Assembly (NCBI GenBank): GCA_000004985.1
Contig: GG738845.1
DNA: 64,000 nucleotides
Source: Naegleria gruberi
Taxonomy: Eukaryota
Direction: 5' to 3' (one strand)
Shown: positions 1 to 64,000 of the stretch, piece after piece
How the letters are laid out: every line of letters begins with the position of its first letter
Numbering within the stretch: position 1 is the first letter of the stretch
Notes under the pieces: model-generated
Told to the model about the DNA's origin: nothing
The model's input: only the letters and a program-made list of their open reading frames with translations
Databases searched by the model: none
Translations under genes and position numbers: made by a program

Positions 1-462
1 CCAGATGTTTTGTACCTATTTGAGTGTATCCTTAATTCTCTAAAGATCATCACAGACTCTAAGAATTGCACTCTTTCCAAATCAATTTATACCTCATGTT
101 TTAAACAACTGTTCTCGTACTATAGTTCGAGGGATCATTTATTACAATCGAGAAATTCTACAATTGAACCAATCAAGCCCCTTATTTCTATTCACTTTAT
201 AGAATGCGTAAAATCGTATTTGGATAATTATTTCTCTTCACTTTCAATAGATTGGACAAAATTGTCAAACAAGGAACTAGGATTGGGAGCCTATTGCTTA
301 TTCTACAACCTTCCTTACCTTCACCTCTTGAAAGATTGTATCAAACAAAATCAAAAAGTCATGAACAGAGAGGCCCTTATTATTTACCTTCTTTCAATCC
401 TTTCTCATTCCTCCATCACTCTCCCACACATTGAAAATATTATTTCATACTTGTCATCATAA
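1..462 (+). CDS. 3' end of an unidentified protein-coding gene; the reading frame is open to the window edge, so the 5' part lies upstream
   Basis: ORF 10..462 continues in frame to nt 1 (cca gat gtt...). Eukaryote-like codon usage. No recognisable domain. Confidence 0.4.
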   Translation, partial: PDVLYLFECILNSLKIITDSKNCTLSKSIYTSCFKQLFSYYSSRDHLLQSRNSTIEPIKPLISIHFIECVKSYLDNYFSSLSIDWTKLSNKELGLGAYCLFYNLPYLHLLKDCIKQNQKVMNREALIIYLLSILSHSSITLPHIENIISYLSS

Positions 463-936
463 TGTTTATTTTGTTGCTAAGGAGGAATAAATAGTACTAG
501 AAATTAATATAAGAATAACTTTAATGATTCAGATAGAATGTTAATTGCTTTTTTTCAATTAGTCACCTTTTTATAACATCCTTTTTACCAAAATCATACT
601 AAAACAAATATGAAAATGTTGGATTCTTTTAAGGACATGGAGATGCAGGGTGTCACCAACACTGTAACAGTTTGCAAAATAAATCATCTTAAAAAAACTG
701 TTCGTTTCAAAAAGACCTCTCAATTTCTTCTACAATCCGATTAACCTCAATAACACAATAAAACAACAACAGAAAGTAATCTTTAATAGTATATTAAATC
801 AACACAAGAAGGAATAGTTTCAACAGGCATTGGCAATATAGAAATAGTTACTCTCAAAAACACAAAAGGAATCAAATTACTTATCAAAATATCATCATCA
901 ATTAATTAAGCAAAAGCTCATCAAATAATACAAAAT

Positions 937-1158
937 ATGGAAACTCAACAAATGACTCCTGAGGTTTACCTCTCACTCTCAAGAAGAAGATGCTCCACAG
1001 TACATGCTCTTCCACAAGATCCACAATTAGGTGAAGCTATGTTTACCTCATTCACATTTCCTCCAAGAAAACCAGGTCATGATGTGGTTGATGAGGTCTT
1101 AGAGGAGATGGAAGAGATGAATCTCAATGAAGAAGAACAAGACTCGACGGATCAATAA
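937..1158 (+). CDS. small acidic protein (73 aa), function unknown
   Basis: ATG-initiated ORF with GC-richer, C/G-ending codons in an otherwise AT-rich intergenic region. Acidic C-terminus (EEMEEMNLNEEEQD). No family recognised. Confidence 0.25.
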   Translation: METQQMTPEVYLSLSRRRCSTVHALPQDPQLGEAMFTSFTFPPRKPGHDVVDEVLEEMEEMNLNEEEQDSTDQ

Positions 1159-1518
1159 GTTTTGTTCCATCATTTAAGAAGTGATAATCATCACCACTAT
1201 ATTTATCATCAATGTAAACGAGGTAAAATATGTACAAAGACTTTCTCAAGCAAAAAGAAAACAAGAGTTTCTTGTTATCAGAATTGGGTTTAAAAACCCT
1301 TGTCAAAATATTTCGTTTATGCCTTCCTCATCCTTGATTCAATCCCTAGTACTTTAACTTAATTTATTATTACTCTTTATATATTATAATATTAATAAAT
1401 TTATTAATATTTGCTTTCAAAAAGCTCACATTTGCAGTATTCAAACATATTCAAATTTCGTTTTGATTTGAATTTATTGAAATCTAATATCGATTACCCT
1501 AAACTTGACCATAAAAAT

Positions 1519-1530
1519 TTTGGCGCCAAA
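1519..1530. promoter_or_regulatory. palindromic E2F-like element TTTGGCGCCAAA, about 35 bp upstream of the BUB1-like ATG
   Basis: Exact 12-bp palindrome. Matches the E2F/DP consensus TTTSSCGC on both strands. The same motif recurs upstream of other genes in this window. Confidence 0.4.
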
Positions 1531-1564
1531 AAAGTTGTTAAAATGAAAATTTAAAATAAAAAAA

Positions 1565-4099
1565 ATGAGTTCTCAACTGCACTTGAAACGTCAACAAAAA
1601 CAAATTCAAGATGCAATCGATAAATACTACTCTGGAATATCTAATGACAATGCTATGGATATAAAAAAGGATACACAATTATTATCTGGTCTTGTTGGAT
1701 ATCTTTCCGGATTTCAAGAGAGTGATTTGGCCTTTGAAACAAGAGGTGATGTCATTGAGAGATTTTTCGAAAAGTATTATAACAGTTTTATGAATGGTGG
1801 TAATTATCCACCTGAATTATATTCCGATAAAACAATTTGGGATTTGTGGCTTTTATATGCAGAGGCTCATACCAATGATCCTATTCCACACATTCAAACT
1901 CTACTTGAATTTGCTCCTAAATATCCAAAGTTATTTGAGGTCTGGGCCACTTGGTCGAGAAGAACAGGACGTATTGATGATGAATTAACAGCATATGAGG
2001 AGGCTGAAACGAGAGGTGTTGTATCCGAATTGTTATCGAGCATGAAACAAGACAGATCCGAATATTTCCAACCTCCACCATCACAACAACAAACAATTCC
2101 TGAACCTAAGATTAAAACCACCACCACCGTAACTAATACTGTAATCAAACAACCTGTTGCACATCAATCTGTGGAAACATTGGTTAACAATCCAAGACCA
2201 CCTTCACCAACCCCACAAAATTATTTGATTGGATATGACAAGAATCTAATCTTTACTCCAGGTGCAGAGTTTACTTTTGAGGAATTGAGAGCAATGCACT
2301 ATTTAAATACCACTGATTTAATGATTAATCACAAACAAACAATACCTAGTTCATCATCAATTTCACACAACCAATCTTTAATTGAACAACCTAAGCATCA
2401 TGATTCCTCTATTCTTATGAATAAGAATTTTGAAAAACCATCAAGCAAACCTCAACAAAAAGACGACGACTTTGAATTTGATTTTTCAAGTGATATTACC
2501 ACAGTACATGCAAGAAAATCAATGGCTGCAACTCCTACTTCTTACGCTCAACATACTATTGCCAGCTTTTTTGAGGGAACCATTGATACTGAAATTGAAA
2601 ACAATTACTTTGAACAACGAAAGTTCCGTAAAGTGCAAGAACAAGAGAAAAAGAGAAAACTTGATGAAATTTCACAATCAACAAATAATAATTTTGCCAT
2701 ACATGAAGATACAACAGCTGAAATTAAGAAATCTAGGCTGACAGCTCAACCATCCAGTAGTACCTTTAAAATACCATCTCAGACATCTTCTGGCTTTCAA
2801 AATACAAGTCTTCAACAAGAACGTTCATTCTCTCAAAGAAATAGATCCCTAAGTGCATTCCATCAGTTTAATGATACAGGAGATGAATCAGGTCTCTATT
2901 TTGGAGATGAATCTAACATTTCAAAAACTTTCATTGTTGATAGACAGCAAGAAAGTGCGATATCATTGGAAGGAATATCAGCCCTTATTTCAAAATACAC
3001 AAATAATGGAGTAATCAATCCGTACATGGAAGATATACGAAAAGTGTATACTAATATTGTTAACATAACTAATTGCTTTAAAGACAGTCGTATTACTGAC
3101 TGTAAAGGAGTTGAATCTATAGATTTAAAAACTATTCTGCTGGAGCTAAGTAAAAAGAAGAAAGGTATCGACTATAATACTCAAACATTAAGCTTGAAGT
3201 TGAGTACAAAGACATACCTTGCCGAAGAAGCACTATCTGAACATGTGATCAAAATACAGGATGTAAGAAGTAACAATGGAATTAATACCAAATCATTTGC
3301 CTTGAAATTTAAGCCACCAAATGATTTCTATGAGTACTATGTGATCGATCAGCTGTATAGAAGAATACCAGAGAAGGAAAATCATAGATTCCCAAATATT
3401 CAAAGAGTTTATGTTATGGATAATGATATTCTATTGATGGAAAACCTTGTAAATAACATTACTCTCACACAGGCAATATCACAAGCAAAAATTGAGGAAA
3501 CAATTGCTTTGTACTATACTTTAGAACTTCTCAATATTTTGCAAACTCTGCATAATAAGGCAAACATTACACACAATAATATTTCTCCATCTAATTTATT
3601 GCTTTTAAATGAAGATACTGATCTATCTGATTGGAGTATAGATGGAAAGGGTTGGAGTAATAAGGGTCTACTGCTCACCAACTTTTCCAGGTCTATTGAT
3701 TTAGAACTATTTCCAAACCGTGTTGTTTTCCAAAGTGAACCCAAAACATTACCAGAAGTTTTCAAATCATCAATACAATATCCAAACAAGTGGAAATATG
3801 CATCAGATACTTGGAGTGTTTGTAACATCATCCACCAAATGCTTTTTAAGAAGGACATGGAGGTAACAACGAACGCTCAAGACAAGTATCTAATTAAGGA
3901 ATCCATAAGGAGATTCTGGAAATTTAGAGATGTTTGGCAAACCATTTTCGATACTTTACTAAATCTTGACCAGACAAAGAGTCCAGATTATTACCAATTA
4001 ATAGAAATGTGTCAACAGGCGTTAGGAACAAATGGAGACACAGTTAAAGCTCTTTTCTTGAGATTCATTGTCTCACTTTCTACTCAATTAAAACACTAA
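1565..4099 (+). CDS. BUB1/MAD3 (BubR1)-like spindle-checkpoint protein with a degenerate C-terminal kinase domain
   Basis: The N-terminus carries the Mad3/BUB1 homology TPR-like region (IWDLWLLYAEAHTNDPIP...LFEVWATWSRRTGRIDDELTAYEEAETRG). The C-terminal kinase-like fold has HRD replaced by THNNISPSN and no canonical DFG (LTNFSRSIDL). KEN at EKENHRF. E2F-like site 35 bp upstream. Confidence 0.6.
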   Translation: MSSQLHLKRQQKQIQDAIDKYYSGISNDNAMDIKKDTQLLSGLVGYLSGFQESDLAFETRGDVIERFFEKYYNSFMNGGNYPPELYSDKTIWDLWLLYAEAHTNDPIPHIQTLLEFAPKYPKLFEVWATWSRRTGRIDDELTAYEEAETRGVVSELLSSMKQDRSEYFQPPPSQQQTIPEPKIKTTTTVTNTVIKQPVAHQSVETLVNNPRPPSPTPQNYLIGYDKNLIFTPGAEFTFEELRAMHYLNTTDLMINHKQTIPSSSSISHNQSLIEQPKHHDSSILMNKNFEKPSSKPQQKDDDFEFDFSSDITTVHARKSMAATPTSYAQHTIASFFEGTIDTEIENNYFEQRKFRKVQEQEKKRKLDEISQSTNNNFAIHEDTTAEIKKSRLTAQPSSSTFKIPSQTSSGFQNTSLQQERSFSQRNRSLSAFHQFNDTGDESGLYFGDESNISKTFIVDRQQESAISLEGISALISKYTNNGVINPYMEDIRKVYTNIVNITNCFKDSRITDCKGVESIDLKTILLELSKKKKGIDYNTQTLSLKLSTKTYLAEEALSEHVIKIQDVRSNNGINTKSFALKFKPPNDFYEYYVIDQLYRRIPEKENHRFPNIQRVYVMDNDILLMENLVNNITLTQAISQAKIEETIALYYTLELLNILQTLHNKANITHNNISPSNLLLLNEDTDLSDWSIDGKGWSNKGLLLTNFSRSIDLELFPNRVVFQSEPKTLPEVFKSSIQYPNKWKYASDTWSVCNIIHQMLFKKDMEVTTNAQDKYLIKESIRRFWKFRDVWQTIFDTLLNLDQTKSPDYYQLIEMCQQALGTNGDTVKALFLRFIVSLSTQLKH

Positions 4100-4254
4100 T
4101 GTACAAATTAACTTAATTTATTAAAATATAAAGTTATCTAAACTTTTTTACCTTCCTTTAGCTGTTGTTAGTATTTAATTTGTGCAGATTATTAACTGAA
4201 AAGTTTGCCAATCTGATATTCTAAACACGGTTGATTTTCACCCACTTTTCTAGC

Positions 4255-5499
4255 TCAATTGAATATTTCCCAAATACCTCTTAAAGTCTTGTGATGAACA
4301 GCATAGGGTATTTCTAATCCTCCTCTCAATAATTTGAGTACATCAATTCCCATCATCATACCCACCATTCCTGAAATTTCTCCCAAAAGACCTTCAATGC
4401 TAGAGGTTAACACTTCTGTAATTCTGTTCTCATTGAGAGAGGAGTAAGCAAACGAAATGACAACTACATCTTTTTCAACCTCAGTCAATTTGACGATAGA
4501 GAGTTTTGATTCCCACCGAACTGAAACAAGAGACGGATCTTCAATTGTTGGCTTCAATCGAGTAGTGACATATTTTGTAAGGACGAAATAATTATCAACC
4601 TTGGAGATTGCAAAATTTGTTTCTGCAAACACTGGTGGGACTGTACCAGGTTCGTGGAAAGAAACTTGCAACCCGAATCTAGCATCTCGTTCCACTGGAG
4701 CTAGTGGTACTCTAAAGAATAAACTAATGGTGCCTCCATAACCAGTTGCATTGGCTGCCAATAGGTTCTGAGTATCATTATTAAATACTACAATTTCCAA
4801 AATGAAAATAATGGTTAGCTTTTCATTGATTCAACCAAACCTACCGTAACAAGTAAAATATTGGCCATTTTGTTCAATCTCTGTTATGGTGTGAGGAAGT
4901 TCAAACTGCTCAATAGTTCCATACTCTTGATTGACTGTTGTTGAATACATTAGTGTAAGATTACAATAATCACAATCCAAAGCAGCATTCCAATTACAAA
5001 CCGTAATAGCAGGATAGTAGAGAGGTAAAGACTCCACATACGCCAATGAGGTTGTTGGATTACCCAAAGAAGTGACATAATTACTAATGGAATTACTGAT
5101 ATACCAAGCTACAAACACAATGACCATAATCCATGCCACAAATGTAATGGCTTCTCCTATTGTAAAATTGAATCTTAATCTTCCTTTTTTTGCCTTTACA
5201 ACCACCAGATCTTCATCCTTTTCCATCTCTACTGGTTTCTTATCATTCTGTAAAGGTATGTGAATAGGAGAAGCATTCTCTTTAAATTCACCACTCGAAT
5301 CAGCTAATTGCAATCCAGAAACTATTGAAATAGAGAGTGGTATTTGTGTTTTCGTCTCATATTCCGATAAGCTCTGTTGCTTAATCAATGGTGACTCACT
5401 ATTTACACTACTAGCTGTTGAAAATTCCCTACTATTTTGTCTTCCGTTTATTGTTGATGATGAGAGAGTGGAGAGATTCCCCCTACTTTGTTCATTCAT
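4255..5499 (-). CDS. DEG/ENaC (degenerin / epithelial Na+ channel)-like two-TM channel subunit with a short extracellular domain; 2 exons, about 57-nt intron near 4788..4844
   Basis: ORFs 4831..5499 and 4255..4800 join in frame through GTAGGT...TTGTAG, giving ...FTCY-V-FNNDTQ. TM1 is ITFVAWIMVIVFVAWYI, followed by the family hallmark YYPAITVCNWN (compare FPAVTLCN). There is a Cys-rich ectodomain. The pre-TM2/TM2 segment LLGEISGMVGMMMGIDVLKLL aligns to LLSDIGGQLGLWIGASVL. Confidence 0.5.
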
Positions 5500-5545
5500 T
5501 TTTTTCTGTTTAAAAATGGCTATGATTCAAAAAATTCGTAAAACT

Positions 5546-5557
5546 TTTGGCGGAACA
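5546..5557. promoter_or_regulatory. E2F-like half-site TTTTGGCGGAAC, about 50 bp upstream of the minus-strand gene starting at 5499
   Basis: TTTGGCGG core in the 5' flank. Confidence 0.25.
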
Positions 5558-5702
5558 ACTTTTTGGAAGTTCATCTCTGCAACTCTTAATGTTCCAATGA
5601 TGGATTTTGAATCATTGTGATGTTGAGGATCTTTATTGTAATAACAATGAGATCTAGTGAAAATTTAAACCTAATACAGTTGATTGAGATAATCTTACTA
5701 AT

Positions 5703-6545
5703 TTATACAAGTTTTGAAATGTTTTTGTGTAAATTGTCTTCCGAGAAGGATGAGATGAGAGAACAGTTGAATTCATCATAATTAATAACTCTATTTGTTT
5801 GGCCCATTAACATGAGCAAGTCGCCATTCCTTATAACACTCTCCTTAATGATGGTTTTTCCATCATAGTCATACTTAAGATTTGAATCATTACACAGTAC
5901 TTTCATATGATTGACTCGAGCAAAATCTTGAAGTGAATCAAGGAGAGGACTTAACTCTCTCGAATGTAGATAAAGAGTTCGTTCTCTTTGCAAGATGGTC
6001 AGTAATTCGTCCTTTTGGAGTGCTTTCAGTTCTCCACCATTGAGTAGACGATCCGATAGATCAATTTGTATCAGTTCTCGAGTGGAATTATCTCTCAAAT
6101 CTCTTTGGAAAATGAAATCCAATGGCTTTTTGAAAAGTAAATATTCCACCAATACTTGATTGGAAAACATGGATTCCTTCTCAACACGATAATGAAGAGC
6201 AACAATGTCTCTATCACTCCTACTACTTGTTGGTTGCTTCATTTCTTTCAAATTGGGAGCACAGAATTGTGGCTTTTCCAGTATGATATCATTATCTAAA
6301 CTTGATGTCTTGATGAATCCATATATCTTGGTCTTTCTTCCATCGAGTAAAAGCTCATCCCGTGGCAGCGTTTTATATTCATCCTTTATTTGAGTGAGAA
6401 GTTGATCTACATATCGTGATCGGAAGAGTGAAAAATTTCTTGTTGAGTTATGACGACCATGAAATATTATGGATGACGATGATGATCCATGTAAGATGTT
6501 GTATTTAATAATTAAATTGTTGCTTCCAGTTGTTAGTCTTTTCAT
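5703..6545 (-). CDS. hypothetical protein (280 aa)
   Basis: Long ATG ORF, Ser-rich N-terminus, no recognisable domain. Confidence 0.4.
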   Translation of the reverse strand: MKRLTTGSNNLIIKYNILHGSSSSSIIFHGRHNSTRNFSLFRSRYVDQLLTQIKDEYKTLPRDELLLDGRKTKIYGFIKTSSLDNDIILEKPQFCAPNLKEMKQPTSSRSDRDIVALHYRVEKESMFSNQVLVEYLLFKKPLDFIFQRDLRDNSTRELIQIDLSDRLLNGGELKALQKDELLTILQRERTLYLHSRELSPLLDSLQDFARVNHMKVLCNDSNLKYDYDGKTIIKESVIRNGDLLMLMGQTNRVINYDEFNCSLISSFSEDNLHKNISKLV

Positions 6546-6601
6546 TTTTTTGAATTTGATTTATTTCATTCTAAATATTTTTTAAAACTCAACGATTTGT
6601 A

Positions 6602-6612
6602 TTGGCGCCAAA
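6602..6612. promoter_or_regulatory. E2F-like palindrome TTGGCGCCAAA in the divergent intergenic region
   Basis: Lies about 56 bp upstream of the minus-strand ATG at 6545 and about 155 bp upstream of the F-box gene ATG. Confidence 0.4.
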
Positions 6613-6768
6613 CATGAGTTCAAGTGTTATAGGCAGCAATTTCAACTACATTCATGTTGCAATGGCCAATATAAATTTAAGAAAACCTAATTTAAATATT
6701 GATAATGATTTAGGGGAATGTCCAAATGTTCTTAATGTTCTCTAAGGTTGGAGTTTTTTAAAAAAAAA

Positions 6769-7911
6769 ATGCTTACAAATCTCCCTCAAGAAATTCATCA
6801 CGAAATTTTCACCTATCTAGACTATGTGGGTGAATTGTGTCGATATAAGAAACTCATGATTCCTCGATTTAATCTCTCGGAGTGGACAAGAGAGGAATTT
6901 GAGAGTAAAATTATGGATTCTAATGATGAAATTTGCACCGATCAACTCGATGTTAACTTTGATAAGAAACCACTCTTTTTAACTTGTAAGGCATTCTACC
7001 ATTCCGTACAGAGTTTTAAACCACTCTCTTTACATTTTAAAATTTTAGGAAGAAGTCAGAGTCCAAAACATGAATTTGATTTTTATAAATCGTTTTTGAT
7101 ATCTTTGTTTTCAAGTCATGATGATAAGAAACCTAAGAAGACTAATAGAGGTGATTATTCAGAGATGATATATGAATTTATTCAGAATATTGAAAAATTC
7201 ACAAATTCATCTTTTACCTTTGAAAATGTTGAACATGTAGAATTTTGGAGCAGTGAATTGAAATTCTTTTCAAATTGCGATTTAAGCAAATTGATTTTGA
7301 GTAATTTTTACAATGTAAAAGTTGTAAATGTTAACTTTAGCGGAAATTACAGTAAAACTTTGCATTTTAGAGTTATAGAATGTCAAAGATTGAACAAATC
7401 ATTTGTTGGACCTAAAATACACTCTAATTTCAATAGTACAAGAATTAATGTGGACGATTTAGATAGAATCTTCTCTCCAGGCTATATTTTGAATATAGAG
7501 GCGTACTTATTGAGTGCTATTGAAACAAACTTTCAAATAGTATTCGATTACATATTGAGTAGATATAGGATTGACATTGAATATTTCATTTATCTGTGTA
7601 ATGTACAACCGAATTTTCTGTTTGGTGAAGACAAGAGTTTAGAATCAGTTTTGCAAATGCTACAAAAACTTCATAACAAGTATCCAAAATTTAAATTGTT
7701 TCACTTGCCAATTTATTCAGTGAATTATTTCAAATTGCTTCCAAGGTATTCATTTGTGGATTTGGATTTATCAAGAAATTTATCATTGAAGTTTGTTAAA
7801 ACAATTTGGAGCAACCCTCAATTGAAAGAAATGACCATTACAAGGAGTGGAAATGACCTTTCGGATTGGGGAGAGTTAATTAATTCGCTAGAATTCAATC
7901 GTGGTTGTTGA
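6769..7911 (+). CDS. F-box domain protein
   Basis: N-terminal F-box motif LTNLPQEIHHEIFTYLDYVGELCRYKKL. The ORF track starts at an in-frame TTG (6748). The first ATG is at about 6769. Confidence 0.5.
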   Translation: MLTNLPQEIHHEIFTYLDYVGELCRYKKLMIPRFNLSEWTREEFESKIMDSNDEICTDQLDVNFDKKPLFLTCKAFYHSVQSFKPLSLHFKILGRSQSPKHEFDFYKSFLISLFSSHDDKKPKKTNRGDYSEMIYEFIQNIEKFTNSSFTFENVEHVEFWSSELKFFSNCDLSKLILSNFYNVKVVNVNFSGNYSKTLHFRVIECQRLNKSFVGPKIHSNFNSTRINVDDLDRIFSPGYILNIEAYLLSAIETNFQIVFDYILSRYRIDIEYFIYLCNVQPNFLFGEDKSLESVLQMLQKLHNKYPKFKLFHLPIYSVNYFKLLPRYSFVDLDLSRNLSLKFVKTIWSNPQLKEMTITRSGNDLSDWGELINSLEFNRGC

Positions 7912-8047
7912 AACTTGGTTTGTTATTAAATAAACGTTTCAGAGATTTTCATTTCCCTTTTCTTCCATGTCACATTTTACTTCTTTCCCGCGTTAAAAAT
8001 CATCTCTCCTTTCTTTATAATAACATGCTTAGAGGTCATCAATAGAT

Positions 8048-8138
8048 GGTGAGTTGGTCGAGTGGTCTAAGACGACACGTTAAGGTATGATTAATACCGT
8101 GTTCCGCAAGGGCGTGGGTTCAAATCCCACACTCATCA
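8048..8138 (+). tRNA. tRNA-Leu (anticodon AAG), type II, with an 11-nt intron 3' of position 37
   Basis: Acceptor stem GGTGAGT/ACTCATC with a G2:U wobble, then discriminator A. D-arm GTCG..CGAC. Anticodon stem ACACG/CGTGT, loop TTAAGG[tatgattaata]C. Long variable arm. T-arm GTGGG TTCAAAT CCCAC. Internal A and B boxes present. Confidence 0.8.
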
Positions 8139-8607
8139 AATTTTGTGACCATCAATTGTGAGAAACTTTAAATACTGATCGATAACACTCTCAGATATCT
8201 CTAAAGTGGTATCGATAGTCATTTCAAATTTATTTATCCATTAAATGATTATAAATTAATTTTATTATTAATTATCAAATTATTTATTGATAATTTAAAT
8301 GGATTAAAATCATTAATTGAATTAAATATTTCACATTTTGATTTTAACATCTTAAATTCTAATAGTATATTAAATAATTCTTGTGCTTTAACTAGTATAC
8401 AAAAACAACACATTATCCCTAGCATTATCCACCCGATTATAAATTATATTAAGATAATATAAAACCAAATAAATCATTTACAAAAGCACATTATATGTAT
8501 TCATTATCTATTGCAATGATTCAATATATTAATATTTTCATCCAATTAGTTTGTAAAAAATCCAAGTTACTAAAAGAGTTAATTGTAAACAAAGTGGATA
8601 GAAAAAA

Positions 8608-10152
8608 ATGGCGACAAGGCAACCACAGCCCTCATCACATCAACCCCTGAATAATATTTCGCTGTCGTTTTTTGATATTTTGGCAGTTGTAGGTGTGATA
8701 TATATCGTGTTCCGAGTCTTACGTTGGTTATTGAAGAGTTACATCATGAGTGGCGTTGATAAAAAGTTAAATCACGACTCTTCTGTTCAGAAGAGAATGA
8801 TGAAGGAATATGCAAGTGGCGTGCTACCAACCTTGTCAAAATTTGAATTTATTACCACTGATGAGAATATTAGAGATGATGATGAAGATGCTCCTCTCTA
8901 TAAATTCCCTTTGAAAAAGATTGTTATTAGTGATCAATCTAAAATTGTTGATGGTATTGAAGTTGAGTACATGTGCAAGATGAGCGCACCAAATTTCAAG
9001 AGTGATGACGCAAGAAACTTTCACAATTACACTCCATCATGTAACATTTTCAATTCGCAATCAATTGAAAAAGACGAAAAATTGAGTAGTGTGGAGGAAA
9101 TTTATGTCTTTGTGCCTGGAAACCCTGGAAATTGCCTCATCTATCACGAGTTCTTGGAACGTTTATGTGAAAGATTAGACAATCAGGAAGAAGAAAAAAA
9201 CAGATTGGTAATTGCTGTTAGTTTGAGAGGTCATTCCTATTACTATCCTTCCCAATTTTGGCAAGGTTTGACCTTGTTTAAATCCAACTCTTCCTCCTCC
9301 TCATTATACCATTCGTTAGAGGCATACAATTTAAATGATCAGGTCGATTATTTTACATTAATTGTGCAAAAGTTGCATAGACAATTTCCAAATGCCAAAC
9401 TTATCTTACAGGGCCACTCCGTTGGGTGTTTTTTGATTTCCAAAGTTATGGAGCGATTGAATGTTTGCAAAAAGAAATCTCACCACCCAATAGTTCAGCC
9501 TCTTACACAAACAATTGTAGATAATGCAGTTGACAAATTAATATTCTTTTATCCGACTGTTCAAAACATGCACAGTGAAACTCCTAATGGACAATCTTTG
9601 CTTCAGTATGCAATCAAAGCTCCTCTTAGAGTTTATCTTGCCAATTTACTCTACAATTTAGCTTCACCAATTCTTCCAACATTTGTGATTAGATTGTCAA
9701 GAAGATCGTCACCAATTCTTGTTCCATGGATTCCTTACTATGTTGATAGTATGAGAATTATTAAGAATGTTACAACCTTAGCTAGTCATGAGTTTGAAGA
9801 AATTTTGGATTCTTTTGGAAATGATTCATCTCAAAATACTTTCAAAGATGCTATGAGAGATCACAAAGATAAGTTGAGGGTTATCTTCTCTACGGCTGAT
9901 CTTTGGGTTCCAAGAAAACACGTTCTCTCATTCTTAGATCATGTATTTGATGTAAACTCATATGAAGGAAAAACCATCCTTGAATTGGAAAACTCAACAG
10001 TTGTGGACGAACAAGAATTTTGTAAGATTCTTGACAAGGCATGTTTGAATGTTGGAATATCAAATCAAGTAACATTTAGCCACACAACGCAACATGCCTT
10101 TGTTATCCATCAAGATAATTTGGAAATCACTAGTAAATTGCCTCTAAGATAG
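8608..10152 (+). CDS. alpha/beta-hydrolase, lipid-droplet-associated hydrolase (LDAH/DUF2305)-like, with an N-terminal TM segment
   Basis: VFVPGNPGN motif and nucleophile elbow GHSVG (LILQGHSVGCFL), as in the LDAH family. N-terminal hydrophobic helix FFDILAVVGVIYIVFRVL. Confidence 0.5.
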   Translation: MATRQPQPSSHQPLNNISLSFFDILAVVGVIYIVFRVLRWLLKSYIMSGVDKKLNHDSSVQKRMMKEYASGVLPTLSKFEFITTDENIRDDDEDAPLYKFPLKKIVISDQSKIVDGIEVEYMCKMSAPNFKSDDARNFHNYTPSCNIFNSQSIEKDEKLSSVEEIYVFVPGNPGNCLIYHEFLERLCERLDNQEEEKNRLVIAVSLRGHSYYYPSQFWQGLTLFKSNSSSSSLYHSLEAYNLNDQVDYFTLIVQKLHRQFPNAKLILQGHSVGCFLISKVMERLNVCKKKSHHPIVQPLTQTIVDNAVDKLIFFYPTVQNMHSETPNGQSLLQYAIKAPLRVYLANLLYNLASPILPTFVIRLSRRSSPILVPWIPYYVDSMRIIKNVTTLASHEFEEILDSFGNDSSQNTFKDAMRDHKDKLRVIFSTADLWVPRKHVLSFLDHVFDVNSYEGKTILELENSTVVDEQEFCKILDKACLNVGISNQVTFSHTTQHAFVIHQDNLEITSKLPLR

Positions 10153-10602
10153 ATCACAACAATTAAGGTATTAATTTATTGGAATTTTCAAATCATATCA
10201 GAAACGAAGTATCGAAATAATTTTAAAATTTTAAAATTCGAAATTATTTTTCGAATCAGTAAAGGTTTATTCACCAGTGTGTGAATCTTTTTATTCTGAT
10301 GTGATTGATATCTACCACCTCTTGACAAGTCGTGGGTTCTTGTTGAAGCATACAAACTATTGGATCCATACCATTGGAGAGGGAAATTGCGCCAATTACT
10401 TTTGTAACGATTCTAAAAAAAATAACTCTTTAACTTGCCATAGTATTTTTTGAAGAAAAAATTCATAGCAAAAGTTTTGCGAGTATTTTTATCTATCACC
10501 ACAACCATCATCGGCACAGCCAATTTGAAAACTTTACAACAACTAAAGTATAATCCTTAAAGGATCTAACACTCGTATAATAGTCTACTACTACTAAATA
10601 CA

Positions 10603-13600
10603 ATGTCTGATAGCGAGGAAGAAGTTTTGAAAAACGAATCATCCTCTGAGGCAGCATCAGAAGAGGAAGAAGTTCAAAATCAAGACGATGTCATGGAAGA
10701 ATCAGAAGAAGAGGTTATTACCACTCGTAAAACTAGGGCATCACGAAATGTACGTTAGTAATATTCAAATAATTTAAATTAATATTTCATCGTGATGATG
10801 GTTTCGCTTATTCACAAAATTCCATAATTAAATAGAACTATAAGGAGCCAAGTTCTGAAAGTGAGGAAGAAGAAGTAATACGAGCACCTGTTCGTTCACG
10901 AAGAGGCAGTGCAAGAAAGGTATGTATTGTTGATTATGGGTTTATAACATTGGATCTTTGACCTCTTGTCAACACAACATTAGAATTATAATGAAGACGA
11001 AGCTTACAAAGCATTGGATGATGATGATATGGACGATTCTAACGAAGTAGTTGTCAATAACGACGATGACGAAGAAGCAGAAGTAGAAGCACCAAAAAGA
11101 CAACGTAAAATCAGAAGAAATGTTGATCGGGGCTCAAGAACAAAACAATCAAGCACAATTGGTGCAGGAGACTATGAAATCCCAAAGAGAGACCTCAGAA
11201 CAAGATCCAAGAAGATTGACTACTCTGAGGAAACACAAACCGTTGAAGAACAAGAAGATGAAGTTGTTCCAGAAGAACCTCAAGAAGAGGAGGAACCTTC
11301 TGAAGAGGAAGAAGAAGTTAAACCAAAACGTACAGTCAGAAGAAGAGCAACAACAACAACAAAACCTAAAGCAAGAACTACACGTGGTGGACGTCGTGGT
11401 GCAAAATCCAAAAAGGTTGATTCGGATGATGATGATGTTGTTGTTATGGATGATGATTCTGATGAAGAAGAGAGCTCTTCATCCGAAGAGGAAGGTGAAA
11501 CAACAGAAGAACTCGGTGCTGATGAAGGACCTACCGTTTTTATGGATCAAGATAAAGACGATGTAATAGAATTAATTTTAGCTTGTCGAGTAAAGAAAGA
11601 AGAAGAAGAAATACAAGATGACGAAGAAGAAGGTTCCGAAGAAAAGAAAACTAATAGTGGCGAGGAAACAATAGAATATTTGTGTAAATATAAGAACAAA
11701 TCTTACTTGCACTGCGAGTGGATACCTAGGTACGAGCTGGATGATGATATTCAAACCAGAAACAAAATCAATAGATTCAACAAGCAATATGATGTCAAGT
11801 ATTTTGAAGGATTGGAAGAATATTTCAATCCTGAATTTACAGAAGTAGAGCGTATCATTGATCGTGGTGTTTGGGATGACTCTGAAGTTTATTGTGTAAA
11901 ATGGAAAGGTCTTACATATAGTGAATCAACTTGGGAATTTGAAAATAAGATTGAAGACAAGGAAAAGATTGAGCAATACAAGAGGATTAATAAATTGCCA
12001 ACACCAGAAGATAGAAGAATACCTGCAAGACCAGCTCCTCACAAATTCAAAAAGTTAGAAGAATCACCATCATTTAGAGATGGTAATCAATTGAGAGAAT
12101 ACCAATTAGAAGGTTTGAATTGGTTGGTATTTTGTTGGTATCAGAGAAGAAATTCAATTCTTGCCGACGAAATGGGTCTCGGTAAAACTGTTCAAACAGT
12201 TGCAACACTTGAATATTTGAGAGCTTTTGAACATATTAGAGGTCCATTCATAGTTATTGCACCTCTTTCCACTGTTGAACACTGGAAGAGAGAGTTTGAA
12301 AATTGGACAGATATGAATGTTCTTGTATTCCATGGTAATACTCAATCAAGAGAGGTAATGAAGAATCATGAATTCTTCTTCAAACATCCAAAGACTGGTA
12401 ACTTAATTTATCATCAAAAGACATACAAGTTTAATGTACTCATTACAACTTATGAAATTGTCATGGCTGAATCATCTTACCTTTCAAAGATACCTTGGCA
12501 ATATTTGGTTGTTGATGAAGGTCATAGATTGAAAAATCACAACTCAAAATTGGCACAAATTCTTAAGAATTTTAACGCTGTACACAAACTTTTGCTGACT
12601 GGTACTCCTATTCAAAACAATCTAACAGAATTGTTCTCATTGCTACAATTCTTAGATCCTGAGACTTTTTATGATCTTGATGTTTTCTCAGAGGAATATG
12701 GAAATTTGGGTGAGTCTGGTTCTGAGAAATTGGAAGGACTACATAAGTTAATTTCTCCATACATTCTTAGAAGATTGAAGGAAGATGTAGAAAAGAGTAT
12801 TCCTCCAAAGGAAGAAATTGTCGTTGAAGTTGTCCCAACCTCAATTCAAAAAGCATACGAACAGGCTATTTTCAAGAGAAATAGAGAATTTTTAATGAAG
12901 GGTGTCTCCAAATCACAAAATGTTCCAAAGTTAAACAATGTTCTTATGGAATTGAGAAAAGTTTGTAACCATCCATTCTTGATTAGTGGTGCTGAAGAAA
13001 ACATTACCAGAGGTATGAGTGACGTGGAAGTTAATGAGGCTCTTATTAAATCAAGTAGTAAGATGATTCTTGTAGACAAGCTCTTGAGAAAATTGAGAGA
13101 AGGTGGCCATAAGGTTCTTATTTTCAGTCAAATGGTTCTCGTATTGAACATTCTTGAAGATTACATGAGGTATAGAAACTTTACCTATGTAAGACTCGAT
13201 GGTACCATTAAGGGATCAATCAGACAACAAGCTATTGATAGATTTAATGATCCTAACATTGATACATTTGTATTTTTAGTTTCCACCAAAGCAGGAGGCG
13301 TAGGTATTAACTTGACTTCTGCTGACACTGTCATTATTTATGACAGTGATTGGAATCCTCAAAATGACTTGCAAGCCCAAGCTAGATGTCACAGAATTGG
13401 TCAAACCAAGGAAGTCAAGATTTATCGTCTTCTTACCAAGAATACAAAGGAAAAGGAAATCTTTGAAAGGGCTTCAATGAAGTTAGGTTTAGATAGAGCT
13501 GTTTTGTCATCAAATAATGAATTTGTCCAATCCACTTCCAAGTCTAGTACGCAAAACAAACCAGCACTTGAAAAAGAAGAAATTGAACTTTTACTAAGAC

Positions 13601-16431
13601 ATGGTGCTTATTCTGCTTTCAAGATTGATGATACAGAAGAACAAAAATTGTTGATGGACGAAGATATTGATACCATCATGGAAAGAACAGCAACTATTGT
13701 CAGATATGATCAAGCTAAACCATCAGAATCTAATGGATTTTCTAACTTTTCTAAAGCTACATTCTGCTTCTCTGAAGACATGGAATGGGAAAATTTACTT
13801 CCACGTGAAAAGACAGCTTCAGGTTTGATGAAATTATTGAGTGAAGATTCTTCTTTGGATACTGAAGAACAAAAAAAGGAATATCTCAATGACGTAAAGG
13901 CACTTGTAGATATCAAGATTCATGAAATTGAAAAGTTCAAATATAAGCCAGATGATGAATTGGCAACTCTTCTTACTCAAATGATGTATGCCAGATTGTT
14001 AGATGAAGATCACAAACAACAAGCAAAGGCATGGTTATCAATTCTTGAACAACCAAGGTTGAGAAATGGTTCAACTCGTAATGAAGAGTCTGATCAATCA
14101 GATGACGACTCTAAAGAGACTGTCTCAAAGAAAAAGGCTGGAGGTTGGTATAAGGCTGAAAGACAAAGATTCCAAAAGTCTTTATTGGAAGTTGGTTGGG
14201 GTAAATGGGGAACTATTAGAGAGAACAAACTTCATGCTCATACTATTGAAGATATTCATTCTCTTGCTGAAAGTTTTGTCAGTCAACTTATTACTATGTG
14301 TGATGGCGAAAATGATGTCGACTTCCTCAAGATTTTGTTGCAATCCTCAACAGTGCCTGAAGATAATGACGATTTACCAAGTTCTTCCTTAAAGATTGAG
14401 CTCAAAAACACACCAGCAAGAGCTGGTGATATCTTGAAGGTTCATTTACCTAAAGATGCTGATCTTTCCACTTCAAGTATTGAAATTATTAAGATTGCTC
14501 AACAAGAAGCAAGAGTCTCCAAGAAGAAGAAAGCCAAATCTCAAGCAAGCAGTTCCAAGAGTTCCGGTAAGAACCTTTGCGTTAGATTCTACGAATTGAA
14601 GGAAAAGGATAAGGAAGGTGATGTTTGTGAATTATATGCTCCTGGTGTTGGTGGTGAATATTTTGTAAGGTTGAATTATAACGGACTTTCCAAGGCAAGT
14701 AAATCATTCGAAGTCCAAGGTGTTCATCCAGTATTAGAAGATAAGGAGTGGATTGAACAAGCCAAAAGAGCTGTAAAGACTTGGGTCAAAAAGCTCAAGT
14801 TTAATTTGCGTCTCACAAAGATTCTTGAAGCTTTTACAAAGTTGACCACTGATAATATTCCAAAGGTGGGCATTAAGGCTCCTACAGACTGGTGGGATAG
14901 GGAATGCGATAGGGACTTATTAGTTGGTTTTGATTTATATGGCTATGGTCGCTTTGATGAAATGAAAGAAGACACCTCTCTTTGCTTTAAGGAAAAACAT
15001 GAAGAGCACATGAAAAAGGCAAAGAGTAGAAAGGAAAAGAAGGATGCTGGCTCTTGGCCAACTATTGCTGTGGTTAACAAACGTGCTAACAAACTCATGG
15101 AATTATTAGTTAAGGAAAAGGATATTTCTATTCTTGCAGAACTTAAATCTAATGAAAATGATAATGATGATTTGGCTTTTGAAGAAACTGAAATTTCTGA
15201 ACCAAAAACAATTGTTGACTCTTGGAGTAAGAGAGAAAAGGCAGATATCCAAAGGACACTTATCAACTTTGGTTTATGTCCAGCTGAATCATCTGGTGAG
15301 CCTAACTATGCCAAAATTATTTCATTGGCCAATTTGAGAAAAACTGAAAGTGCTGTAAAGACCTACGTTACTCACTTGGTAAAAGCAGCAAAAATACTTA
15401 ACAATGAAGAAGAAGAGAAGGATACTAAAGAATCCAAGAAGAAAGATTCAAACAAGCCAACAACTGATGATTTGGCTCCAGGTACTGCAAAGAAATTAAT
15501 TCAAAGAATTGATATAATGAATAGTCTTTATACACTTGTTTATCCAAACTGGGATGAATATAAGAGCAAGATGAAATACTTGAAACCAACAGGTTCAGGT
15601 TTACCTAAATGGTGGAAGTCAGAAGCACACGACAAGGAACTTATCAGAGGTATCAAGAAACACGGGTTTGATTTTAAGAAGTTGTTTGAAGATAAGGAGT
15701 TCAAGTTTGGATCAAAGGATTCACCAAGAGAGGGTCTACTCCTTTCACGTATTGAAGAAATTATTTCTTTATTAAGAAAGATTGATGTTCAAGGATCACC
15801 TTCAAAAGCTAAATCGGCTTGGAACTTTACTCCAAAGAAGAAACATGTACTTCTTAAATCACCACCACTCAAGGAAAAGTCTGCTCCAAAAAGAAAAGTC
15901 AAGCGTCAAACAACTCTTGATTTCAAGAATACTGAAGATACAAGCGATCCAATTGAAGATTCAAGTGACAGAGATGAGGACAAGATGCAAGATGATGATG
16001 TTAAGCTATCTAAATCTGAATCCTCAGAACCATCTTCATCACAATCTGACGTGCCAACCATTGTTGAGGATGTTTTGAAGAAGAAGATTCCAAAGAAGAT
16101 CCCAAAGAAGGAAGAATCACAACCAGAAGCCTCCAGCAGTTCTAGCAGTGGAAATGGTACACCACTTAAAAGAAAGAAAGAAGATCATCACGAAGATGAG
16201 GATCATCATACCCCAAGAAGAGGTGAGTATGAGCCAAATGATAAGAAGAGAAAGATGGGTTCCTCTCCAGCAGATCACAAATATTCTCCATCTCACCATA
16301 GAGAAAACAGAGACTACAGAGACCGTGATGATAGAAGAGACAGTAGAGATAGAGAGAGCTATCGTGATGATAGAAGAGACAGTAGAGAGTACAGAAGAGA
16401 CAGGGATGGCAGAGACTATCACAGAAGGTAA
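10603..16431 (+). CDS. CHD1: CHD1-type chromodomain-helicase-DNA-binding chromatin remodeller; 3 exons, introns about 10750..10835 and 10920..10983
   Basis: Two short acidic 5' exons (MSDSEEEV...; NYKEPSSESEEE...) are joined by GTACGT..ATAG and GTATGT..TTAG introns to the large exon. Tandem chromodomains (YLCKYKNKSYLHCEWIP; YCVKWKGLTYSESTWEF). SNF2 ATPase (LADEMGLGKTVQT, DEGHRLKN). Helicase-C (GGVGINLTSADTVIIYDSDWNPQNDLQAQARCHRIGQ). SANT/SLIDE-like region (WYKAERQRFQKSLLEVGWGKWG). RD/RS-rich C-terminal tail. Confidence 0.85.
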
Positions 16432-16470
16432 TAAATTTGAGAATAACTTTTTGAAATTATCAACTAGAAT

Positions 16471-16482
16471 TTTTGGCGGTAA
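16471..16482. promoter_or_regulatory. E2F-like half-site TTTTTGGCGGTAAC, about 35 bp upstream of the LRR gene ATG
   Basis: TTTGGCGG core, same context as the other instances. Confidence 0.25.
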
Positions 16483-16515
16483 CTAAATTTACAAATTTAA
16501 AGCCCATCAAATAAA

Positions 16516-18591
16516 ATGAGTCAAAATAGAAACGAGAGGAGCCTCAATATGACTGGAGGAACAGACAATGTTTATGAAGATATGGAGGAAGGTCATACAG
16601 TATTTGAAGAGGAACATAAATCAAACATTAGCCCTCTTCTAAAAACTCCAATTGCTGAGTACGATGAGGATGAATACAATAAATCACCACCTTCCGAGGC
16701 AGGAACTGAGGATTCGGACTTGATGGACCCACCAAGTGGAAGAAGCTCTCTCAGGGAATTGGATGAAGTGAGGAGTGAGGTTCTTTCCGAATTAGCTGGT
16801 CTTATTAACGCTCGCTTATCATCAAATCAGAGCTTTTCTGCTGAGTTGGAAAAGAGATTAGAATTTGCAAGTAATTCAAAATCTGTTTCTCTACTTCAAC
16901 AAATTAAACAAGAAGAGGAGGAACGACAAAGGAGAAGAAGGAAACAAAATTTACTATTGGAAGATACTGCAAATATTGATGATTTAATTGATAGGGAATT
17001 AGAGGAAGAATTAGCTGCCTTAAATGATCTTTCCAATGAATTGTCAAATACACGTTTGTTTGCAGAATCAATTACTGAGCAAGAAGCTTTCAATTATGAG
17101 ACCCTTCTTGGGAAAACTGATAAAGTTTTTGAGGAAAATTCTCCTGTTTCAAGCGTCAGATCTTCAACGAATGGAGTGGAGACTCCATTTGATCAACAGG
17201 CAGAAGAAAAAGCGGAAGAAGAATATGAGGTCAAAAGAAAGATTGGATCTTCTCATATGAATTCCAGAAGAAAGCAAAGAGACAAATTTCAGACAATTAA
17301 TGGTATTGAGGCATTTTTAGAAAAGTGTGATAATTTTTCATTCTTCAATTTTCCAGTTCTTTCAATTATTGAAAAGTTCAATAATCCTTCACTAGATTTG
17401 AGCCATTTAACTCTTGGAGACAAGGGTGCTCAGGCTATATCCTCCATGTTGAGACTTAATAACGTCATTCAGTCCCTCAACATTTCAGATAACAATATCA
17501 CATCTCAAGGTCTTTATGATTTGGTAAACTCTTTAAAGAGAAACTCTACAATCAAACATCTTGACTTGTCTGACAATAAGCTAGGATTTGTAAATACTTC
17601 ATCTATTGATTTGGATGAACCTCAACCACTCGAGCAGAACGCCTATGTCAATCCATACGAATTAAAAGATTGTGGACAATTACTATTACATTTAATTAGA
17701 AAGAATGAACATTTAGACACAATTAATTTGAATAACTGTCACTTGAATGATAGCCATCTAAAATTACTGACTGAAGGCGTATGTGACAACATCACATTGA
17801 AAGGATTGGATATTTCCTCTAACGATTTTACTGATAGTGCTGGTCCAACTCTGGCAAGTCTCATCATTGGTACAAGAGTTCAAATGTTCAATCTTTCATG
17901 GACTTCGCTTAGACGACAAGGATTGACTCATGTGGCTTCCAGTTTGAGACAAAACAGTTCAATTGTTGATTTGAACTTGGAATGGATTGGATTGAGCAAC
18001 GATCACTGTAAAATGTTAGCTCAATATATAGCAGAGAGTGATATTATTGCTCGTTTCAATATTTCACATAACAGAATAAGTGAGGAGGGATTTTTAGCTA
18101 TTTGCAAGGCTATGGAAATCAATACTTCTCTTATCAAGTTTGAAATTGGTTATAATACGTTGGGTAACACTGCCATGATGGCACTATTCAAGAGTTTGCA
18201 CAAAAATCAAAACAATGTACTAAAACAACTTGATGCAAGGGAAACCCAAATATTTGTAATTGTAAACAAGGAGGCCCTCGAAGCAGAACCTCTAATTGAA
18301 CCAGTTTACAAGATACCAGATAAAGTACCAGAGAAACCTGGTCAATCCAAGCAAAAACCTTCTAATAACAAGAAAGACCAACTGAATACAACAATTCCAC
18401 CTCCAGAACCAGCACAACCTGAACCAACAGGGCCAGTGGAAACACTAAATCAAAGATTGGGAAGAGAAATGTTTGTGGCCTTGAGATATTTGAAAGTAAT
18501 GCACCAGAGAGGAGAGTCTTCACTAGATATCAAACTCAGTAATGACATCGAAAAAGTGTTGGTAAGAGGAAAAAAGACTCAAAACGAATAA
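16516..18591 (+). CDS. leucine-rich-repeat (ribonuclease-inhibitor-like) protein with an acidic, coiled-coil N-terminus
   Basis: RNI-type LRRs (LDLSDNKLG; LDISSNDFTDSAGPTLASLI; LNLEWIGLSNDHCKMLAQYI; FNISHNRISEEGFLAICKAM). N-terminal E/R-rich coiled coil. Confidence 0.6.
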   Translation: MSQNRNERSLNMTGGTDNVYEDMEEGHTVFEEEHKSNISPLLKTPIAEYDEDEYNKSPPSEAGTEDSDLMDPPSGRSSLRELDEVRSEVLSELAGLINARLSSNQSFSAELEKRLEFASNSKSVSLLQQIKQEEEERQRRRRKQNLLLEDTANIDDLIDRELEEELAALNDLSNELSNTRLFAESITEQEAFNYETLLGKTDKVFEENSPVSSVRSSTNGVETPFDQQAEEKAEEEYEVKRKIGSSHMNSRRKQRDKFQTINGIEAFLEKCDNFSFFNFPVLSIIEKFNNPSLDLSHLTLGDKGAQAISSMLRLNNVIQSLNISDNNITSQGLYDLVNSLKRNSTIKHLDLSDNKLGFVNTSSIDLDEPQPLEQNAYVNPYELKDCGQLLLHLIRKNEHLDTINLNNCHLNDSHLKLLTEGVCDNITLKGLDISSNDFTDSAGPTLASLIIGTRVQMFNLSWTSLRRQGLTHVASSLRQNSSIVDLNLEWIGLSNDHCKMLAQYIAESDIIARFNISHNRISEEGFLAICKAMEINTSLIKFEIGYNTLGNTAMMALFKSLHKNQNNVLKQLDARETQIFVIVNKEALEAEPLIEPVYKIPDKVPEKPGQSKQKPSNNKKDQLNTTIPPPEPAQPEPTGPVETLNQRLGREMFVALRYLKVMHQRGESSLDIKLSNDIEKVLVRGKKTQNE

Positions 18592-18609
18592 ACTAAATTT
18601 GTTGTTTAA

Positions 18610-21600
18610 TCAGACTAACATTGAACCTCCACATAAATGCATAATTTCATATAGATCGCAAAGGACTGACTCAAAGTTTGGTCTTTCTTGAGGAATTTGA
18701 TGCCAACATTTTTGCATTAAATTCATATAATTGATAATTCCTTGAAGGGAATACTCGTCCAAGATTCGCTTTTCGTTTGGCTGTATAAACTCTCTTGACC
18801 AATGTTCCAATTGAGCATCATTTATAAATGGAATAGTTGGTCTTTTGCCTTTCACAATTTGAGTAATGACGTTGAAAGCGCTTCCTTCCTCAGTTTCCCT
18901 GAAAAAGTTCATCTTTTTGTGATTGTAAACTGTATATGGGTCTTCCTCAAAGAAGAGTGACCACATTATAATGCCGAAAGAGTAAACATCAAACTTGGAT
19001 GCATTTTTAAATCTATCCTCCCTTGCAAGAGATGACGACATGGAAACTTCTGATTGGATCGAACCTGCAAATGACTCATATGAAAAACCAGACATGTTAC
19101 CAACAAAATCAAAACTAGGTCTGTTATCAACAAAGTTCTCAGGCGGACAATAAAGAAGCGTACCTTTGTTGTAATAAATTAATTGTTTGAATTGTCAATA
19201 ATTGAAACCTACCAATATTAAGGGTCATACTTGTTTGTAAAGTATTATATCCAACCAACTTGGATAATCCAAAGTCGCATATTTTTACAGATCTGTGCTC
19301 ATCCAGGAGAATATTTTGTGGTTTTAAATCTCTGTGAGCAATAATATTTGGTTTCAATGTATGCAGATAATTCATTCCTCTACTCACTTCAACTAGAATA
19401 TTCAGCTTTTCCTTCAAGGTAAGTGTATTCTTTCCAAGTTTACACTCAGAAATAAGTTTATCCAAACTTCCACCTTTCATATATTCAATTACCATATACT
19501 TTTGGTTTGGATTTGGCACACAAAACCCAAATAATGTAACTATGCAGAATGAGGATACTATTTAAAATGTGATTCACTTACCAATATTTGGATGAGATAA
19601 ACTCATTAACAATGTTGCTTCCTTTTCAAATTCGTCATCATCATCTATTCCATCCTTCTTAATACTTTTAATAGCTACTTCCTTATTATTCCATTTGGCT
19701 TGATAGACCGTTCCCTGGCCTCCTTCACCAATCTTTTTAATAATCTTTATATCATCTGTTGAAATAATGAAAGTTTTTGGAGTTCTTGGGGACTCATCAT
19801 TTTCAAATATGATTCTCTTATCAAGAAGAACTTGTTCCATTTCCTTATCAGCTTGTTTTCTTCTTTTAAGCAATTGAGATTTATACCTTGCAAAGCATAT
19901 AAAAATAACTGCTATTAATGAAATTCCAGCAATAAAAGAGGAAAGAACTGAAGCAATCGGTATCCAATACCAAATATTGACGCACCCTGCTGCATCAAAT
20001 ATATACAAAGAAGGGCAATCAGTAACAATGACTTGAATTTTAGAATTAGCTCTCTGAAATTTTAAGGAAAGGGTGAATTTTTCAAAAGATTCTAACTTTT
20101 CATGAGAAAATATTGTAAACTCCATTCTTATTCCAGATTCACTTGCTTTTCCAGTTCGTAGCAAGTATTTAGAATTATCTGTTGAAATGGAGAGTAATCC
20201 ATTTGGTCCTTTAATTTTCTTACCATACACGTCGAGTGGATCTATGACTATGACCAAAGTTTGACCCAAATATGGAGATATCATCTTTTTTTCATCCATT
20301 TTCTCACCTGATATGGCGTCAAAGACTTGAAAATCAAATTTGAAACAAGGAGAAGAAACATCCTCATTCTCAAATAATGTGTCAGACCTGTTGGAATTTT
20401 TGAATATTGACTTGGGATTGGGAGACTCAGTGTATCCAATATTTCCCAATAATGCACTGTTATTGATAAACTCACAAGAATCCAGAAATGCAACAATAGC
20501 AAATTTTGCACCTTCACCCACATATACCACACCTCCTCTTTCTGCCACATTGTTCTCGAATATACTAGCAGTAAAACTTGCACCACCAACAATAAAAGCA
20601 ACACCTCCATAAGTGGTTGGGCTACCATTACCTATGAATTTGCTATTTTTCACATCCAAGAAGCTCTTTGTTTGATCTTGTTTAAACAATATTGCACTTC
20701 CTTCAGGTGCATTATTATAGTAAAAGTTACAATTTCTTATGCTAACCTTGTTATTGGTGAGGAAATTCAGCGCACCACCTTTACAATTTTCAAAAGTAGT
20801 GTTTAAAATGGCATGGTATTGTGATCCACTAAATGGCTTTAATGAACTTGAGGAAGCATCGTTATAATTAATGGCTCCAAGATTTGAAACAATATTTGAA
20901 AATATCGAATTTGATATCTCAAAATCGAAAATATCTCCAATTTTTAAGCAGTTTGCAGAAATATTGTAAAAATAACAATTTTTAACCTGTAGAGATTTTA
21001 CAGAAATAGCCATAATAAGAGTATCTGAAATTGATTCATGGAAGGTAAGACTATCAAGTGAAATACCCATCAATGAAGATGTGTATAAAAAAGGTGAATC
21101 AATCTTTAGACTGCAATTTTTGATGCTAACATAAACTGAAAATGAAATATGAAAAAGTGGATAAGGGATTAAGGAATTTTCTCTATCAGATCCCACATTA
21201 TCCATAGCTATATTTCTTGCTTGAGTAATGGAAATAAATGAATTATCAAGAGTAACCGTATTATGAAATACAATTTCATCTATCAATTCAATATATAAAA
21301 TGAATCGAATATCGGAATCTTCCCAAACAAGACTTCTAGAATTGGTAAAAAGGCATTCATTATAAGGGTAATAAATTCTATCAAATTTAAAACCAGTAAG
21401 GAAAATGGTATCGTATTGTGAAATCATAATTAGATTAGGAATCATATGAGATATATTTTTCATGTAAAAAGAAGTTGATTTACGAGGTTTCACTGGATCT
21501 GTCCTTTTTTCATCAGTAAATTCACCAAATATTAAAGAGGAAGCACTGTTGAATATACAATTTTCCATAATAACATTTGGTGAGTGAGATAGTTGAATTT

Positions 21601-22063
21601 TTGCATTTGTAAAGATTATATTCCTTGCCTCAAATGATGCAATACTTGGAGAATCAGGCAGTATGGAGGTCGTATAATCCTCACAACCAATCAGTCCATT
21701 AGGGTTTAGAGAATTTTCCAAAACAATTATATACGACAGATTGTCATTTTCAAATAAATTGGGAGGTGCACATTGAGAAACACTTTGTACTCTTAATATT
21801 ATCGTAAGTGTTGTAGTTTCATTGAAATATGTCGCATTAAGACTTTGATACAAATGATCCATAGCAGAAGGAATGCTTGGGCATAAATATAACGAATTTA
21901 ACCCATCTGAGCATTGATTGTAGTTTGAATCCAAATTATAAGAAAATGTTATTTTCTGCAATGCCGATATTCGACTGGCTACATTCAACATCATCCATAC
22001 CATGACTATTATCATGTACTGCAGCTGTTGCTGACTATATCGTGTTGTAGTAGCCTTAATCAT
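18610..22063 (-). CDS. receptor-type Ser/Thr protein kinase: signal peptide, parallel beta-helix (PbH1/pectin-lyase-like) ectodomain, one TM, cytoplasmic kinase. At least 3 exons (introns about 19540..19581 and about 19164..19212; the 3' structure is uncertain).
   Basis: Ectodomain has repeated NxxFxxNxAxxGGAI beta-helix motifs. TM is WIPIASVLSSFIAGISLIAVIFICF. Kinase has GEGGQGTVY..VAIK in exon 1. A 42-nt GTAAGT..GCATAG intron gives HPNI-V-TLFGFC. HRDLKPQNILLD and DFGLSK are in exon 2. A GTAGGT donor after MTLNIG reaches GTLLYCPPE. DVYSFGIIMWSLF and CWHQIPQERP are in the last exon. There is an unusually long insert between the APE-like and DVYSFG motifs. Confidence 0.65.
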
Positions 22064-22614
22064 TCTAACAATAACAATAATTTAAATAATAATATAATTA
22101 TAATATATACAACGGTTGATTTGATGAGAGTATACACAAGATAATGATTGGAATTGTATCAATTTGAGAGGGTTTGATGAAGGTTGAATTTTGAGGTTTC
22201 TTCCCTCAATTTGCCTCAAAGAATCTTAAGATTTTTTTAAGATGATGAAAAATGAGGGTTCCTTTTTTACTACCAACTCGTTATCCACACCTTCACTACC
22301 TTATTGTGCATAACAGTAATAACTTTGGAGAAATGGAGCAGTGTAAGGATTGATAGTATTCAAGTTGAGTGGTTTGGTATGAATGGTTTAAGTTAGTGAA
22401 AGAGTTGATTTCAAAAAGGATGACCTTAATATGGTGCTTATTTCCTATAGATTTGAACTGAAACTTCAATCGCTGAATTGAAAATTTCAATTCTTCGATT
22501 CTGAAGGTACCCCCTATGCACAAAACAGAATCTTTTTGGAAGATAGATTTTGTAGATGTTGGTGTGACCAATTATTTTAATTTATAATATTATGAAGAAT
22601 GGACCTCCTAAAAT

Positions 22615-23790
22615 TTATGACGCAGTGGTGGTTGAAGATAAATAGGCTTGTTGGGTTTTTTGTAGGTTTTGGGAATGATAGAACCCTCCTCCCATATACA
22701 TGTTAATTTTACCTTGCACATCTATTCCAATATAGATATTTCTTGCTAACAAGTCCAATAATTGAATAAAATTTGGATTATTTCCAATGTAGATTTGTGT
22801 TTGGAATGAGAATGAATCGAATCCACATAGGTCTTGCTTACAAATCAATCCACTTATCATTGTTTGATTTTCAAATGTGTAGGATATGGGTGTTTCTATA
22901 TCATATTTTAAATGTTTAATACTGTCGAATAGCTTGATGTTTAACAATATTGAACTAATTTGGGTTGGAATCAAACTAGGGTTAAATCCTGATAGTACAA
23001 TGTTAAATCCAACAGTTCTATCTATGAATGGTAATTGATAAATTTGAATCTCTTCAATATAAATATAAGGTTGTAAAAATAATAAATTATACAGTAATGT
23101 TGTAATGAATAGTAATATTAAAATAATAACACTGGTGCTTGTCAAACAAAAAGACCATTTCCACTTTCGTATTTGTGAAACTTGTTTTAAAAGTGTATTT
23201 GTAGAATGTGATTCGTATTGTTTTCCTTCATATTCATCAGCCAGTGTCGTAATATGTCTATTAGTAATACGTTGCAACAAGGCTTGATTATCAAAATCAA
23301 TATTGCCATAATTATTCGGAATTTGATAATAATATTCTTGCTCCTGATCATTGTTATTAGGTGATAGAGGTCTAGTATTTGGTTCACTTGAATGTGTTGA
23401 TGAGGAATTTTGTTGTTGCTGTGGAGATTTAGATCTCATCATATTGGACAACATACTCGCTGATGATGATGCAATATTATTTTGATTCATCACTCCTCCT
23501 AAAGATGATCCACCTCCACTAACAACCTGTTGTTGTTGTTGTGTATTATTATGAGCAAAATAGAGAAAATCTTCATTGTCGGAATCATTAGAGTCATTAT
23601 CTTGATCGACAATATTGGCCAATGATTGCCGATTTATTGTTGTTTGTGTAGTGTTTAAAGATTGTTGATAGGATGATAGTGATGGCTGAAAGGAATTAAT
23701 TGATGATGCCATCGGGTTGTGTTGTTGATTCATTTTTTGTTTCTTTTTGATTTTTAAATGAAAGATATTTAAAGGAGAACTAAATAACAA
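22615..23790 (-). CDS. hypothetical type-II membrane protein with a Q/N/S-rich N-terminal region
   Basis: Long ORF with a single TM (SVIILILLFITTLLYNLLFL). No family recognised. The probable start is the internal Met MNQQHNPMASS. Confidence 0.4.
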   Translation of the reverse strand: MLFSSPLNIFHLKIKKKQKMNQQHNPMASSINSFQPSLSSYQQSLNTTQTTINRQSLANIVDQDNDSNDSDNEDFLYFAHNNTQQQQQVVSGGGSSLGGVMNQNNIASSSASMLSNMMRSKSPQQQQNSSSTHSSEPNTRPLSPNNNDQEQEYYYQIPNNYGNIDFDNQALLQRITNRHITTLADEYEGKQYESHSTNTLLKQVSQIRKWKWSFCLTSTSVIILILLFITTLLYNLLFLQPYIYIEEIQIYQLPFIDRTVGFNIVLSGFNPSLIPTQISSILLNIKLFDSIKHLKYDIETPISYTFENQTMISGLICKQDLCGFDSFSFQTQIYIGNNPNFIQLLDLLARNIYIGIDVQGKINMYMGGGFYHSQNLQKTQQAYLSSTTTAS

Positions 23791-23807
23791 AATGAATAAT
23801 CAAATGA

Positions 23808-24386
23808 TTAATCTTTTTTTACTTTAAAATTATTATCCAAAGTAGAAAGGATAATCGTAAATAATATCACAATAAGAGTCGTAAGGAGATTTAATTTAAT
23901 CACGTATGGAAGAATTGAAATTAATTTAATATTAATTTCAAATAAAATAATAAGAACAATTAATTTTTCCAAAATTGAAATTGATATATGTAATGCAATA
24001 CAAGTAAATCCAATATAGGGTCTATTAATATTGAATTTGGTCCAAAAAATTGTCAATAACATGGTAATAAACGGCACAGTGAATAATACATTAAAAATTG
24101 TTATGATAATATGGTAAAATATCTGTTCCGAAGTTAATTGTTTTGAAATAAATTCATAAATATCATTTGATGTATTCATTAAATTAAATTCTATTGGAAT
24201 TTGATTATTCAATTTGGTAGTAATAATAAAATATTCAATTAACACTATTGTCATTAATATTATTCCGAACATGACCATTGTTGCTAATCCACTCGAAGAA
24301 TTGGTATTAGTACTAGCATTGTGAATTGTTGTTGTTGTTGATGGTGTTGAAGAAGTAATTGTCTTGTTGGTATCTGATGAAGACAT
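23808..24386 (-). CDS. hypothetical small multi-pass (about 4 TM) membrane protein
   Basis: Ser/Thr-rich N-terminus followed by four hydrophobic helices. Very AT-rich. No family recognised. Confidence 0.35.
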   Translation of the reverse strand: MSSSDTNKTITSSTPSTTTTIHNASTNTNSSSGLATMVMFGIILMTIVLIEYFIITTKLNNQIPIEFNLMNTSNDIYEFISKQLTSEQIFYHIIITIFNVLFTVPFITMLLTIFWTKFNINRPYIGFTCIALHISISILEKLIVLIILFEINIKLISILPYVIKLNLLTTLIVILFTIILSTLDNNFKVKKD

Positions 24387-24578
24387 TTTTTAATTTTAAA
24401 TTAAAATTGAAATCTTGAACTTTTTCATAAAGAAAAAAATACCATAATAATTAACGGGCATCAATTTCTGCTAAAATCTTTTATTGAATTATGGGAATGT
24501 GCAATGTGCAGTACTGAAGAATAATATATACAAAGTATTTAACCATATATTATACAGATACGATTGCTAGATTTTATT

Positions 24579-24908
24579 ATGGATGCCAATCATTATTTAT
24601 TATTTGAATATTTCAAATTGCAAATATCCAAACAAGTTTATATAAATGTTGAAACTTTTAATCGAGATACCATTAGTGGAAATTTAGTAAATATTGATAA
24701 ATCATTGAATATGGAATTAAATAATGTAAATTATGTAAAATATAAACCTAAAATATTTACAAACAAACAAGTGATTGATAATTCAAAAACATTACAATTT
24801 AATCAAATGTATATTAAAGGAATTCATGTAAAATATATTTATTTAAATAATGAACCAGTAAAAACAGTGGAATATGTATTTGATTATAGTGTACGTATTA
24901 ATATTTGA
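24579..24908 (+). CDS. Sm-like (LSm) fold protein
   Basis: The Sm1 motif ISGNLVNIDKSLNMELNNV matches the G-x-L-x3-D-x3-N-x2-L spacing. Sm2 is MYIKGIHVKYIYL. The loop between them is longer than usual. The track start is an upstream TTG. The first ATG is at about 24579. Confidence 0.4.
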   Translation: MDANHYLLFEYFKLQISKQVYINVETFNRDTISGNLVNIDKSLNMELNNVNYVKYKPKIFTNKQVIDNSKTLQFNQMYIKGIHVKYIYLNNEPVKTVEYVFDYSVRINI

Positions 24909-25106
24909 ATTTAAATAATTTAATTTTTTCAATTGAAAAGAAACAAATTAAAATTTATTTTGATAATCAACACAAGAGAAAAAAGAAACAAACTGTCCAT
25001 CGACCCAAGCCAAGAACCATAATTTCTGACAAGATGATCATTCGAGATTATTAAAATTTATCCTTTTTTATATTCCTCAAGTCACAAAATTTCCTATTAT
25101 AAAAAA

Positions 25107-26027
25107 ATGTTCAAACAATCATCAAGCAAAATTCTACCATCACTCACATCGGTGAGCAAGAGATCATCATGGAATTTAATAATTAAAAAGAATTACTCTG
25201 CTCGTTTTTTTCAAACTAGACAATCAAAATCATTGCACGTTGCTTCTACCAACACTTCTGTTGCAACAAATTCATCATCACCATCATCCGTTGATATTCA
25301 TGAAGTGAACAAGTTTTCATTACTTGCAAGAACTAATGAATGGTGGAATCCTAATGGAGCTTTAAAAACTCTTCATCACATTAATCCAACACGTATGGAA
25401 TATATCCGATCACAAATTGTTAAACATTTTAATATCAGTGATAATACACATGAACCATTGAAGGGACTGAATATATTGGATGTTGGTTGTGGAGGCGGTC
25501 TTGTTTCTGAATGTTTGGCAAGATTAGGTGCTAATGTAACTGGATTGGATGCTTCTCTGGATAATATTAATATTGCCAGAACACATAATACTTCATTGAA
25601 TAATTTAAATTATATTCACTCTACAGTTGAAAATTTACTTTATAATAATGAAAGTACAAAATTCGATTGTATTGTATCAGTGGAAGTTATTGAACACGTA
25701 GCTCATGCTCAATCATTTGTTCATAATTTATCAAAATTGTTAAAACCTAATGGATTTCTCATTCTCAGTACAATGAACAGAACTCCAAAATCATACTTGT
25801 ATACCATTGTGATGGCAGAATATGTTTTAAATTTGGTACCTAGAGGAACACACGAATGGAGAAAATATGTTACTCCACAAGAAATGGTCATTTTCATGAA
25901 TCAAGCCAATGTCAAACTATATGATGTTCAAGGAATGGAATATAATCCACTCTTGAATAAGGCATTCATTGAAAAGAATACTGAAATTGATGTTAATTAT
26001 TTCATTACAGGTGTCAAGCAAGAATAA
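25107..26027 (+). CDS. COQ3: ubiquinone biosynthesis O-methyltransferase (COQ3/UbiG family), mitochondrial
   Basis: WWNPNGALKTLHHINPTRMEYI. SAM-binding motif LNILDVGCGGGLVSECLARLGANVTGLDAS. Also FDCIVSVEVIEHV and LKPNGFLILST. N-terminal presequence-like region. Confidence 0.8.
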   Translation: MFKQSSSKILPSLTSVSKRSSWNLIIKKNYSARFFQTRQSKSLHVASTNTSVATNSSSPSSVDIHEVNKFSLLARTNEWWNPNGALKTLHHINPTRMEYIRSQIVKHFNISDNTHEPLKGLNILDVGCGGGLVSECLARLGANVTGLDASLDNINIARTHNTSLNNLNYIHSTVENLLYNNESTKFDCIVSVEVIEHVAHAQSFVHNLSKLLKPNGFLILSTMNRTPKSYLYTIVMAEYVLNLVPRGTHEWRKYVTPQEMVIFMNQANVKLYDVQGMEYNPLLNKAFIEKNTEIDVNYFITGVKQE

Positions 26028-26054
26028 ATTTCAGGGTTCAACTCAATTGTAAAC

Positions 26055-27626
26055 ATGCAAATCTTTTTTGATAACTACGAGCAGTTGGTAGAATTGTTTT
26101 CCCGCCATTTTAAAAAGTTAAATATAAAAAAAATGCCTCAACTTCAATTAAATGTGTTGTTCAGCAATGGAAAGGCAATTTGCTTTTTCCCAACCACATC
26201 ACTACAAACAAGAGAAGAGTTTGAATTGTTCTTGGAAAGAGAGTATGAAAAATTCTATCCTACCGATAGTGTTGCTATAAAAAATGTACAATATCTTTAT
26301 GTAGATAAGAACAATACTCCGATCAAGTTTGAATTGCCAACAAATTGGGATGATATCATTTCAAAGTCTCCAGCTAGGTCTAATATTGTAGAAATAATAT
26401 TTGGCAAAAATCCAATGATTTTTGTGGAATTGGACAATCAACCAAAGCAAAACATTCAATACGAAATTGTTTCACCAATACCAGCATCATCTAGAAAAAA
26501 GCAAGTAGAACGTTCTACTATCAGCAATGTAGCAACTTCACTTGAATTCTCTACAAGTAGTGCAACAAGTAATGATGATGAAAAAGTTGTAATATTTGAA
26601 GAGGATGACGATTCAATTTTTGATAAGTTTATTGAAACTAAAGAATTGGAAAAGAAACAAACTATTTCCCCAGAAATTCCACAATCATCAGCAGTTGTCG
26701 ATAAAAAAGAGAATGAAACACCAGCCACCACCACTACAATTACATCAAACCAAAATTCTCAACCAAGTCAAGATTCTCCAGAAATTGATTTTGATGAAGA
26801 TATTATCTTTTCAGACAATGAGGAACAACATGTGGAAAAACAACTCTTCCCTGAGGAATCTGCACAAAAGAGTCAAGAATCTGACTCTATGGTTATTGAC
26901 GACCTATCTCCTCTTATGGATGACATATTGAGCCAATCAAATGAAGAACCTGTAAAAATGACTGATGAGCTTAATGAAGCACTCTGTACACAAGCTGTAG
27001 ATACACTCCTCACTCGTGATGAATCATCTCAAAAAGAAGAGGTTACCAAGAAGGTTGACCAACCAGAACAATCAAAGCAAAGTCAACCTCTATCAACACC
27101 TCAAAAATCATCATCTCAACCAAAATCTTCACAAGAGAAGAAGGTGGCACCAGTTTTTACTCCAAAATCCTCACAAGAGAGGAAACAGGAACAAAAAGCT
27201 ACTCCAAAATCCTCAACACAAGAGAAGAAAGTAATTACAACACCAAAATCTTCACAAGAAAAGGTAACAACTCCAAAAGCCTCTCAAGAACAAAAAGCCT
27301 CACAAGAGAAGAAACAAATTACAACCCCAAAAGCATCTTCACAAGAAAAGGCAATAACACCAAAATCCTCACAAGAGAAGAAACCAGCAACAAATGAAAA
27401 TAACTCAACCAACAAGCCAGTCAAACAATTAACACCAAAAACTCCTATCTCAATATTATCAAAGGTGAAGAATTACAAAACACCTAACCCTTCACAAAAT
27501 CCTAGAGAGCAAGTTGCAGAAAAATCAAAGAGCACAACCAAAAAGAGGAAGAGAGATCAACTTTCTTCTATCATTGCTAAAAAGGCCATCGACTCATTGT
27601 CTTCCAGTAAGAAGAAAAATAAATAG
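26055..27626 (+). CDS. hypothetical nuclear(?) protein with a conserved N-terminal domain, an acidic middle and tandem TPKSSQEKK repeats
   Basis: Repeats of (T)PKSSQEKK(x) occur 8 or more times. C-terminal basic stretch KKRKRDQL. No family recognised. Confidence 0.5.
   Translation: MQIFFDNYEQLVELFSRHFKKLNIKKMPQLQLNVLFSNGKAICFFPTTSLQTREEFELFLEREYEKFYPTDSVAIKNVQYLYVDKNNTPIKFELPTNWDDIISKSPARSNIVEIIFGKNPMIFVELDNQPKQNIQYEIVSPIPASSRKKQVERSTISNVATSLEFSTSSATSNDDEKVVIFEEDDDSIFDKFIETKELEKKQTISPEIPQSSAVVDKKENETPATTTTITSNQNSQPSQDSPEIDFDEDIIFSDNEEQHVEKQLFPEESAQKSQESDSMVIDDLSPLMDDILSQSNEEPVKMTDELNEALCTQAVDTLLTRDESSQKEEVTKKVDQPEQSKQSQPLSTPQKSSSQPKSSQEKKVAPVFTPKSSQERKQEQKATPKSSTQEKKVITTPKSSQEKVTTPKASQEQKASQEKKQITTPKASSQEKAITPKSSQEKKPATNENNSTNKPVKQLTPKTPISILSKVKNYKTPNPSQNPREQVAEKSKSTTKKRKRDQLSSIIAKKAIDSLSSSKKKNK
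27100..27400 (+). repeat. in-frame tandem coding repeat (about 27-30 nt unit encoding TPKSSQEKK variants)
   Basis: The nucleotide unit ccaaaatcctcacaagagaagaaa is visibly repeated. Confidence 0.5.
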
Positions 27627-27833
27627 GTTTTCAGCATTACAACATTTATTGAAATACCTGGAGAACAATGATTAAGAGAGAACTTCACATGAACGATTTC
27701 TCAAAGTTTCCAACAGTTTAGGAGAGGTGATGCAAAATAGCCTAGGATTCTTATTGTTCAGGCAGATTCTATGAGATCCAAACATCGTGCAAAGAACAAA
27801 TTCAGGACACAATTACACATGACAAGAATGAAT

Positions 27834-29349
27834 TTAATCATCTTCATAATCACTATCACTATCCTCAATAGCACTGGTTTTCTTCTTTTTGGTTGGTGGT
27901 TTTGTAGGTCTCTTCTTCTTTTGGTTGGGTGTAACTTGTTTCTTTTCAAAAACAACTTTTTCATCATCTTCAGGAAGTGAAGGGACTGTTGGTATGTAAA
28001 AATTTTCGTCTTGAAACGTGTTCATATCACTAGGTTTGGCAAAAATGTCTATTATTTGGGATTCGTCTTCTAAATTCGAAGGATACAGAGCTGTTTTGAA
28101 TTCATTTTCACAATCGTTATCGTATTCATTTTCTCTTTCAATATACATTTCATTACAATCTATTTCATCAAAATCTGGAGAGAATGCACTCCAATTTTCC
28201 ACAACGTGTTTAGTCCAAAATAAAATATTAGCTCCAATGGTTGCCGTTACAACAACAGGTCTTATATATTTGAAATTTTGAGGATGACACGTTAATGCAG
28301 TTATATTTTCATTATATGGACATTCTAGAATTTTTACAAGCTCACCATAAATAATATATTCATAAATTAGTACTTTGCTTCCATTAGTTGCTAATAAATA
28401 ACTTGAATCATTGTGTACTGTTGTAGAATTCAAGAAGGAGCAGAGTGTATAATTTTCATGCATAATTGCATTCTTAAACTCCTTAATTTTTGTAAAGTTC
28501 ACAAACTCTCCATTTCTTGTCTTTTCAAACTCGACTTTAAAAACATGAATGGCCATTCTAGTATTCACTGCAATATACCCACCATTCTTTGAAAATTCTA
28601 ACTGTACAATAAAGTAAAACTTATTAGTTACTACTTGCTTTGATTTCAAATCAATATTGACATCTTCGGAAATGTGAAATGGTGTATCAACTGGATGTGA
28701 TTGAAATGGAACAACTCTTAATGTTTCTGTATTTACAACTACTATTTGTCCAACAGTGTTTCCGATGAATATATATTTTCCACAAGGTGTGAAAAGTCCT
28801 CCGACACAATCCTTTCTCTTTACCTTGTATTCATGAAGTTTGATTGGAAGTTGTCTCCTCTCATCAGTTTGCCAATTTACAAGAAAAGGTGGATTATCAA
28901 CTGTGCAACAAAGTACTAAACTCCTATTAAAACACATTAAAAATTATTGTAGTACTAAATAATACCTACTCATTAGATGGACAAAGGTAGGTTCTTATCA
29001 GTGGAGTTGGCATTTCAATTTTCTTTATACATCTACGTTCAATTATATCACAAATAAAAACCTTTGTAGAACAAGCCACCAGAATATATCTATAATCTTT
29101 AAACCATTCTATTGCAGAAATGGGATAAGATTCAATCATTGTTATATGTGAAATTAGCGAGAGAGTATCATAGTCATACACTCGCAAGGCTCCATCAACA
29201 CATCCGATGGCAATTAAATTTCCTCTATGATTAAATTTTACAGCAGTTCCCATCTTTTCTGCCTCGCTAAGACTAAAACCCTCTCCCAAGTCTTCCGGAT
29301 AGGCATCAATTAGCTTATCCAGCGAGGAACCCATCATTAAAATATTCAT
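27834..29349 (-). CDS. RBBP5: RBBP5/Swd1-like WD40 subunit of the SET1/COMPASS H3K4 methyltransferase complex; 2 exons, about 46-nt intron near 28924..28969
   Basis: Exon 1 YPEDLGEGF...NLIAIGCVDGALRVYDYDTL...YILVACSTKVFICDI is collinear with human RBBP5 (YPEEADGTL...TLLAVGCNDGRIVIWDFLT). Exon 2 contains ILFWTKHVVENWSAFSPDFDEIDCNEMYIERENEYD, matching [36 protein letters not shown]. The splice GA|GTAGGT...TTTTAATAG|G restores the frame. The two track ORFs (28966..29349 and 27834..28937) are fused. Confidence 0.8.
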
Positions 29350-29384
29350 TTTTTTTTAATAATAAATATTATTGTGTGATGTAG

Positions 29385-29399
29385 ATTTGGCGCCAAATT
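29385..29399. promoter_or_regulatory. E2F-like palindrome ATTTGGCGCCAAATT, about 36 bp upstream of the RBBP5 ATG
   Basis: Near-perfect 15-bp palindrome containing the TTTGGCGC core on both strands. Confidence 0.4.
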
Positions 29400-30377
29400 G
29401 TATTTGAGCAGATTCAATTCAATTTTGCGTATTATGGTTCAAATGCTGATATAACACTGTCTCTTCAAATAAATATCAAAACAATTACATTGATCACAAA
29501 CTAACACACTGCAATAATTACCTATAGAATTAGAACAGTTTAGAATGTTGGTAAATGGTTCACTCTGATCTTATTATAAAATGTTATGATCCCCACATTC
29601 TTCAACCTCAATATTTGTTGGCGTTTAATGTTGGCAATCATTCATGCTTGATTTCTATTGTTGTTAAGGATCGGTACAATACACTAAACAGCAGTATCTC
29701 CCTTATTTTCAACCTACTAAACCAATGCTGCAATATGCATACCATTGTTTGAAACAATCAACACACCACATGAACCATTGAAATACTGTGGCATAATCGA
29801 TTCATTCGATAAAGACCAAAATTAAGAGTACAAATGTTGACAGTAAACTCCAGTAAGCGCGAGATTTGTATTAAAATTACACGCTCTGTTTAATCCCTAT
29901 AATCGCTCGTAAAAATCTCTGGTGGTCCATACCTTAGGAACCTTGATAGAAAATCTCCTCTATAACAAGGAATGCATTGTTATCTTTAGCTGAAATTACA
30001 CTAGTGAGCGCGATGTGAAACTTCTTAGTAAACCTTCGCCCTGATCCGAAAGGTACAGTTTGAATGTGCCCCTCATATTATAGAGAGAAGTAACCATCCA
30101 TTTTCACAACAACTCAATGTGGTATCCCTTCCACACACAACCAACACAACACCCCAATCTCAGCCAAAACATATATAGTGGTGTTAGAGAAATGGAGAGA
30201 GCATTATTCAAAAAAACAACTTTAATCCCCTCCCAAAGCTTGGCTACGTGTCTGTAGACTGGTTGTGTACATTCAATCCATCACTCCATTACCAATCCCT
30301 ATTTATCAACACCACCATCACTAATCTTCCCTAACTCATTTTTCATTTTCCTCAATTCTTAACAATACACTGACATT

Positions 30378-31031
30378 TTGAACATGTTTGCCTTAACTTC
30401 ATCACCAATACCAACTAGTAATGGAACGATCTCACACTTGGTTAACTTAACCAATGTAAAAACTTCCACTCATATATTATGTGTTCCTGACTATACGTCC
30501 TCATCAACCACTAGTCAAAACTCTGATGAGTATGTTTCAATTCTGAAAAGAAGTAACAACCGTACTCGTAAATCTCTCATTCTTGATGAAGATTCCACTT
30601 CAAGTTCCAATGAAGACGAAGGCAAGTCAAGAATGAGATCAGTAGACTTGAAAAACACGTTTACCACCTCACACCAATCTCAAATCATTCGGTGCAATAG
30701 AACAAGTGCCAATCAAAAGAGTTACATTTGCTATGATGATATTAAGAAGCATTTCTTTCTTCCAGAAGGAGAAGCTGCAAAACGTTTGGGGTGCTCCAAG
30801 AGTAAGCTCAAAAGAATCAAGACAAGACTCAATATTGAACGTTGGCCATACAGAAGAATCCAATCTCTGTTAAACCAAAAGTCAAGTTCCAACAAGGAAA
30901 ATTCAAGGTTGATTGACTTGGCTGTTGATTTTGTTTTGAATTATCCAAACTTAATTACCAAATATTCCAATGATGATATTTCTCTTATTGCCAAACGTTT
31001 TGATAGAGTCAAGATTAGTAACCTTTTGTAA
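30378..31031 (+). CDS. RWP-RK domain putative transcription factor
   Basis: C-terminal RWP-RK motif: ICYDDIKKHFFLPEGEAAKRLGCSKSKLKRIKTRLNIERWPYRRI. S/T-rich N-terminus. A roughly 1-kb GC-richer non-coding leader lies upstream. Confidence 0.65.
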   Translation: MNMFALTSSPIPTSNGTISHLVNLTNVKTSTHILCVPDYTSSSTTSQNSDEYVSILKRSNNRTRKSLILDEDSTSSSNEDEGKSRMRSVDLKNTFTTSHQSQIIRCNRTSANQKSYICYDDIKKHFFLPEGEAAKRLGCSKSKLKRIKTRLNIERWPYRRIQSLLNQKSSSNKENSRLIDLAVDFVLNYPNLITKYSNDDISLIAKRFDRVKISNLL

Positions 31032-31272
31032 TAGGACATGTTGTCCGATGATTTTACCCTTATTGCATTGTTAATATCAAGTCTGTATATAGAGTCCCCC
31101 AATTTTGCTTTCACTTATTGAACAATAAACATCAGTAACTGTTCCCACCAGATGTGCCAATAATGAACTCTGGTTCGATACCACACAAACCATTCATTGT
31201 AATTTGTTGGTTTGGGAGTGGGTTGCTGAAAATGTAAGAAAATACTATAACAGCTCATTGAGTTCAAAGAAG

Positions 31273-34200
31273 TTAATTGTTGTTGTTATTATTGTTGGCA
31301 GGAATCGACATTAAAGTTGGATTAATAGTAATACTCTTGGTCACATCATTTGTCTTGTAGATTCCAACAAGAGTATTTGCTAATTCAAACATATTGTTTC
31401 TTAAACTAATAATGATAAATTGAGCATCATTTCTTGTTCTCTCCTTTACATAATTTGCTACTATCGAAACATTTCTAAAATCCAAGGCAGCATCAATTTC
31501 ATCCATAACATATATTGGTGTTGGCTTATAGTAATGCAAGGCAAAAACTAAAGCAAGAGAAGAAAGAGTCTTCTCACCACCAGATAGATTAGAAATATTC
31601 TTCCAACTCTTCTTTGGTGGTCTTACTGAGAAAACAATACCCTCAGAAAAAGGATCTAAACTGTCTACTAATTCTAATTCAGCATCACCACCAAGGGTAA
31701 TGGTTTGGTAAATTTCTTTCAGTTTCATTGTAATATTAGTAAATCCTTTCATGAACTCATCAAGTCTTCTCTTTCTGAGATCTTCGTATTCCTTTTGTGC
31801 CTTATTTCTTGATTGGGTTACCGTTTCAAATTCCTTGTTTTTCATTTGATAATCATCTTCCTTCTTTTTAAATTCATCAATAGCTGACATATTTGGCTTC
31901 ATCTTTTCCAGTTCGGATTCAATAACTGTAATATCATAATTGAGTGTATCAAAACCAATTTCGGAAAGTTCTAAATCAGTTTTTCTTTTCAATTTCTTTG
32001 AAAGACTCTTTCCTATTGGATTAAAAGATACTTCTTCAGCATTTGTAATCTCATCCTCACTAGTGTCCATATTGTCCTCATTACCTCTCTTTTCTCTTTC
32101 TATTAAATCTTCCATTTCAATTAACACAGCAAAATCTTCATCGAATGATTTTTCAATCTTTTCAATTTCTTCCTTCTTCCTAGTGAAGAGTCTTTCAGTA
32201 TCTCTTAATTCTTTGCTAATATCTTCAAGAGTATTTTTCAACTCTAGTTCTTTTTCTCTAACGGTTTTGATTTCCAGCTTTACAGCTTCAAACTCACTTT
32301 CTTTATGTTTGAGAACATCTTCTTTTCCCTTTAGTTCTTCTTTCAAGCGTGATATTTCGTCGTTTAATGTAACACCCTGGTCTTCTAGTTGCTTTCTCTG
32401 TTCCTCAAGGGTTTCTATCTTCTTGACAATCATTTCAGCTTCTTTAATATCGGATGTGGTTTGCTTTTCCAATTTTGCTAATTGTTTTTGTTTACTCTCT
32501 TTCTGCACCTGAATCTTGCTTACCTTGTCTTGGGCTTCATCCAATTGCTTAGTCAATTGCCTAACTGTTTCGTTTTGTTTTTTTAGTTTTCCTCCACCAG
32601 CATTGTCAATTTGTTTTGTTATTTCCTTAATTTCCTTGTCTATATCTTCGTATTGCTTTTTGTGTTTTTCAAGCCTTTTCTCTAGCTCTTCTAATTCTTC
32701 ATTTAGAGATTCAATTTCCTGTTCATACTTGCTAAGGTCCTCGGTTTTCATTTGATCCTGGATATCCTTAACTTGCTTCTCTAGATCAGAAATAGTATTT
32801 GAAAGAGATTTTGTATCCAAATCTATTTCCCTAATACTAGTATCAGACTTTTTACTCGCTATTCTAAGATTACTTATTTGTTGAGTTAATGAAGATCTGT
32901 TTTGTAAGGTGGCTCCCAGTTCAGTTTCAGCTTTTTGAAGAGATTGTTCTGCTTCTTCTACCTCTTCTTCGGTTATACGTACCATTTTCTTTAATCCTCC
33001 AGTGAAGGTCATTAATCCTCTTGCAGTTGATTTTGCACCTCCACCACCACTCAAAGTACCACTGTCTTCTATTACCTCACCATTAAGAGTAACCACTCTC
33101 CATCTTTTTTGATTGTATTTGGAGGCAACTGTTGCCTTGTCCAAATCTTGGGCTACAATGGTATTTTGGAATGCAAAGTGGAATGCAAGTTTGAATTTTT
33201 CATCTGTAGTAATCAAGTCAACTAAAAGTTGGGTTCCTTCCGGAAGTGGACCTGGATTTTGGGGTTTTTTAATCACATCCATAATAATGAATGTAGCGAT
33301 ACCAATATTGCTTTTTTTGAGATAGTCAACACATTTGGTGGCACTTTCAGTTGTTTCTACCACGATACCATTTAACAAACCATTGGCAGAAGCAGCAAGA
33401 TCATACTTTTGATCTATAGTTCCTAAATCACCTAATCTTCCACATACACCTGGAATGTTTGAGTTGTTGACAAGTGCTTTTACAACTTTGTTCTGAGAGG
33501 CACTGTTTTGTTGATCTGTTTTCAACGTATGGAAGCGTTGTCTAAGCGTTCTTACTTGTTGTTCTGATTCTTGGAGACCAGAATTGGTTTGAGCCAACTG
33601 TTCTTCCTTTTCTTTTATCTTATCGAAAATTGACTTTTGAACTCTTTCCTCTCCCTCTCTTTGTTGTTTTTTAGTAGTTAGTTCAGCTTTGACCTTTTCA
33701 ATTTCTTGCTTTTTTCTTTCCAAATCTGTTTTTGAACTATTTCTCTTAGAAGTTAGTAACTCTATTGTAGATTGTTTAACACTAATATCTTCATTAATCT
33801 TATTTTCTTTTTGTTTGAAAGGGGCTAACTCCTTTTGCTTTGTTTCCTTTTGTTTGGAGAGATCTGCAATTTCTTTTTTACATTCAGAATACAATTCTTC
33901 ACAGACTTGAGTTGCCTTTTCCAACTCTGGAGCTAACGAGACTATTTCTTCGTTGGTATTATTCTCATCATTTTCCAATTCTTGTATTTGTGACAGTATT
34001 TCTTCCTTTTTTGTTGAAGCTGTTTTGATGGACTTTTCTAGATTTTGTTTTCTGGTTTTCTCAAGTTTAACTTCTTCTTTGAGTTGTTGATCTTGATTCT
34101 CGAGGTCTGAAAATTTCTTATTGACTTTTTGTAATTGTTTTGAAACGGTCTCTGCTTCTTTTTTAGCATTCTTAAATTCTTCCTCTTTGGAGCCTATTTG

Positions 34201-35221
34201 TTGTTGGACCGTTTGAAGTTTTTCCTTCTCTTCATTATATTGTTTTTCCTTTGTCTCGTGTTCTTTTTTCTTATTGTCAAGTCTTAATGAGGCGTCCACT
34301 AAGTGTTTCTGAATAAGTGTGTGTTTCTTCTCCACTAAGTGCCTTTTCTTTTTTAAAAAATTGACAGCTTCTTTCATTGGACCCTCCAATGATTCTTTCT
34401 CTTTTCTAGCACGGTTTGCTCTATTCATCTTTTCTTGTCTTTGGTCGTTTAGCTCTTCTACTAATACAAGTGATTTTTCAATTTTTTCTACATATTTGTT
34501 TGTTCCTATAATATCTTCAATATATTCGAGAAGACCCTCTTCATTCTCAGAAGGAGCCTTTGGTTTCATTAGTGAAATTTGTTCCACTTCTCCTTGGAGG
34601 ATTAAAAATCTGTTATTGTCCAAATCAATTCCTTTAGACATGAGTAATTTTGTCACCTCTGCAAATGAGCTCTTCTTTTCATTTAATTTGTACACAGAGT
34701 TACTATTTCTAGTTACAGTTCTTGTTACCACAAACTCGGATTTTGGTACTAATTGGTAATCTTCTTCATCTGTTGTTTCGTTTTTGATGTAAATTTCTGC
34801 AAAATGAACAGAAACAGAGGCATGAGAAAGATCTGGATAATTTTTGGAAGAGTGAATCAATTCAGAAAGTTTCTTCAGTCTCAACTTCTTTCCCTTCTTA
34901 CCAAATACGAATTGAATTGCATCAATAACGTTTGACTTTCCAGATCCATTCGGACCAACAATACAAGTGAAACTCTAAAATAAATTGTAAATAATAAATT
35001 TAACATCAACAAACCTTGTGGAAAGGTCCAATCTCTCTTTCTCCTGCATACGATTTAAAATTAGTCATCACCATCTTTTGAATTATCAATCTTTTTGTTA
35101 AAATTTTACCATCACCAGAAACTAATAGTTCGCTTGTTGATTGTTCTTGATCGTTGTTTTCAGCTTCGGATGATGAAGACATTTCGTCATCTTCAATGAT
35201 AGAATGTTCGTCGTCAGACAT
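31273..35221 (-). CDS. SMC4: structural maintenance of chromosomes protein 4 (condensin subunit); 2 exons, about 40-nt intron near 34975..35014
   Basis: Exon 1 (...RLIIQKMVMTNFKSYAGEREIGPFHK) is spliced by GTTTGT...TTTTAG to the Walker-A exon SFTCIVGPNGSGKSNVIDAIQFVFGKKGKKLRLKKLSELIHSS. Long coiled coils and a hinge follow. The C-terminal signature and Walker B are LSGGEKTLSSLALVFALHYYKPTPIYVMDEIDAALDFRNVSIVANYV...FIIISLRNNMFELA. This is collinear with human SMC4. Confidence 0.9.
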
Positions 35222-35247
35222 TTTTTTTGTGATTTATTTTAAAATAA

Positions 35248-35256
35248 TTTTGGCGG
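35248..35256. promoter_or_regulatory. E2F-like half-site TTTTGGCGG, about 27 bp upstream of the SMC4 ATG
   Basis: TTTGGCGG core immediately 5' of a canonical E2F-target gene. Confidence 0.3.
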
Positions 35257-35329
35257 TAAAGATTGCCACCAAACTTTCTTGTGTGATAAGTGCATCAAGC
35301 TTAATTAGAATTATATACATTTATTGTAT

Positions 35330-35968
35330 TTAGAAAGCAAAGAACAACAAGGCAACCAAAGTAAGAACAAAGAAGGAGACCTTCATAGCAGTAGCATTGT
35401 TAGCAGCAGTACAATGAACCTTGTAGCCACTAACACAGAGTCCATTAGCACCAGGCAAAGCCTTTTCACCAGTGGTACAAGCAGTATCAGTATAAGCCTT
35501 AAGGTTTCCACATCCAGAGACCTTGAGAGCCTTGAAATCAAAGAAGGAAACTTTGTCAGCAACAGACCTCAAAGCATCTGGAAGAGTTGGCATTTGGATA
35601 CAGACAGAAGAATCGAGGTTAGCACTAACACTGAATGAGGCAGATATCTTAGCACCATCAGATGAAGAACAAGTAGCATCAGTTGGACCATAATAGCTAA
35701 TCATGACAGTACCAGCTGGTGCTTCAGCAGGCATAGTCTTTTCAGCACAGAGAGGCTTGACGGACAAGCTACCAAGAGAAGTACAAGAAAGATCAGTACA
35801 GACTGGATCTAAGAGAGGAACCTTAGTATTAAGGGTAACGTTTCCAATAACATCACTTGAACAATCAGAGGTCTTGTAAATAGCAAAGCGTTCATGACCA
35901 GTACCTAAGGCCAAAACATATTGGAGGGAGACTAATCCCAAGAAGAGAGCAATAATAAATGATTTCAT
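35330..35968 (-). CDS. secreted Cys-rich surface protein with an N-terminal signal peptide and a C-terminal hydrophobic GPI-anchor-like tail
   Basis: MKSFIIALFLGLVSLQYVLA signal. 16 or more Cys. The C-terminus ends in the hydrophobic VSFFVLTLVALLFFAF. Codon usage is strongly biased to C/G-ending codons, unlike its neighbours. Confidence 0.5.
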   Translation of the reverse strand: MKSFIIALFLGLVSLQYVLALGTGHERFAIYKTSDCSSDVIGNVTLNTKVPLLDPVCTDLSCTSLGSLSVKPLCAEKTMPAEAPAGTVMISYYGPTDATCSSSDGAKISASFSVSANLDSSVCIQMPTLPDALRSVADKVSFFDFKALKVSGCGNLKAYTDTACTTGEKALPGANGLCVSGYKVHCTAANNATAMKVSFFVLTLVALLFFAF

Positions 35969-36521
35969 TGTTGTGTTATTTTGTTTTTGATTGTTTTATA
36001 AATTGATAAACTAAGGCTGCCTTTTATTTCGTCAAGGGTCAACCTGTGAATCTGATTACAAATCTAAGAGACACAACATATAGTAAGTTCATCCAGTAGT
36101 ATTTCATTATAATCCCTAACAAGCGCTCCTCTCGCTTTCAGGGCCTTAATATGTAACGAATATCTCTACTTTTGTAAATTGTTTATACATTGCTTATAAA
36201 GTTCATTACCAGAACACTGGTTCAAAAGATATCACCACAATTCAACAAGCTTTTTTCCCAGCAATTGACGCTTCTGGTGTTCACAAGCGTTGAAAAGACC
36301 TGTTTATCTCTGATGACCAATATATGATAAGGGTTAAGGGGATTGGACTGTATTGTTTTGGCACATATTGTTATTATTCTTTATTGATGGTCAAGATAAG
36401 TGAATTGATTCATGATTCAAGATTTTGTCTTTCAGGTTTCCATCAACTTTTCGATTTTAAATTGTTCGTCGAAGAAGAGAGTTTCAAAATGCTGTCGTTG
36501 CAGACTGGAGAAATAGCATCT

Positions 36522-37157
36522 TTAGACATGATTAAGAACTTCAGGTGTTGAATTATATTGAACCACAGAGGATGCCTCTGTTGTTTGTGAAGTGGAATAG
36601 GTTGTAGTAGTTGGTTGAACAGTGGTGACCTTTGTGGTCTTTCTTGTTTCTATAACCTTACTGTGAGGTTGTACAATGGTGGCGTTTGCCAAAGGTGCCA
36701 CATTACTTCTCAATATAAAGAACCATCTAATACCAACAATTAAGAGTATCATACCAATCAAGAGGAAAAACACAGAGACCAAAGCAAGAACGATCGGAAT
36801 AGCCATATGAAAACATGTAGTTGGATCGTCGACTTCAGAACCCACACAAACTAGTGAAATTGTTAAATGGTTGGTAATCAAACAATACTTACTTGAATAG
36901 TAACTTCCAATACCAATTGATGCCAAACCAGCCAGGATACCAATAATAAGACATAAGGCTCCCAAAACAATTGAAATAATTGCTCTTCTCTTCTTAATTT
37001 GATAGTACACAGTGGCTCCTTTCTGACCAAGTCCACCATTCAATACAATTGGACGAATAGCTGAGAATTCAAACCCTTCCGGACGACCATCCAACAAGTG
37101 CAAAGCACGTGAAACTTTATTTGGTTTGCCTTCCATTATTACTAGTGTGTTATCCAA
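36522..37157 (-). CDS. hypothetical membrane protein (2 TM) with a T-rich C-terminus
   Basis: TM helices IISIVLGALCLIIGILAGLASIGI and IPIVLALVSVFFLLIGMILLIVGI. Contains an in-frame 42-nt GTAAGT..CACTAG segment that could be a facultative intron. Confidence 0.4.
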   Translation of the reverse strand: MDNTLVIMEGKPNKVSRALHLLDGRPEGFEFSAIRPIVLNGGLGQKGATVYYQIKKRRAIISIVLGALCLIIGILAGLASIGIGSYYSSKYCLITNHLTISLVCVGSEVDDPTTCFHMAIPIVLALVSVFFLLIGMILLIVGIRWFFILRSNVAPLANATIVQPHSKVIETRKTTKVTTVQPTTTTYSTSQTTEASSVVQYNSTPEVLNHV

Positions 37158-37657
37158 TAATAATAAATAATAGATGTGTTGGGTGATTAATAAGACTGAT
37201 CAGATCGCAACTTAAACTGCTTTTTTTAAAGTGAATTTGCACACAACATGAACTGAATGAAAAGGGAACAACAACGGTCACATGTTAAGGTTTAACTGAA
37301 AAGGGCGCTTGGCATCTATAAGGCAGATGAGGAGGGAAAGAAGTAATAAGGAAACACGCTTCACCATTCTTAAAGACTAGTGCATTATTATGGAAATATT
37401 GACTTCAAATACTATAAACAATACGCCTCTATTCAGATATTAATTTTAGAGGTCTCTTAATGTATTAATAAGACAATGGGTTTTAACATCCTTCTTCCAT
37501 TTTTGTTTTTATATCTGGATTACTTCACATTGATTCATTATATTGTCTAAAAGTGCTTTCGTGACTGATGTTTGTCAGGTCTAATAAATATTAAAATATA
37601 AAAAATAATAAAATATTAATTTCTTTTTAAAAGCGATTTTTTAGATTTTATTAAAAA

Positions 37658-40600
37658 ATGTCTCTCAACAAGGAAAGAGGCAACTCACTCATACGATCAC
37701 TTCATCTTGGTAATGTTCGTCCACACTTACAAACCTTCGGAGGAGGATCAATTGGTGAGTTTTTAGATTCTGGTAATATTATGAATAGTGGATTATTGCC
37801 AGCTAGATTGGATTTATTCTCTACACCAACAAGAGGAAGAAGTAATACGAATGGTTCCGTACATTCTATCGTACCAGAGACATCAATTAATTATGAATTA
37901 TTTTCTCTGAAGAGAATCATGTCTTTATCAACTGGTACCTATCCAGTTAGTCAATCTACACATAATTCTAATGATTATTTAATTGATACAGCACAATGGG
38001 AGGAAATTTCAATGAGTCAATCTTATTGGAACAAGTATATTATGAAAGAGAAAAAATCTGCTGATTTTTTGGATTATGATAAAGCATCATCAAATGATAG
38101 TTTGGGAAATCCGTCTAATCTAGATACAAGCTCGATTAGTTCTAGTACTAATGGATCATCACAAAATGTCGGAGATGATTTTTTCACAAATGCCATCAAG
38201 CAAAATGCAACTTCTGCATCACCAAGAAAAAGACCAACATCGGAAAACTATTCAAAAGATATTAGCAATGTTTCTAAACCAGTTACATTTAAAAATGTAA
38301 TTTCTGGTGGATCGAGTACACTATATAATGTTATTGCTTGTTTGTGTTCGAATAATGTGATTGTGCTGAGATTTTTTGGTACTGTTAAATATATCGAGAG
38401 AGATGATGAAAAACATAAACATGGAAAATATAATGATGAGGATGAAATGTCTGAAACTGAGAGTGTCGCCTCTGTAGGCTCTGTTAATAATATGGGAGGT
38501 GCTAATCTTCGTATGGAGGATGAAGATTATTCCAACAATAGATTATGTTCTCCTATTGTACGATGTTTGAGTTATTTTCAAGAAAATGAAATTGATATAG
38601 AAACAATTTCAATGGAAGAGAGTGCTAGATGGTTGAGCTGCATTACAGCAGAAGGAGATGTATATATTGTACCAATTTGTAGATTATTTTTCCCTTATAA
38701 TTTGGATAATAGTTATCCATTTAAGAAAAATCAAGACGATTCCAATGGTGGTATTAACTTACATCCATCATTAATGGATTATACGCTTTATCAAGTCGAT
38801 ACACCATCTGAAAACAACTCTCAGAATAATCAGTTCACCGAGGCTCTTTCACTAAATCTGATGAAAAACATGGAACTTGTAGTTGCCAACTCTTCCAGTT
38901 CATTGAAAAAACATCAACAAGTACAAAAATACTATCAACAACACTTGTTACAGACCCAATCACTTTTGGAACCAATTGAGAGAATTGTCATGACTTCCAA
39001 CACCAGAACAAAGAGACAATATACACCGTTGAAGCATGGTCAAGTTACCTGTTCTGCATGGTGGGTCTCCTTTTCTAATCATCCCCTCAAAAAGTATTAT
39101 GTGATATTTGGTACTGACAGAGGATTTTTAGTTTTTTAAATTTGCATACTCTGAAAGAAGATTCTATTATTGGTGGTTTCAAGTATGGTATTAAGAATAT
39201 CAGAGTTATTTCTGATGATACGAGTGTAAAGTTTGCATTAGTTACATGTGGAAAAGGAGTTCACTACAAACAAATTCTGGAACAAATGGATTTAAATTTC
39301 CAAAGCTTTAGAAGTATTTGTGATTTTAATCAAACATCTGGAATGAGTTATGGAACAACCAAGGATGCCAAGAAGGATTTACAAAACGATATCGAAACAT
39401 TTAAACTCAGAAAAATTGATCAATTCAGTGACTCAACCTGCTATATGAATGTAAAATGGTTCGATGAGAGAGGTGTAAATATGATATCATGTTTGGATAA
39501 GGAAAAACATAGTTTTTCACTGTATGACGTAGAAACAGTCTCAAGAGCAAATGATCCAACCACAAGGAAGAGACGGGACGAAATCTATCCTCTCTTCCAA
39601 TATCATATCAATGAGAACACAAGTTTGTTACACCCAACTAATAGACTCTTGTTTTCAGTACATAGAGGAGATAGTACAAACAGGAGAGGAATATTGAGCT
39701 CCCCTTCTTTTGAAAGAGATGACAATGAATATCAAGAGAGATTATTTGTAATGAGTAGATCGTCTCTACTTGTGAATTCAAATTCTACCAAAAATAATTC
39801 AATCCTCCAGGAATTCCTCTTGCCAGCCAATGAAATGGTAAAAGGTTTCCTTAGTGGCTTTATGTACAGAGAGGACTCGATTTCACAATACAAATTCAAA
39901 GAAGAAGCTACACAATTCGAGTTGGAAGGTGTTATTTTGTGGACACAGACTGGTATTTATGAACTCCGTCAAAAGTATGCACCACTCAAAATATTTGAGT
40001 ATATTATTTCTAACAAGCAAAATGTTGTGAAAGACAGCGCTCAAGTCGATCAATTTGGGCAAACTTTTGAGATGGACATTCTTAAATTATATGAGCAATA
40101 TGCAGACGAGAAATTCGAGAGTGGAGACATTGATTTTGCATTTACACTGTACAACCTTTCGAATGTAAACGAGGTAAAATATGTACAAAGACTTTCTCAA
40201 GCAAAAAGATCAGAAGAGGCATTTAATTACTTGTTATCAGTTTTAGAAAATTCAGGAAGTATATCCCTATCAAAACGCAAGCAGCTGTCCAATCTTCTTT
40301 TTGATTGTTTTATGCAAAAGCTAATCTCATCAAAAGAATGTGATGTTGAGCTTTGCAAACAATTCAAAAATTTTTTACTGGCCAATACTGATATTAATCC
40401 ACAAGTTGTCATTTCTCAATTAGTGCAATATTGTTGTTGTGATGAGTTTAAATCACAGGAGCAAACAATAATTAATATGGAATTAGTTCTTGAGATTGCC
40501 CACAAGCACAATCTTGTAAAGTATACTTTGCAATTTTTGGTTTCTAGAGGATATATCAATATTTTGACTGAGGAGGGTGGTATTAGATTTTTACATGATA

Positions 40601-42240
40601 ACGAATATGCCTACACCACTCAATCTGTTGGATACGGCGTATTGTTACAACATTGTTCAACCAATACCAAACTCAAATTTTTGTTGGATTATCTAGAGAC
40701 AATGAGAGCAACCAGGGCTAGGGTTTTCTCCTCTTCTGAGGAGGAAGAAAACGAGGCAGAAAAGGACGAATATTTTGGAGCAATGAATTTTGGAAAAAAG
40801 CCAACCAACACACAAAAAGAATCTCCTATCAAACAACAACTCTTTTTTGAAGACACTTTTGAAACAATTCAATATAATTCCAAGCTCTTTGGATTGATTC
40901 TATGCTTGTTACCGAGAGTGGATGATCTTTGCTTACTGTTGAATGTATGCACCAAGTTTAATCCAGAGGAAAACTCTTTCATCACCAAGGAAACAAGACA
41001 AACTTCTTCTGCACTAATGAAAGATCCATCCTACACAAGATATTTCCATTACCCTTATATTCACTTGGAGCAACACTTGGAAATTTTTATAGTGGCAATG
41101 TTGTGTCTTGTTAATTTGAAGAAGAAATTGGCATTCAATCTCCCAGATTCTACTAATTCTCTCAATATTTCGTCTAACAATCTTTATACCCATACACAAG
41201 AAAAGTTGGAACAATGTATCAAGTGCTATAACATGTACAGAAAGCAATTCGTTGTATCATACTGCTTGAAATTACATAACAAGTCAGTGCTTGCACTTAT
41301 CTATGAGAAGGACGAAATGTGGATCGATGCACTTTGTTGTAAATTAGTACAACTGAAAGAAAACTTTAAGATTGTACTGCAGGAGCCTACAATGATGGAA
41401 AATTTACTCAAACAATTCTACACCATATTTGATCGCTATCTCACCAACAAATCAAATGAACTGGATGAAGAAACCAAACTAAAAATGTTGGAAAAGCTTT
41501 TCAACTTCTACTGTAGTCTTTCACTACCGGTTTCAAAACTCGAAGATCATTGTCTGAGGAATATACACATTATTGGAGATACTTTATCCCTTCTCTTACT
41601 GCTCCCATCTCAAAATAATGCAAGTGGAAGTATACTCAAAAAGAATCTCAAATTTTCTCATCAATTCTATCTTAAGATTACTCAAAGCTATGTTAGAAAT
41701 GTCAAGAGGCACGAGAAGGAAGAGGAAAAGGCCTCCAAAAATCTTCTCCAACAAATATTTAGAAATATGGAAAAGGACTTGTACAAGAGAAATTACATAT
41801 CAATCACTCAATCTGAAATATCAAGACTTCACCAACAAGATGAGAAATTGGTAGTGTTCACTTGTGGCGATCATTATACTAGAACTAATTTTACAAACAA
41901 TATTATTCCAGAATTCAAGAACCGAACAAGTCAACTAATTTCTGTAATGAGCTCTGATCTCAACAAGAAGGTTTTCAACTTGGCAACGGATTACATTTTG
42001 AAAGATTACCAAAACTTACTCGAAGAAAGGTGCATGCACACCAACCAAGCTTGTCCAATTTGTGTCTTTAACTTTTTCTTAAAAAATGAAAAAGCCAAAG
42101 TGCAAAAATTGAAACCACAAGCAACCAGAATGTTCCATCACCAACAAATACTTCCCAACAATAGTAATCCTTCTAATTTAAGTGAAGGCACACTCCAGTA
42201 TATTTCAAATATTGAGAAAATTACTTCTTGGACCTTATAA
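37658..42240 (+). CDS. large beta-propeller/alpha-solenoid protein with a C-terminal Cys/His zinc-finger-like motif, possibly a HOPS/CORVET-type Vps-C subunit. Two track ORFs are probably joined by an about 47-nt intron near 39111..39157.
   Basis: ORFs 37658..39139 and 39142..42240 are separated by a single stop. G|GTACTG...CTGAAAG|AA links them in frame (...YYVIF-E-DSIIGGF...). The C-terminus has FTCGDHYTRTNF ... CMHTNQACPICVF, reminiscent of RING-H2 tails. The function assignment is weak. Confidence 0.4.
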
Positions 42241-42363
42241 TAAACTGGCAACTTTCAAAAATATGATATTTGATAGAAAGATCTCAACAAAATAATGAGT
42301 TACTTGGGATGTAATGAATTTCTGAAATTGTTGTCAAAAAGAACAAATATTGAAGAACTAATT

Positions 42364-43551
42364 TTATCTCTTTACAGGTCTATTTGTAGATGGTGTAGAT
42401 CTTGTTCTGTTATTTGTTGGTTTGGTATCAAGTTTGGTTGATTGTTGAGTTGTATCCAATGGTTGTGGATTCTTTGCCTCCTTTGCTTTCAAAACCTTTT
42501 CTTGGATTCCTTCATAATTTGTTAAAAACACCAAACGATAAGCTCTCTTCCAAAGACGTTGATATCTACTGTGTACCTTGAGTCTCTCAATTTTTTCCTT
42601 CTCATTCTTTCTTTTATCTCTTTCCTCGTTTCTCTTTCTCTTTTCTTCCTCCATTACTGCAATAGCATTCTCCAAGAATACTACTCTCTTTTGGTCTCTA
42701 TTGTAATCTTGAACAAGTTGGTTGTATTTTTGAGTGTGTTCACTCATGAAATTGTCATATTTTGTAACAAAATCAAAAACTTGTTGTTCAGAGGTCAATC
42801 TGTCAAGTTTCATGTCACCTTCATCCTTGTGGTGATCCATCTTTAGCTCTGCAATCATTAATTCACATTGCTTGATTTGATCCTTAAGCATTTCCTCAAA
42901 TTTCAAGAATTTGCTATGTGCAACATCCTCTTGTGTTTTCATTGATCCACTAAATTCCTCTCTTTGGTTATTTGTACTCATTTTGAGAGCTACTAATTCT
43001 TCCTCAAGTTTCTTTAATGTTTCTTCTCTGGCAGACACTTCCTTTTCTCTGGTACTTCTCACTGAGGCAAGTTCTCTTTGAAGAGCTTTAAGGTCAGCAT
43101 TTGACTTCTTTTCCCTTGCAGCCTTTTCATTCTTTTGGTCATTCATTACTTGCTCTTCTTCCTTGGTTGTATGTAATTTATCTGCATAAATATTAACCAT
43201 CTCCTTCATGATATATACAAATCGTTCCAATCCTTCATCAGGTTTTAATGGATTTACTTGATCCACATTAAAATTGTACTGATTTAATAATTTACAAAGC
43301 TTCATATAGGTTTTCTTTACAGAAGACGAATCCGGATTTTGTACATATTCCTTAATTTTGGCATCTAGAGCCTGTTCTAGTTCATACAGCTCATAAACTG
43401 ACGAAAGAGCAGCCTCATTAATTAAGAGAGGAAGCTCACCCGAAAATAACTGATGATGTTGTGGCAAGAATTGAAGGTAACGCGTTTGAGTCAAGTGCTC
43501 ATTCAAAACCTTGATAATTCTCTCTCTTTCATCGGTTAGTTTTTGATTCAT
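42364..43551 (-). CDS. coiled-coil protein, function unknown; the start is probably the internal Met (MNQKLTDERER...)
   Basis: Predominantly coiled-coil with a Lys/Arg/Glu-rich C-terminal half. The ORF track extends to 43626. The GCGGCAAA/TTGCCGCC element would then sit inside the coding region, but is about 40 bp upstream of the internal ATG. Confidence 0.45.
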   Translation of the reverse strand: MNQKLTDERERIIKVLNEHLTQTRYLQFLPQHHQLFSGELPLLINEAALSSVYELYELEQALDAKIKEYVQNPDSSSVKKTYMKLCKLLNQYNFNVDQVNPLKPDEGLERFVYIMKEMVNIYADKLHTTKEEEQVMNDQKNEKAAREKKSNADLKALQRELASVRSTREKEVSAREETLKKLEEELVALKMSTNNQREEFSGSMKTQEDVAHSKFLKFEEMLKDQIKQCELMIAELKMDHHKDEGDMKLDRLTSEQQVFDFVTKYDNFMSEHTQKYNQLVQDYNRDQKRVVFLENAIAVMEEEKRKRNEERDKRKNEKEKIERLKVHSRYQRLWKRAYRLVFLTNYEGIQEKVLKAKEAKNPQPLDTTQQSTKLDTKPTNNRTRSTPSTNRPVKR

Positions 43552-43587
43552 TTTGTTTAAAAATATTTGTAGAGGTGTGGTTTCAAA

Positions 43588-43600
43588 AAATGGCGGCAAA
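43588..43600. promoter_or_regulatory. E2F-like half-site (AAAATGGCGGCAAAT) about 40 bp upstream of the probable start of the coiled-coil gene
   Basis: The position relative to the ATG matches the other instances. Confidence 0.25.
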
Positions 43601-43845
43601 TGCATGAAAATATTGTCATTAAACATTAAAAATATTTAACTAATATTACAAAAATATTTAAAATATTATGAAAAGGTGGCGATTTATTATTGAAAGCATT
43701 TCAATTCGCCGACTTGTAGGCTAAAATTTTTCCATTTAAAAAAATTCAACCACCATAGTGACGAAGGAATTTTTAAACCACTAAAATCGGAGTCGATTAA
43801 AATCTTCATCGTCAACACTACTATTATTTATAAATATATCGGAAA

Positions 43846-45708
43846 ATGATGAATCACAGACAATTCAATCACTTGGTTAGGATGGTTCATACAAACTTGT
43901 TGCAACATAAGAATTTATTCTCGATAGTGCAACAACGTAATATGGGTTATGCTTTTTGGCCAAAGAAAGCTGCTGAAAAGATGCAAAAAGAACGTGCAGG
44001 AAATACACCAACTCCAGAAAATACAGAAAGAATTGTTAATCCAAACAAAAAGGGACACTTTTATGAAAAACCATTGACTGAGAGTGAAAAGGAAACTGTT
44101 AATCAATTTGCTAATGAAAGTAATTATCCTCTTCCACAAAGAGTAGAACAAATCTTTAATAAGGTTGCTCCTGTACCAAAGGAATATGGTGTTGGACAAC
44201 CAAGAGCTTTTTTGAGAATTGCTGGTAAAAGGCCACAATTTTTGAAATTGGCCATTGCAATTGCAATTTTACTCGTCTCCTTGCAGATTATTAATCACTA
44301 TGGTACTATTTTCTTATTGGATGAAATTGTCAAAGAATTGTTAAATGCTAGACCAGATATTGAATCAGTATTTGCCACCCATGATCGTAGTCAAGAAAAA
44401 GTACAACTTCATCATCAATATGTTTCTGAAATGGATGAAATCTTGTCATTCTTAGACAAGAGTTTGGAAGCTGATGAAACTTTAACAAAATACTATTTAC
44501 AAACTGGAGTTATCGACAAGTTGTTAGACCTTTTACAAAAATCAGAGCACCCATTCATTTTACTTCACTCATTGACCACACTAGAAAAGTGTGTTAAATA
44601 TGATCCAAAATGTACTGAATATCTCGTAAAGGAAAAGGGTGCTATTGAAATGTTGAACGATAAATTGTTAAAATTGGGTTATGAAATGATGCAAGAAAAG
44701 AGAATTCCACTCAACAAACTCTTGAACCCTATTGTAAAATTGCTTATCAAATTGTACAGTGAAAATAATGAATGGATTACTGAAAAAGACAGACAATTCC
44801 TCACATTGGGATTACAAATTGCTCAACCAAAATATTTCCACAAAATGGCACTCGAGATTGTTCAAAATTTGGCTACTAACCAAATGAATCGTATCAATAC
44901 TGCTACTGAACAAGATTACTCAGATGAACAAAAGAGAACATCTTTGGAAAAGTCTCTAATCTCTGGAGATGTTGAATTTATGCAAAACTTGCAATTCCTT
45001 TCCCAAAATGCTCCAGTCGAAGAAGTTCGTACTGAGCTCACACTTGTTTTGGAATCACTTCAAAAATCCCACGAAGCCTACTTTAACAAGACTAAAGTAA
45101 TCAATCCAATGGATGTCTCTCCTCTCCACAATGCTGGTTTCAAAGAGACAATGTACAGAAAATATGAAATGGGACCAAAGGAAGCTATTGGTAACGTTCT
45201 CTATCTTTTCATGATTCCTTTCATGATGGGATGGTTGAGATATCGTTGGATGGGTAATGGAGCTCCAGTTCCGTTCATTCGTTGGACAATGTTCCATGCT
45301 GCCAAGCTCTTCTTTGTCACAGATTTCATACTTGCTCCAACTGCTTCCTTCTTATTTGATCCATCTAAGAGCGATTTTTCTAGAAATGTCATGATGAAAT
45401 CACCTGATGCAGTATTCCTTGGATCATTGTGTAATAGAGCATTGACCTATACTTTACAATTGAAGGCCTTCGCTGATACTTACTTTATTGCCTTCCCTTA
45501 TCTCATGAAACAATATGAAGGAACTCAATTCAGTGTCATTAAGAACTCACCACCAGTCTATGCTTATAGAATGTGGGTTGCAAGTCAATTGGTAAAGAGA
45601 AAGCATGTCTATGGTCAAATCCCACTCCAAACACAAACCATCTTGGTCAAACAAACCACTTCAGATACAGCCAAATCAAGCAACTCTGCTGGTGATGAAT
45701 GTCATTAA
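43846..45708 (+). CDS. hypothetical protein (620 aa) with a helical-repeat middle and a hydrophobic C-terminal region
   Basis: Long ATG ORF. C-terminal hydrophobic segments (LYLFMIPFMMGWL; FFVTDFILAPTASFLF). No family recognised. Confidence 0.45.
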   Translation: MMNHRQFNHLVRMVHTNLLQHKNLFSIVQQRNMGYAFWPKKAAEKMQKERAGNTPTPENTERIVNPNKKGHFYEKPLTESEKETVNQFANESNYPLPQRVEQIFNKVAPVPKEYGVGQPRAFLRIAGKRPQFLKLAIAIAILLVSLQIINHYGTIFLLDEIVKELLNARPDIESVFATHDRSQEKVQLHHQYVSEMDEILSFLDKSLEADETLTKYYLQTGVIDKLLDLLQKSEHPFILLHSLTTLEKCVKYDPKCTEYLVKEKGAIEMLNDKLLKLGYEMMQEKRIPLNKLLNPIVKLLIKLYSENNEWITEKDRQFLTLGLQIAQPKYFHKMALEIVQNLATNQMNRINTATEQDYSDEQKRTSLEKSLISGDVEFMQNLQFLSQNAPVEEVRTELTLVLESLQKSHEAYFNKTKVINPMDVSPLHNAGFKETMYRKYEMGPKEAIGNVLYLFMIPFMMGWLRYRWMGNGAPVPFIRWTMFHAAKLFFVTDFILAPTASFLFDPSKSDFSRNVMMKSPDAVFLGSLCNRALTYTLQLKAFADTYFIAFPYLMKQYEGTQFSVIKNSPPVYAYRMWVASQLVKRKHVYGQIPLQTQTILVKQTTSDTAKSSNSAGDECH

Positions 45709-45797
45709 AGAATTCTTATATTAATTTAAATCTATAATTATTGATTGTAATACTGGTGTTAATAGATGGAAAATTTAAATAAAAATCTATTAGAAAA

Positions 45798-48700
45798 ATG
45801 AGTCAACAACAAGATGCTCCACAAACTTCATCTCTTCCGAACACAACAACAACAGAGGCTGGAGCATCAACAACAACATCGGAACAACAAATCAACTCAA
45901 TAACATCAACACCAAATATATCATTTGAAAGTAATTTATTTGCTAATCTTCCGAATCATGATCCCACATTGAAACGTACATGTTGTTCTTTCAATGATAC
46001 TACAATTGCATTCGGTACGGAACAGGGGCATATTTACTTTCATGATAGATATACACTAGAATTAAAATTAACAATTACACATCAAGAGTTGGGTCAGAAG
46101 AGAAATTTTACTTTACCAATAACAAGAGTTTCTTTAACACCTAACTTGATCACCAATGATAAAAGGAGAGCTTTTATTGGAGCTGTAGATTCAGCATTTA
46201 TTGTATATATATTTGAAATTGAATTGACAGTCCAACAAATTGGAAATGCTAATGTTTGTTTTCCTAAAGTGGCCAGATTGCTAAACTCTCATTCACAACA
46301 CAAATTCGAAGTCACTTGTATTGCATGGGCTAATGATTTTCTCAAACTTTTTACTGGTGACACTTCAGGATTTGTTTTCGAGTTTAAAAATCAGAAAAAA
46401 TCACTCCTTTCTATTGGAAATTCTACACAAATTTTGAAAGAGGATGGTGCAGGAATTGTACAGCTATCTGTTTCTGGTGATCATTTACTCGTCTCTTCAA
46501 CAAAGCGTTCCATAGATGTTAATCTTTCAGCACAGCAGTATAAGGGTATTGGAACAAAACCAAGAGATGGTGTTTTTGGCGCATGCTTCCAATATGCTCT
46601 CAAAAAGAAAGAAGAAAACTCAGTTTCCACTCAAGATCAGTACACCATTTACGCATTTTCAGCCAGACCTGGAAGAAGAATTTGGTGTTCAGATATCACT
46701 ACTTGTAAGGTATTGTCAACCCTCAAATTTCCATCTGTGTCACAAGTCAAAGATCTCAAATTTACTCATCTTCTCAGTGTAGGTCCATATCTTGCCTCAT
46801 ACAATGAAGAAACAGTTACTATTTTGGATATTGTCAAATTGAAAATTTTGGATGTGAAATATGGAATAGGAACAATCAAACATGCATCTAGCTTTGGATT
46901 TTCCATGTTTATTGTACATGTTGATGAAAATTCCAATCATATTGTCAGTAGAATAGACTTACAACTTCCAGAAAATGAGAAACAATTCTTTATCAACCAA
47001 ATCCTACCAAAAGTTAGTAGACCAATTACAACCAATCCACAACAACCTGTGCAACCTCCACAACAGCCTCAACAAACTTCACAACCAGTCCAACAACCAG
47101 CACAGAAAAAGGACGAAAATCCACTTCAGCTCATTACTGGTTTGTTAAAAAGAAATGATACCCCTCCAGTGCCTCTTGTTAAAACTCCAAGTAATCCAAT
47201 TTTAATCAACTCTCAAAAAGAAACAGCCTCTTCTAGTGGTAATAGTACGCCAACAACCCCTGCCTCCATTTCTACCTCTTCTATACCTAAAGTTATTGCT
47301 ACAAGTAACAACACTCCAAAAGAAGAAAAGTTATTAGATTTTGAGAATGTAAAGATTGTTTCCACACCACCACCAAAATCTTCTTCCGCATTCTCTTTTT
47401 CATTACCTTCTGTTCAGCTCAAAGACAAATTTTCTGATTTGACAAGTGAAATGATGAAAAAAGCTGCAGCTGTTCTACCTAAACAAGATAAGGAACAACC
47501 AACAGCCAAACCACAAGAAGATATTAAGCCAACTGTAGAAGAGCCAAAACAACCCCAAAAAGATGAAAGTTGGTCTGCCCCAATGGTAGTCCAACCAAAG
47601 AAGATTAAAAAGAAGAAAAAGAAGCCTGAGCGACTCATTAGTTTTGATGGAAGTACCGCTGAACCAACACTCTTAATTGAAGAGAAGAAACCAAAAAAGA
47701 CCAGCTCTAAAAGAAGAACAAAATCTAAGGACTTTGATCAACTCTCACAAGTTTCAGATGATACCAGTAAAACTGGCTCCCTTGGATCAGATAATGAGGA
47801 TAGTGATAACACAGAAGATACTATTACAAGTTCTTCCAGCTTAGTTGATCCTTCACCAATTACTGAAAATTTACCAGCCATGGTTACTGAAGGTGACAAA
47901 TCACCTGGTACACCTTTAGAGAAGGAAGAACCTGTTCCTGAGCAAAAAACTGAACTTACAGAAAGTACTGAAGTTACTAACGTTGCACCAATTATTGAGG
48001 AAATCAAATCTAACGAAGAAATTCCTTATGATGACAACAGTAAGGATACTTCAGTAGCAATTCTTGAAATAATTGATACCGTAACAACAATAGAAGAAGA
48101 AACAATAGATCATATTCAACCTTCTGTTACTGACTCAATTCAAGTAATTGAGCCTGCGGAAAATGAACAAGAAATTCCAGTTGAGTCTGTAGTAAGTGGA
48201 GATGAATCAACAACAAAACAAGTCTCACCAGAAACTACAGAAGAAATTGAAACTATTTCTGAACAAGAAAAACAAGATTTGGAAAAGAAACAAGAGGAGG
48301 AGAGAAGAGAATTGCAACGTATCGAAGATGAAAACAAAAAAGCTGAACAAGAGAGAATTAGAATTGAGGAAGAAAAACTTAAAGAACAAGAAAGGATTGC
48401 AGAGGAAAAAAGAAAAGAAGAAGAACGACTTGCGGAAGAGAGAAGAAAAGAGCAAGAACGTACAGCAGAAGAAAAGAGAAAAAAGGAAGAGGAAGAAGAA
48501 AAGAGAATTGCAGAAGAGAGAAGAAAGAAGGAACTTGAAAGGCTCGAAGAAGAGAGGAAGAGAAAAGAGCAAGAGGAAAAACAAAGGCTCGAAGAGGAAA
48601 AAAGAAAGGAACAAGAAAGGCTTGAGGAAGAAAGAAAGAGAAAGGAACAGGAAAGAATTGAAGAAGAAAAAAGAAAGAGAGAAGAATTAATCAAAAAGAA

Positions 48701-50345
48701 ACATGCTTCCTTCTTTGAACTTATTGTGGAACCTATGGATAGCCTGTTTGAACAATTGGCAAACTTTTTAAGTGTGGGAGATGGAATTTGGTGTCCTAAA
48801 TTTACTTCCACACTCAAGACATGGTTTGACGATTTTGTAAAGTTAGTAGAGACAGAGCAAAAAGAAAAACATGACTATTGCATAATATCTGAAATGATTT
48901 CTCAAGAATTGAATGAAGAACAACAAAGCCAACTTTCCAAACTGCTCAACTTTAGATTTGAGAGATTATTTGCTGAGGAAACTATTGAAAAACCTTACAT
49001 TTCTCGCGTACTCTCCATATTACATGAATTTTTATTCATGTCTCAATGCTGTACACTCTGTAATTCTCATAACTGTGCTGAGTGCATTAACACTATTTTT
49101 GAAATTGAAGACCAACATAACTACCTCTCAGAAGAAAGAAAGAATATTGATAGACTTTTCGAACAATTCAAGGTAAAGAACTCTATGGAAATTAGAGACC
49201 AAATATTCAAAGATATCGACTCTTTAAAGAATGATTACCCCTCTATTCCATTGAGATATACACTAGCACTATCTAAACTTCCTGGAGGACATGAGCTTTG
49301 TGCTCTACTTTATCCTTATATCCAAGTGTGGAATTACAATAATGCAATTGGTACTGAAAGCAATCATTCAAAGTATATCCAATATCTAATGAGTGTTTAC
49401 AAGCTTAACCATTCTAGCCATATTAGTCATCAATTTATGGAACACTTTGTTATCAAATTGGTTACCAATTTTGAGAGAAATGTCCACGAATCACTGATTA
49501 TCAACATTATTGATGAGGCTCAAAGTAAGCTTAATTGCTTTAGTGACACTCACTTTTTAGAGAAGGAATTGAAAAAGACTCCCTCAACTCAACACTGCCT
49601 CCACTATTTTTATGAAAAGTTTGATAAGATATCAGAGTTAATAGATTTGATTGTCAGAGGTGATAGCTTGAATAATCTTGCAACCTTTATGGAAAAACAT
49701 TACGAAAATCAACAAAATTGGATTACACTAATGAATTGCATTGAAAATAGTCCAAAATCAATATGTACAAAAGAGCAAGCTGTATTTTTAATGTGTAAAT
49801 GTCTGGGATCTTTGCAAACTCTAAATATTTTGCAAGATGCCTCTGTAGAAAGTTGTCTACACGATGTTGATCCAATAATTTACACCAAGATTTGTCAATT
49901 AGCCAGAGCAGAAACAGAACAAAGCAAGCTAAGACATAACATGATAGAAATCATGGACAGCTACATGTGGTCAGAAAAGGATGAGTGCATTGCTCCACAA
50001 ATAAGGTCAATTTTATCCTTCCAAACTGACATTCCACCTTCCCTCTTCAGTTCCATTAATACACCTGAAGAGTCGTTCCCTTACATGGCTTCATTCTTCA
50101 AATTAGACAATTCCAAGTCCTCACTCAATGAATTCCAAACAGAGCTTCCAAGATTCACAGAAGACTGTGGATCAAACTGGGGATCTCAGATAAGAGTTGG
50201 CAAAACAGCCAGATGCTTCTGTTGCAGATTACCTCTCACAGAACGAGTTGGTGGTGATGTATTGGTATTCCCATGTGGACATTGTTATCATCGTTCTTGC
50301 AATCCTCTCGAAGTTTGTACTCACAACGGATGTAGAGATGCATAA
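45798..50345 (+). CDS. large WD40/beta-propeller protein with a long E/R/K charged repeat region and a C-terminal RING-H2-like finger (Vps8/Vps41-class architecture)
   Basis: N-terminal beta-propeller-like repeats. About 160 aa of EERRKEQER-type repeats (48.2-48.7 kb). The C-terminus CFCCRLPLTERVGGDVLVFPCGHCYHRSC matches the C-x2-C...F-x-C-G-H-x-Y-H-x2-C RING-H2 pattern. Confidence 0.55.
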   Translation: MSQQQDAPQTSSLPNTTTTEAGASTTTSEQQINSITSTPNISFESNLFANLPNHDPTLKRTCCSFNDTTIAFGTEQGHIYFHDRYTLELKLTITHQELGQKRNFTLPITRVSLTPNLITNDKRRAFIGAVDSAFIVYIFEIELTVQQIGNANVCFPKVARLLNSHSQHKFEVTCIAWANDFLKLFTGDTSGFVFEFKNQKKSLLSIGNSTQILKEDGAGIVQLSVSGDHLLVSSTKRSIDVNLSAQQYKGIGTKPRDGVFGACFQYALKKKEENSVSTQDQYTIYAFSARPGRRIWCSDITTCKVLSTLKFPSVSQVKDLKFTHLLSVGPYLASYNEETVTILDIVKLKILDVKYGIGTIKHASSFGFSMFIVHVDENSNHIVSRIDLQLPENEKQFFINQILPKVSRPITTNPQQPVQPPQQPQQTSQPVQQPAQKKDENPLQLITGLLKRNDTPPVPLVKTPSNPILINSQKETASSSGNSTPTTPASISTSSIPKVIATSNNTPKEEKLLDFENVKIVSTPPPKSSSAFSFSLPSVQLKDKFSDLTSEMMKKAAAVLPKQDKEQPTAKPQEDIKPTVEEPKQPQKDESWSAPMVVQPKKIKKKKKKPERLISFDGSTAEPTLLIEEKKPKKTSSKRRTKSKDFDQLSQVSDDTSKTGSLGSDNEDSDNTEDTITSSSSLVDPSPITENLPAMVTEGDKSPGTPLEKEEPVPEQKTELTESTEVTNVAPIIEEIKSNEEIPYDDNSKDTSVAILEIIDTVTTIEEETIDHIQPSVTDSIQVIEPAENEQEIPVESVVSGDESTTKQVSPETTEEIETISEQEKQDLEKKQEEERRELQRIEDENKKAEQERIRIEEEKLKEQERIAEEKRKEEERLAEERRKEQERTAEEKRKKEEEEEKRIAEERRKKELERLEEERKRKEQEEKQRLEEEKRKEQERLEEERKRKEQERIEEEKRKREELIKKKHASFFELIVEPMDSLFEQLANFLSVGDGIWCPKFTSTLKTWFDDFVKLVETEQKEKHDYCIISEMISQELNEEQQSQLSKLLNFRFERLFAEETIEKPYISRVLSILHEFLFMSQCCTLCNSHNCAECINTIFEIEDQHNYLSEERKNIDRLFEQFKVKNSMEIRDQIFKDIDSLKNDYPSIPLRYTLALSKLPGGHELCALLYPYIQVWNYNNAIGTESNHSKYIQYLMSVYKLNHSSHISHQFMEHFVIKLVTNFERNVHESLIINIIDEAQSKLNCFSDTHFLEKELKKTPSTQHCLHYFYEKFDKISELIDLIVRGDSLNNLATFMEKHYENQQNWITLMNCIENSPKSICTKEQAVFLMCKCLGSLQTLNILQDASVESCLHDVDPIIYTKICQLARAETEQSKLRHNMIEIMDSYMWSEKDECIAPQIRSILSFQTDIPPSLFSSINTPEESFPYMASFFKLDNSKSSLNEFQTELPRFTEDCGSNWGSQIRVGKTARCFCCRLPLTERVGGDVLVFPCGHCYHRSCNPLEVCTHNGCRDA
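48190..48700 (+). repeat. purine-rich (GAA/AAG/AGA) low-complexity coding repeat encoding E/R/K heptad-like repeats
   Basis: It produces spurious overlapping ORFs in several frames and on both strands in the ORF track (48140..48817-, 48196..48690+, 48225..48614-). Confidence 0.5.
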
Positions 50346-50669
50346 AATACATTGTTTTTTTATGTGGACTTTTCTGACAATAGATTCTACCAATTCAAAA
50401 TGTAATCTTCATGTTGTAAAATTCTCATATGTTTACGAACTAGATATTTTCCAACAGTGCCTTTTTGGACAAATACAGCCCTATTATCATGCGCCCACAC
50501 CACTACTGTACACACATAACTTGTTGCATTCAAACTAACTGTTCAGAGTTTTCAATAGTGGGGTTTAACCCTCAATCAGCAGAACAGAAAAACACACTAA
50601 GAGTTGTTTGCGATGATATTTATTTAAACACTCGCCCCATGAGCGCATTGAGTTACCATTCAAAAAAAA

Positions 50670-52898
50670 ATGTCTGCATCCAAGACAGCTATTGTTTCAA
50701 CCTTAGTGGTTGTTATGATGGTTTTGATCCAAAGTGCCTTGTCTCTTAAGAATTCTGCCCACAAGAGAAGTGAAGATGACTGGATTCCGGGTAGGTTTTA
50801 TTGTTGTTCTTGTTGCGGATATTTATTCTGTAATTTTTTATATTAAGGCTACAATTACATGTTGAGCGGTTTCGACGTTAGAAGTATGCAAAGTTCTTCT
50901 AACAGCATGGATCCTGCTAAGAATGTTGTAAATTTAATTTTCAGACCAACCACTGAGTTTGGAACTTTGTACCGTATGCCAGTTTCTAAGGAAAAGTTTA
51001 AGGTACCAGATGCCATTGAAGTTTATGATTATGTTACTACAAACGTTACTAAAACATCAGACACTATGGAATCAATGTCTGAATCATTGAAGTATGAAGC
51101 TTCAAGCTATTCATTCTCATTCTCTGTCAACGTTGGTGTTGTCGGTGTTAGTGCTGGTTTGAACACATCTTTTGGCCACATTCACCAAACCTTTGCTCAA
51201 AGCAATCTCTTTATGGCCACTGGTTCTATTAGAGGTACTATTTATCAAGCTACCCTTGAACCACCAACATTCTTGGAACAAAATCCATACTTTAAGAGAG
51301 CTTTGGCTGCCATTCCAAACACTCCAACTGCTGCCGATTTGGACAAGATTAATACCTTGATCAAATACTTTGGTGTTTCATATGTTTCAAAGGGTGTTTT
51401 CGGTGGTAAATTCAATTTGATCACTAAGGTTTCTGATAAGATCCTCAAGTCCTATGACAAGTCTTGGTGTATTACTCAATTGTCCTTGACCTTCAGTTAT
51501 GGCGCTTATTCATTTGGTATGTCTGGATTCAAAAATAAGACTGATATCCATGTCAATAATGATTTTGCCAATAACGCCAAGACTGACATGTTCTTCGTTG
51601 GTGGTGACTTTACTTTGCAAAGTAACGAAACTCTTAAGGAATGGTACCAATCAATTCCAGGCCAACCATCCCTTATCGGAGGTGAATTCAATTTGATTTC
51701 TGATTTGGTTGATAACAATGCTGTAAAGAAGAAGAATTTGGAAGCCATCTTGAAGAACTATGTTGCCACTGGTAGAGTTGAAATTCCTGCTTCCATCAAG
51801 AAGATTGCTGTTCCTCATCCACTCAAGAGAAATGTCCTCCTTGATCTTTCTCGTATTCCAGGTGCTGCCTTGATTGGTTCTGGTTTCGATACCTTTACGT
51901 AAGTTGTTTTTTGTTTAAATCTCAACTAATTAACGTTAAATAGTCTCACTCCAAGATTGAGTCTTTTCAAGCAAGCTCCAGATTCCAAGGCTACTACTTG
52001 GACTAATCCAATCTATAAGGATATTCAATTCGCTGTTCCAGGAAACGTCCTCGTCAGAAATAATGCTGAATCATACTATGCTAACAGCACTTTTGTTGCT
52101 TTGACCAAGCAAGAATACGAATATCAATATAGAGAACACTCCTCTAAATCTGGCATGTTCGGTTTGAGTCACCATTCTAGAGATGTTTTCATTTATAACT
52201 ATCGTTATGAATTTGAAGATTCTTACCAATTGAATACTTTCAGAAGAATTTCTTGGTATGATTTGTCATTGGATCCTCTCTGTTTGTTCGATCTTAATAA
52301 CCGTCTTGAACCATTTGCTAAGAGAATGATTGATTCTCTCCCAGCTACTGGTGGTGATCAAAAAGAAGTCAGAGATAAGTACAAGAAGTTTATCGATTAC
52401 TATGGTACTGCTGTTGTCACCAAGACAACTATGGGTGGTGGTATCTTCTTCAAGGTTAACTTTAAGAAGGATTTGACCAAGACTTTGAGCATTCATGAAA
52501 TCCACGAACAATCTGGATGGTCATTCCTCCACATTTTCGGTGAAAAGTCAACTCACGATTTCTATCTTAAGAAGTTGTCTCAACAGTTCATTCAACACTC
52601 GTCTGTTGAATTCAACACTCAAGGTGGTTCTTGGACTCCAGAAATTAACGGTGTTAGACCAACTGGTCCAAATGCTCTTAACATTATTGATTCTCCAGAA
52701 GGTTACATGAGTTGGGAAGATTATGCTAACTCTATCAAGTATGACCCATACCCAGTCAACTATGAATTGCAACCAATTCACACTATCTTTGCTGATAAGG
52801 CCAAGCAAGGTATTATGAAGTCTGTTCTTGATGAATATCTCCAAGAAAAGTACAATCAAAAGCCAGCTTCATTCTCCAGAGCCGGTAAGGAATACTAA
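50670..52898 (+). CDS. secreted MACPF (membrane-attack-complex/perforin) domain protein; 3 exons (about 50670..50790, 50848..51898, 51944..52898)
   Basis: Exon 1 encodes the signal peptide MSASKTAIVSTLVVVMMVLIQSALSL (its frame is too short for the ORF track). G|GTAGGT..ATTAAG|GC joins it to MLSGFDVRS.... The MACPF signature is YFGVSYVSKGVFGGKF (Y-G-T-H-x7-GG type). AC|GTAAGT..AAATAG|T joins the second track ORF in frame (...GFDTF-T-LTPRLSLFKQAP...). Confidence 0.7.
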
Positions 52899-52923
52899 AT
52901 AAATATAATTGTTGTTTATTCAA

Positions 52924-55070
52924 TTAAAGCTTATCAAAATCTTGTATTTCTAATATCAATTTTTTCATTTCCTCAATAATGTCTTGACTGGAATTGTGCT
53001 TGTTGCATCCATTCTTCAAAAGAAAATTAAGGAGATGAATCTTTTCTTCCAAAGTTACCCGTATAGAGGTCAATCTATCATAGAACAAGGTGGTGAGATT
53101 AAAGGTAGATTTAACCTTTTTCTTCTCTAGTTGATTATTTACAGTAACCATCAATTTCGAATTAGGTGTAGAATTAATTAAGAGAGGATACCAAAAGGAT
53201 GATTTGACTGCGTTTCTATTGAGTAAAATTGGATGAGCCAGAGTTGTTTGAAAAGGCTGTCTCAGAAATTGTGAATAAATAAAAGGTACCTTTGTTTTAA
53301 ATTTAGGAATTGAGTTGATAGTTTTCATGTGTAACCTATCCTCACGATAAGTATTGAAAGACTGCATAAAAAGTCAAAATTCTCATCTCTACCAACATTT
53401 TCACGTAAAATTTCCTCAACACTCTTATGATACATATTTTGAATGATAGCTTGAATTCCTTTCCTATTGAGCTCCAAATGTGAATCTCCAGAACAGTTAT
53501 CAATAATATGACAAAGTAAGTAATCCAACTTTGCTCCTCTAATGAATAAATCACCACTACCACTTTTACATTCTTTCAAAATAGAATAATATTCTGGTGA
53601 TAGTGAAATATTCCTTGATATTTCTGATACTATTGTTGGTGCGGTAATATTACAATGATTGGAATGGGATCTGGTTGCTAGTAGAATAATAATAAACGTT
53701 GGAGAAAATGTAAAAGGCACCTGGTCGGTAATAGATGGTACCTTAGTCTGAAGAGATTCGAAAACACGATCCAACAATCCAACTTTCATAAAACTAGTTT
53801 GCTCAGCTCTGTAAAGATCATAAAGGAGGGCTATTGTCATCCAATTTGTCAAGTTGATAGGGCATTTTCCAATACTATTTGATTTCAAAATATTATCCAT
53901 CTTCACCAACAGTGACTCTAGATTTTCTTTCTCTTCAGGCGTAAAAACCGAGTCAACTATTTCAGGAGTAATCTCTCTAATTGATATTTCATCCTCACTA
54001 GAACGAAATATTCTATCTCTAAAATAATCCAATTGCCTGAGTAAATCCTTAAACAAATCAGTACACTCCCCAAAACAATAGCTCACCAAACAAGTCATTA
54101 GAGAAAACCAATCAGAATCATTGTTAGTGTATGGAATGTTATCGCGTATTTGTACCATCCATTCCTCAAATTTTGAATTCTTATAAACTGAATCAGTTAA
54201 TAATGACTGTTGAATAGCATTACTATCCAAATTTGGAATATGTTTTTCTAGCAGTTTACAGAAATAATCAACTTGCATTATTGACTCGTCACTAGAAAGA
54301 AAGCAATCAATGTCACCATTCTCCAATTTACGTATTCTCCAACTTTTCTCCCTCAATGAATCAGTATTATCCTCCATTATCATTGGAGGTTCAGGAATAG
54401 ACAATGTTCTCTCATCTTCATCTCCATTACTCATTAGAATATTAATCTTCCTCTCCAATGGTGCCCAACTATATGAAGAGTAGGTCGTTTTCCTATTTTC
54501 TCTCTGTTCATTCCAAATATTGAATACAGTTTCAATACATTCAGGAAGTGACTGTTGAGTGGTGAATAAATTTAAAACTGAATCGCTTGTTGAACCACTC
54601 AACAAATCAACATCATCCACCAACAAACTGATAATTTTCGGAAAGTTATACTGTCTAATATTGGGATATGAAAAAGTTGCTCTAAAATCATGTAAACACA
54701 TTCCATCATTAATTTTCATAGCCATCAATGGATTGAATAATAAATTCAAATGAAATGATAGACAATTATTCGCTTGTAATGATGATGATTCAATTGAAAC
54801 TCTATCATTATTAATTAAATTATAATTTAATATTATATCGAGAATACACTCTTGCTCTGACAAGGCTTGTTGAGAGGAGGGAAATAACAAATTGAATTTA
54901 GCAAATGATTTGTTCCAATCGGAGACTTGATTTCTTGTTGTTATATTGTTGTTTTCCGAGTAGAGAGAAATAAGCCACTCTACTAATTCATTGTGTACTA
55001 GATGATTGAATAATTGTTGCCCAGAGGAATCATGTTTCATGTTTTTAAATTTTTTTGTTAAGAAATGCAT
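52924..55070 (-). CDS. hypothetical protein (about 690 aa); 2 exons with an about 56-nt intron near 53289..53344
   Basis: Overlapping track ORFs 53325..55070 and 52924..53367 are in different frames. ATC|GTGAGG...ACAAAG|GTA joins them (...SLSILI-VPFIYSQFL...). No family recognised. Confidence 0.45.
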
Positions 55071-55096
55071 AATATTTAATAATTAAAAAGAATGAG

Positions 55097-55169
55097 TGGA
55101 GATGCGGGGTATCGATCCCCGTACCTCTTCCATGCTAAAGAAGCGCTCTACCATGTGAGCTACATCCCC
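55097..55169 (-). tRNA. tRNA-Ala (anticodon AGC)
   Basis: The reverse complement folds as GGGGATG TA GCTC ACATGGTA GAGC G CTTCT TTAGCAT GGAAG AGGTA CGGGG ATCGATA CCCCG CATCTCC A. It carries the Ala-identity G3:U70 pair. A T-run terminator lies downstream (cttttt). Confidence 0.85.
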
Positions 55170-55369
55170 TTCACATTCACTATAAACATTTCCTGATAAT
55201 ATTACTTATTCGAATTGTGGGCTGCTTCTAGACCATGAAAATTAAACTTTGTCATCCTTGTTATCTTCAATGCATTACTTACTTTTTGTCACAAGGCAAT
55301 CGAAATTAATCATTTGAAAAAAACATTCAATCAATTTCCTTCATCACACAATAACTCTTTTTTAAAAAA

Positions 55370-55822
55370 ATGGCAATTCAATTTCTCGGAGTGTTAGTGA
55401 GAGCAGCTGTTGCAGTGGGTTCTATCGCAGTCGGTGCCTTCAGAGATGCCTACAAACAAGCAGCTGCTAGAGGTGCTGCTGCAGGCGCTGCTGGTGCCAA
55501 TACTGGAGCTTTTGGACAAAAATTAGACGTTACCAAATCACAACCAATGACCATGATGGAAGCACAAAAGATTTTAGGATTACCAAAGGTTGCTGAAGGT
55601 GAAACTGTGGATTATAATCTCGTTCAAGAAAAATTCGATAAAATGTTCAAGAATAATAACCCAAAGACCGGAGGAAGTTTTTATATTCAATCTAAAATAA
55701 TAAGAGCTAAACAATTTATTGAATATGAACTGATAAAGGAAAACAAATTAACTGAAGAACAAAGACTCACATTTGAAGAAAGGACAAAGAATATTGTGGA
55801 TCAACACTCTTCCGAAAATTAA
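55370..55822 (+). CDS. PAM16: mitochondrial import inner-membrane translocase subunit TIM16/PAM16 (Magmas)
   Basis: MTMMEAQKILGLPK...VQEKFDKMFKNNNPKTGGSFYIQSKIIRAKQFIEYEL aligns with human PAM16 (LSLQEAQQILNVSK...[33 protein letters not shown]). Ala/Gly-rich N-terminal membrane-association segment. Confidence 0.85.
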   Translation: MAIQFLGVLVRAAVAVGSIAVGAFRDAYKQAAARGAAAGAAGANTGAFGQKLDVTKSQPMTMMEAQKILGLPKVAEGETVDYNLVQEKFDKMFKNNNPKTGGSFYIQSKIIRAKQFIEYELIKENKLTEEQRLTFEERTKNIVDQHSSEN

Positions 55823-55986
55823 GCTCTCCTCTTTTTCACTTTTCCAATTTCCCTCTCTAATTTTCCCACCAATTCTCCTTTTAATAAAAACTCAAAAAAT
55901 TCAATCATAATGATATGTATTGAATTCTCCTATTAAATATGATTTGACATCAAAATGATCAAATCTATCAAATTAGAAAACAAAAA

Positions 55987-56694
55987 ATGGCTGTAACGGT
56001 AATATTGCATGACTTTTGGTTTGTTGGTTCGGAACAAAAGTTACTGACAGACAAGTTTCAATCTCTACCCCCAGTTAGATATCCAATTTCTTATCAAATA
56101 TTATGTGCATCCTTTGCAACTTTAACAACTAATTCATGGACTGTGTATGAGGAGGAAAAAATTGAAGAACCAAGAATGGGACCTTCAGGATTATTCCTCT
56201 CCTGTAAAAAACTATTCGATATTTATTTACGCTTGGTACGTGACTATGATGGTTTCATAGAAGATGATTCATTGCAAGAGGGACTTTGGAAGAATTGTAG
56301 AGCCACCGATTTCTATGGTGAACAACCAGAGGAGATGAAAACAGCTTTCAATTCTTTATTCAAAACTGGAGTATTCAAAAGTAAAGACAAATTAAAAGAG
56401 CTTGAGAATGAAGAATTGAATCAAGTAAATAGAGCAACAAGAAACATTGATAATGACATGATAGGAGAGGGTCCTTACACAAATCGTGTACTGAACTGGT
56501 TGAAATATGTTAATGGACTTGAAGGAGGTGATGATTGGGGTGATCATGCTCTGGTTTTTTATTTTGAAATTAAGAGAACCAGTTCAGATTACCATGGCAA
56601 TGAATACCAAGATGACCTTCTCCCAATGTTATGTTCCTGTAAATATATGAAATATTTCTATGAGAACAAGAGAAAGGAGAAAAAATTAAAATAG
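55987..56694 (+). CDS. hypothetical protein (235 aa)
   Basis: ATG ORF with ordinary codon usage. No family recognised. Confidence 0.4.
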   Translation: MAVTVILHDFWFVGSEQKLLTDKFQSLPPVRYPISYQILCASFATLTTNSWTVYEEEKIEEPRMGPSGLFLSCKKLFDIYLRLVRDYDGFIEDDSLQEGLWKNCRATDFYGEQPEEMKTAFNSLFKTGVFKSKDKLKELENEELNQVNRATRNIDNDMIGEGPYTNRVLNWLKYVNGLEGGDDWGDHALVFYFEIKRTSSDYHGNEYQDDLLPMLCSCKYMKYFYENKRKEKKLK

Positions 56695-56834
56695 ATTTCA
56701 ATTATTAATTAAAAAAATAAGGATGATAACAAGCAATATTACTACCCTGTATTATAATTTCATTGTTTTAATTTTAAATATTTTAATCAAATTTAGATCA
56801 CAAAAATAATTCCAAATTTATTAACACAAAAAAA

Positions 56835-58559
56835 ATGTTGAGAAAATCACTCACCACTGTATCATCACAAGGCGGAAAAAAGTTGATGTTTGCCAATAGC
56901 AATAAATTGGCTCTGTTCAACAACAATAACATCACTACTTCATCTTCTTCCTTCCATACCGCTTCGCAAAAGTTCGATACAACAAAACCTGCTGCTGCCC
57001 CTATTGCACAACAACAACAACAAAAGGGTAATAATAACAGTGGAAGCGGACAACAAACAAGTGGAGGATCTATGGGTAAAACTGTTGTCATTTCAACACT
57101 CTTGACTGGTGCTCTCGGTGTTGGTTTTGTTCTTTATTTTAATAATTATTTGCAATCACTTGAAAAGAAAAACCAAGAACAAGCTTCATCTATTGAATCA
57201 CAAAAAAAGAAAATTCAAGCTGAAAAACTTGAACAAGATAATGATAAGATTAATTCTATTAACTCTGAATTGGAAGGATTGGAAAAGGCTCACTCTGCTA
57301 AATTGTCAGCCTTGAAGGAAACTTATACCAACAAGATGAATGAATTACAACATCAATTGAATGCTATCAATGAAAAGATTACATCATTAGAAAAGGAAAA
57401 GAATGATCTTTCTGTAACTCTTGAAAAAAATAGAAAGAAACAACTTGAATTGCTCTCCGAAAAGGAAAATTTAATCTCTGAAAAGAAAACTTTGGAAGAT
57501 CAATTAAATAGCTTTAGTAGTTTGAAGGTCAGAAGTACTGATGCCGTTCTCTCTGATATTTTGGGAAGACAAGTTGAAGAAGGTGAAGTCCTCACTGAAG
57601 AAGATAGAGACAAGTTCCTCTCACGTATTCAACGTTTGGAATCTCAAGTTAAGAGAAAGGATAAAATGATTGAACAAATCAAACAAGAAACTGAAGAAAA
57701 TATTCAAAGAATTAAGACTATTAGTCAAGAAAAATTACGTGCTGTTCAATCTGAATCTGAAGAAAGTATTAAGAAATTGGAATCTGAAATGGAATCTGTT
57801 AAAAATGAATATAGTGCTTTAATTGCCAAGGAAAGAGAAACTATTCTTGATGAATTTGAAAAGAAGATGCAAGAACAAGCCCATAGTTTATTAATTGGAT
57901 ATTATGATAGTGTACTTGATAGATCTAAACATGTCCAAGAATTGACAAACAAAGTCTATGCTATGGAAGAAACATTCAAGGTTGCATCTGCTAATTTCTC
58001 AAATAATATTGATTTACAAAACTTGACAGCTGCTGTTTTGGCTTTGCAAGATACTCTTCAAACAAATGCTCCATTCAAGCCAGAAGTTGATACTCTTAAG
58101 AGATTATCAGATAATGATGAATTTTTGAAGGCTGCTTTAGAATCTATTCCAAAATCGATAACAGAATCTGGTGTATTGAAACTTGATGATTTGACATCTA
58201 GATTCAAGATTGTTAAAAAGAAGGCTATCGAGGCATCACTTATACCAGAAGAAACTGGTCTTATGGGTCTCCTCTTGGCCAAGACCTTATCTGTAGGAGT
58301 TGTTGCTGAAGAAGGATTTGTGGATGGTGATTCTTTACCAGCTATTTTATCCAGAGCTGAATTTTATTTAAAGCAAAAGAGATTAACAGATGCTGTCAAT
58401 GAAATCAATAAGGCTTACTGTGTTGCTCCAAAGAATGTCACACAAGTCATTGAAGATTGGGCAACCGAGGCAAGAAATAGACTTTTAGTAGAACAAGTTC
58501 TTGAAACTATGTCATCACATTTGGTCATACAATCACACTCCTTAAAGCAACAAAAATAA
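56835..58559 (+). CDS. MIC60: MICOS complex subunit MIC60 (mitofilin)
   Basis: N-terminal presequence. TM TVVISTLLTGALGVGFVLYF. Long coiled coil. The C-terminal mitofilin domain ...VIEDWATEARNRLLVEQVLETM matches VAQDWLKEARMTLETKQIVEIL. Confidence 0.75.
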   Translation: MLRKSLTTVSSQGGKKLMFANSNKLALFNNNNITTSSSSFHTASQKFDTTKPAAAPIAQQQQQKGNNNSGSGQQTSGGSMGKTVVISTLLTGALGVGFVLYFNNYLQSLEKKNQEQASSIESQKKKIQAEKLEQDNDKINSINSELEGLEKAHSAKLSALKETYTNKMNELQHQLNAINEKITSLEKEKNDLSVTLEKNRKKQLELLSEKENLISEKKTLEDQLNSFSSLKVRSTDAVLSDILGRQVEEGEVLTEEDRDKFLSRIQRLESQVKRKDKMIEQIKQETEENIQRIKTISQEKLRAVQSESEESIKKLESEMESVKNEYSALIAKERETILDEFEKKMQEQAHSLLIGYYDSVLDRSKHVQELTNKVYAMEETFKVASANFSNNIDLQNLTAAVLALQDTLQTNAPFKPEVDTLKRLSDNDEFLKAALESIPKSITESGVLKLDDLTSRFKIVKKKAIEASLIPEETGLMGLLLAKTLSVGVVAEEGFVDGDSLPAILSRAEFYLKQKRLTDAVNEINKAYCVAPKNVTQVIEDWATEARNRLLVEQVLETMSSHLVIQSHSLKQQK

Positions 58560-58643
58560 TTTGTGAAATTGTGAAATAGTTGGTGTAATAAAGAGCTCAA
58601 TATGATATTTAAATATTCGCAGTACTTCATAAAGTTTGTTGAG

Positions 58644-58660
58644 AATTTGGCGCCAATTTT
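58644..58660. promoter_or_regulatory. E2F-like palindrome AATTTGGCGCCAATTTT, about 38 bp upstream of the RRP8 ATG
   Basis: TTGGCGCCAA core with flanking T/A runs, as at 1519 and 29385. Confidence 0.4.
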
Positions 58661-58697
58661 TTAAACCAACAAATTATTTCAAATTCAAACAAAAATA

Positions 58698-59735
58698 ATG
58701 CCACCACACCAAAAGATATTCAACAATAACAGCAAGAAGAGAAAACAAGCTGAGAAGAGAAAGGAAGAAACCGAAATATTTGAAGAGGAAGATGATGAAA
58801 TTGTCATCAAGAAAGTAGAAGATATTTCTATTGCCTCTCCGGATGCAAAGAAAAGAAAGGTTGATAGCAAACCAACAAAACAACAAACTCCAATCAAACA
58901 ACAACAACAGGCACCAACAACAACAAGTAAGAAACAAAACAAAACATCATCATCAACACAACAGGGTTCTTCTTCCTCTCAATTAACATCCCTCCAACAA
59001 GAATTCCAAGAGAAATTAAAATCATCTAAATTCCGTTTCTTGAATGAAAAACTTTACACCACAACAGGTCATCAAGCAAAATTGCTCTTTGAAAAGGATC
59101 CTTCTCTGTTCACTCTTTATCATGATGGATATAGACAATCAATGGAAAAGTGGCCATTCCAACCTGTTAAAAACATGATTAAATATTTAAATGGAAAACC
59201 ATTGAACTGGGTTGTTGCTGATATGGGTTGTGGAGAAGCTGAAATTGCCAAGAATGCAAAGCAAAAGACAATTCACTCTTTTGATTTAGTTGCTGCAAAT
59301 GATAAAGTTGTAGCTTGTGATATGAGAAAGACACCTCTCTCAGAGGAATGTGTTGATTGTGTCATCTTTTGTCTTTCATTGATGGGCACCAATTTTTATG
59401 ATTATTTGAGAGAATCATCGAGGATTTGTAAACAAGGAGGTTGTTTGAGAATTGCAGAATTGGAATCAAGATTTTTAACAGAGGAAACAAAGTCAAATAC
59501 TATGGAAGATGAAGTTCCATCAAAATCACCAAAGAAGAAGATTAACCCATTCGTAAAATTCGTTTCATGTGTTGAACATTTTGGATTTAAATTACAAAAA
59601 CAATCCACACCAAATGGATACTTTGTAATTTTTGAATTTGATAAGGTTAAGCCTTACTCTGAGGTAAAATCCCTCAAAGATCCAAACTTTACCAATCTTG
59701 ATGTCTTGAAGCCATGTATCTATAAGAGAAGATAA
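58698..59735 (+). CDS. RRP8: ribosomal RNA-processing protein 8 (Rossmann-fold rRNA methyltransferase RRP8/NML)
   Basis: [17 protein letters not shown]...[68 protein letters not shown] ... LKPCIYKRR is collinear with human RRP8 (...[39 protein letters not shown]...CLYKRR). Lys-rich N-terminal NoLS-like region. Confidence 0.85.
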   Translation: [345 protein letters not shown]

Positions 59736-59890
59736 TATGTGTGAAATAAATTACATTTTTCTAAAATGAGATACTTTTTGCAAGATGTGAATGGCATGGT
59801 ATGGTACATAATTGGAATTTACAGTTTCCAGCCAAGTTGTTAAAACTTGCAAGTTAGTGTTAGAATTCATTGATAAATGTAACTGAATTA

Positions 59891-59900
59891 TTGGCGCCAA
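59891..59900. promoter_or_regulatory. E2F-like palindrome TTGGCGCCAA immediately upstream of the zinc-finger gene
   Basis: It lies 17 bp upstream of the first in-frame start and about 56 bp upstream of the second Met. Confidence 0.4.
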
Positions 59901-59916
59901 AATTGTTACCGCCACT

Positions 59917-60959
59917 TTGAAAATGCAAACGTTTCAATTTCCTCAATTTAAAAAAATGTCAACAGCATTAAGGATAGCGATTGCTCATCGCAATTCTTCA
60001 CCAATTCAACAACAGCAGCAACAATTAGTTCAAGAAGTACCTCCTTCATCACCTCAAGTAACCTCTCCCTCCCAAACCTTCTACTATGCCAATGGTTCTA
60101 AAGTTTCCAACACACAGAACATTCATGTTTGCAGAATGAAGAATGGATTGGAACATACACCCAATGGAAAGGAAAAGGACGCCTTCAAGTACTATTGTCC
60201 TATATGTATGATGTATTTTAAGAGTAAGTAATTGCGTTCCGAAGTTAGTTCGGTTTATCATGTGATGATAAATTGTAGAAATTTTCAAAGTCGACTGTTG
60301 TTCACAATATATATGTAAATACTGTATGGAAGATATACTGGATCATGGTAAAACAGCTAAATGTTCCTCACTGAGTTGTCCCTATTGTTTAAAGGAACAA
60401 GTAAGGTTTAAACCAGTTGATAAACGAGAACAAGTAAGAAGCTATTCGGATGAGATGCCAAAACCTTCTCCCTCTTCCAAATTGAATAATACGATAATAT
60501 CTAACAACTCGAATAGTTTGAAAACACATGAAACTCCTTATTTCCACAGAAGATGCTAAAGTTGAAGCTCAACGATGCTCCTCTCCTCTCTCAATAAGAA
60601 GTAACAGAATTATTCCACTCAGAAAGACAAAGAGTGAATCTCAAATGGTCATGTTTGATGATTTGTTCTATATTGAAAATGAGCAACCACTGGAAAGACA
60701 ATTGTCATTCTCATCACAAGATGATGGTCCAAAATTGTTTGAAACTAAATTGGACACTACGTTTATTAATGTTGTTCCTGCTAGAAAACAGAGATCAGCA
60801 CCATCAACTTTAGGAACAAGAAAGCATGTTAAGAAACAGCCATTATTTGATAATAACTTTAAAAAGGAAAACGACATTATTCGGGACGAATTTACTCCTA
60901 GAGCTTCTCAAAAGAAAAAGTTTAGAAATCCTGTAAAGGAATGTTGTTGCTTCCAATAA
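59917..60959 (+). CDS. putative multi-exon Cys-rich zinc-finger protein (RING/treble-clef-like); the gene model is uncertain
   Basis: Exon 1 ends ...KYYCPICMMYFK. A|GTAAGT...AATTGTAG|AA (about 55 nt) joins it in frame to ...IFKVDCCSQYICKYCMEDILDHGKTAKCSSLSCPYCLKEQV. The third track ORF (60528..60959) overlaps in another frame. It could be joined by a very short GTTTGA...CCACAG intron (about 34 nt). Confidence 0.35.
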
Positions 60960-60964
60960 TAAAT

Positions 60965-63900
60965 TTATTGAGAATCACCACCTGTTTGATCAATTAGGTC
61001 TGTTTCACTATTGTCATGATCATTTTCTTGATTTGTAATATGTTGGGTGCGATTAGAATTTTCGACATGGTGAACATGTTCATCTATCAAATTCATGGCA
61101 TTCAAACTATTCCTCAATGATGGGGTATTACTAATAACACTTGGTTGCTTGTCGAAATATTCTTCAGTATTATTCAAATCCAATGTTGTTCCAACAACAT
61201 CAGGTGGTTGCAGAACAGTAGTCAATTGTGGTGAGCCACTAGTTGCTGGTTGCTGTTGTTGCTGAAGCTGTGAATCAGTAGTAGGAAGAGTGGCTTTAGA
61301 ATTCTTTCTGTTGAGATTCTTCGTTGATGGCATTCTAGTGTTGTTTGGTTGTTTTTGAGGTGTTTCTTGTTTCTTCAAAGACTTCTTTTTCAACCTCGCC
61401 TCCTCTTGTTGCAAATAATAATTGAGAGATTCAACTATTGGACCAGATGGATTACTAATTCTTCCTTCTTTCTGTTTCTTATCAACAAATTTAACAAGTT
61501 TAACATGGAAACACTCTTGTTGAGTTTCTCTATATGAATTCTTATGATACCATTCTGGTTTCAACCAACTTCCCATCGGATCAAATATTATAGAATAGTA
61601 ATAACGACACGAAGTATCTGTCAGTCTCTTAACCATGAATGCAGTTTTAATCTCAGCTCTATATTTGTTGATTGGCATTTTAGGATTGTTGATGGAACGA
61701 GATATGCACAAGTAAACTTCTTCCTTTCTATCGTATTGACAACTGTAGGCATGAACTAGCTCTCTATTCTTGTGTGGGAATGGCATTTTGAATATTTCAT
61801 GACAAACAGTATGCGCATACTTTCCAACTTTAACGAAATCAATTTGTTGAGATTGAATCAAATGGTCAATCCTGGTACCATACGAGTCGTGGTCAATCCA
61901 GGCATTGAATAATTCGTGATGTGTACAATTCATATCATAAATGTACTTGATTTGCACGTGACGTCTTGAATTAGAAAGGTGATTGTGAGAAACCTCTGGT
62001 GCGAAATAAGTTTTACCACCAGAAGTTTCGAATATAACTCTCCACTGATTCAAATCTTGTAATAATTCCTTTCTATTATCAAATTCCCAATCATTAAATC
62101 TGTGATTTTCCAAATTAATAATTTCAGTTCCACACTTTTCACAAAACAGAATAAATTCCTTCTCATCATCTTCATCTGCACTTGATGATTCTCCTTCTCC
62201 TTTCATGTAGGATCTCAACTGTTCTGGATTTCTCTTCTTTTGTTCCAAGAATTTGCTGAAAATTTTTGATTTGACAAAGCTTGGAAATTCGTGTTTGAGT
62301 GCCCTAACAGACAAATTGTAAAAGTTTTCAAATAGGTCAACTGGACAATTATCTTCATTACATTCATTGAATTTAATTTGAAATGGTCCAAATGCATTCT
62401 TCATGTATTTAAATTTCAATCTCTTTGGAGCATTTTCTGCCAAATATTCCTTCACTAAATGCTTAGCAATTCCAAATCTAACTGGAGAGCTTGCATTATC
62501 CTTGTACTCAATGGCGTGTAAATAGAAAGCCAAAATATCAGCTAATTGTATGAATATTGAAATGTATTGTAATGATTCAACCTTCATAACTACACTTACA
62601 GTTTGGAGTTCCATTTACGAATTCCTTAAACAAATTGATAAATGCTGTATCTTGAACAATTTTAAGGAATTGATAAGTTTCGTGTGAGTGTAAATTCACA
62701 TTTGAGAACATGGCTTCGAATGATTGGTCTGAAACTGTCATTAAAGAAATATCATGGTGTTTCTCTTTCAATAAATAAGTTGAAACCACAACTGATGGTT
62801 TAATTTCCAAACCTTTCACTTCATCAAATTCGAAAATATCGTACACTCTTTCATAAGTCTTTCTGCTGACTTGAATTCTTCCAGGTATTCCCTTCGATTC
62901 CATCACTTGGCAAATTGTCATTATCAATTTTCAAATTACAAAACTTACAATTAGCTATAGTTAATGTTTCTCCCCACAAATCATATGCAAATTTGAGATT
63001 ACCAATACATCCAGCAATAACTGGTCCTGAGTGAATTCCAATTCTAATGTTCAAATTCTTATTTTGTTGCGCATTATATTTTGTAATGACTGATAACATG
63101 TGAGTGGCGAATAGAATAACCTTTTCGGGGTGATCTGACGATTGGTTTGACATGCCTCCTACACAGAAGTAGGCATCTCCAATTGTCTTTATCTTTTCCA
63201 ATCCGAACATGTGTGTTAAATTATCAAATCCATTCACAATGTGATTCAATAATTGAATGAGCTCAGTAGCTGTCAAAGTTGATGACATTTTGGTAAATCC
63301 AACCATGTCACTATACAGACAAGTAACATCATCAAACTTTTCTGAAATACATGTTTCACCAGCTTTCAATCTCACAGCAATACGTTCAGGCAAAATATTT
63401 AACAAAAGAGAATCAGATTTCCTGCGTTCCTCTTCGAGTAGAATTTTAAACTTCTTCTCAAATGTAATGTCTCGCAACAAGATGGTGACTAGATTCTTAT
63501 TTTCGTACATGTAAACAGACAGAGAAACTCCAACAGCTACAGTCGAACCATTCTTTCTCAATGCTTCTAGTTCAACATATTCGCCAATGGATTGCTTGGC
63601 TGAGAACATGACATCGAGGAGCAATTTCAATTTACTAGCTTGTTCACCTTCACCAAAGAGTGCCATTACATCTGTTATTTCATTCATGGCGTATCCTAAC
63701 ATTTTACAAGCAGATTGATTAATAATTTCAACGAGAGTCGTGTTGGTTTTCAAGACAATCACTCCATCAACTGCTCCATCTAAAATAGCTTGTGATTTGC
63801 TTGTTTTACTCTTTTCCTTACGCTCTCCCAAATTGTAAAACAATACGAATTGTTTAATTTCTTCAATATGTGAAATTGTGTCAGTTGGTAGCATGTTCAA

Positions 63901-64000
63901 TAATCTTCTCAAGTGATTGCATTCCTCAGTGTATTTGTTTAATTGAGAATAGTGAAAGAAGCAATTAATGAATATCAAGAATAAGGCTATGATGTAGATG
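60965..64000 (-). CDS. multidomain signalling protein: PAS sensor, class III adenylyl/guanylyl cyclase catalytic domain, RGS domain and C-terminal START-like lipid-binding domain. 5' end is beyond the window. Introns about 62906..62948 and 62542..62599.
   Basis: The frame is open to nt 64000. PAS: AILDGAVDGVIVLKTNTTLVEIINQSACKMLGYAMNEITD. Cyclase: FDDVTCLYSDMVGFTKMSS...IRIGIHSGPVIAGCIG...YDLWGETLTIAN. T|GTAAGT..CCAAG|TG joins it to LMESKGIPGRIQVSRKTYERVY (track ORF 62577..62927). T|GTAAGT..CAATTAG|CT joins that to the RGS core FKEFVNGTPN-S-DILAFYLHAIEYK...AKHLVKEYLAENAP. START-like region: FKMPFPHKNRELVHAYSC...FDPMGSWLKPEWYHKNSY. Confidence 0.7.

Follow-up and report, generated by a model that had tools for sequence, protein, structure and literature searches.

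Does the short GC-rich palindrome that recurs upstream of start codons at this locus mark an E2F/DP cell-cycle regulon, or is it a GC-rich core-promoter element in an otherwise AT-rich genome? Both readings had been offered in a preliminary description of this DNA, a stretch of 64,000 nucleotides referred to here as the window. To our knowledge, almost nothing is known about the control of transcription in Naegleria and its relatives, a group that includes the brain-eating N. fowleri, and nothing specific was found in the literature on E2F or any promoter motif in these organisms. The description had listed five palindromes, all of which are present, at coordinates differing by only 0 to 3 bp, as well as half-sites at 5546, 16471, 35248, 43588 and 10385, which were recovered at 5546, 16472, 35249, 43593 and 10386 (Table 1). 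It had missed the sites at 26098 (TTTCCCGCC), 7984 (TTTCCCGCG) and 59906 (TTACCGCCA).

Table 1. E2F-type and related elements in the 64-kb window and the genes adjoining them (".", palindromic element)
Position	Strand	Element	Adjoining gene	Location relative to the gene
1519..1530	.	full palindrome TTTGGCGCCAAA	BUB1 kinase (1565-4099, +)	centre 40 bp 5' of ATG
5546..5553	-	half-site TTTGGCGG (CCGCCAAA in gene sense)	ENaC/ASC-like channel (4255-5499, -)	50 bp 5' of ATG 5499
6601..6612	.	palindrome ATTGGCGCCAAA	no assigned function (5703-6545, -)	divergent intergenic region, 61 bp 5' of ATG 6545
7984..7992	+	TTTCCCGCG	intron-containing tRNA (8047-8139)	63 bp 5' of the tRNA gene; no protein-coding start adjoining
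10386..10394	+	TTGCGCCAA	CHD1, intron-containing	215 bp 5' of ATG 10604
16472..16482	+	half-site TTTGGCGGTAA (TTACCGCCA variant; contains TTTGGCGG)	LRR protein	40 bp 5' of ATG 16516
26098..26106	+	TTTCCCGCC	gene running to 27626, +	31 bp 5' of internal ATG 26133 (context aaaaaaaATG); within longest ORF (start 26055)
29386..29397	.	full palindrome TTTGGCGCCAAA	RBBP5/Swd1 (COMPASS), one intron (27834-29350, -)	41 bp 5' of ATG 29350
35249..35259	-	half-site TTTGGCGGTAA (TTACCGCCAAAA in gene sense; contains TTTGGCGG)	SMC4 (31273-35221, -)	31 bp 5' of ATG 35221
43593..43600	-	GCGGCAAA (TTTGCCGC in gene sense)	coiled-coil protein (42364-43551, -)	45 bp 5' of internal ATG 43551; within longest ORF, which extends to 43626
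46575..46582	+	TTTGGCGC	HPS5/Vps8-like	in coding region; sole within-gene consensus match
58646..58656	.	palindrome TTTGGCGCCAA	RRP8 (rRNA methyltransferase)	46 bp 5' of ATG 58698
59890..59914	+	palindrome ATTGGCGCCAAA plus second site TTACCGCCA (59906) 5 bp downstream	intron-containing gene with cysteine-rich RING-like motif	60 and 46 bp 5' of ATG 59956

The palindromic core TTGGCGCCAA occurs in five exact copies (1520, 6602, 29387, 58647 and 59891) compared to 0.62 expected, the expectation allowing one mismatch, and none of 100 shuffled sequences reached five. These copies account for each of the five GGCGCC hexamers in the window. The wider consensus TTTSSCGS is matched 14 times in the 64 kb (2.47 expected; 14 not reached in any of 100 shuffles), corresponding to 12 distinct sites. 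Ten of them are located 30 to 62 bp upstream of a plausible ATG, measured from the site centre to the ATG as a stand-in for the start of transcription, with two of the ten assignments (26098 and 43593) resting on start codons picked after the motif was seen. The internal ATGs in question (26133 and 43551) have the usual A-rich context. Apart from the five TTGGCGCCAA palindromes, the E2F consensus TTT[C/G][C/G]CG[C/G] is represented by TTTGGCGG, TTTCCCGC and TTTGCCGC variants, with the CG core and T/A flanks. Among the words most enriched in the non-coding sequence of the window, TTGGCG, GCGCCA and GGCGCCAA stand beside generic AT-rich words, and TTGGCG/GCGCCA-type words are the sole GC-containing family among the strongest, GGTTTA-type words aside. 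The latter (GGTTTA/AGGTTTA) were considered as a second signal and dropped, their positions being mixed and some overlapping intron 5' ends.

The sequences flanking the motif copies are mutually unrelated. Non-palindromic sites are found in either orientation relative to the gene, as expected of a factor that binds DNA rather than of an RNA signal; a transcribed RNA hairpin was rejected on this ground and because the palindrome leaves no loop. Several matches deserve separate mention. The tight upstream spacing that had been described for all sites holds for the ten promoter sites, with 31 to 62 bp from site centre to ATG, not for the one at 10386, which is off-consensus, lies beyond the usual spacing and probably does not belong to the motif set. 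Membership of the site at 7984 is uncertain. The GGCGC-type site that had been placed inside a coding sequence at 46576 is indeed coding, in an HPS5/Vps8-like gene and not in CHD1, and is probably a chance match. The gene facing the palindrome at 6602 from the opposite side possibly carries an F-box; its first in-frame ATG (6769) is about 160 bp downstream of the element.

About 10 of the 31 gene starts in the window bear a site. Of the gene identities proposed earlier, BUB1 (the best-matching solved structures being BUB1 kinase domains, E 2e-16), SMC4, RBBP5 and RRP8 were verified, and the link to CHD1 is unsupported. In this small sample of about 31 genes, the motif-bearing set further comprises the ENaC-like channel, the LRR protein, the coiled-coil protein and several unassigned genes, so that roughly half of it is without an evident cell-cycle link. 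A permissive Pfam scan of the motif-bearing genes without assigned function gave nothing usable. The window also encodes Mic60 and an RWP-RK protein.

The best matches of the window RRP8 and SMC4 are found in Naegleria, Willaertia and Acrasis. A Cryptosporidium origin of the window, considered in view of the TGGCGCCA motif known there, was rejected on this ground and because of the Mic60 and RWP-RK proteins; the DNA belongs to a heterolobosean of the Naegleria lineage. The SMC4 ORF of the window is identical to an entry on a metagenome contig of 6.5 kb, and an exact look-up of the RRP8 product gave no match. Upstream of RRP8, (T)TTGGCGCCA is present 46 to 57 bp from the ATG in the window, N. 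fowleri, Willaertia magna and a metagenomic relative, that is, in all four species checked of the Naegleria/Willaertia group, the RRP8 proteins of which are just 51 to 76% identical. For Acrasis kona RRP8, the 300 bp preceding the annotated start contain no site. Alignment of the upstream regions with MAFFT did not bring the motifs into register, since the flanks are unalignable, and a shared-word test was used instead. In that test, the regions preceding RRP8 in the window, N. fowleri and W. magna share TTTGGCGCCA and no longer word, and only 1 of 2000 shuffles reached 10 nt. Upstream of SMC4, an E2F-type site was detected in six of six heteroloboseans, the window and five relatives including A. 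kona. It reads TTACCGCCAAAA in the window, TACCCGCCAAT in an N. fowleri-like sequence, ATTCCCGC in N. lovaniensis, TTTCCCGC plus CTCCCGCCAA in W. magna, AGGCGCCAAT in A. kona and TTTCCCGC in the metagenomic relative. Such switching among E2F variants is expected of an E2F consensus rather than of a fixed palindrome. The element is retained in promoters of orthologous genes with flanks too diverged to align.

These data bear on an alternative according to which the elements are a chance or compositional artefact, or the ends of a repeated or mobile element. The sample is small, and short GC-rich words are conspicuous by eye in AT-rich DNA; against this, no shuffle reached the observed counts, the copies have unrelated flanks and the sites are kept at orthologues in species between which the intergenic DNA can no longer be aligned. 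Between them, the shuffles and the conservation across species already refute this explanation, and we give it practically no weight.

Four genomes contributed to a pool of 154 kb, made up of the window and loci of N. fowleri, N. lovaniensis and W. magna. Of the 19 distinct sites in this pool, 16 are located at most 80 bp upstream of an ATG, a zone that accounts for 3.9% of the pooled DNA (binomial P about 2e-20), and only one lies in genic sequence. The related loci were reached via two motif-bearing genes, RRP8 and SMC4, whose own contribution to the pooled count is therefore inflated; the neighbouring genes are unbiased. Roughly 0 to 20% of the genes in the related loci have a site.

Such positional fixity could also be that of a general promoter element independent of gene function, read by a broadly acting E2F/DP or by an unrelated lineage-specific factor, without any cell-cycle regulon. 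The share of window gene starts with a site at the narrow distance of 30 to 62 bp, the targets without a cell-cycle link and the precedent of the same core in Cryptosporidium (PMC3734150; bioRxiv 10.1101/2025.01.17.633476) are in line with this explanation. However, a TATA- or Inr-like universal core-promoter element would be expected at most promoters, and about 21 of the 31 window starts, as well as most genes of the related loci, are without a site. Its absence from most promoters argues against a universal core element, and the GC-rich core-promoter reading of the preliminary description does not hold in this universal form. Furthermore, BUB1 and SMC4, the two clearest mitotic genes of the window, both have the site, and the sequence variants span exactly the range of E2F sites, so that an unrelated factor is not needed. 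Altogether, we regard a general element of this kind as unlikely.

A search for E2F/DP homologues had been suggested earlier, and the genus encodes the proteins in question. N. gruberi has one each of E2F, DP, DEL and RB (sequences in the supplement of PMC4862756). The DNA-binding domain of its E2F closely matches that of human E2F4 in the DNA complex 1CF7 (chain A) with an E value of 7e-25; a 22-residue DNA-recognition stretch is identical in both proteins. The presence of E2F/DP is established at the genus level, from the N. gruberi sequences; among the scanned ORFs of the window, no E2F or DP domain was found.

The elements are probably promoter-proximal cis-regulatory sites bound by an E2F-family factor in this heterolobosean: an E2F/DP heterodimer and possibly, at the TTTCCCGCC variants, the two-domain DEL/E2F7-8 protein. 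The earlier E2F-like reading is borne out by the consensus fit in every permitted variant, the promoter-proximal position, the retention at orthologues and the E2F, DP, DEL and RB genes of the genus. One winged-helix domain would contact each half of the CG-centred core, which is flanked by T/A runs; TTTGGCGCCAAA would be the symmetric optimum, with TTTGGCGG and TTTCCCGC as the usual half-optimal variants. In a very compact, AT-rich promoter with only 30 to 60 bp from the site to the ATG, the bound factor might attract the transcription machinery or keep it away, with RB presumably in control, and genes such as BUB1, SMC4, RBBP5 and RRP8 would thereby be coupled to proliferation. Binding itself, activation or repression, dependence on RB and timing in the cell cycle are what we infer from the sequence. 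The targets count canonical proliferation genes (BUB1, SMC4 and RBBP5), and a strict cell-cycle regulon is only suggested, because unrelated genes are also among them. The share of one third of the window gene starts exceeds what a narrow G1/S regulon predicts.

Within the same protein family, the main reader might instead be a DEL/E2F7-8-type protein, which has two DNA-binding domains in a single chain and requires no DP partner, and would act as a repressor, making the element a silencer. In-vitro selection data indicate a preference of E2F7/8 for TTTCCCGCCAAA-type sites, a form found at 26098 and at several W. magna promoters, and N. gruberi DEL contains two RRxYD-type motifs. The second of these (TRRLNDIV) departs from the consensus, however, and the commonest form of the element has the symmetric GGCGCC core preferred by E2F/DP. 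We consider DEL as the main reader very improbable; it is a sub-case within the E2F family, inseparable by sequence alone from the E2F/DP explanation.

If the elements are E2F sites, they would give promoter annotation and the design of expression constructs in this group a first concrete cis-element to work with, and would offer a means of predicting a proliferation-linked gene set. They would also supply a rule for the choice of start codons, namely an ATG in A-rich context 30 to 60 bp downstream of a site. As a further data point from Discoba, they would speak for the presence of the E2F/DP/RB module, together with its DNA site, in the last common ancestor of eukaryotes.

The type of element is well known; in Heterolobosea it is new, as far as the literature found shows. 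The canonical E2F/DP site of animals and plants (TTTSSCGC, palindromic TTTGGCGCCAAA) has the same 12-bp consensus with a symmetric CG core and T- and A-rich flanks. It is likewise promoter-proximal, its targets include mitotic and chromatin genes (BUB1, SMC4), and the genus Naegleria likewise has the reading protein, its recognition helix RRIYD...NVLEGI being identical. Differences are the lineage, here Heterolobosea (Discoba), the very tight spacing to the ATG (30 to 62 bp) in a compact, AT-rich genome, and the high share of window genes with a site. CDE/CHR and E2F-plus-CHR promoters of animal G2/M genes are similar in that BUB1 and SMC4 are likewise of the G2/M type and in that TTTGAA follows the CCGCCA core within a few bases at 59906 and 43593. 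This word is, however, common in AT-rich DNA and close to only three to four of the ten sites, and the resemblance serves as a lead only.

The closest analogue is the genome-wide E2F motif of Cryptosporidium parvum, 5'-TGGCGCCA-3' (PMC3734150; bioRxiv 10.1101/2025.01.17.633476). No upstream motif of Cryptosporidium is more over-represented than this same core, which also dominates open chromatin at promoters in every expression class (PMC3734150; bioRxiv 10.1101/2025.01.17.633476). The motif there is genome-wide, while the present element is known from 64 kb and about 150 kb of related loci. Cryptosporidium belongs to Alveolata, a supergroup unrelated to Discoba, and lacks RB (PMC3734150; bioRxiv 10.1101/2025.01.17.633476), which Naegleria has. 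The GGCGCC-centred core is identical in both. Each time, and for the present element at the scale of the window, no GC-containing word upstream of genes is more conspicuous in the compact, AT-rich DNA of the protist, genes of many functional classes are preceded by it, and one site can be common to a bidirectional promoter. A bolder and rather doubtful extension is that E2F/DP of Heterolobosea is a broad, position-fixed promoter-proximal factor acting on perhaps a fifth to a third of the genes, beyond G1/S. If true, compact protist genomes in two unrelated supergroups would have one promoter architecture in common. This would argue either that E2F was a general promoter-defining factor in ancestral eukaryotes or that such use of it arises convergently as promoters shrink.

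The palindromes listed in the preliminary description correspond to five exact copies of the 10-mer TTGGCGCCAA in the window, for which 0.62 matches are expected with one mismatch permitted; none of 100 shuffles reached five. All GGCGCC hexamers of the 64 kb lie inside these five copies, the G+C content of the window being 31-36%. The half-sites were likewise present as written, and the E2F-type sites take the forms TTTGGCGCCAAA, TTTGGCGGTAA and TTTCCCGCC. TTTSGCGC was matched 8 times (0.32 expected) and the full E2F consensus TTTSSCGS 14 times (2.47 expected). In an unbiased k-mer comparison of non-coding with coding DNA, TTGGCG, GCGCCA, GGCGCCA and GGCGCCAA were among the top enriched words, while the remaining ones were generic AT-rich words, except for a GGTTTA family. 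The 9-mer sub-variant TTACCGCCA (n = 3, 0.09 expected) was found in promoter position every time and may represent either a composite site or a separate, preferred flank of the half-site. At two sites, TTTGAA is located a few bases downstream of a CCGCCA core. In animals, G2/M promoters carry TTTGAA as their CHR word, and the order recalls the CDE/CHR arrangement, although TTTGAA is frequent in AT-rich DNA anyway.

Sites and genes in the window, with neighbouring features; sites were oriented to their gene and distances run from site centre to ATG
Feature	Coordinates	Strand	Site to ATG (bp)
TTGGCGCCAA, exact copies	1520, 6602, 29387, 58647, 59891		
TTACCGCCA upstream of LRR gene	16474-16482		
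TTACCGCCA upstream of SMC4	35251-35259		
TTACCGCCA upstream of RING-like gene	59906-59914		
CCGCCA core with TTTGAA	43593-43615, 59906-59925		
BUB1 kinase	1565-4099	+	40
ENaC/ASC-like channel	4255-5499		50
Gene without assigned function	5703-6545		61
CHD1, intron-containing	10604-16431	+	
LRR protein			40
Gene without assigned function	from 26133		31
RBBP5/Swd1	27834-29350	-	41
SMC4	31273-35221	-	31
Coiled-coil protein			45
RRP8	58698-59735	+	46
RING-like gene			60
E2F-type word TTTCCCGCG	7984		
tRNA gene with intron	8047-8139	+	
ORF-poor gap	29400-30380		
RWP-RK gene	30384-31031		
Adjacent ORFs	37658-39139, 39142-42240		
MACPF genes, two	50859-52898		
tRNA-Ala(AGC)	55096-55169	-	

Non-palindromic sites occur in both orientations relative to the gene. 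The context of nearly all start codons in the window is an A-run, AAAAAAAATG, which aids the choice among alternative ATGs, e.g. 26133 over 26055 and 43551 over 43626, these two downstream starts having been picked once the motif was known. In 154 kb, comprising the window and four annotated loci, 16 of 19 distinct TTTSSCGS sites lie no more than 80 bp upstream of an ATG, a zone covering 3.9% of the sequence (binomial P ~2e-20); the pooled loci were chosen via two motif-bearing genes (RRP8 and SMC4), and several of the extra sites adjoin unrelated neighbour genes. Only one of the 19 was genic. The coding-region match noted in the preliminary description was recovered at 46575, its host gene being HPS5/Vps8-like. 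Since a site is present at about 10 of the 31 gene starts of the window, the element is not a universal core element, and the earlier alternative of a GC-rich core-promoter element is not supported in a universal form.

Searches against Pfam and solved structures supported the names BUB1 (match to BUB1 kinase domains, E 2e-16), SMC4, RBBP5, RRP8 and CHD1. The site previously assigned to CHD1 (10386) is off-consensus and located 215 bp upstream of the CHD1 ATG. The other motif-bearing genes encode an ENaC/ASC-like channel, an LRR protein, a protein with a RING-like motif and three products without assigned function. The channel gene (amiloride-sensitive sodium channel family) consists of two ORFs and has no obvious link to the cell cycle. 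A broad promoter element, used whatever the function of the gene, would account for this functional mixture and for the high share of motif-bearing genes in the window; it is the main rival reading, which we regard as rather unlikely.

Members of the E2F family contact the CG core through an RRxYD motif, and the same DNA specificity is therefore expected for the Naegleria protein. The DNA-binding domain of N. gruberi E2F matches human E2F4 of the E2F4-DP2-DNA crystal structure 1CF7 (E 7e-25), including an identical stretch of 22 residues, and N. gruberi DP contains RRRVYDALNVL. The E2F and DP homologues that the preliminary description had proposed to look for are listed for N. gruberi, together with a DEL (E2F7/8 type) and an RB, each as a single protein (Medina et al. 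2016 supplement, PMC4862756). The sites are probably promoter-proximal E2F/DP sites, perhaps also bound by DEL, and RB would tie the bound genes, including BUB1, SMC4, RBBP5 and RRP8, to proliferation control. A repressor site for DEL only, a sub-case within the E2F family that looks the same at sequence level, is considered unlikely.

For comparison, loci containing orthologues of RRP8 or SMC4 were retrieved. The best matches for RRP8 were from Naegleria fowleri (76% protein identity) and Willaertia magna (51%), followed by Acrasis kona. Upstream of RRP8, TTTTGGCGCCATT was found in N. fowleri (57 bp to the ATG), TTTTGGCGCCACT in W. magna (49 bp) and CTTGGCGCCAAAT in a metagenomic relative (57 bp). 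The upstream flanks of RRP8 are unalignable between the species. Within the 150 bp upstream of RRP8, no word shared by the window, N. fowleri and W. magna is longer than TTTGGCGCCA; a common word of this length arose in 1 of 2000 shuffles. SMC4 was most similar to the product of a 6.5-kb metagenome contig (100%), then to those of N. lovaniensis (57%) and W. magna (54%). By the matches of these two proteins, the window is a chromosome segment from a heterolobosean of the Naegleria lineage, and an origin in Cryptosporidium was rejected. The SMC4 site is retained across species, shifting among E2F variants: TTACCGCCAAAA in the window, TACCCGCCAAT in an N. fowleri-like contig, ATTCCCGC in N. lovaniensis, TTTCCCGC and CTCCCGCCAA in W. 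magna, TTTCCCGC in the metagenomic relative and AGGCGCCAAT in A. kona. Judged from these sequences, such turnover inside the consensus is predicted for a degenerate E2F site and would not be allowed by a factor requiring a fixed palindrome. Three observations exclude chance and a repeat-derived origin: the shuffle counts, flanks that are unrelated to one another, and conservation across species. The metagenome contig (ENA ERZ929261, PRJEB11402) also has the gene order of the window (RWP-RK, SMC4, CfaA-like gene); together with the identical SMC4 product, this places the source organism, or a strain very close to it, in the sampled community. Among the named genomes of the protein collection, none yielded an identical protein.

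Several further features of the window were recorded. Besides the coding-region match, the only consensus site away from a protein-coding start is TTTCCCGCG, 63 bp upstream of an intron-containing tRNA gene whose anticodon was not resolved by ARAGORN. Just 26 bp separate the tRNA-Ala(AGC) gene from the start codon (ATG at 55070) of the protein gene downstream of it on the same strand, so that the tRNA fills the promoter region of that gene. About 1 kb without a convincing ORF, unusually long in so compact a region, separates the RBBP5 promoter palindrome from the RWP-RK gene; no Rfam match at gathering score was obtained for it, and it could hold an extended 5' UTR, exons that escaped recognition or a non-coding RNA transcribed from the same palindrome. 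The two MACPF (perforin-like) genes, in tandem on the same strand and apparently a local duplication, both lack an E2F-type site. Two same-strand ORFs separated by 2 bp may belong to one gene whose reading frame is broken by a short intron, a frameshift or an error in sequencing.

The type of element and its reader protein are already textbook knowledge; for Naegleria and other heteroloboseans, a literature search of incomplete coverage found no description of this or any other promoter motif. The E2F-type site has some practical use in Naegleria, for annotating promoters and choosing start codons, and the finding is relevant to the role that E2F had ancestrally. In Cryptosporidium parvum, a motif with an identical core, TGGCGCCA, is the most over-represented upstream motif (PMC3734150) and dominates open chromatin at promoters (bioRxiv 10.1101/2025.01.17.633476), a broad promoter role of the kind that the rival reading proposes for the window.

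Follow-up and report, generated by a model that had tools for sequence, protein, structure and literature searches.

A predicted pseudokinase domain in the catalogued Bub1-type checkpoint protein of Naegleria gruberi

The open reading frame at positions 1565-4099 (+ strand) of the 64,000-nucleotide stretch of Naegleria gruberi DNA analysed here (the window) corresponds to a Bub1-type spindle-checkpoint gene that has already been catalogued, NGRU_BUB, and its product is predicted to carry a C-terminal kinase fold without catalytic competence. The gene has been described before, but the pseudokinase state of its product is apparently unreported, literature searches having returned no statement on the pseudokinase status of the Naegleria BUB kinase; it is a modest novelty within a known gene, in line with BubR1 and with kinetoplastid KKT14. 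The kinase domain is strongly conserved although its catalytic residues are lost, which makes a non-enzymatic scaffold the most likely role. We put the probability that NGRU_BUB is a BUB-type paralogue working as a non-catalytic kinetochore and checkpoint scaffold at roughly 70%.

Gene identity

The gene and its N-terminal domain are located as follows.

1565..4099, + strand: NGRU_BUB (NGRU005820), intronless BUB-type MadBub paralogue gene; 844 aa, stop codon at 4097-4099
1565..2074, + strand: divergent MadBub-type TPR domain, aa 1-170; from hhalign and from AF2 with Foldseek, and annotated as TPR/1-170 by Tromer

Translation of the window ORF gives one uninterrupted 844-aa frame whose product is 100% identical to the NCBI entry 'predicted protein [Naegleria gruberi]'. 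The same sequence is listed as NGRU_BUB in the supplement of Tromer 2016, where it is assigned to the BUB class (duplication #16), and as NGRU005820_MadBub in the supplement of van Hooff 2017. Orthologues of equal length and architecture are found in N. fowleri, N. lovaniensis, a metagenome and Willaertia. The initial annotation had proposed a MadBub checkpoint protein whose N-terminus is TPR-like and whose kinase fold is of the Bub1 type, in a lineage remote from vertebrates; profile-profile comparison, fold search and PDB phmmer agree on the protein, and the host belongs to the Heterolobosea.

The kinase fold

The kinase fold, its altered catalytic elements and the tail that follows it occupy the 3′ part of the gene.

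3209..4003, + strand: Bub1-type kinase fold, predicted pseudokinase, aa 549-813; from PDB phmmer, library matches and orthologue identity
3218..3247, + strand: degenerate glycine-rich loop LAEEALSEHV, with zero Gly, aligned to LGEGAFAQV
3572..3580, + strand: H670-N671-N672 replacing H-G-D, N672 lying at the catalytic-Asp position (human D917); three alignments
3680..3688, + strand: N706-F707-S708 replacing D-F/L-G, N706 lying at the Mg-binding Asp position (human D946); three alignments
4004..4096, + strand: conserved C-terminal helical tail, aa 814-844; 74% and 61% identity to orthologues

Using phmmer against the PDB, the best match was the human BUB1 kinase domain (4qpm_A, E=2.3e-16, query residues 559-805), with weaker matches to BUBR1 (2.3e-06) and to generic kinases (0.007 or worse). 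The kinase domain has 470 library matches at E<=1e-10, and a search with a 10-sequence Bub1 kinase alignment brought back one protein, a fragment from N. lovaniensis. The sole Pfam signal in NGRU_BUB is a sub-threshold one to Pkinase, at 29.5 bits just under the 31.7-bit cut-off. Structure prediction of this region gave low confidence: mean pLDDT was 39 for full-length NGRU_BUB (AF2, 3 sequences), in which the TPR region alone was usable, and 41 for aa 470-844 (5 sequences). Across both models the kinase domain lies at pLDDT 30-41, because the alignments held only 3-5 sequences. Foldseek with the aa 470-844 model ranked the human BUB1 kinase first, at a level that was not significant (E=0.044, TM 0.25).

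The catalytic residues were placed by three concordant alignments: a HMMER pairwise alignment, a MAFFT alignment of 20 MadBub kinase domains, and hmmalign to an HMM built without Naegleria sequences. The human segment I-I-H-G-D917-I-K-P-D-N aligns with I-T-H670-N671-N672-I-S-P-S-N677 of NGRU_BUB, so that the Lys of HGDxK is also replaced, by Ser. Human L-I-D946-L-G aligns with L-T-N706-F-S708. The first reading of the sequence had taken the catalytic Asp to be replaced by Asn within a THNN segment and the DFG motif to be absent, and all three alignments bear this out; an offset Asp, looked for as a refutation, was found in neither the catalytic loop nor the Mg loop. Among the features expected of an active kinase, NGRU_BUB thus lacks GxGxxG, the catalytic Asp and both the Asp and the Gly of DFG. 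It retains the β3 Lys K581 (ALKFK) and the αC Glu E590 (YEYY), which align with human K821 and E830, together with the catalytic-loop Asn N677 and the αF Asp.

The degenerate catalytic site is common to N. gruberi, N. fowleri, N. lovaniensis, a metagenomic relative and Willaertia magna. The HGD position reads HNS in N. fowleri, N. lovaniensis and the orthologue P0003, and HTC in Willaertia; the DFG position reads DFS in N. fowleri and N. lovaniensis and DYS in P0003 and Willaertia, the Asp being kept and the Gly lost in all. The catalytic-base column is Asp in 135/152 sequences (the best 150 library representatives with the mouse reference). Across five related sequences including Willaertia magna the residue at this position is N, S, S, S and C; it is therefore not conserved, and the catalytic base was lost before the Naegleria/Willaertia split. 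The fold itself has been kept. It is 67% identical to N. fowleri and 61% to a second orthologue, and the values for fold (67%) and tail (74%) against N. fowleri, set beside 15-25% in the linkers, argue for a functional rather than a decaying domain.

We predict from these substitutions that the domain is a pseudokinase. Given K581, E590, N677 and the DFG Asp of the relatives, it might conceivably still bind ATP or have weak atypical activity. The corresponding alternative, that of an active atypical kinase, supposes that ATP is held by K581/E590/N677, that catalysis is non-canonical and that Bub1-type phosphorylation (of H2A, for example) persists. The retained β3 Lys, αC Glu, catalytic-loop Asn and αF Asp, the DFG Asp kept in N. 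fowleri, N. lovaniensis, P0003 and Willaertia, and the strong constraint on the domain are all in its favour. Precedents exist in WNK, CASK and HER3, which keep activity despite missing canonical residues; HER3 has an Asn at the catalytic-Asp position and is weakly active. In NGRU_BUB, however, the Gly loop, catalytic base, catalytic-loop Lys and DFG Gly are lost jointly and, in N. gruberi, so is the DFG Asp, and variation of the base among N, S and C in close relatives is unexpected for a catalytic residue. Shugoshin, which reads the principal mark left by Bub1, is moreover not listed for N. gruberi (van Hooff 2017), and kinetoplastid KKT14, with comparable degeneration (HGN in T. brucei), shows no autophosphorylation (bioRxiv 10.1101/2024.01.04.574194). 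We therefore regard an active enzyme as improbable, though it is the best placed of the alternatives, and prefer a domain that no longer transfers phosphate.

Linear motifs and the TPR region

Between the TPR region and the kinase fold lie three motifs of the family and two blocks conserved in the clade.

2219..2320, + strand: GLEBS (Bub3-binding) motif, aa 219-252, NYLIGYDKNLIFTPGAEFTFEELRAMHYLNTTDL; annotated GLEBS/219-252
2510..2662, + strand: clade-conserved block, aa 316-366 (ATPTSYA..TI..FF.G.ID.E.ENNYFEQRK.RK...KKRK); no assigned motif
2684..2719, + strand: ABBA-type Cdc20-binding motif, aa 374-385, NNNFAIHEDTTA; found by regular expression and annotated ABBA_other/374-385
2843..2899, + strand: second short clade-conserved block, aa 427-445, RSLSAFHQFNDTGDESGLY; no Tromer motif annotation
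3014..3064, + strand: CDII motif, aa 484-500, INPYMEDIRKVYTNIVN; annotated CDII/484-500

The GLEBS motif of NGRU_BUB (...GAEFTFEELRAMHY) resembles canonical instances such as that of NVEC (...YAGATEFSFEELRSA) and is a predicted Bub3-binding motif; its core is kept in 4/4 full-length orthologues. The ABBA core FAIHED satisfies Fx[ILV][FHY]x[DE] and has the equivalents FSIHED in Willaertia and FQIPED in P0003. N. fowleri has no equivalent, an observation that speaks against a scaffold role. With CDII begins the extension, specific to Bub1, that precedes the kinase domain and packs against its N-lobe; over residues 483-548 identity to the orthologues is 61% and 53%.

Block 316-366 is 71% identical to N. 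fowleri and 69% to P0003, compared with 15-25% in linkers, and is conserved in Willaertia too; its basic end, KKRK, may serve as a nuclear localisation signal. In block 427-445 the residues S430, A431, F432, H433, F435 and N436 are invariant across four orthologues. A reading of block 316-366 as a short CMI (TPT...FF/MF) was rejected, the CMI HMM scoring no higher there than shuffled controls. The same held for the CMI/CD1 Mad1-binding motif generally: an HMM of 42 CMI instances gave nothing above shuffled controls in 4 orthologues, and Tromer's motif file has no CMI annotation for NGRU_BUB. Some accepted BUB paralogues also lack CMI, so its absence does not exclude BUB membership. With no detectable CMI, one core scaffold function of Bub1 is nevertheless left without a visible sequence basis.

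Similarity of the N-terminus to Mad3/BUB1, also proposed at the outset, is seen by some methods only. No Pfam match to Mad3_BUB1_I was found in the whole NGRU_BUB protein even at E<=1. Against a 32-sequence MadBub TPR HMM the N. gruberi N-terminus scored 6.8 bits, no better than shuffled sequences, whose maximum was 7.5; the N. fowleri orthologue (16.4) and P0003 (10.5) scored above every shuffled control. Using hhalign, the orthologue profile aligned in register with the MadBub TPR profile (93% probability, E=3e-7). In the AF2 model residues 5-167 reach a pLDDT of about 70-83, and with this TPR model the best PDB matches in Foldseek were the TPR domains of BubR1 (3si5_A, E=2e-4; 2wvi), Mps1 and Bub1 (4a1g). 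A 3-sequence N-terminal profile searched against the PDB matched only designed or generic PPR/TPR proteins, through one hairpin, and is uninformative on family membership. The similarity thus stands by hhalign and fold search and fails by Pfam and single-sequence HMM score, and the case for a Mad3_BUB1_I-type TPR domain is weak but consistent.

KEN motifs and the second paralogue

One further element, in the kinase N-lobe, had been noted as a KEN motif of the C-terminal half.

3374..3382, + strand: KEN triplet, aa 604-606, inside the kinase N-lobe; judged non-functional

This is the sole KEN in the protein, none occurring in aa 1-603. At the same position the orthologues have EADSH, MGESY or DVDAH, with no KEN in any, and composition alone predicts 0.28 KEN triplets in NGRU_BUB. 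Unconserved, situated within the fold and at chance level, KEN604 was rejected as a degron. An ABBA1-KEN2-ABBA2 cassette was not found in NGRU_BUB, which has a single ABBA and no KEN2. These elements are carried by NGRU_MAD (575 aa), which has KEN1 at 74-99, a TPR at 236-382, ABBA1 and KEN2 at 513-543, and which ends directly after a second ABBA-like motif with no kinase domain. NGRU_MAD is not encoded in the window (tblastn, best E=0.81).

Shugoshin is a short protein and difficult to detect. The van Hooff 2017 dataset contains N. gruberi Bub3, Knl1, Mad1, Mad2, Mps1 and Cdc20 and no shugoshin. Exactly two MadBub genes are recorded for N. gruberi (Tromer 2016; van Hooff 2017), and a second, catalytically intact BUB1 paralogue, which had been suggested as something to look for, is found in neither survey. 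Going by these published surveys, N. gruberi appears to have no active Bub1-family kinase.

The protein had been described as BubR1-like; on that reading a pseudokinase paralogue would inhibit APC/C-Cdc20 through a KEN box in the mitotic checkpoint complex. In its favour are a kinase domain degenerate as in vertebrate BubR1, the single KEN (aa 604) and the single ABBA. The description does not hold, since NGRU_BUB lacks both an N-terminal KEN1 and the ABBA-KEN2-ABBA cassette, and it carries GLEBS, ABBA_other, CDII and a kinase fold, features that co-segregate with BUB paralogues. Its only KEN lies in the folded N-lobe with the properties given above; KEN1, KEN2 and the flanking ABBA motifs sit in the separate NGRU_MAD; the PDB match to BUB1 (E=2e-16) far outranks that to BUBR1 (E=2e-06); and the published classification is BUB, duplication #16 (Tromer 2016). 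We consider a BubR1- or Mad3-like effector very improbable. Judged by its motif and domain content (TPR, GLEBS, ABBA, CDII and kinase fold), NGRU_BUB is a BUB-type paralogue and not BubR1-like. Least credible of all is a kinase region that is decaying, or that reflects a faulty gene model, and has no function of its own. The sub-threshold Pfam Pkinase score and low-confidence AF2 models lend this some colour. It conflicts with the open, uninterrupted 844-aa frame, with the orthologues of matching length and architecture in the four relatives named above, with the conservation of fold and tail, which is among the highest in the protein, and with the retained structural kinase residues; the low pLDDT is explained by 3-5-sequence alignments.

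Comparison with known systems

NGRU_BUB shares with human BUB1 and S. cerevisiae Bub1 the order TPR, GLEBS, ABBA, CDII, kinase fold and the lack of an N-terminal KEN1. It differs in that its catalytic Asp, DFG Asp and Gly, Gly loop and catalytic-loop Lys are replaced, whereas BUB1 orthologues have been described as keeping an active kinase (bioRxiv 10.1101/733378); it also has no detectable CMI/CD1 and a TPR too divergent for Pfam. With vertebrate BubR1 it has in common a C-terminal kinase fold that persists though catalytically incompetent, presumably because it stabilises the protein or acts allosterically. Unlike NGRU_BUB, BubR1 has KEN1 and an ABBA-KEN2-ABBA cassette and coexists with an active BUB1; in Naegleria the KEN boxes are in another gene and no active partner kinase is known. 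Mouse BubR1, furthermore, still reads HGD and DFS in our alignment, whereas the catalytic Asp of NGRU_BUB is gone.

A close parallel within Discoba is KKT14 (Ballmer et al., bioRxiv 10.1101/2024.01.04.574194). Its kinase fold, too, is Bub1-like and extended at the N-terminus, its catalytic motifs have degenerated (HGN in T. brucei), and it carries an ABBA motif; the KKT14 fold takes up an active-like conformation. KKT14 has a Bub3-like partner and is the only Bub1-like kinase fold in its organism (bioRxiv 10.1101/2024.01.04.574194). In KKT14 the β3 Lys is lost too and no TPR or CDI is recognisable (bioRxiv 10.1101/2024.01.04.574194), whereas NGRU_BUB keeps K581, E590, the TPR and a canonical GLEBS. 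Ordinary sequence searches miss KKT14 as a Bub1; the Naegleria protein is readily recognisable.

Upstream region

A candidate regulatory element lies just 5′ of the gene.

1518..1531, no strand: perfect palindrome TTTTGGCGCCAAAA, an overlapping pair of E2F-type sites (TTTGGCGC on either strand); consensus match

An E2F-like palindrome 35 bp upstream had been noted, and it is real: its 12-nt core spans 1519-1530, with 34 nt from core to ATG, and its position is conserved in N. fowleri. In the 14.5 kb N. fowleri locus the identical palindrome is the only TTTSSCGC match and lies 33 nt 5′ of the orthologous ATG, so that the distance to the ATG is equal within about 1 nt in the two species. A metagenomic orthologue locus has two E2F-like half-sites about 35-60 nt upstream. 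TTTSSCGC is 12-fold enriched in the window (11 observed against 0.93 expected), and Pfam gave no cell-cycle annotation for the ORFs adjoining the other E2F-like sites there. As at animal and plant E2F/DP promoter sites (TTTSSCGC), a perfect palindromic double site, TTTGGCGCCAAA, stands beside the start of a mitotic checkpoint gene; the difference is that in Naegleria the element is a putative binding site, recognised by consensus match, and the presence of E2F/DP is taken from a survey of Excavata, in which E2F/DP/Rb are reported (PMC4862756). We infer that E2F would bind the NGRU_BUB palindrome, which in its conserved position offers a small, concrete handle on cell-cycle transcription in Heterolobosea.

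Proposed role

The sequence data show the identity of the gene, its domains and motifs, the loss of catalytic residues throughout the Naegleria/Willaertia clade, the strong conservation of the degenerate domain and that of the palindrome. The account that follows we infer from them, including inactivity, the role as scaffold, every binding partner and regulation by E2F. NGRU_BUB would bind Bub3 through GLEBS, and Bub3 would then dock on Mps1-phosphorylated KNL1. The ABBA motif would contact Cdc20, and the divergent TPR and the clade-specific blocks may add further contacts. The C-terminal Bub1-type fold with its CDII extension would be retained as a structural or allosteric module that does not transfer phosphate, and KEN-dependent effector functions would be carried by the separate paralogue NGRU_MAD. 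Transcription of NGRU_BUB is probably cell-cycle regulated through the E2F/DP site about 35 nt 5′ of the ATG. We note that in other organisms the checkpoint can largely do without the kinase activity of Bub1 (bioRxiv 10.1101/2024.01.04.574194).

Conclusions

The value of the finding lies in re-annotation of NGRU_BUB and in a testable prediction. More tentatively, and with the odds in our view somewhat against it, vahlkampfiid amoebae (Naegleria, Willaertia) may have neither an active Bub1-family kinase nor shugoshin, the centromere route that runs from Bub1 through H2A phosphate and shugoshin to the chromosomal passenger complex being absent and replaced in their closed 'promitosis'. If so, a dead kinase fold would have been kept for an essential non-catalytic role and, together with KKT14, Bub1 kinase inactivation would be a recurrent, possibly ancient, trait of Discoba. 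In the current account each MadBub duplication leaves the KEN boxes in one copy and an active kinase in the other, vertebrate BubR1 being treated as an odd pseudokinase (Tromer 2016; bioRxiv 10.1101/733378). Naegleria would be an exception, the kinase-bearing copy being dead, no active copy left, and the fold strongly conserved. This raises the question of how a free-living eukaryote in closed mitosis positions its chromosomal passenger complex and protects cohesion without the Bub1-H2A-shugoshin pathway, and would make Naegleria a natural test of the catalysis-independent functions of the Bub1 kinase domain.

Results and discussion

The gene under study is a single unbroken frame of 844 codons in an AT-rich window (~33% G+C).

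1565-4099 (+), NGRU_BUB, BUB-type MadBub protein, 844 aa

Its product is 100% identical to the NCBI entry 'predicted protein [Naegleria gruberi]'. The gene and its MadBub assignment are already published. Tromer et al. 2016 (Open Biol 6:160315, PMC5204127) give this sequence in their supplement under the name 'NGRU_BUB' and number Naegleria as the sixteenth independent MadBub duplication; van Hooff et al. 2017 (PMC5579357) include it in Dataset EV1 as 'Naegleria_gruberi_NGRU005820_MadBub'. Tromer et al. annotate TPR/1-170, GLEBS/219-252, ABBA_other/374-385, CDII/484-500 and kinase/549-813 (PMC5204127).

Against all PDB chains (phmmer) the best match was the human BUB1 kinase domain (E=2.3e-16, query 559-805); BUBR1 gave E=2.3e-06 and generic kinases E=0.007 or worse. 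When residues 470-844 were searched exhaustively against 1.84 billion representatives, 470 proteins matched at E<=1e-10, and the matches inspected from outside the clade carry Bub1-type motifs. The catalytic motifs were placed by HMMER pairwise alignment, by MAFFT with 20 MadBub kinase domains and by hmmalign to an HMM built without Naegleria sequences, with identical placement by all three. The initial annotation had the catalytic Asp and the DFG replaced, and this holds, no substitute Asp being found at an offset position by any of the three routes.

Table. Catalytic elements of NGRU_BUB (element; reference; N. gruberi)
Glycine-rich loop; Bub1 family LGEGAFAQV; LAEEALSEHV
beta3 Lys; human K821; K581, retained
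alphaC Glu; human E830; E590, retained
Catalytic motif; Bub1 family H-G-D; H670-N671-N672
Catalytic-loop Lys; Bub1 family Lys; Ser
Catalytic-loop Asn; Bub1 family Asn; N677, retained
Mg loop; Bub1 family D-F/L-G; N706-F-S708

Table. Orthologues, all of length near 844 aa (source; length; identity to N. gruberi; catalytic motif; Mg loop)
P0002, N. fowleri; 832 aa; ~51-52% over the whole protein; HNS; DFS
P0003, ENA metagenome contig; 840 aa; 48%; HNS; DYS
P0158, N. lovaniensis; 839 aa, plus the 210-aa fragment P0005; -; HNS; DFS
P0006, Willaertia magna; 838 aa; 41%; HTC; DYS

The first-loop glycines are also absent from all four relatives. Since the catalytic base is missing in these and in N. 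gruberi, its loss is older than the Naegleria/Willaertia split, and the drift of this position between N, S and C is as expected for a residue without a chemical role. The N. gruberi and N. fowleri proteins are 67% identical in the kinase fold and 74% in the C-terminal tail, far above the 15-25% of the linkers, thus the domain is not decaying. AlphaFold models of the kinase region were of low confidence (pLDDT 30-41, shallow alignment), and loss of catalysis is therefore deduced from sequence. Because K581, E590 and N677 are retained, and the DFG Asp is still present in most relatives, the fold may still bind ATP or possess weak atypical activity. We note that P0158 (C9374_003353) and P0005 (C9374_003354), a copy of the pseudokinase C-lobe, have neighbouring locus tags and cluster together at 90% identity; they represent a partial tandem duplication or, alternatively, an artefact of annotation or assembly.

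Among the best 150 representatives and a mouse reference, 135 of 152 sequences have Asp in the catalytic column and 145 have the DFG Asp; the 17 without catalytic Asp include Clastostelium recurvatum (HGE), and P0013, P0016 and P0061 are library matches of this kind. Entries labelled 'kinase' by Tromer et al. also lack it, for example P. pallidum (HAN/GGF), P. brassicae (HRA) and the SBAT entry (HAG). From these alignments, loss of catalysis in the MadBub family may be commoner than usually stated.

A MadBub TPR domain at the N-terminus, as initially annotated, is borne out by profile-profile and fold matches, but at the sequence level support is much weaker than was implied. Pfam gave no Mad3_BUB1_I match in NGRU_BUB even at E<=1, and the PDB matches of a three-orthologue N-terminal profile were confined to generic PPR/TPR proteins. 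With an HMM built from 32 TPR domains of the Tromer file and 900 shuffled controls, N. gruberi scored 6.8 bits, within the shuffle range; N. fowleri (16.4 bits) and P0003 (10.5 bits) exceeded all shuffles. Profile-profile comparison of the orthologues with the MadBub TPR gave 93% probability (E=3e-7), pairing YSDKTIWDLWLLYAEAHTNDP with the family's YrnDpRYLrlWi.YAd...dP. Residues 5-167 are the only part modelled with confidence by AF2 (pLDDT ~70-83, all helical); Foldseek against 350,542 PDB chains placed the BubR1 TPR 3si5_A (E=2e-4, TM 0.66 on target) and 2wvi at the top, together with the Mps1 and Bub1 (4a1g) TPRs.

The protein had been called a BubR1-like pseudokinase, and a KEN had been noted in its C-terminal half. 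The triplet is present (residues 604-606, PEKENHRF, between alphaC and beta4 of the N-lobe) but is replaced by EADSH, MGESY or DVDAH in orthologues, and ~0.28 are expected from composition. Residues 1-603 contain no KEN, and the protein no ABBA-KEN2-ABBA cassette. The effector motifs sit in the second paralogue, NGRU_MAD (NGRU008047; KEN1/74-99, TPR/236-382, ABBA1/477-488, KEN2/513-543; PMC5204127), which is encoded outside the 64-kb window and ends at residue 575 in the ABBA-like ...HFSIFVDEEFK, leaving no space for a kinase domain; the portion of the motif listings covered has no GLEBS or kinase entry for it (PMC5204127). Both surveys give exactly these two MadBub genes (PMC5204127, PMC5579357), with no second, catalytically intact BUB1 paralogue. 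NGRU_BUB is therefore Bub1-like, and a BubR1-like identity was rejected.

The conserved parts of NGRU_BUB are the TPR, the canonical GLEBS (GAEFTFEELRA), ABBA (FAIHED; FSIHED in Willaertia, FQIPED in P0003, absent in N. fowleri), CDII, the kinase fold and two clade-specific blocks:

2510-2662 (+), aa 316-366, ATPTSYA..TI..F.G.ID.E.ENNYFEQRK.RK...KKRK
2843-2899 (+), aa 427-445, RSLSAFHQFND..DES

Both are kept from Naegleria to Willaertia (~70% identity or invariant residues) and match no annotated MadBub motif. By eye the first superficially resembles the Mad1-binding CMI (TPT...FF vs SPT...MF); an HMM of 42 CMI instances found nothing above shuffled controls, and we therefore do not call it a CMI.

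The E2F-like palindrome proposed ~35 bp upstream of the gene is indeed present.

E2F-type sites in the window
1518-1531, palindrome TTTTGGCGCCAAAA, TTTGGCGC on both strands (core 1519-1530), 34 nt from 12-nt core to ATG
6605-6612
7984-7991
26098-26105
29386-29397, second perfect palindrome, TTTGGCGCCAAA
43593-43600
46575-46582
58646-58653
59894-59901

The window contains 11 TTTSSCGC matches (0.93 expected; shuffles never >3). In the 14.5-kb N. fowleri locus the motif matches only twice, and both matches belong to this same palindrome, which stands 33 nt ahead of the orthologous start codon in intergenic DNA otherwise unlike that of N. gruberi; upstream of the metagenomic orthologue, at ~35-60 nt, are CCCGCCAAAAA and TTCCCGCCCAAA. 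Since Excavata are reported to have proteins of the E2F, DP and Rb families (PMC4862756), it is a reasonable inference that the palindrome is a cell-cycle promoter element. Single sites lie ~60 nt upstream of ATG 6545 (minus-strand ORF) and ~45 nt upstream of ATG 58698 (Methyltransf_8 ORF). The pattern points to a proximal promoter element that would be common in Naegleria.

Neighbouring ORFs with Pfam matches are unrelated to these findings:

30378-31031 (+)
8608-10152 (+)
27834-28937 (-)

The matches are to an RWP-RK domain protein (E=2e-18), a lipid-droplet-associated hydrolase (E=1e-31) and, weakly and far under cut-off, an EML-type beta-propeller. In N. fowleri (locus L001) the orthologue is preceded by SIR2 and acyl-CoA oxidase genes and followed by one for a C2-domain protein, without obvious counterparts among the flanking N. 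gruberi ORFs (window 1-8000); local synteny may thus not be conserved.

Conclusions

The best reading of these sequences is that NGRU_BUB would be a non-catalytic scaffold, reaching kinetochores via Bub3 and offering Cdc20 and other contacts, its dead kinase fold perhaps retained for stability or for an allosteric or binding role. MadBub pseudokinases are already known, and NGRU_BUB resembles vertebrate BubR1 and kinetoplastid KKT14 in this respect; comparable non-catalytic roles have been argued for BubR1 (bioRxiv 10.1101/733378) and suggested for KKT14 (bioRxiv 10.1101/2024.01.04.574194). We found no statement in the searchable literature that the Naegleria BUB kinase domain is degenerate. 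The defining dataset labels it 'kinase', with 'pseudo_kinase' on vertebrate MAD entries only in the portion of the file covered (PMC5204127), and a later paper describes the kinase of BUB1 orthologues as still active (bioRxiv 10.1101/733378).

The van Hooff ortholog files list N. gruberi Bub3, Knl1, Mad1, Mad2, Mps1, three Cdc20, two Aurora, INCENP, Borealin and Survivin (PMC5579357). Dataset EV1 also has Dsn1, Spc25 and Zwint-1 entries, and none in the Ndc80, Nuf2, Spc24 and Mis12 files (PMC5579357). The shugoshin (Sgo) file has no N. gruberi entry (PMC5579357), which is consistent with loss of the Bub1-H2A-shugoshin branch, although shugoshins are hard to detect. Taken at face value, the published surveys would leave N. 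gruberi with no catalytically competent MadBub member. The corollary of interest is an organism in which no Bub1 kinase would be active and shugoshin is apparently missing too.

Follow-up and report, generated by a model that had tools for sequence, protein, structure and literature searches.

A predicted minimal DEG/ENaC-superfamily member in Naegleria gruberi with a reduced β-ectodomain and G-x-D at the selectivity-belt position

DEG/ENaC channels are generally regarded as specific to animals, and both the ancestral function and the origin of the family are unresolved. Studer, Person, Robinson-Rechavi, and Rossier reportedly described ENaC/degenerin homologues in Naegleria gruberi in 2011 and are said to have discussed vertical versus lateral origin, leaving lateral transfer open; a reduced architecture, a G-x-D belt, and a wider short clade are not known to have been described there. 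No paper stating a link between Naegleria and ENaC was found in the literature searched.

Outside animals, DEG/ENaC proteins from Tunicaraptor unikontum and Cafeteria roenbergensis have featured in arguments about how the family arose (Elkhatib et al. 2023, PMC10507113). DEG/ENaC has a patchy known distribution across taxa: recent phylogenies, including that one, contain only heterokont and filasterean-related sequences as non-animal members, and BLASTp searches of Discoba and Amoebozoa reported no candidates (PMC10507113). Here we analyze NAEGRDRAFT_45284, carried on the minus strand of a 64,000-nt stretch of N. gruberi NEG-M DNA (the window). It is very probably an intact, expressed-type gene whose product is predicted to belong to the DEG/ENaC (Pfam ASC) channel superfamily as a divergent and minimal form.

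Two minus-strand ORFs (4831-5499, 222 aa; 4255-4800, 181 aa) come into one frame once an intron is spliced, giving a 395-aa product (Table 1). An earlier note on this DNA had joined them through a 57-nt intron, and the join reproduces the annotated gene model exactly: by exact look-up, the spliced product equals EFC50870.1 / XP_002683614.1 / UniProt D2UX47 ("predicted protein") in every letter, which rules out an unannotated locus. The splice junction reads QYFTCY/VFNN where Naegleria homologues have an uninterrupted QYFSCYVFNN, and C-terminally complete Naegleria homologues share the ...FN end of the product. The annotated protein sits in a 90% cluster represented by a 181-aa metagenome fragment of exon 2; a precomputed PF00858 assignment is attached to this representative and also to other Naegleria members. 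The gene is real, was rightly read and classified, and was already known to exist. Because it is already annotated, and an N. gruberi family was reportedly described in 2011, it is not a discovery; its interest lies in its unusual predicted architecture.

Table 1. Features of NAEGRDRAFT_45284 and tRNA genes of the window (window coordinates)
Feature	Position	Strand	Basis or remarks
Exon 1 of NAEGRDRAFT_45284	4845..5499	minus	aa 1-218 and first base of codon 219; ATG 5499-5497
Intron, 57 nt, phase 1, GTAGGT...TTGTAG	4788..4844	minus	splice reconstruction, homologue alignment, annotated protein
Exon 2	4255..4787	minus	remainder of codon 219 to aa 395; stop codon 4255-4257
N-terminal cytosolic tail, aa 1-110	5170..5499	minus	low complexity, predicted disordered; basic KAKKGRLR just before TM1
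TM1 helix, aa 114-146	5062..5160	minus	hydropathy, AF2, conservation; W123 and Y133 family-conserved
Ectodomain, aa 147-348	4399..5061 (intron inside span)	minus	~12 predicted β-strands, palm and β-ball
Post-TM1 motif YYPAITVCNWN, aa 161-171	4987..5019	minus	counterpart of F-P-A-V-T-x-C-N
Pre-TM2/TM2 helix, aa 349-384	4291..4398	minus	best-scoring PDB stretch, aligned to ASIC TM2
G365-I366-D367 at the G-A-S/G-x-S selectivity-belt position	4342..4350	minus	direct sequence reading; followed by K370, R373
tRNA gene, 93 nt	8047-8139	plus	Rfam tRNA, 47.4 bits; anticodon not named by ARAGORN
tRNA-Ala(AGC)	55096-55169	minus	

Searching the whole window by tblastn found no second copy of the protein, and a contig search returned no contigs encoding the neighboring gene or the paralogue D2V6U6. 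The convergent downstream neighbor, NAEGRDRAFT_61632 (844 aa, window 1565-4099, plus strand), has a C-terminal protein-kinase match below threshold (29.5 bits against a cut-off of 31.7) and, on that sequence match, could represent a pseudokinase or else a kinase that has diverged. Farther away, an ORF at 8608-10152 (plus strand) encodes a homologue of lipid-droplet-associated hydrolase (PF10230, 1.1e-31), and the tRNA gene at 8047-8139 probably contains an intron. In other parts of the window, three single-exon ORFs match N. gruberi NEG-M EFC50560, EFC50568, and EFC50571 in every letter; these proteins are encoded on a 1.56-Mb scaffold, and the identity marks the window as N. gruberi DNA.

The assignment of the protein to the DEG/ENaC family, proposed in the earlier note, is borne out by HMM, profile–profile, and structure searches, which agree. 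Pfam ASC (PF00858) matches significantly and above its gathering score of 23.6 (45.7 bits, E = 6.3e-12), whereas no other Pfam family matched even at E <= 10; five of the five other members tested of the short family to which the protein belongs (below) also pass the ASC cut-off. Against the PDB, the single sequence reached ASIC2/ASIC1 chains at about 3e-4 to 1e-3, a nine-sequence profile improved this to 1.7e-6, and a 40-sequence profile reached FaNaC at 3.8e-16, ASIC1 at 2.8e-15, and ENaC-alpha at 4.4e-10. Alignment of the short-family profile with a long-type profile, built from 16 sequences with an HG motif, G-x-S, and many Cys, ran from TM1 to TM2 over 274 columns (HHalign 99.7%, E = 2.4e-25). 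A chance-motif reading was rejected on the Pfam ASC and HHalign statistics.

Motifs at both membrane boundaries align with animal channels. The hallmark YYPAITVCNWN, compared in the earlier note with FPAVTLCN, aligns without gaps to VFPAVTLCNLN of ASIC2 and also ungapped to ASIC1 (HMMER); its P163, T166, C168, and N169 are conserved across the short family. In a second block, C-Y-x-F-N (C217-N221), TCYVFN aligns to KCYMFN of ASIC2. C168 and C217, conserved in 40 of 40 sequences, would correspond to the Cys positions of the first conserved DEG/ENaC disulfide. Hydropathy maxima at residues 117-134 and at about residue 360 mark TM1 and TM2, for which AF2 places helices at model residues 25-57 (pLDDT mostly above 77) and 260-295 (aa 349-384), respectively. 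The pre-TM2/TM2 segment, LLGEISGMVGMMMGIDVLKLL, aligns ungapped to ASIC TM2, in keeping with the residue-for-residue match to ENaC/ASIC that had been claimed for it.

Within TM2, a glycine ladder (G354-x3-G358-x2-G361-x3-G365) has each glycine kept in 38-40 of 40 sequences; Gly354 is the small residue of the "Deg" position, and E357 occupies the position of ASIC D433. Set against the DEG/ENaC motif L-L-x-x-x-G-G-x-x-G-L-x-x-G-x-S, the glycines and the Deg residue match and the filter Ser is replaced by Asp, so that the filter position does read GID rather than GxS. Of 40 aligned family members, 35 keep D367 and 35 keep K370; K370/R373, in lower TM2, take the positions of ASIC T448/E451 (E451 = E18'). 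G-x-D is also dominant among regex matches in 170 retrieved proteins (duplicates and a few spurious matches included), whereas long-type sequences have G-x-S at the belt position. TM2 is a single continuous helix in the AF2 model, with no GAS-belt-like break. The product lacks an HG motif, and among 34 short-family sequences just one has it ahead of TM1, whereas the long-type consensus keeps it as TxHGxP. At the extreme C-terminus, the last 11 residues (window 4258-4290) are themselves conserved, ending in ...[WY]-x-x-F-N or ...F-N-G in almost every short-family member, across a range that spans Naegleria and Planoprotostelium-like sequences; 32 of 37 sequences keep N395.

Structure prediction places the protein in the same family. 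The accepted AF2 model (40-sequence input, N-terminally trimmed; pLDDT 89.4, pTM 0.77) predicts two TM helices around a β-rich ectodomain, as a member of this family should have, and gives the ectodomain one short helix of four residues beside its strands, with the palm and β-ball core of the DEG/ENaC ectodomain fold. Foldseek matched this model to ASIC at E = 1.6e-12 (TMq up to 0.63), and the structure-based search groups the protein with ASIC, ENaC, and FaNaC independently of sequence. A first AF2 run with nine sequences and the full-length protein was discarded (pLDDT 52, Foldseek TM-scores 0.2-0.3); residues 1-111 had pLDDT below 50 in that run. Two TM segments, cytosolic-side basic flanks, and three sequons in the loop characterize the topology, of which we infer the orientation.

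The ectodomain differs most from that of long-type channels. It is indeed shorter than in metazoan members, ~200 versus about 370 aa, but the AF2 boundaries (about 147-348) replace the 230 aa given in the earlier note. The same note's description of a Cys-rich extracellular loop is wrong: the loop has only four Cys (168, 176, 179, 217), alongside three N-x-S/T sequons (N180, N222, N231), whereas the long-type alignment has nine Cys columns that are invariant and two more that nearly are. With respect to the long type, HHalign reveals two large deletions. The first falls after the post-TM1 motif and before the C-x-x-F-N block and corresponds to most of the finger; the second separates the central palm strands from the final pair of strands and corresponds to the Cys-rich thumb and the knuckle. 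Across the AF2 model, the HHalign alignment, and the Cys count, no Cys-rich thumb, finger, or knuckle helical subdomains were found. Correspondingly, 185-200 aa separate P-A-V-T-x-C-N from the TM2 glycine motif in the short family, versus 340-370 aa in long-type matches.

A second family enters at this point. In TM1 and the strand that follows it, the short-family profile matches PAC/TMEM206 chains: 8h8d_A at 6.7e-8 (profile A2) and 5.4e-5 (N-terminal sub-profile A4), and five further PAC sequences (9hqn_A, 7jna_A, 8zlb_A, 8fbl_A, 7ji3_A) at 1.4e-5 to 2.8e-3; unrelated TM proteins (P2Y14) appeared in the same profile search only at E about 0.02. The matched region is window 4987-5160, TM1 plus "hP..SVSY.E......P.I". 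The modeled structure also has the compact ASIC-like fold of PAC/TMEM206. In PAC, anion selectivity depends on a lysine of TM2, and the conserved K370/R373 of lower TM2 would fit a protein that is functionally a PAC/TMEM206-like proton-activated anion channel, or of that lineage, and not a DEG/ENaC-type cation channel. We judge this very improbable, however, given that ASC was the sole Pfam match, that it is DEG/ENaC rather than PAC to which the glycine ladder of TM2 and the CYxFN, FHE, and ETNFA blocks align, and that E357 and D367 are acidic pore residues. The PAC sequence match is limited to the N-terminal quarter of the protein (profile positions about 6-96) while TM2 aligns to ASIC, and whole-protein PAC/TMEM206 membership was not found. 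To our knowledge, DEG/ENaC and PAC have been linked by fold only; the partial match may form a bridge between the two at the level of sequence.

The short G-x-D architecture extends well beyond this gene. An exhaustive HMM search over 1.84 billion cluster representatives gave 242 matches at E <= 1e-3; at E <= 1e-10 there were 96, nearly all short type, and the first clear long-type sequence (HG, G-A-S, 369-aa spacing) appeared only at E about 3e-10. N. gruberi has members at no fewer than six loci (D2UX47, D2V6U6, D2VC18, D2V6F8, D2VVE1, EFC35520), and N. fowleri and N. lovaniensis have three loci each. Planoprotostelium fungivorum PROFUN_04723, returned by a word-index search with a GDFAGM-type sub-alignment (three proteins returned), is an amoebozoan short-type member, and dozens of divergent environmental clusters share the architecture.

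Some of these gene models are irregular. D2V6U6 (492 aa) carries 1.5 tandem channel copies without the end of TM2, apparently because two neighboring paralogues were wrongly merged into one model. D2VVE1 (1563 aa) may be a fused model because its channel homology is confined to the C-terminal part, about residues 1372-1563. In N. fowleri, FDP41_006660 and FDP41_006661 are adjacent, and tandem duplication seems common in the short family.

This distribution bears on whether the gene belongs to an ancient eukaryotic lineage or was acquired laterally from an animal (or passed in the reverse direction) and secondarily reduced. The 2011 study reportedly did not decide against lateral transfer. The patchiness of the known distribution is likewise compatible with it (PMC10507113). 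Lateral acquisition nonetheless appears unlikely, because the short G-x-D type is common to several Naegleria species, Planoprotostelium, and the environmental clusters, because a long-type (HG, G-x-S) match came so late in the HMM search, and because the gene has multiple paralogues and a spliceosomal intron. Were lateral acquisition true, the "evolutionarily informative" value that the earlier note attached to the gene would be small.

Comparison with an environmental sequence provides a view of selection on the gene. A 3255-bp metagenome contig (ENA ERZ929261, PRJEB11402) is the counterpart of window 3527-6800 and is about 98-99% identical to N. gruberi NEG-M across NAEGRDRAFT_45284 and both neighbors; a very close Naegleria strain is therefore present in that metagenome. 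Between NEG-M and this one strain, the CDS differs at 13 positions, 11 synonymous and two non-synonymous; both non-synonymous changes fall in the disordered N-tail, leaving TM1 to the C-terminus without amino-acid change, and intergenic divergence is 3.75%. A pseudogene reading was rejected on this selection signal. The same data weigh on the broader idea of a decaying or non-channel relic, whether a pseudogene or an adhesion/receptor protein retaining the fold only. Several canonical gating and selectivity elements have indeed been lost, as such a relic would have it, but the ORF is intact, the intron is canonical, substitutions are skewed 11:2 toward synonymous sites, and the pore glycines, D367, and K370 are near-invariant despite a mean identity of about 21% within the short family. 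We accordingly regard a relic as extremely improbable and continue with an intact channel-superfamily gene.

By homology, the product would be a pore-forming subunit of a trimeric, voltage-independent, ligand- or stimulus-gated channel. Each subunit, as modeled here, comprises a disordered cytosolic N-tail, TM1, a ~200-aa all-β ectodomain, TM2, and a short cytosolic C-tail; three subunits, possibly mixed with paralogues, would surround a central TM2-lined pore. A stimulus at the palm or the membrane would act through the β1/β12 strands directly on TM1 and TM2, opening the pore. None of the regulatory modules of animal channels is present: the protein lacks the acidic pocket/thumb of ASIC, the inhibitory tracts of ENaC, the peptide site of FaNaC, the finger on which protease or peptide sites lie, the knuckle, and the HG re-entrant loop. 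Gating therefore cannot work by proton sensing as in ASIC, by proteolysis as in ENaC, or by peptide binding as in FaNaC. Because the palm/β-ball core alone remains, the opening stimulus would have to act on the core or the membrane. A constitutive conductance in this freshwater amoeboflagellate is a doubtful guess, as is a conductance modulated by ions, pH, or osmotic stretch.

For selectivity, we lean toward a predicted cation channel that would be weakly selective for Na+ and might be permeated or blocked by divalent ions. Its predicted pore retains the small Deg glycine and, with E357, the outer acidic residue. The putative Asp ring at D367, where animals have Ser, argues for cations being favored, possibly with divalent ions permeating or blocking. 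A K/R pair lies below this ring and the E18'/D21' acidic residues are lost, so that Na+ selectivity cannot be assumed; nor can "sodium channel" properties at large, since the HG motif, thumb/finger/knuckle, and G-x-S filter are absent. With basic residues at the T448/E18' positions and a size and fold resembling PAC, anion conduction like that of PAC is conceivable as well.

A broader interpretation, which we advance tentatively and hold to be possible rather than probable, is that within the DEG/ENaC-PAC fold superfamily these proteins make up an ancient, minimal branch not described before, with a palm and β-ball only, no HG loop, a G-x-D belt plus K/R, and a ...F-N terminus, spread over Discoba, Amoebozoa, and many uncultured protists. 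If such a branch were vertically inherited, the origin of DEG/ENaC would shift back toward the last eukaryotic common ancestor, the family would be joined to PAC/TMEM206 at the level of sequence, and ion selectivity might be non-canonical (Ca2+-permeable or even anionic). More immediately, a free-living excavate is confirmed to carry a multigene DEG/ENaC family, and in a minimal version: pore and palm/β-ball core, without the modules for proton, peptide, or protease gating. This architecture makes the protein a natural test object for what the core alone senses and which residues determine selectivity. Apparently new to the literature are its reduced design, the G-x-D belt, the extent of the clade, and the weak PAC sequence link; the added value lies in this architecture-level description, set beside recent phylogenies that report nothing from Discoba or Amoebozoa.

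Among known systems, the homologues reportedly described in 2011 come from the same organism and gene family, D2UX47 being one annotated N. gruberi ASC-domain protein. The set of Elkhatib et al. 2023 (PMC10507113) likewise places DEG/ENaC outside animals, but without the Naegleria/Planoprotostelium short clade. With metazoan DEG/ENaC channels (ASIC1/2/5, ENaC alpha/beta/gamma, FaNaC), the Naegleria protein shares the two-TM topology with cytosolic termini, the post-TM1 F/Y-P-A-[IV]-T-x-C-N motif and C-Y-x-F-N block, the palm and β-ball core, and pre-TM2 L-L-G-[DE] with the TM2 glycine ladder, ungapped against ASIC. It departs from them in an ectodomain little more than half as long, without most of the finger, all of the Cys-rich thumb/knuckle, and the HG motif; in G-I-D for G-x-S and K370/R373 for T448/E451; in four Cys against the 9 + 2 long-type columns; and in the conserved ...F-N C-terminus. 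The compact arthropod channels BRTNaC1 (8ymr, 431 aa) and PDPNaC1 (9jf7, 421 aa), matched by both sequence and fold, are also shorter than ASIC/ENaC. PAC/TMEM206/ASOR, finally, likewise has a compact subunit of about 350 aa with two TM segments and an ectodomain that is mostly β and shares the fold; its sequence similarity is weak and lies in TM1 and the first strand.

Follow-up and report, generated by a model that had tools for sequence, protein, structure and literature searches.

In the stretch of Naegleria gruberi DNA that was analysed (64,000 nucleotides, hereafter the window) we confirmed a genuine three-exon gene, the annotated NAEGRDRAFT_61653 (Table 1). Its coding sequence has 2127 nt after splicing, which is divisible by 3, and gives a product of 708 aa that is letter for letter the protein EFC50572.1 / XP_002683316.1 / D2UX64 (D2UX64_NAEGR), labelled "predicted protein". 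Neighbouring ORFs match NAEGRDRAFT_61652 and NAEGRDRAFT_61657 exactly, and these genes share a 1.56-Mb scaffold with NAEGRDRAFT_61653. An HPS5-like gene, of the kind related to the biogenesis of lysosome-related organelles, lies upstream of NAEGRDRAFT_61653. A functional link between the two was set aside, as gene neighbourhood in eukaryotes is not evidence for shared function.

The initial annotation had joined two long ORFs, of 347 aa (50859..51902) and 313 aa (51957..52898), in frame through a 45-nt GTAAGT intron, and this join is borne out by the reading frame, the stop codons and the identity with EFC50572.1. It had also added an upstream exon through a 57-nt GTAGGT intron, described as falling below the 60-aa cut-off for ORFs. 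That upstream ORF (50670..50846) has 58 aa, marginally below the cut-off, and the published gene model, the corresponding exon of Willaertia magna and the ORF of a second homologue, P0002, all agree with its inclusion. If either intron is left in, translation meets a stop codon directly. The exons have a GC content of 38.5%. In the Willaertia orthologue the signal peptide and the sequence VPGFQYMLSGF lie within a single exon, and P0002 (652 aa, from an AT-rich source) is encoded by one intronless ORF of identical layout. Since the signal peptide and the "PG..GFD" start are uninterrupted in both of these homologues, both splice joins are supported; the alignment to them is ungapped at both joins, with no gap across the junction of intron 2.

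It might be argued that the gene model should be split in two, one gene for each long ORF, or that exon 1 is not part of it, as prokaryote-style gene callers on an ENA contig listed both ORFs individually. We regard such an error in the gene model as extremely improbable. The leader, the N-terminal unit and the C-terminal unit described below are collinear in three independent homologues, in one of them as a single uninterrupted ORF, and this tandem layout was found by an exhaustive HMMER search in about 50 cluster representatives, those of Carpediemonas included. Moreover, each intron is GC-poor, begins and ends with the canonical GT..AG and contains a stop in frame.

Table 1. Features of NAEGRDRAFT_61653, with positions in the window and residues of the 708-aa product.
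Feature	Residues	Positions	Strand	Description	Basis
Exon 1		50670..50790	+	Start codon, signal peptide, first N-unit residues W-I-P-G (G split by the intron)	Identical in EFC50572.1; contiguous with next segment in orthologues
Predicted cleavable signal peptide	1-25	50670..50744	+	n-region MSASK, h-region TAIVSTLVVVMMVLI, c-region QSALS, candidate cleavage ALS|LK	Hydropathy and -3/-1 rule heuristics
N-terminal MACPF unit	38-352	50781..51782	+	Crosses intron 1	PF01823; unit HMM 39-352; MACPF fold in AlphaFold model
Intron 1		50791..50847	+	57 nt, GTAGGT...AAG, phase 1, 25% GC	Read-through hits stop at 50844-50846
Exon 2		50848..51898	+	Bulk of N-terminal MACPF unit, linker, beginning of C-terminal unit	Matches EFC50572.1
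N unit TMH1 (first helical cluster)	109-160	51051..51206	+	52 aa, contains SSYSFSFSVNVGVVGVSAG, strict polar/apolar alternation	DSSP of model
N unit MACPF signature	214-229	51366..51413	+	YFGVSYVSKGVFGGKF	G216 and G226 invariant in 29 homologues
N unit TMH2 (second helical cluster)	237-283	51435..51575	+	47 aa, contains ITQLSLTFSYGAYSFGMSGF, alternating	DSSP of model
Inter-unit linker	353-373	51783..51845	+	Length varies among homologues	pLDDT <50 at 361-370; gapped in alignment
C-terminal MACPF unit	374-697	51846..52862	+	Crosses intron 2; opens with its own IPG..GSGFD motif	PF01823 57 bits; PDB profile matches; hhalign
Intron 2		51899..51943	+	45 nt, GTAAGT...TAG, phase 2, 22% GC	Read-through gives immediate stop
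Exon 3		51944..52898	+	Remainder of C-terminal MACPF unit, 11-aa tail, stop codon 52896-52898	Matches EFC50572.1
C unit TMH1	444-483	52101..52220	+	40 aa, Tyr/Glu/Arg-rich, weak alternation	
C unit MACPF signature	543-557	52398..52442	+	YYGTAVVTKTTMGGG	G545 and G555 invariant in 29 homologues
C unit TMH2	566-609	52467..52598	+	44 aa, histidine-rich	

The leader and the two MACPF units

The protein begins with MSASKTAIVSTLVVVMMVLIQSALSL, a leader that had been taken for a classical signal peptide, and our findings favour that view. Hydropathy of the whole protein identified a strongly hydrophobic stretch only at residues 6-20, preceded by Lys5, and the candidate site ALS|LK satisfies the -3/-1 rule by heuristic. 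A similar leader is present in 34 of the 37 family members that have complete N-termini, and the C-terminus (AGKEY) is not KDEL-like. We infer that the protein enters the secretory pathway and sheds its leader, giving a mature size of about 77 kDa. The hydrophobic segment might instead be an uncleaved signal anchor, which would make the product a type II membrane protein on the surface of the amoeba or on the phagosome membrane. The hydrophobic stretch with its flanks does extend for about 20 residues (T6-L26, KD19 maximum 2.3), and the 66-kDa pore-forming activity of N. fowleri, N-PFP, has been described as membrane-bound (PMC8469197). Nevertheless we find an anchor quite improbable, given that the h-region is followed by a site obeying the -3/-1 rule and that the leaders of the orthologues are short and classical, with ALA|E and VKS|V sites. 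A protein of the N-PFP kind is further disfavoured by the predicted mature size of the NAEGRDRAFT_61653 product, about 77 kDa against 66 kDa, and by the word-indexed protein searches, with single-sequence and profile queries, which returned no N. fowleri homologue. The identification of NAEGRDRAFT_61653 with N-PFP itself was rejected on the same two grounds.

After the leader the protein consists of two complete MACPF units that go back to an ancient duplication (residues 38-352 and 374-697) and the 21-aa linker between them, and of nothing else; these parts fill its entire length, with 11 residues after the second unit. The Pfam MACPF model (PF01823) matched the whole protein in two stretches with 110.5 bits (E 1.7e-31), far above the cut-off of 21.5 bits, and when the halves were searched separately they obtained 62.3 bits (N half, residues 143-345) and 57.0 bits (C half). 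The secreted MACPF/perforin-like protein proposed in the initial annotation is thus upheld as regards the MACPF domain, including the signature YFGVSYVSKGVFGGKF that it had pointed out. Its picture of a single domain is not, as the second complete unit in exon 3 had been overlooked.

The N unit and the C unit aligned to each other in hhalign with probability 100 (E 3e-41, 295 columns, 18% identity), which shows, at the level of sequence profiles, a duplication of the whole unit. In a profile search of the PDB solved MACPF proteins were matched by both halves, the C half matching C6, perforin, C7 and MPEG1. The MACPF signature motif, [YW]-G-[TS]-H-[FY]-x6-G-G, marks the start of the bent central sheet. 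It reads F-G-V-S-Y-x6-G-G in the N unit and Y-G-T-A-V-x6-G-G in the C unit, so that the spacing and the G...GG are retained and the signature histidine is substituted in both, by Ser and Ala respectively. Across 29 tandem homologues G216, G226, G545, G555 and G618 do not vary, while G292 and G619 are nearly invariant. With its two perforin-like MACPF units in tandem, the protein is a putative pore former of an ordinary kind whose double architecture is less common.

The Pfam scan of the whole protein gave no family other than MACPF at E values up to 1. None of the accessory targeting or assembly domains (C2, EGF, TSP1, LDLRA, APCβ, MABP/P2, β-prism) was found in it, and the SapB and Thiol_cytolysin models had no match. 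The protein contains two cysteines, C248 and C504. No second MACPF copy was detected by tblastn elsewhere in the window.

Relatives, predicted fold and hairpin regions

The orthologue of Willaertia magna, ABK040_010785 (P0001), is 50% identical across 96% of the length, with the C unit (60%) better conserved than the N unit (46%). It shares the whole layout, that is, a leader, an N-type MACPF unit, a short linker and a C-type MACPF unit without further domain, whereas its gene differs in having a single intron elsewhere, near the linker, and an unsplit leader exon. Two 'MAC/Perforin domain' proteins of Carpediemonas membranifera (KAG9394743 and KAG9395592) have the same tandem layout with both units, at 29% identity. 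The Willaertia and Carpediemonas relatives are uncharacterised database entries. Stand-alone secreted N-type and C-type proteins occur in other protists, and the family is widespread among free-living phagotrophic protists. Besides the exon-2 ORF of the query, word-indexed protein searches with the single sequence, with a 3-sequence profile and with a 29-sequence profile found nothing but Willaertia and one Logan protein. Bacterial and archaeal genomes, viral contigs and JGI metagenome contigs, scanned on the basis of the 3-sequence alignment with just two peptide patterns, gave no confirmed relative, so a recent transfer from bacteria or viruses is unsupported.

A model built from a 3-sequence alignment had a pLDDT of 34.7 and was discarded in favour of the AlphaFold2 model built with 29 homologues, which reached a pLDDT of 79.3 and a pTM of 0.48, the latter meaning that the way in which the N and C units are placed towards each other is modelled with low confidence. 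By DSSP each unit of this model has long strands flanking two helical clusters, and both units are thus predicted to adopt the MACPF/CDC fold, with its bent four-stranded sheet and two helical clusters. The top Foldseek matches were Mpf2Ba1 (E 2.7e-16), perforin (1.5e-14), GNIP1Aa, Plu-MACPF and C8α, and these, together with MPEG1 and TgPLP1, were matched with a probability of 1.00. Astrotactin-2 was also among the fold matches.

A hallmark of MACPF proteins is a pair of helical clusters of about 40-60 aa in which polar and apolar residues alternate and which can be converted to amphipathic β-hairpins. In the N unit these hairpin (TMH) regions are long and Ser/Gly-rich, and a 9-0-9-0 hydrophobic alternation in TMH1 and TMH2 is conserved across the 29 homologues. 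The C unit has shorter ones, in which charged and aromatic residues and histidines are frequent and alternation is only partial. The 84 residues of these two C-unit regions hold 8 of the 14 histidines (Fisher p 5e-5), three of the eight being conserved in Willaertia.

Known systems and proposed function

Complement C8 is a heterodimer in which two different MACPF domains, already paired side by side, serve as a single unit in the assembly of a β-barrel pore (PMC3021121). Both C8α and C8β are sequence and fold matches to NAEGRDRAFT_61653. They differ from it in being separate chains, equipped with the accessory domains TSP1, LDLRA and EGF, and in requiring C5b-7 for assembly, whereas in NAEGRDRAFT_61653 the units are fused in one chain that has no accessory domains, and the side-by-side geometry is only proposed. 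Multi-MACPF polypeptides have been predicted for Theileria annulata (TA18285) and Babesia bovis (BBOV_III000410), and it has been suggested that each pore would take fewer monomers of them (PMC7522308). The likeness lies in having more than one MACPF domain in one secreted polypeptide, secretion being predicted in the case of NAEGRDRAFT_61653; these two proteins are however of about 140 kDa and have three predicted MACPF domains, against two units here. Apicomplexan perforin-like proteins carry an apicomplexan-specific C-terminal β-rich domain and conserved MACPF cysteine pairs (PMC7522308), while in NAEGRDRAFT_61653 the short tail after the second unit and the two cysteines correspond to neither. 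The best structural matches, Mpf2Ba1, perforin-1, GNIP1Aa and Plu-MACPF (E 2.7e-16 to 2.2e-13, about 340 aligned columns), have one MACPF domain and a C-terminal membrane-binding domain, at 16-18% identity.

The pore formers known from Naegleria are the saposin-like naegleriapores A and B and the uncloned N-PFP (PMC8469197). These share the genus with NAEGRDRAFT_61653, and also the membrane-permeabilising role that we propose for it, but the naegleriapores are an unrelated family of small α-helical proteins. A comparison with described perforin-like proteins of amoeboflagellates had been suggested in the initial annotation; none were found in the literature.

We consider, with moderate confidence, that NAEGRDRAFT_61653 is most likely a β-barrel pore former, either secreted or phagosomal, each chain of which would provide two ring positions. 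The amoeba feeds on bacteria, and the protein would be released outside its cell or into its phagosomes or lysosome-like granules. There the protein would bind the target membrane and oligomerise into a ring, and the helical clusters would then unfurl into β-hairpins that make up a β-barrel pore. Ring assembly followed by the unfurling of clusters into hairpins is the general mechanism of MACPF/CDC proteins. The covalent link between the units would place each chain in two neighbouring positions of the ring. The fused units may in this way act as a built-in heterodimer, by analogy with C8α/C8β, and half as many chains would be needed. The N unit, with its long, Ser/Gly-rich and strictly alternating hairpin regions, would be the main membrane-piercing part, and the C unit would probably be concerned with the upper part of the barrel, with the control of assembly or with contact to the membrane. 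The protein would probably serve to kill or lyse prey or competitors and not in virulence towards mammals.

Another division of labour is possible, if doubtful, in which only the N unit makes the pore and the N units alone set the stoichiometry of the ring, the C unit being a diverged, non-inserting MACPF unit that stands in for an accessory domain (membrane or receptor binding, pH sensing or autoinhibition). The hairpin regions of the C unit would fit this: at 40 and 44 aa they fall short of the 52 and 47 aa of the N unit, they carry more charge and they have no regular alternation. The accumulation of histidines in them would fit as well, as would the Pfam scan, which gave no other targeting domain. 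However, the C unit is the better conserved of the two with Willaertia and retains the invariant hinge glycines and the signature spacing, and five of its eight TMH histidines are not kept in that orthologue; moreover, the existence of stand-alone secreted C-type proteins suggests that a C-type unit can work alone. A further scheme, speculative and in our opinion rather unlikely, takes the fused N-type and C-type units as an obligate heterodimeric building block. The N unit would give the membrane-spanning hairpins, and the C unit, conserved yet polar and rich in histidine, would be a built-in, pH-triggered partner for both assembly and targeting, in place of the accessory domains that all studied MACPF proteins have; the unfused, stand-alone forms would be two-component versions, and prey would be killed in acidifying phagosomes. 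If this were true, the fusion would act as a 'Rosetta stone' and disclose a binary MACPF system that is widespread among phagotrophic protists.

Several MACPF proteins, namely the astrotactins, Torso-like, the BRINPs and plant CAD1, are not known to be lytic. NAEGRDRAFT_61653 could likewise be a non-lytic secreted or luminal protein with a part in signalling, adhesion, the remodelling of membranes or development, such as encystment or the change from amoeba to flagellate. There is good documentation of non-lytic MACPF proteins (review PMC5483515), astrotactin-2 is found among the fold matches, and the signature histidine has gone from both units of a protein that has no membrane-binding domain. 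We think such a role unlikely, since the strict amphipathic alternation of the N unit is conserved, as expected for inserting β-hairpins, and the closest fold matches are active toxins and perforin. The wide occurrence of the family in free-living phagotrophic protists and the leader shared by nearly all complete members also speak against it.

In the literature searched no paper pairs Naegleria with MACPF or mentions NAEGRDRAFT_61653, and papers on Naegleria together with perforin or the 'membrane attack complex' concern host immunity only. The MACPF proteins of free-living excavate protists are essentially unstudied. The novelty and the practical weight of the present finding are modest, as the gene is already in GenBank, a routine Pfam scan finds the domain and the function is inferred. 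The apparent absence of the protein from N. fowleri protein sets, if upheld, would indicate a tool for feeding or competition and not a virulence factor. A minimal two-MACPF protein whose conservation extends from Heterolobosea to Carpediemonas would offer a compact model in which to study hetero-oligomeric pore assembly, as in the complement MAC, membrane recognition without an accessory domain and the way in which amoebae kill ingested prey.

Gene structure and genomic context

Direct inspection of region 50400-53300 revealed + strand ORFs of 347 aa (50859..51902) and 313 aa (51957..52898), with a 58-aa ORF (50670..50846) upstream of both. Splicing of three exons yields a 2127-nt frame of 708 codons, whose product is identical at all residues to EFC50572.1 / XP_002683316.1 / D2UX64, the "predicted protein" of NAEGRDRAFT_61653. 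The exons have 38.5% GC, the introns are far AT-richer, and retention of either intron introduces an in-frame stop. Read directly, the region bears out the initial annotation in all its coordinates and sequence statements; the three-exon reconstruction proposed there is the published JGI gene model rebuilt by eye. A literature search found NAEGRDRAFT_61653 mentioned under none of its accessions and no paper pairing Naegleria with MACPF.

The proposed joining of exon 1 agrees with the homologues. In the Willaertia magna orthologue (P0001) the signal peptide and VPGFQYMLSGF lie within the same exon, the sole intron being located elsewhere, close to the inter-unit linker, and P0002, a homologue from Logan run SRR12245243, has the same arrangement in a single ORF of 652 codons without interruption. 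The alignment of both with the query is ungapped over the two N. gruberi junctions (...WIPG/YNYMLSGFD... and ...GSGFDTFT/LTPRLSLF...). Given this contiguous layout and the gapless junctions, we regard it as extremely unlikely that the model merges two separate genes or includes a foreign exon 1.

Features of the NAEGRDRAFT_61653 locus and its 708-aa product; limits of the helical clusters (TMH1, TMH2) are taken from the secondary structure of the AlphaFold model
Feature	Window position	Residues	Strand	Length	Remark
NAEGRDRAFT_61652 (upstream neighbour)	45798-50345		+	1515 aa	HPS5-type β-propeller, PF23756, E 8.6e-33
Exon 1	50670-50790		+
Intron 1			+	57 nt	GTAGGT...AAG, 25% GC
Exon 2	50848-51898		+
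Intron 2			+	45 nt	GTAAGT...TAG, 22% GC
Exon 3	51944-52898		+
Convergent gene	52924-55070		-		ORFs 53325..55070 (581 aa), 52924..53367 (147 aa)
NAEGRDRAFT_61657	56835-58559		+		Mitofilin/Mic60 homologue, PF09731, E 1.6e-39
Signal peptide					N-terminal
First MACPF unit (N unit)		38-352
N unit TMH1		109-160		52 aa
N unit TMH2		237-283		47 aa
Linker				21 aa
Second MACPF unit (C unit)		374-697
C unit TMH1	52101-52220	444-483		40 aa
C unit TMH2	52467-52598	566-609		44 aa
Tail				11 aa	C-terminal

Exact-sequence matches identified flanking ORFs on the same 1.56-Mb N. gruberi scaffold as NAEGRDRAFT_61652, NAEGRDRAFT_61657 and NAEGRDRAFT_61632. In the first, an extended E/K-rich stretch resembling a coiled coil occupies the middle, and the C-terminus is rich in Cys and His. 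The protein may serve lysosome-related organelles as a BLOC-2-like factor, and the position of its gene beside a putative granule/phagosome pore former is probably coincidental. The two ORFs of the convergent gene, possibly joined by an intron, gave no match in a Pfam scan. Only 26 nt separate the end of this gene from the MACPF stop codon, a distance at which the 3' UTRs of the two genes must overlap or be extremely short. ORFs identical to exons 2 and 3 also occur in a separate ENA assembly, on a 9083-bp contig carrying the upstream protein as a 1514-aa variant, one residue shorter, which indicates a second, near-identical N. gruberi-like genome among public data.

In Willaertia (JBEGDK010000059.1, locus L002 6001-8101) the surrounding genes encode a carbonic anhydrase, an F-box-like protein and CDC48; no flanking gene family is common to this locus and that of N. 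gruberi, and the two loci share neither synteny nor intron positions.

Two MACPF units and their predicted fold

Pfam MACPF (PF01823), the family expected by the initial annotation, matched the whole protein with 110.5 bits in two stretches; scanned apart, the N half (62.3 bits) and the C half (57.0 bits) are both far above the cut-off of 21.5 bits. The Pfam scan of the 708-aa protein gave no other family. Both units start with (I/V)PG..G.GFD and carry a signature with canonical x6 spacing ahead of GG: that of the N unit, YFGVSYVSKGVFGG, had already been recognized, and that of the C unit, YYGTAVVTKTTMGG, had been overlooked. In each of the two units, all 29 homologues retain the hinge glycines without change.

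With a profile of 29 homologues, both halves match solved MACPF proteins, including C6, C7, C8α, C8β, C9, perforin-1, MPEG1, TgPLP1, Mpf2Ba1, Plu-MACPF, GNIP1Aa and pleurotolysin B. Compared with each other directly by BLAST, the halves aligned only over 65 residues surrounding the signature, at 29% identity; profile-profile comparison aligned them end to end over 295 of ~320 columns (probability 100%, E 3e-41, 18% identity). Judged from their sequences, the two units are an ancient duplication.

An AlphaFold model from three sequences was unusable (pLDDT 34.7). That built from 29 tandem homologues reached pLDDT 79.3 and pTM 0.48, the latter meaning that the single units are well modelled and their mutual arrangement is not. 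Foldseek against the PDB matched the model to Mpf2Ba1 (E 2.7e-16), perforin (E 1.5e-14), GNIP1Aa, Plu-MACPF, C8α, MPEG1 and TgPLP1, all with probability 1.00 and over ~340 columns. The HMM match, the signatures, the invariant glycines and the predicted fold establish the protein as a member of the MACPF family.

Relatives and their distribution

The closest homologue is the Willaertia protein (ABK040_010785; 50% identity, 96% of length), and P0002, on a 25%-GC contig, is 31% identical. Among 1.84 billion cluster representatives searched exhaustively with HMMER, 321 were relatives at E<=1e-3, 151 of them at E<=1e-10. Architecture was scored with HMMs of both units in 150 listed matches of the 321, plus P0001, P0002 and the query: 49 were collinear N-C, 51 N only, 22 C only, 10 N-N and nine N-C-C, these last mostly through a split C-unit match. 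Exon fragments certainly account for some of the single-unit entries, the ENA entries for NAEGRDRAFT_61653 itself being of this kind; other entries are complete single-unit proteins with a leader. Among the matches listed, the named members are two Carpediemonas membranifera proteins ("MAC/Perforin domain") and one EukProt entry, the remainder being metagenomic. Scanning bacterial and archaeal genomes, viral contigs and JGI metagenome contigs with two peptide motifs as seeds yielded no confirmed relative.

No protein from N. fowleri or N. lovaniensis came up in any of the protein searches, which did recover the more distant Willaertia (50% identity); this absence is suggestive, and the pathogenic lineage may lack the gene.

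In a set of relatives comprising P0024, P0053, P0082, P0094, P0101, P0105 and P0115, some of 630-700 aa score N-N, both units being nearer the N-type profile, and those above 1000 aa have two or three widely separated units; it seems that MACPF units have multiplied on more than one occasion in protists. In the P0002 locus (L001 5001-10170, SRR12245243, 25% GC) the tandem gene is followed by two same-strand paralogues of 512 and 498 aa, with leaders, weak MACPF matches and a Cys-rich C-terminal region; such a three-gene cluster does not occur in the N. gruberi window.

Predicted secretion and proposed action

By heuristics, the sole strongly hydrophobic segment is N-terminal, after Lys5 and before an ALS/LK site satisfying the -3/-1 rule; neither a C-terminal retention motif nor a second hydrophobic segment was found in the 708 aa. 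Short classical leaders are present in P0001 and P0002, and a leader directly precedes the first MACPF unit in 34/37 family members with complete N-termini. These observations favour the signal peptide initially read from exon 1 and suggest secretion via a cleavable leader (predicted mature mass ~77 kDa); that the segment is instead the signal anchor of a surface protein is a minor and improbable alternative.

MACPF/CDC proteins bind a membrane and assemble into rings, whereupon their helical clusters turn into transmembrane β-hairpins forming a β-barrel pore. By homology with this mechanism (summarised in PMC7522308), the secreted protein would bind a membrane, build a ring and refold its clusters into such a pore, each fused chain contributing two MACPF units. 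The N unit would provide the membrane-spanning hairpins: its clusters are rich in Ser/Gly/Thr, with a strict polar/apolar alternation (SSYSFSFSVNVGVVGVS; ITQLSLTFSYGAYSFGMSGF) kept column by column across the family. Because no accessory domain is present, the C unit may complete the ring, or else have a part in regulating or targeting its assembly. N. gruberi feeds on bacteria, and the likely site of action would therefore be the phagosome or the immediate surroundings. We consider this proposal as a whole somewhat favoured.

The C-unit clusters (EYEYQYREH...VFIYNYRYEFED) are shorter, more charged and more aromatic than those of the N unit and contain 8/14 histidines of the protein (Fisher p 5e-5), only 3/8 being conserved in Willaertia; this clustering may hint at pH-triggered unfolding or else be a compositional accident. 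It is conceivable, though we would not expect it, that only the N unit inserts. The C unit is nevertheless the better conserved half (60% identity to Willaertia vs 46% for the N unit), and neither of the two is decaying. A non-lytic MACPF role is rather doubtful.

The complement membrane attack complex offers, in its C8α/C8β pair, the closest functional analogy to the fused units (PMC3021121), and for predicted multi-MACPF proteins of Theileria and Babesia fewer monomers per pore have been proposed (PMC7522308). The Naegleria protein is unlike canonical MACPF effectors in domain composition, and does not belong to the apicomplexan-type PLPs, since the C-terminal β-rich domain is missing and there are just two cysteines. 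It is unrelated to the saposin-like naegleriapores, and no link can be drawn with N-PFP, the membrane-bound pore-former of N. fowleri, which is 66 kDa and uncloned (PMC8469197). Annotation of the gene predates this analysis, and assigning it to its family is routine; the tandem architecture without accessory domains represents an uncharacterised MACPF variant, with predicted precedents.

Follow-up and report, generated by a model that had tools for sequence, protein, structure and literature searches.

The substrate of class III nucleotidyl cyclases is specified by a pair of residues, lysine and aspartate for ATP or glutamate and cysteine for GTP. In homodimeric class IIIa cyclases of the Rv1625c type (PDB 5o5k, 4p2f) a membrane anchor is followed by one catalytic domain per chain; each chain of Rv1625c carries all six catalytic residues and the homodimer is active. 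The C1 domains of the mammalian membrane adenylyl cyclases (AC9, AC5, AC8) have the two metal-binding aspartates and no catalytic arginine. The roles of this arginine and of a neighbouring asparagine in the transition state (R1029 and N1025 in AC2) have been described, and some class III cyclases, such as Rv1900c, are active although the asparagine alone has been lost (PMC4886424).

Also close are the membrane PAS-cyclases of Naegleria and other Heterolobosea, annotated as “adenylate and guanylate cyclase catalytic domain-containing” proteins, with at least 80 cyclases per genome; for N. fowleri 80 cyclases, 13 Gα subunits and more than 100 RGS proteins have been counted (PMC9283941). Proteins of this family begin with an extended region that matches TPR_TmcB weakly and includes several TM segments; PAS_9, the signalling helix and a class III domain marked by KTIGDAYF and FSDMVGFT follow. 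RGS domains combined with START or ankyrin domains were noted in various protists by de Mendoza et al. 2014 (PMC3971589); this general remark is the only relevant statement that literature searches turned up, and they yielded no account of a cyclase-RGS-START protein; Bosch et al. 2022 list the N. fowleri cyclases and RGS proteins without such a fusion. The RhoGAP-START proteins DLC1-3 (STARD12, STARD13, STARD8) also place a C-terminal START domain after a GTPase regulator, but they are animal proteins with RhoGAP instead of RGS and no cyclase, and the likeness is one of analogy only. The non-GAP RGS-homology domains of SNX13, SNX25, GRK2 and axin are also among the closest known systems, and RGS2 inhibits the mammalian cyclases ADCY3, ADCY5 and ADCY6 (review PMC8935726).

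The DNA analysed here, referred to as the window, is a stretch of 64,000 nucleotides from N. gruberi; all coordinates below are on its minus strand. Judged from the sequence, positions 60965-64000 hold the 3' 55% of a single gene that is interrupted by two short introns. Overall, the best explanation is that of a spliced PAS-cyclase gene onto which a cassette has been grafted, whose product would have a C1-like catalytic half-site, an RGS domain that is probably not a GAP and a START domain that would bind lipid; we would give this reading a probability of about 60%.

Domain order of the spliced protein

From its N-terminus, the corrected protein has about five hydrophobic segments, PAS, the signalling helix and the class III cyclase; these are followed by the RGS-homology domain, an acidic linker that contains the CxxC/HxH segment, START and a disordered tail. 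The initial annotation had placed PAS, cyclase, RGS and START in this order in a single gene, which is borne out by Pfam on the spliced protein and, for START, by relatives and structure; it had also foreseen further N-terminal sequence, possibly with a TM region, upstream of the window. The public protein P0001 indeed continues for 798 residues beyond the window's N-terminal edge, with four more hydrophobic segments, and the end of the fifth, IYIIALFLIFINCFF, is encoded in the window itself (63955..63999; Kyte-Doolittle peak 2.64, residues 795-813 of the 1775-aa protein).

The PAS domain (63463..63768; residues 78-179 of the fragment) scores 48 bits (E 1.7e-12) with Pfam PAS_9 (PF13426), for which the cut-off is 27; when the PAS region was read by eye no LOV-type NCRFLQ motif was seen. 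The signalling helix that links PAS to the cyclase (63346..63444; residues 186-218) aligns with the pre-catalytic helix of AC5, the ANP receptor and Rv1625c-type chains, and shows a weak match to the HNOBA C-terminus (residues 186-211; 12.9 bits, under the cut-off). The class III domain (62766..63345; residues 219-397) is split by intron 1, and only after splicing is it matched by Guanylate_cyc (PF00211) at 171.2 bits over profile positions 3-182 of 183, the cut-off being 21.9. The RGS-homology domain (62249..62669; residues 430-550), split by intron 2, has the nine helices of the RGS fold and scores 27.4 bits with RGS (PF00615; cut-off 23.9) over positions 2-117 of 117. The same domain in the closest relatives reaches 13.7-23.6 bits, under the cut-off, and in the ankyrin-fused and stand-alone cassettes 40-74 bits.

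The fourth of the proposed domains, START (61385..62092; residues about 603-838), did not behave in the same way, since Pfam START (PF01852) gave no match at E≤1 on the spliced window protein. In relatives, however, the profile scores 24-51 bits against a cut-off of 22 (24-36 bits in P0002-P0005), and an AF2 model of the exon C product (pLDDT 79.5) has the helix-grip fold, matching STARD10 in Foldseek with E 4.3e-13 and a TM score of 0.73; CERT, STARD5, PCTP and the StarD13 START domain are further structural matches. The presence of START is established by the relatives' scores together with this predicted structure, although the direct profile match expected of it was not obtained. At the entry to the domain lies a C-x2-C ... 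H-x-H segment (61979..62143; residues 586-640), possibly a metal site. Both halves of the motif are found in 8/8 cyclase- or ankyrin-fused members and in 0/6 stand-alone members, and Zn_Ribbon_1 gives weak matches in relatives. The protein ends in a low-complexity tail rich in Q, N, S and T (60968..61381; residues 840-977) that, in the alignment, is missing from the Naegleria relatives P0002-P0005.

Distribution of the RGS-START cassette

A protein search returned more than 5000 matches, the top ones being PAS-cyclases about 1600 aa long from Naegleria, Willaertia and Acrasis, and it is clear that the window protein belongs to the very large Naegleria membrane PAS-cyclase family. It differs from that family in a C-terminal extension of about 550 aa, comprising RGS-START and the tail. 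The RGS-START part is a pre-existing heterolobosean cassette that has been grafted on, rather than a set of modules assembled here. The cassette occurs on its own, as proteins of about 425 aa, in Acrasis kona and N. gruberi; it follows ankyrin repeats in N. lovaniensis and N. fowleri, and it precedes BLUF in Willaertia. A profile of the family recovers P0001 with E 4e-205 and matches the stand-alone members over positions 15-420. In the N. gruberi “regulator of G-protein signaling 8-like protein” (P0153) and in A. kona P0132, P0134 and P0138, which share the two-domain order, the profile covers both domains end to end. The stand-alone proteins keep the asparagine of E-[VI]-N-[IV], in contrast to the cyclase- or ankyrin-fused Naegleria subgroup, which has RLKFK/HKLKF at this place, the CxxC...HxH pair and, in most members, an MKNAFGPF insert.

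An exhaustive profile search, with the module of the N. lovaniensis orthologue as first alignment row, covered 1.84 billion representatives. Named carriers of a cyclase-bearing cassette were all from Naegleria, with the addition of one unnamed fragment (P0123); the long profile matches checked outside Naegleria were multi-START, FYVE or MENTAL proteins and included no cyclases. The architecture is therefore rare, as the initial annotation had suggested in calling it unusual. Within the window, tblastn detected neither a second copy nor a tandem paralogue.

Catalytic and Gα-contact residues

Motif scanning and alignment to adenylyl cyclases placed the first metal-binding aspartate in LYSDMVGFT (63292..63318) and the second in KTIGDAY (63169..63189), which also provides the adenine-specifying lysine. 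Together with the aspartate of AYDLWG this lysine forms a substrate pair of the adenylyl type. The aspartate is part of the motif YDLWGETLTIAN|LME (62898..62985), which spans intron 1 and in which threonine stands in place of the transition-state asparagine and leucine in place of the arginine; in place of the DTINxASRMES of about 40 paralogues the window has ETLTIANLMES, and nearly all paralogues keep both residues. The pair is also altered in the closest relatives (T/L in P0003, N/A in P0002, T/K in P0007, I/K in P0008), whereas the more distant RGS-START cyclases P0004 and P0005 retain the canonical asparagine and arginine.

In having both metal aspartates and no catalytic arginine the domain resembles mammalian C1, and its best PDB match is the C1 domain of AC9 (116 bits, as against 94 bits for C2), with which it has an identical ANLME stretch. 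It differs from C1 in that it additionally retains the C2-type lysine, and from the mammalian enzymes in that there is one cyclase domain per chain, so the other half must come from a second chain. This membrane-anchored, single-domain layout is shared with the Rv1625c type, to which the match is about 150 bits.

Canonical RGS GAPs insert an asparagine next to the catalytic glutamine of Gα. Tesmer and co-workers are said to have identified N128, N88, D163 and R167 of RGS4, in 1997, as the Gα-contact residues of such GAPs. In the window protein the equivalent residues are K, I, E and S, respectively. The lysine at the Asn128 position, in RLKFK (62408..62422), is invariant in the fused proteins when the domain is aligned with RGS8 and 17 family members: lysine is present in 8/8 fused members and asparagine in 10/10 stand-alone or BLUF members. 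Stand-alone RGS-START relatives keep both asparagine and aspartate at the Gα-contact positions. Some RGS proteins with serine at the Asn128 position still act as GAPs, and hence a GAP bearing lysine there is conceivable from the sequence. Taken together, these substitutions suggest that the cyclase and the RGS part both depart from the textbook mechanism.

In the reading that we prefer, the chains would dimerise through their cyclase domains, as class III enzymes do, and the catalytic domain would supply both metal aspartates and the adenine-type lysine/aspartate pair, for which the substrate would be ATP. With threonine and leucine at the transition-state positions a homodimer would have two crippled sites; most likely the protein pairs, as the C1-like partner, with any of the many canonical paralogues in a heterodimer that has one good and one degenerate site, as in the mammalian adenylyl cyclases, or alternatively it could be an enzyme of low activity. 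Residual activity of a homodimer is also conceivable, given the tolerance of asparagine loss in Rv1900c. No complementary C2-like paralogue, with asparagine and arginine present and the metal aspartate absent, was found among about 65 relatives, which leaves the heterodimer idea without a specific partner. The C-terminal cassette would serve as a regulatory or targeting module in which START may bind a hydrophobic ligand or membrane lipid, and in which the RGS-homology domain is more likely to be a docking surface, for Gα-GTP or for the cyclase itself, than an accelerator of GTP hydrolysis.

The initial annotation proposed instead a direct coupling of functions, in which a fully active cyclase and a working RGS GAP would unite cAMP or cGMP synthesis, lipid sensing by START and the switching-off of a heterotrimeric G protein in one chain. 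In favour of this, Naegleria has many Gα subunits and working RGS GAPs (PMC9283941), the metal-binding and substrate-specifying residues of the cyclase are intact, and P0004 and P0005 have kept the canonical pair. The GAP half of the proposal is opposed by the lysine at the Asn128 position and the lack of conservation at the N88, D163 and R167 equivalents, stand-alone relatives having kept the asparagine and aspartate, and the cyclase half by the change of asparagine and arginine to threonine and leucine. With these changes, and with a cassette that was acquired ready-made, the coupling is not supported as it was stated and we consider it unlikely.

At the other extreme, the catalytic domain could be dead and act as a dimerisation scaffold that presents PAS and RGS-START, perhaps titrating or regulating active paralogues. 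The loss of both transition-state residues in the window protein, and the changes in its closest relatives, point in this direction, as does the model of the N. lovaniensis orthologue, which even lacks the TIG of KTIGDAY, near an out-of-frame 8-nt micro-exon in that genome. The metal aspartates and the lysine/aspartate pair are, however, strictly kept in the window protein; this would not be expected without a catalytic role, and it fits a C1-like half-site. A pseudo-cyclase therefore appears distinctly improbable.

A more elaborate form of the preferred reading is more speculative again, and we would be surprised if all of it held. Here a pseudo-symmetric, heterodimeric adenylyl cyclase would have evolved independently of animal C1/C2, with the protein as its regulatory half; the RGS-homology domain of the protein would be a built-in docking site of the effector type for activated Gα and not a GAP, and START, held together by a Cys2-His2 metal site specific to the lineage, would control the output according to membrane lipid. 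If so, the protein would integrate G-protein state and lipid composition within one chain, for which there is no described parallel. An RGS-homology-START-bearing cyclase, and likewise the small clade with half-site-like catalytic centres, offers a concrete experimental handle. It makes testable whether protist cyclases form heterodimers, whether RGS-like domains act as Gα docking modules and what START domains sense in a lineage that includes the pathogen N. fowleri, which has a related gene, P0004.

Splicing and the public gene model

The minus strand between 60965 and 64000 contains three listed ORFs (62851..63978, 62577..62927 and 60965..62614), which the initial annotation had joined in frame through two short introns beginning with GTAAGT. 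Intron 1 (62906..62948; 43 nt) and intron 2 (62542..62599; 58 nt) are both GTAAGT...AG segments in phase 1. Once they are removed, a single frame stays open for 977 codons between the edge of the window and the stop at 60965-60967; the unspliced frame meets a stop at codon 383. Exon A (62949..64000), truncated at its 5' end by the window edge, encodes the last TM helix, PAS, signalling helix and the cyclase as far as TLTIAN, and is 100% identical to P0001 from residue 799 onward. Exon B (62600..62905; 306 nt, 102 codons) takes in the C-terminal end of the cyclase domain, a linker and the initial third of RGS. Exon C (60965..62541), whose boundaries come from the ORF list and the splice reconstruction, encodes everything from the rest of RGS through the acidic linker, CxxC/HxH segment and START to the low-complexity tail. 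The junction peptides, ...DLWGETLTIAN|LMESKGIPGRIQVS and ...FKEFVNGTPN|SDILAFYLHAIEYK, are exactly those written in the initial annotation, and the cyclase motif and the RGS core are indeed complete only after the first and second splice, respectively.

With 18 occurrences against 25 expected, the GTAAGT hexamer shows no enrichment in the window; by itself it is no evidence of splicing and was dropped as an argument. That the splices go beyond chance follows from the restoration of the frame at both, the completion of the Pfam domains and the N. lovaniensis orthologue (locus L001), which is a continuous ORF across both junctions and lacks both introns. When the two DNAs are aligned, gaps fall in N. 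lovaniensis exactly at the two N. gruberi intron positions, and the protein alignment with relatives is free of gaps across both junctions.

The public model, P0001, has 1673 aa as against 1775 aa for the corrected protein; it joins TLTIAN directly to SDILAFY and so skips exon B. On this comparative evidence the reference model is wrong at this gene, since the skipped exon cuts off the end of the cyclase and destroys RGS: its Guanylate_cyc match is 134.9 bits and stops at profile position 134, having begun at position 3 as in the spliced protein, and only the latter has an RGS match. Domain censuses on the N. gruberi proteome consequently miss the cyclase-RGS-START architecture. It could be argued that the skipped form is a real or even the major product, the 306-nt segment being intronic or alternatively included, because with phase 1 at both introns and 102 codons between them the skip stays in frame, and public annotation uses this join. 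Such a product would, however, lack the final quarter of its cyclase domain and the initial third of RGS, and the segment is an open frame with 69% amino-acid identity to N. lovaniensis P0002, inside the continuous ORF of that orthologue; we regard this explanation as very improbable. Three separate genes, or one pseudogene disrupted by frameshifts, would account for three mechanically listed ORFs in different frames, but this reading is already contradicted, as each break lies inside a domain and coincides with a GTAAGT...AG segment, the frame being restored when this is taken out, and N. lovaniensis and N. fowleri have the same architecture as one ORF. Elsewhere among the public Naegleria cyclases, at least three other models come to an abnormal end, either inside the DLWG motif or immediately ahead of it.

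Splicing of the window gene and the public gene model

The initial annotation had joined three minus-strand ORFs (62851..63978, 62577..62927 and 60965..62614) into one gene through two short introns. When both GTAAGT...AG segments are removed (intron 1, 62948..62906, 43 nt; intron 2, 62599..62542, 58 nt; both phase 1), a single open frame of 977 codons extends from the edge of the window as far as the stop at 60965-60967; unspliced, the frame reaches a stop at codon 383. The junction peptides given in that annotation matched this reconstruction exactly. GTAAGT occurs 18 times in the window (33.8% G+C) against 25 expected and, since it is not over-represented, the hexamer by itself is no evidence for splicing; the support that points to splicing here is comparative. 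Both junctions are gap-free in a protein alignment with four Naegleria relatives. The N. lovaniensis orthologue (P0002; locus L001, contig PYSW02000029.1) encodes DLWGETLNIA-QA-MESKGFPGRIQ and KEYLSGSA-FL-DMLVFYQHAMEY from unbroken DNA, and in the DNA alignment its gaps coincide precisely with both N. gruberi introns. The restored frame and an orthologue without either intron segment bear out the single spliced gene.

At 100% identity, the spliced product matches the public model P0001 ('predicted protein', Naegleria gruberi, 1673 aa). P0001 pairs the donor of intron 1 with the acceptor of intron 2, leaving out the 306-nt middle exon (62600..62905), so that ...DLWGETLTIAN is followed directly by SDILAFYLHAIEYK. 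The skip stays in frame because both introns are phase 1, but the cyclase domain loses its final quarter; Pfam Guanylate_cyc scores 134.9 bits in P0001 (profile 3-134 of 183) and 171.2 bits (3-182) once correctly spliced. RGS loses its first third as well, and hence P0001 has no Pfam RGS match. The skipped exon has 69% protein identity to the N. lovaniensis orthologue. The public model is wrong, and the gene structure first proposed is the better one. The corrected protein is 1775 aa long, with hydrophobic segments at 53-71, 335-353, 520-538, 597-615 and 795-813. The fifth, IYIIALFLIFINCFF, lies at the window's opening; the other four are upstream of the window, where further N-terminal sequence or a TM region had been suspected.

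Three other public or ENA models of Naegleria-type cyclases (P0010, P0049, P0053) end abruptly or turn to nonsense just ahead of the DLWG motif or inside it (AGWYVLFFTVL, FAYDCKCF, FAYVCF), which suggests that more models of this family are truncated by unrecognised short introns. A convergent plus-strand ORF (60528..60959) stops 5 nt short of the stop codon of the window gene (60965), so the 3' UTRs must overlap or be nearly absent; this neighbour has a GTAAGT at 60224, adjoining an ORF break.

Domains of the spliced protein

The next relatives are P0002 (67% identity), P0003 (53%) and P0005 (43%) from N. lovaniensis and P0004 (44%) from N. fowleri. In the spliced fragment Pfam identified PAS_9 (residues 78-179, 48 bits), Guanylate_cyc (219-397, 171 bits) and RGS (430-550, 27.4 bits against a gathering score of 23.9); START gave no Pfam match at E<=1. 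The relatives score 24-36 bits for START (cut-off 22) and more weakly, 13.7-23.6 bits, for RGS. Against the PDB, a profile of the C-terminal module matched RGS8, RGS5, RGS16, the GRK2 RH domain and axin (best E 7.8e-5), and STARD10 weakly. Structures were predicted for the orthologue's whole module (pLDDT 78) and for the window's own exon-C product (60965..62541; pLDDT 79.5, pTM 0.65). Foldseek placed STARD10 first for the latter (E 4.3e-13, TM 0.73), then CERT, STARD5, PCTP and StAR. From the Pfam scores and the predicted START fold, all four domains claimed for this chain are real: the HMM search sufficed for PAS, cyclase and RGS, and START, which it missed, is recovered through the relatives and the fold.

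A Q/N/S/T-rich tail of ~138 aa (60968-61381) follows START in the N. gruberi protein; the aligned relatives lack it, ending <= ~20 residues from START. Ahead of START, a C-x2-C knuckle and an H-x-H (61979-62143, residues 586-640) are present in 8/8 cyclase- or ankyrin-fused RGS-START proteins (incl. P0002-P0005, P0121, P0122, P0124, P0271) and 0/6 stand-alone ones, with H-x-H inside a 3-residue insertion of the fused proteins. Pfam gives weak Zn_Ribbon_1 matches here and nothing stronger; the pattern suggests a putative lineage-specific Cys2-His2 metal site at the START entry.

Catalytic residues of the RGS and cyclase domains

The RGS family was aligned with RGS8 from the PDB match. The RGS4-Gi-alpha1 structure of Tesmer (1997) reportedly showed the importance of RGS4 Asn128. 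This position is Lys (RLKFK/HKLKF) in 8/8 cyclase- or ankyrin-fused members, where the N88, D163 and R167 positions are variable; stand-alone or BLUF members have E-[VI/L]-N-[IVL] in 10/10, and Asp in most. With Lys for Asn128 and variable contact residues, the RGS-homology domain of the fused subgroup looks converted from catalysis to binding. Contact between an RGS protein and a cyclase has a precedent in RGS2, which inhibits mammalian ADCY3, ADCY5 and ADCY6 (PMC8935726).

The window cyclase retains LYSDMVGFT and KTIGDAY (both Asp and the adenine-type Lys) and the Asp of AYDLWG. Its ETLTIANLMES, compared with DTINxASRMES in about 40 paralogues, has Thr for Asn and Leu for Arg. The Asn/Arg positions are also non-canonical in the nearest relatives (P0003 T/L, P0002 N/A, P0007 T/K, P0008 I/K) and canonical in the more distant RGS-START cyclases P0004 and P0005. 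Among PDB chains the window cyclase scores highest with AC9 C1 (116 bits; 94 for C2), which has ANLME too. A homodimer would lack the Arg from both sites; if the protein paired with a canonical paralogue instead, one of the two sites would be complete. No dedicated partner was found among about 65 relatives. Asn is absent from some active cyclases (PMC4886424).

The sequence observation of the initial annotation is confirmed, but the residues of both domains do not favour its coupling of G-protein turn-off to cNMP synthesis. A better fit would be a C1-like half-cyclase whose regulation or targeting falls to a cassette predicted to bind lipid and to dock G-alpha or a cyclase.

As annotated, P0002 has no TIG in its metal-binding motif KTIGDAYF. 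At L001 5100-5235, two near-adjacent introns flank an 8-nt AACAATTG that would encode TIG; when canonical GT/AG sites are used, it lies 1 nt out of frame. The explanation is one of three: a mis-modelled micro-exon, a sequencing error or catalytic-site decay.

Origin of the RGS-START cassette

A profile was run exhaustively against 1.84 billion representatives and returned 201 proteins at E<=1e-3. Many are ~425 aa long and match from the start of RGS to the end of START; those with a named source belong to Acrasis kona, Willaertia magna and N. gruberi ('regulator of G-protein signaling 8-like protein'). Pfam verified RGS plus START in these. Pfam also showed N-terminal ankyrin repeats in P0122, P0124 and P0271. 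The named cyclase-bearing carriers are all Naegleria, to which is added a cyclase-RGS fragment with no assigned organism (P0123); other long matches considered as cyclase carriers turned out to be multi-START proteins. De Mendoza et al. 2014 (PMC3971589) describe START and ankyrin as recurring partners of RGS among divergent protists. No description of a cyclase fused to RGS-START was found in the literature; Bosch et al. 2022 count 80 cyclases and >100 RGS proteins in N. fowleri and leave such a fusion unmentioned (PMC9283941). In this architecture a known receptor-cyclase family has a lineage-restricted variant, which arose through capture of a pre-existing RGS-START cassette.

In P0147 (metagenome, 681 aa) and P0154 (Willaertia magna, 644 aa), RGS-START precedes a C-terminal BLUF blue-light sensor, so in Heterolobosea the cassette is coupled to a photoreceptor too. 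The closest cyclase-domain relatives without the RGS-START tail, P0007 (N. lovaniensis, 1619 aa) and P0008 (Willaertia magna, 1582 aa), share an AGCIG.LKF..DLWGET signature; as their transition-state residues are also non-canonical, loss of Asn/Arg may predate cassette capture or be independent of it. The canonical P0004 and P0005 also carry the cassette, a hint that fusion happened more than once or that the cassette was lost.
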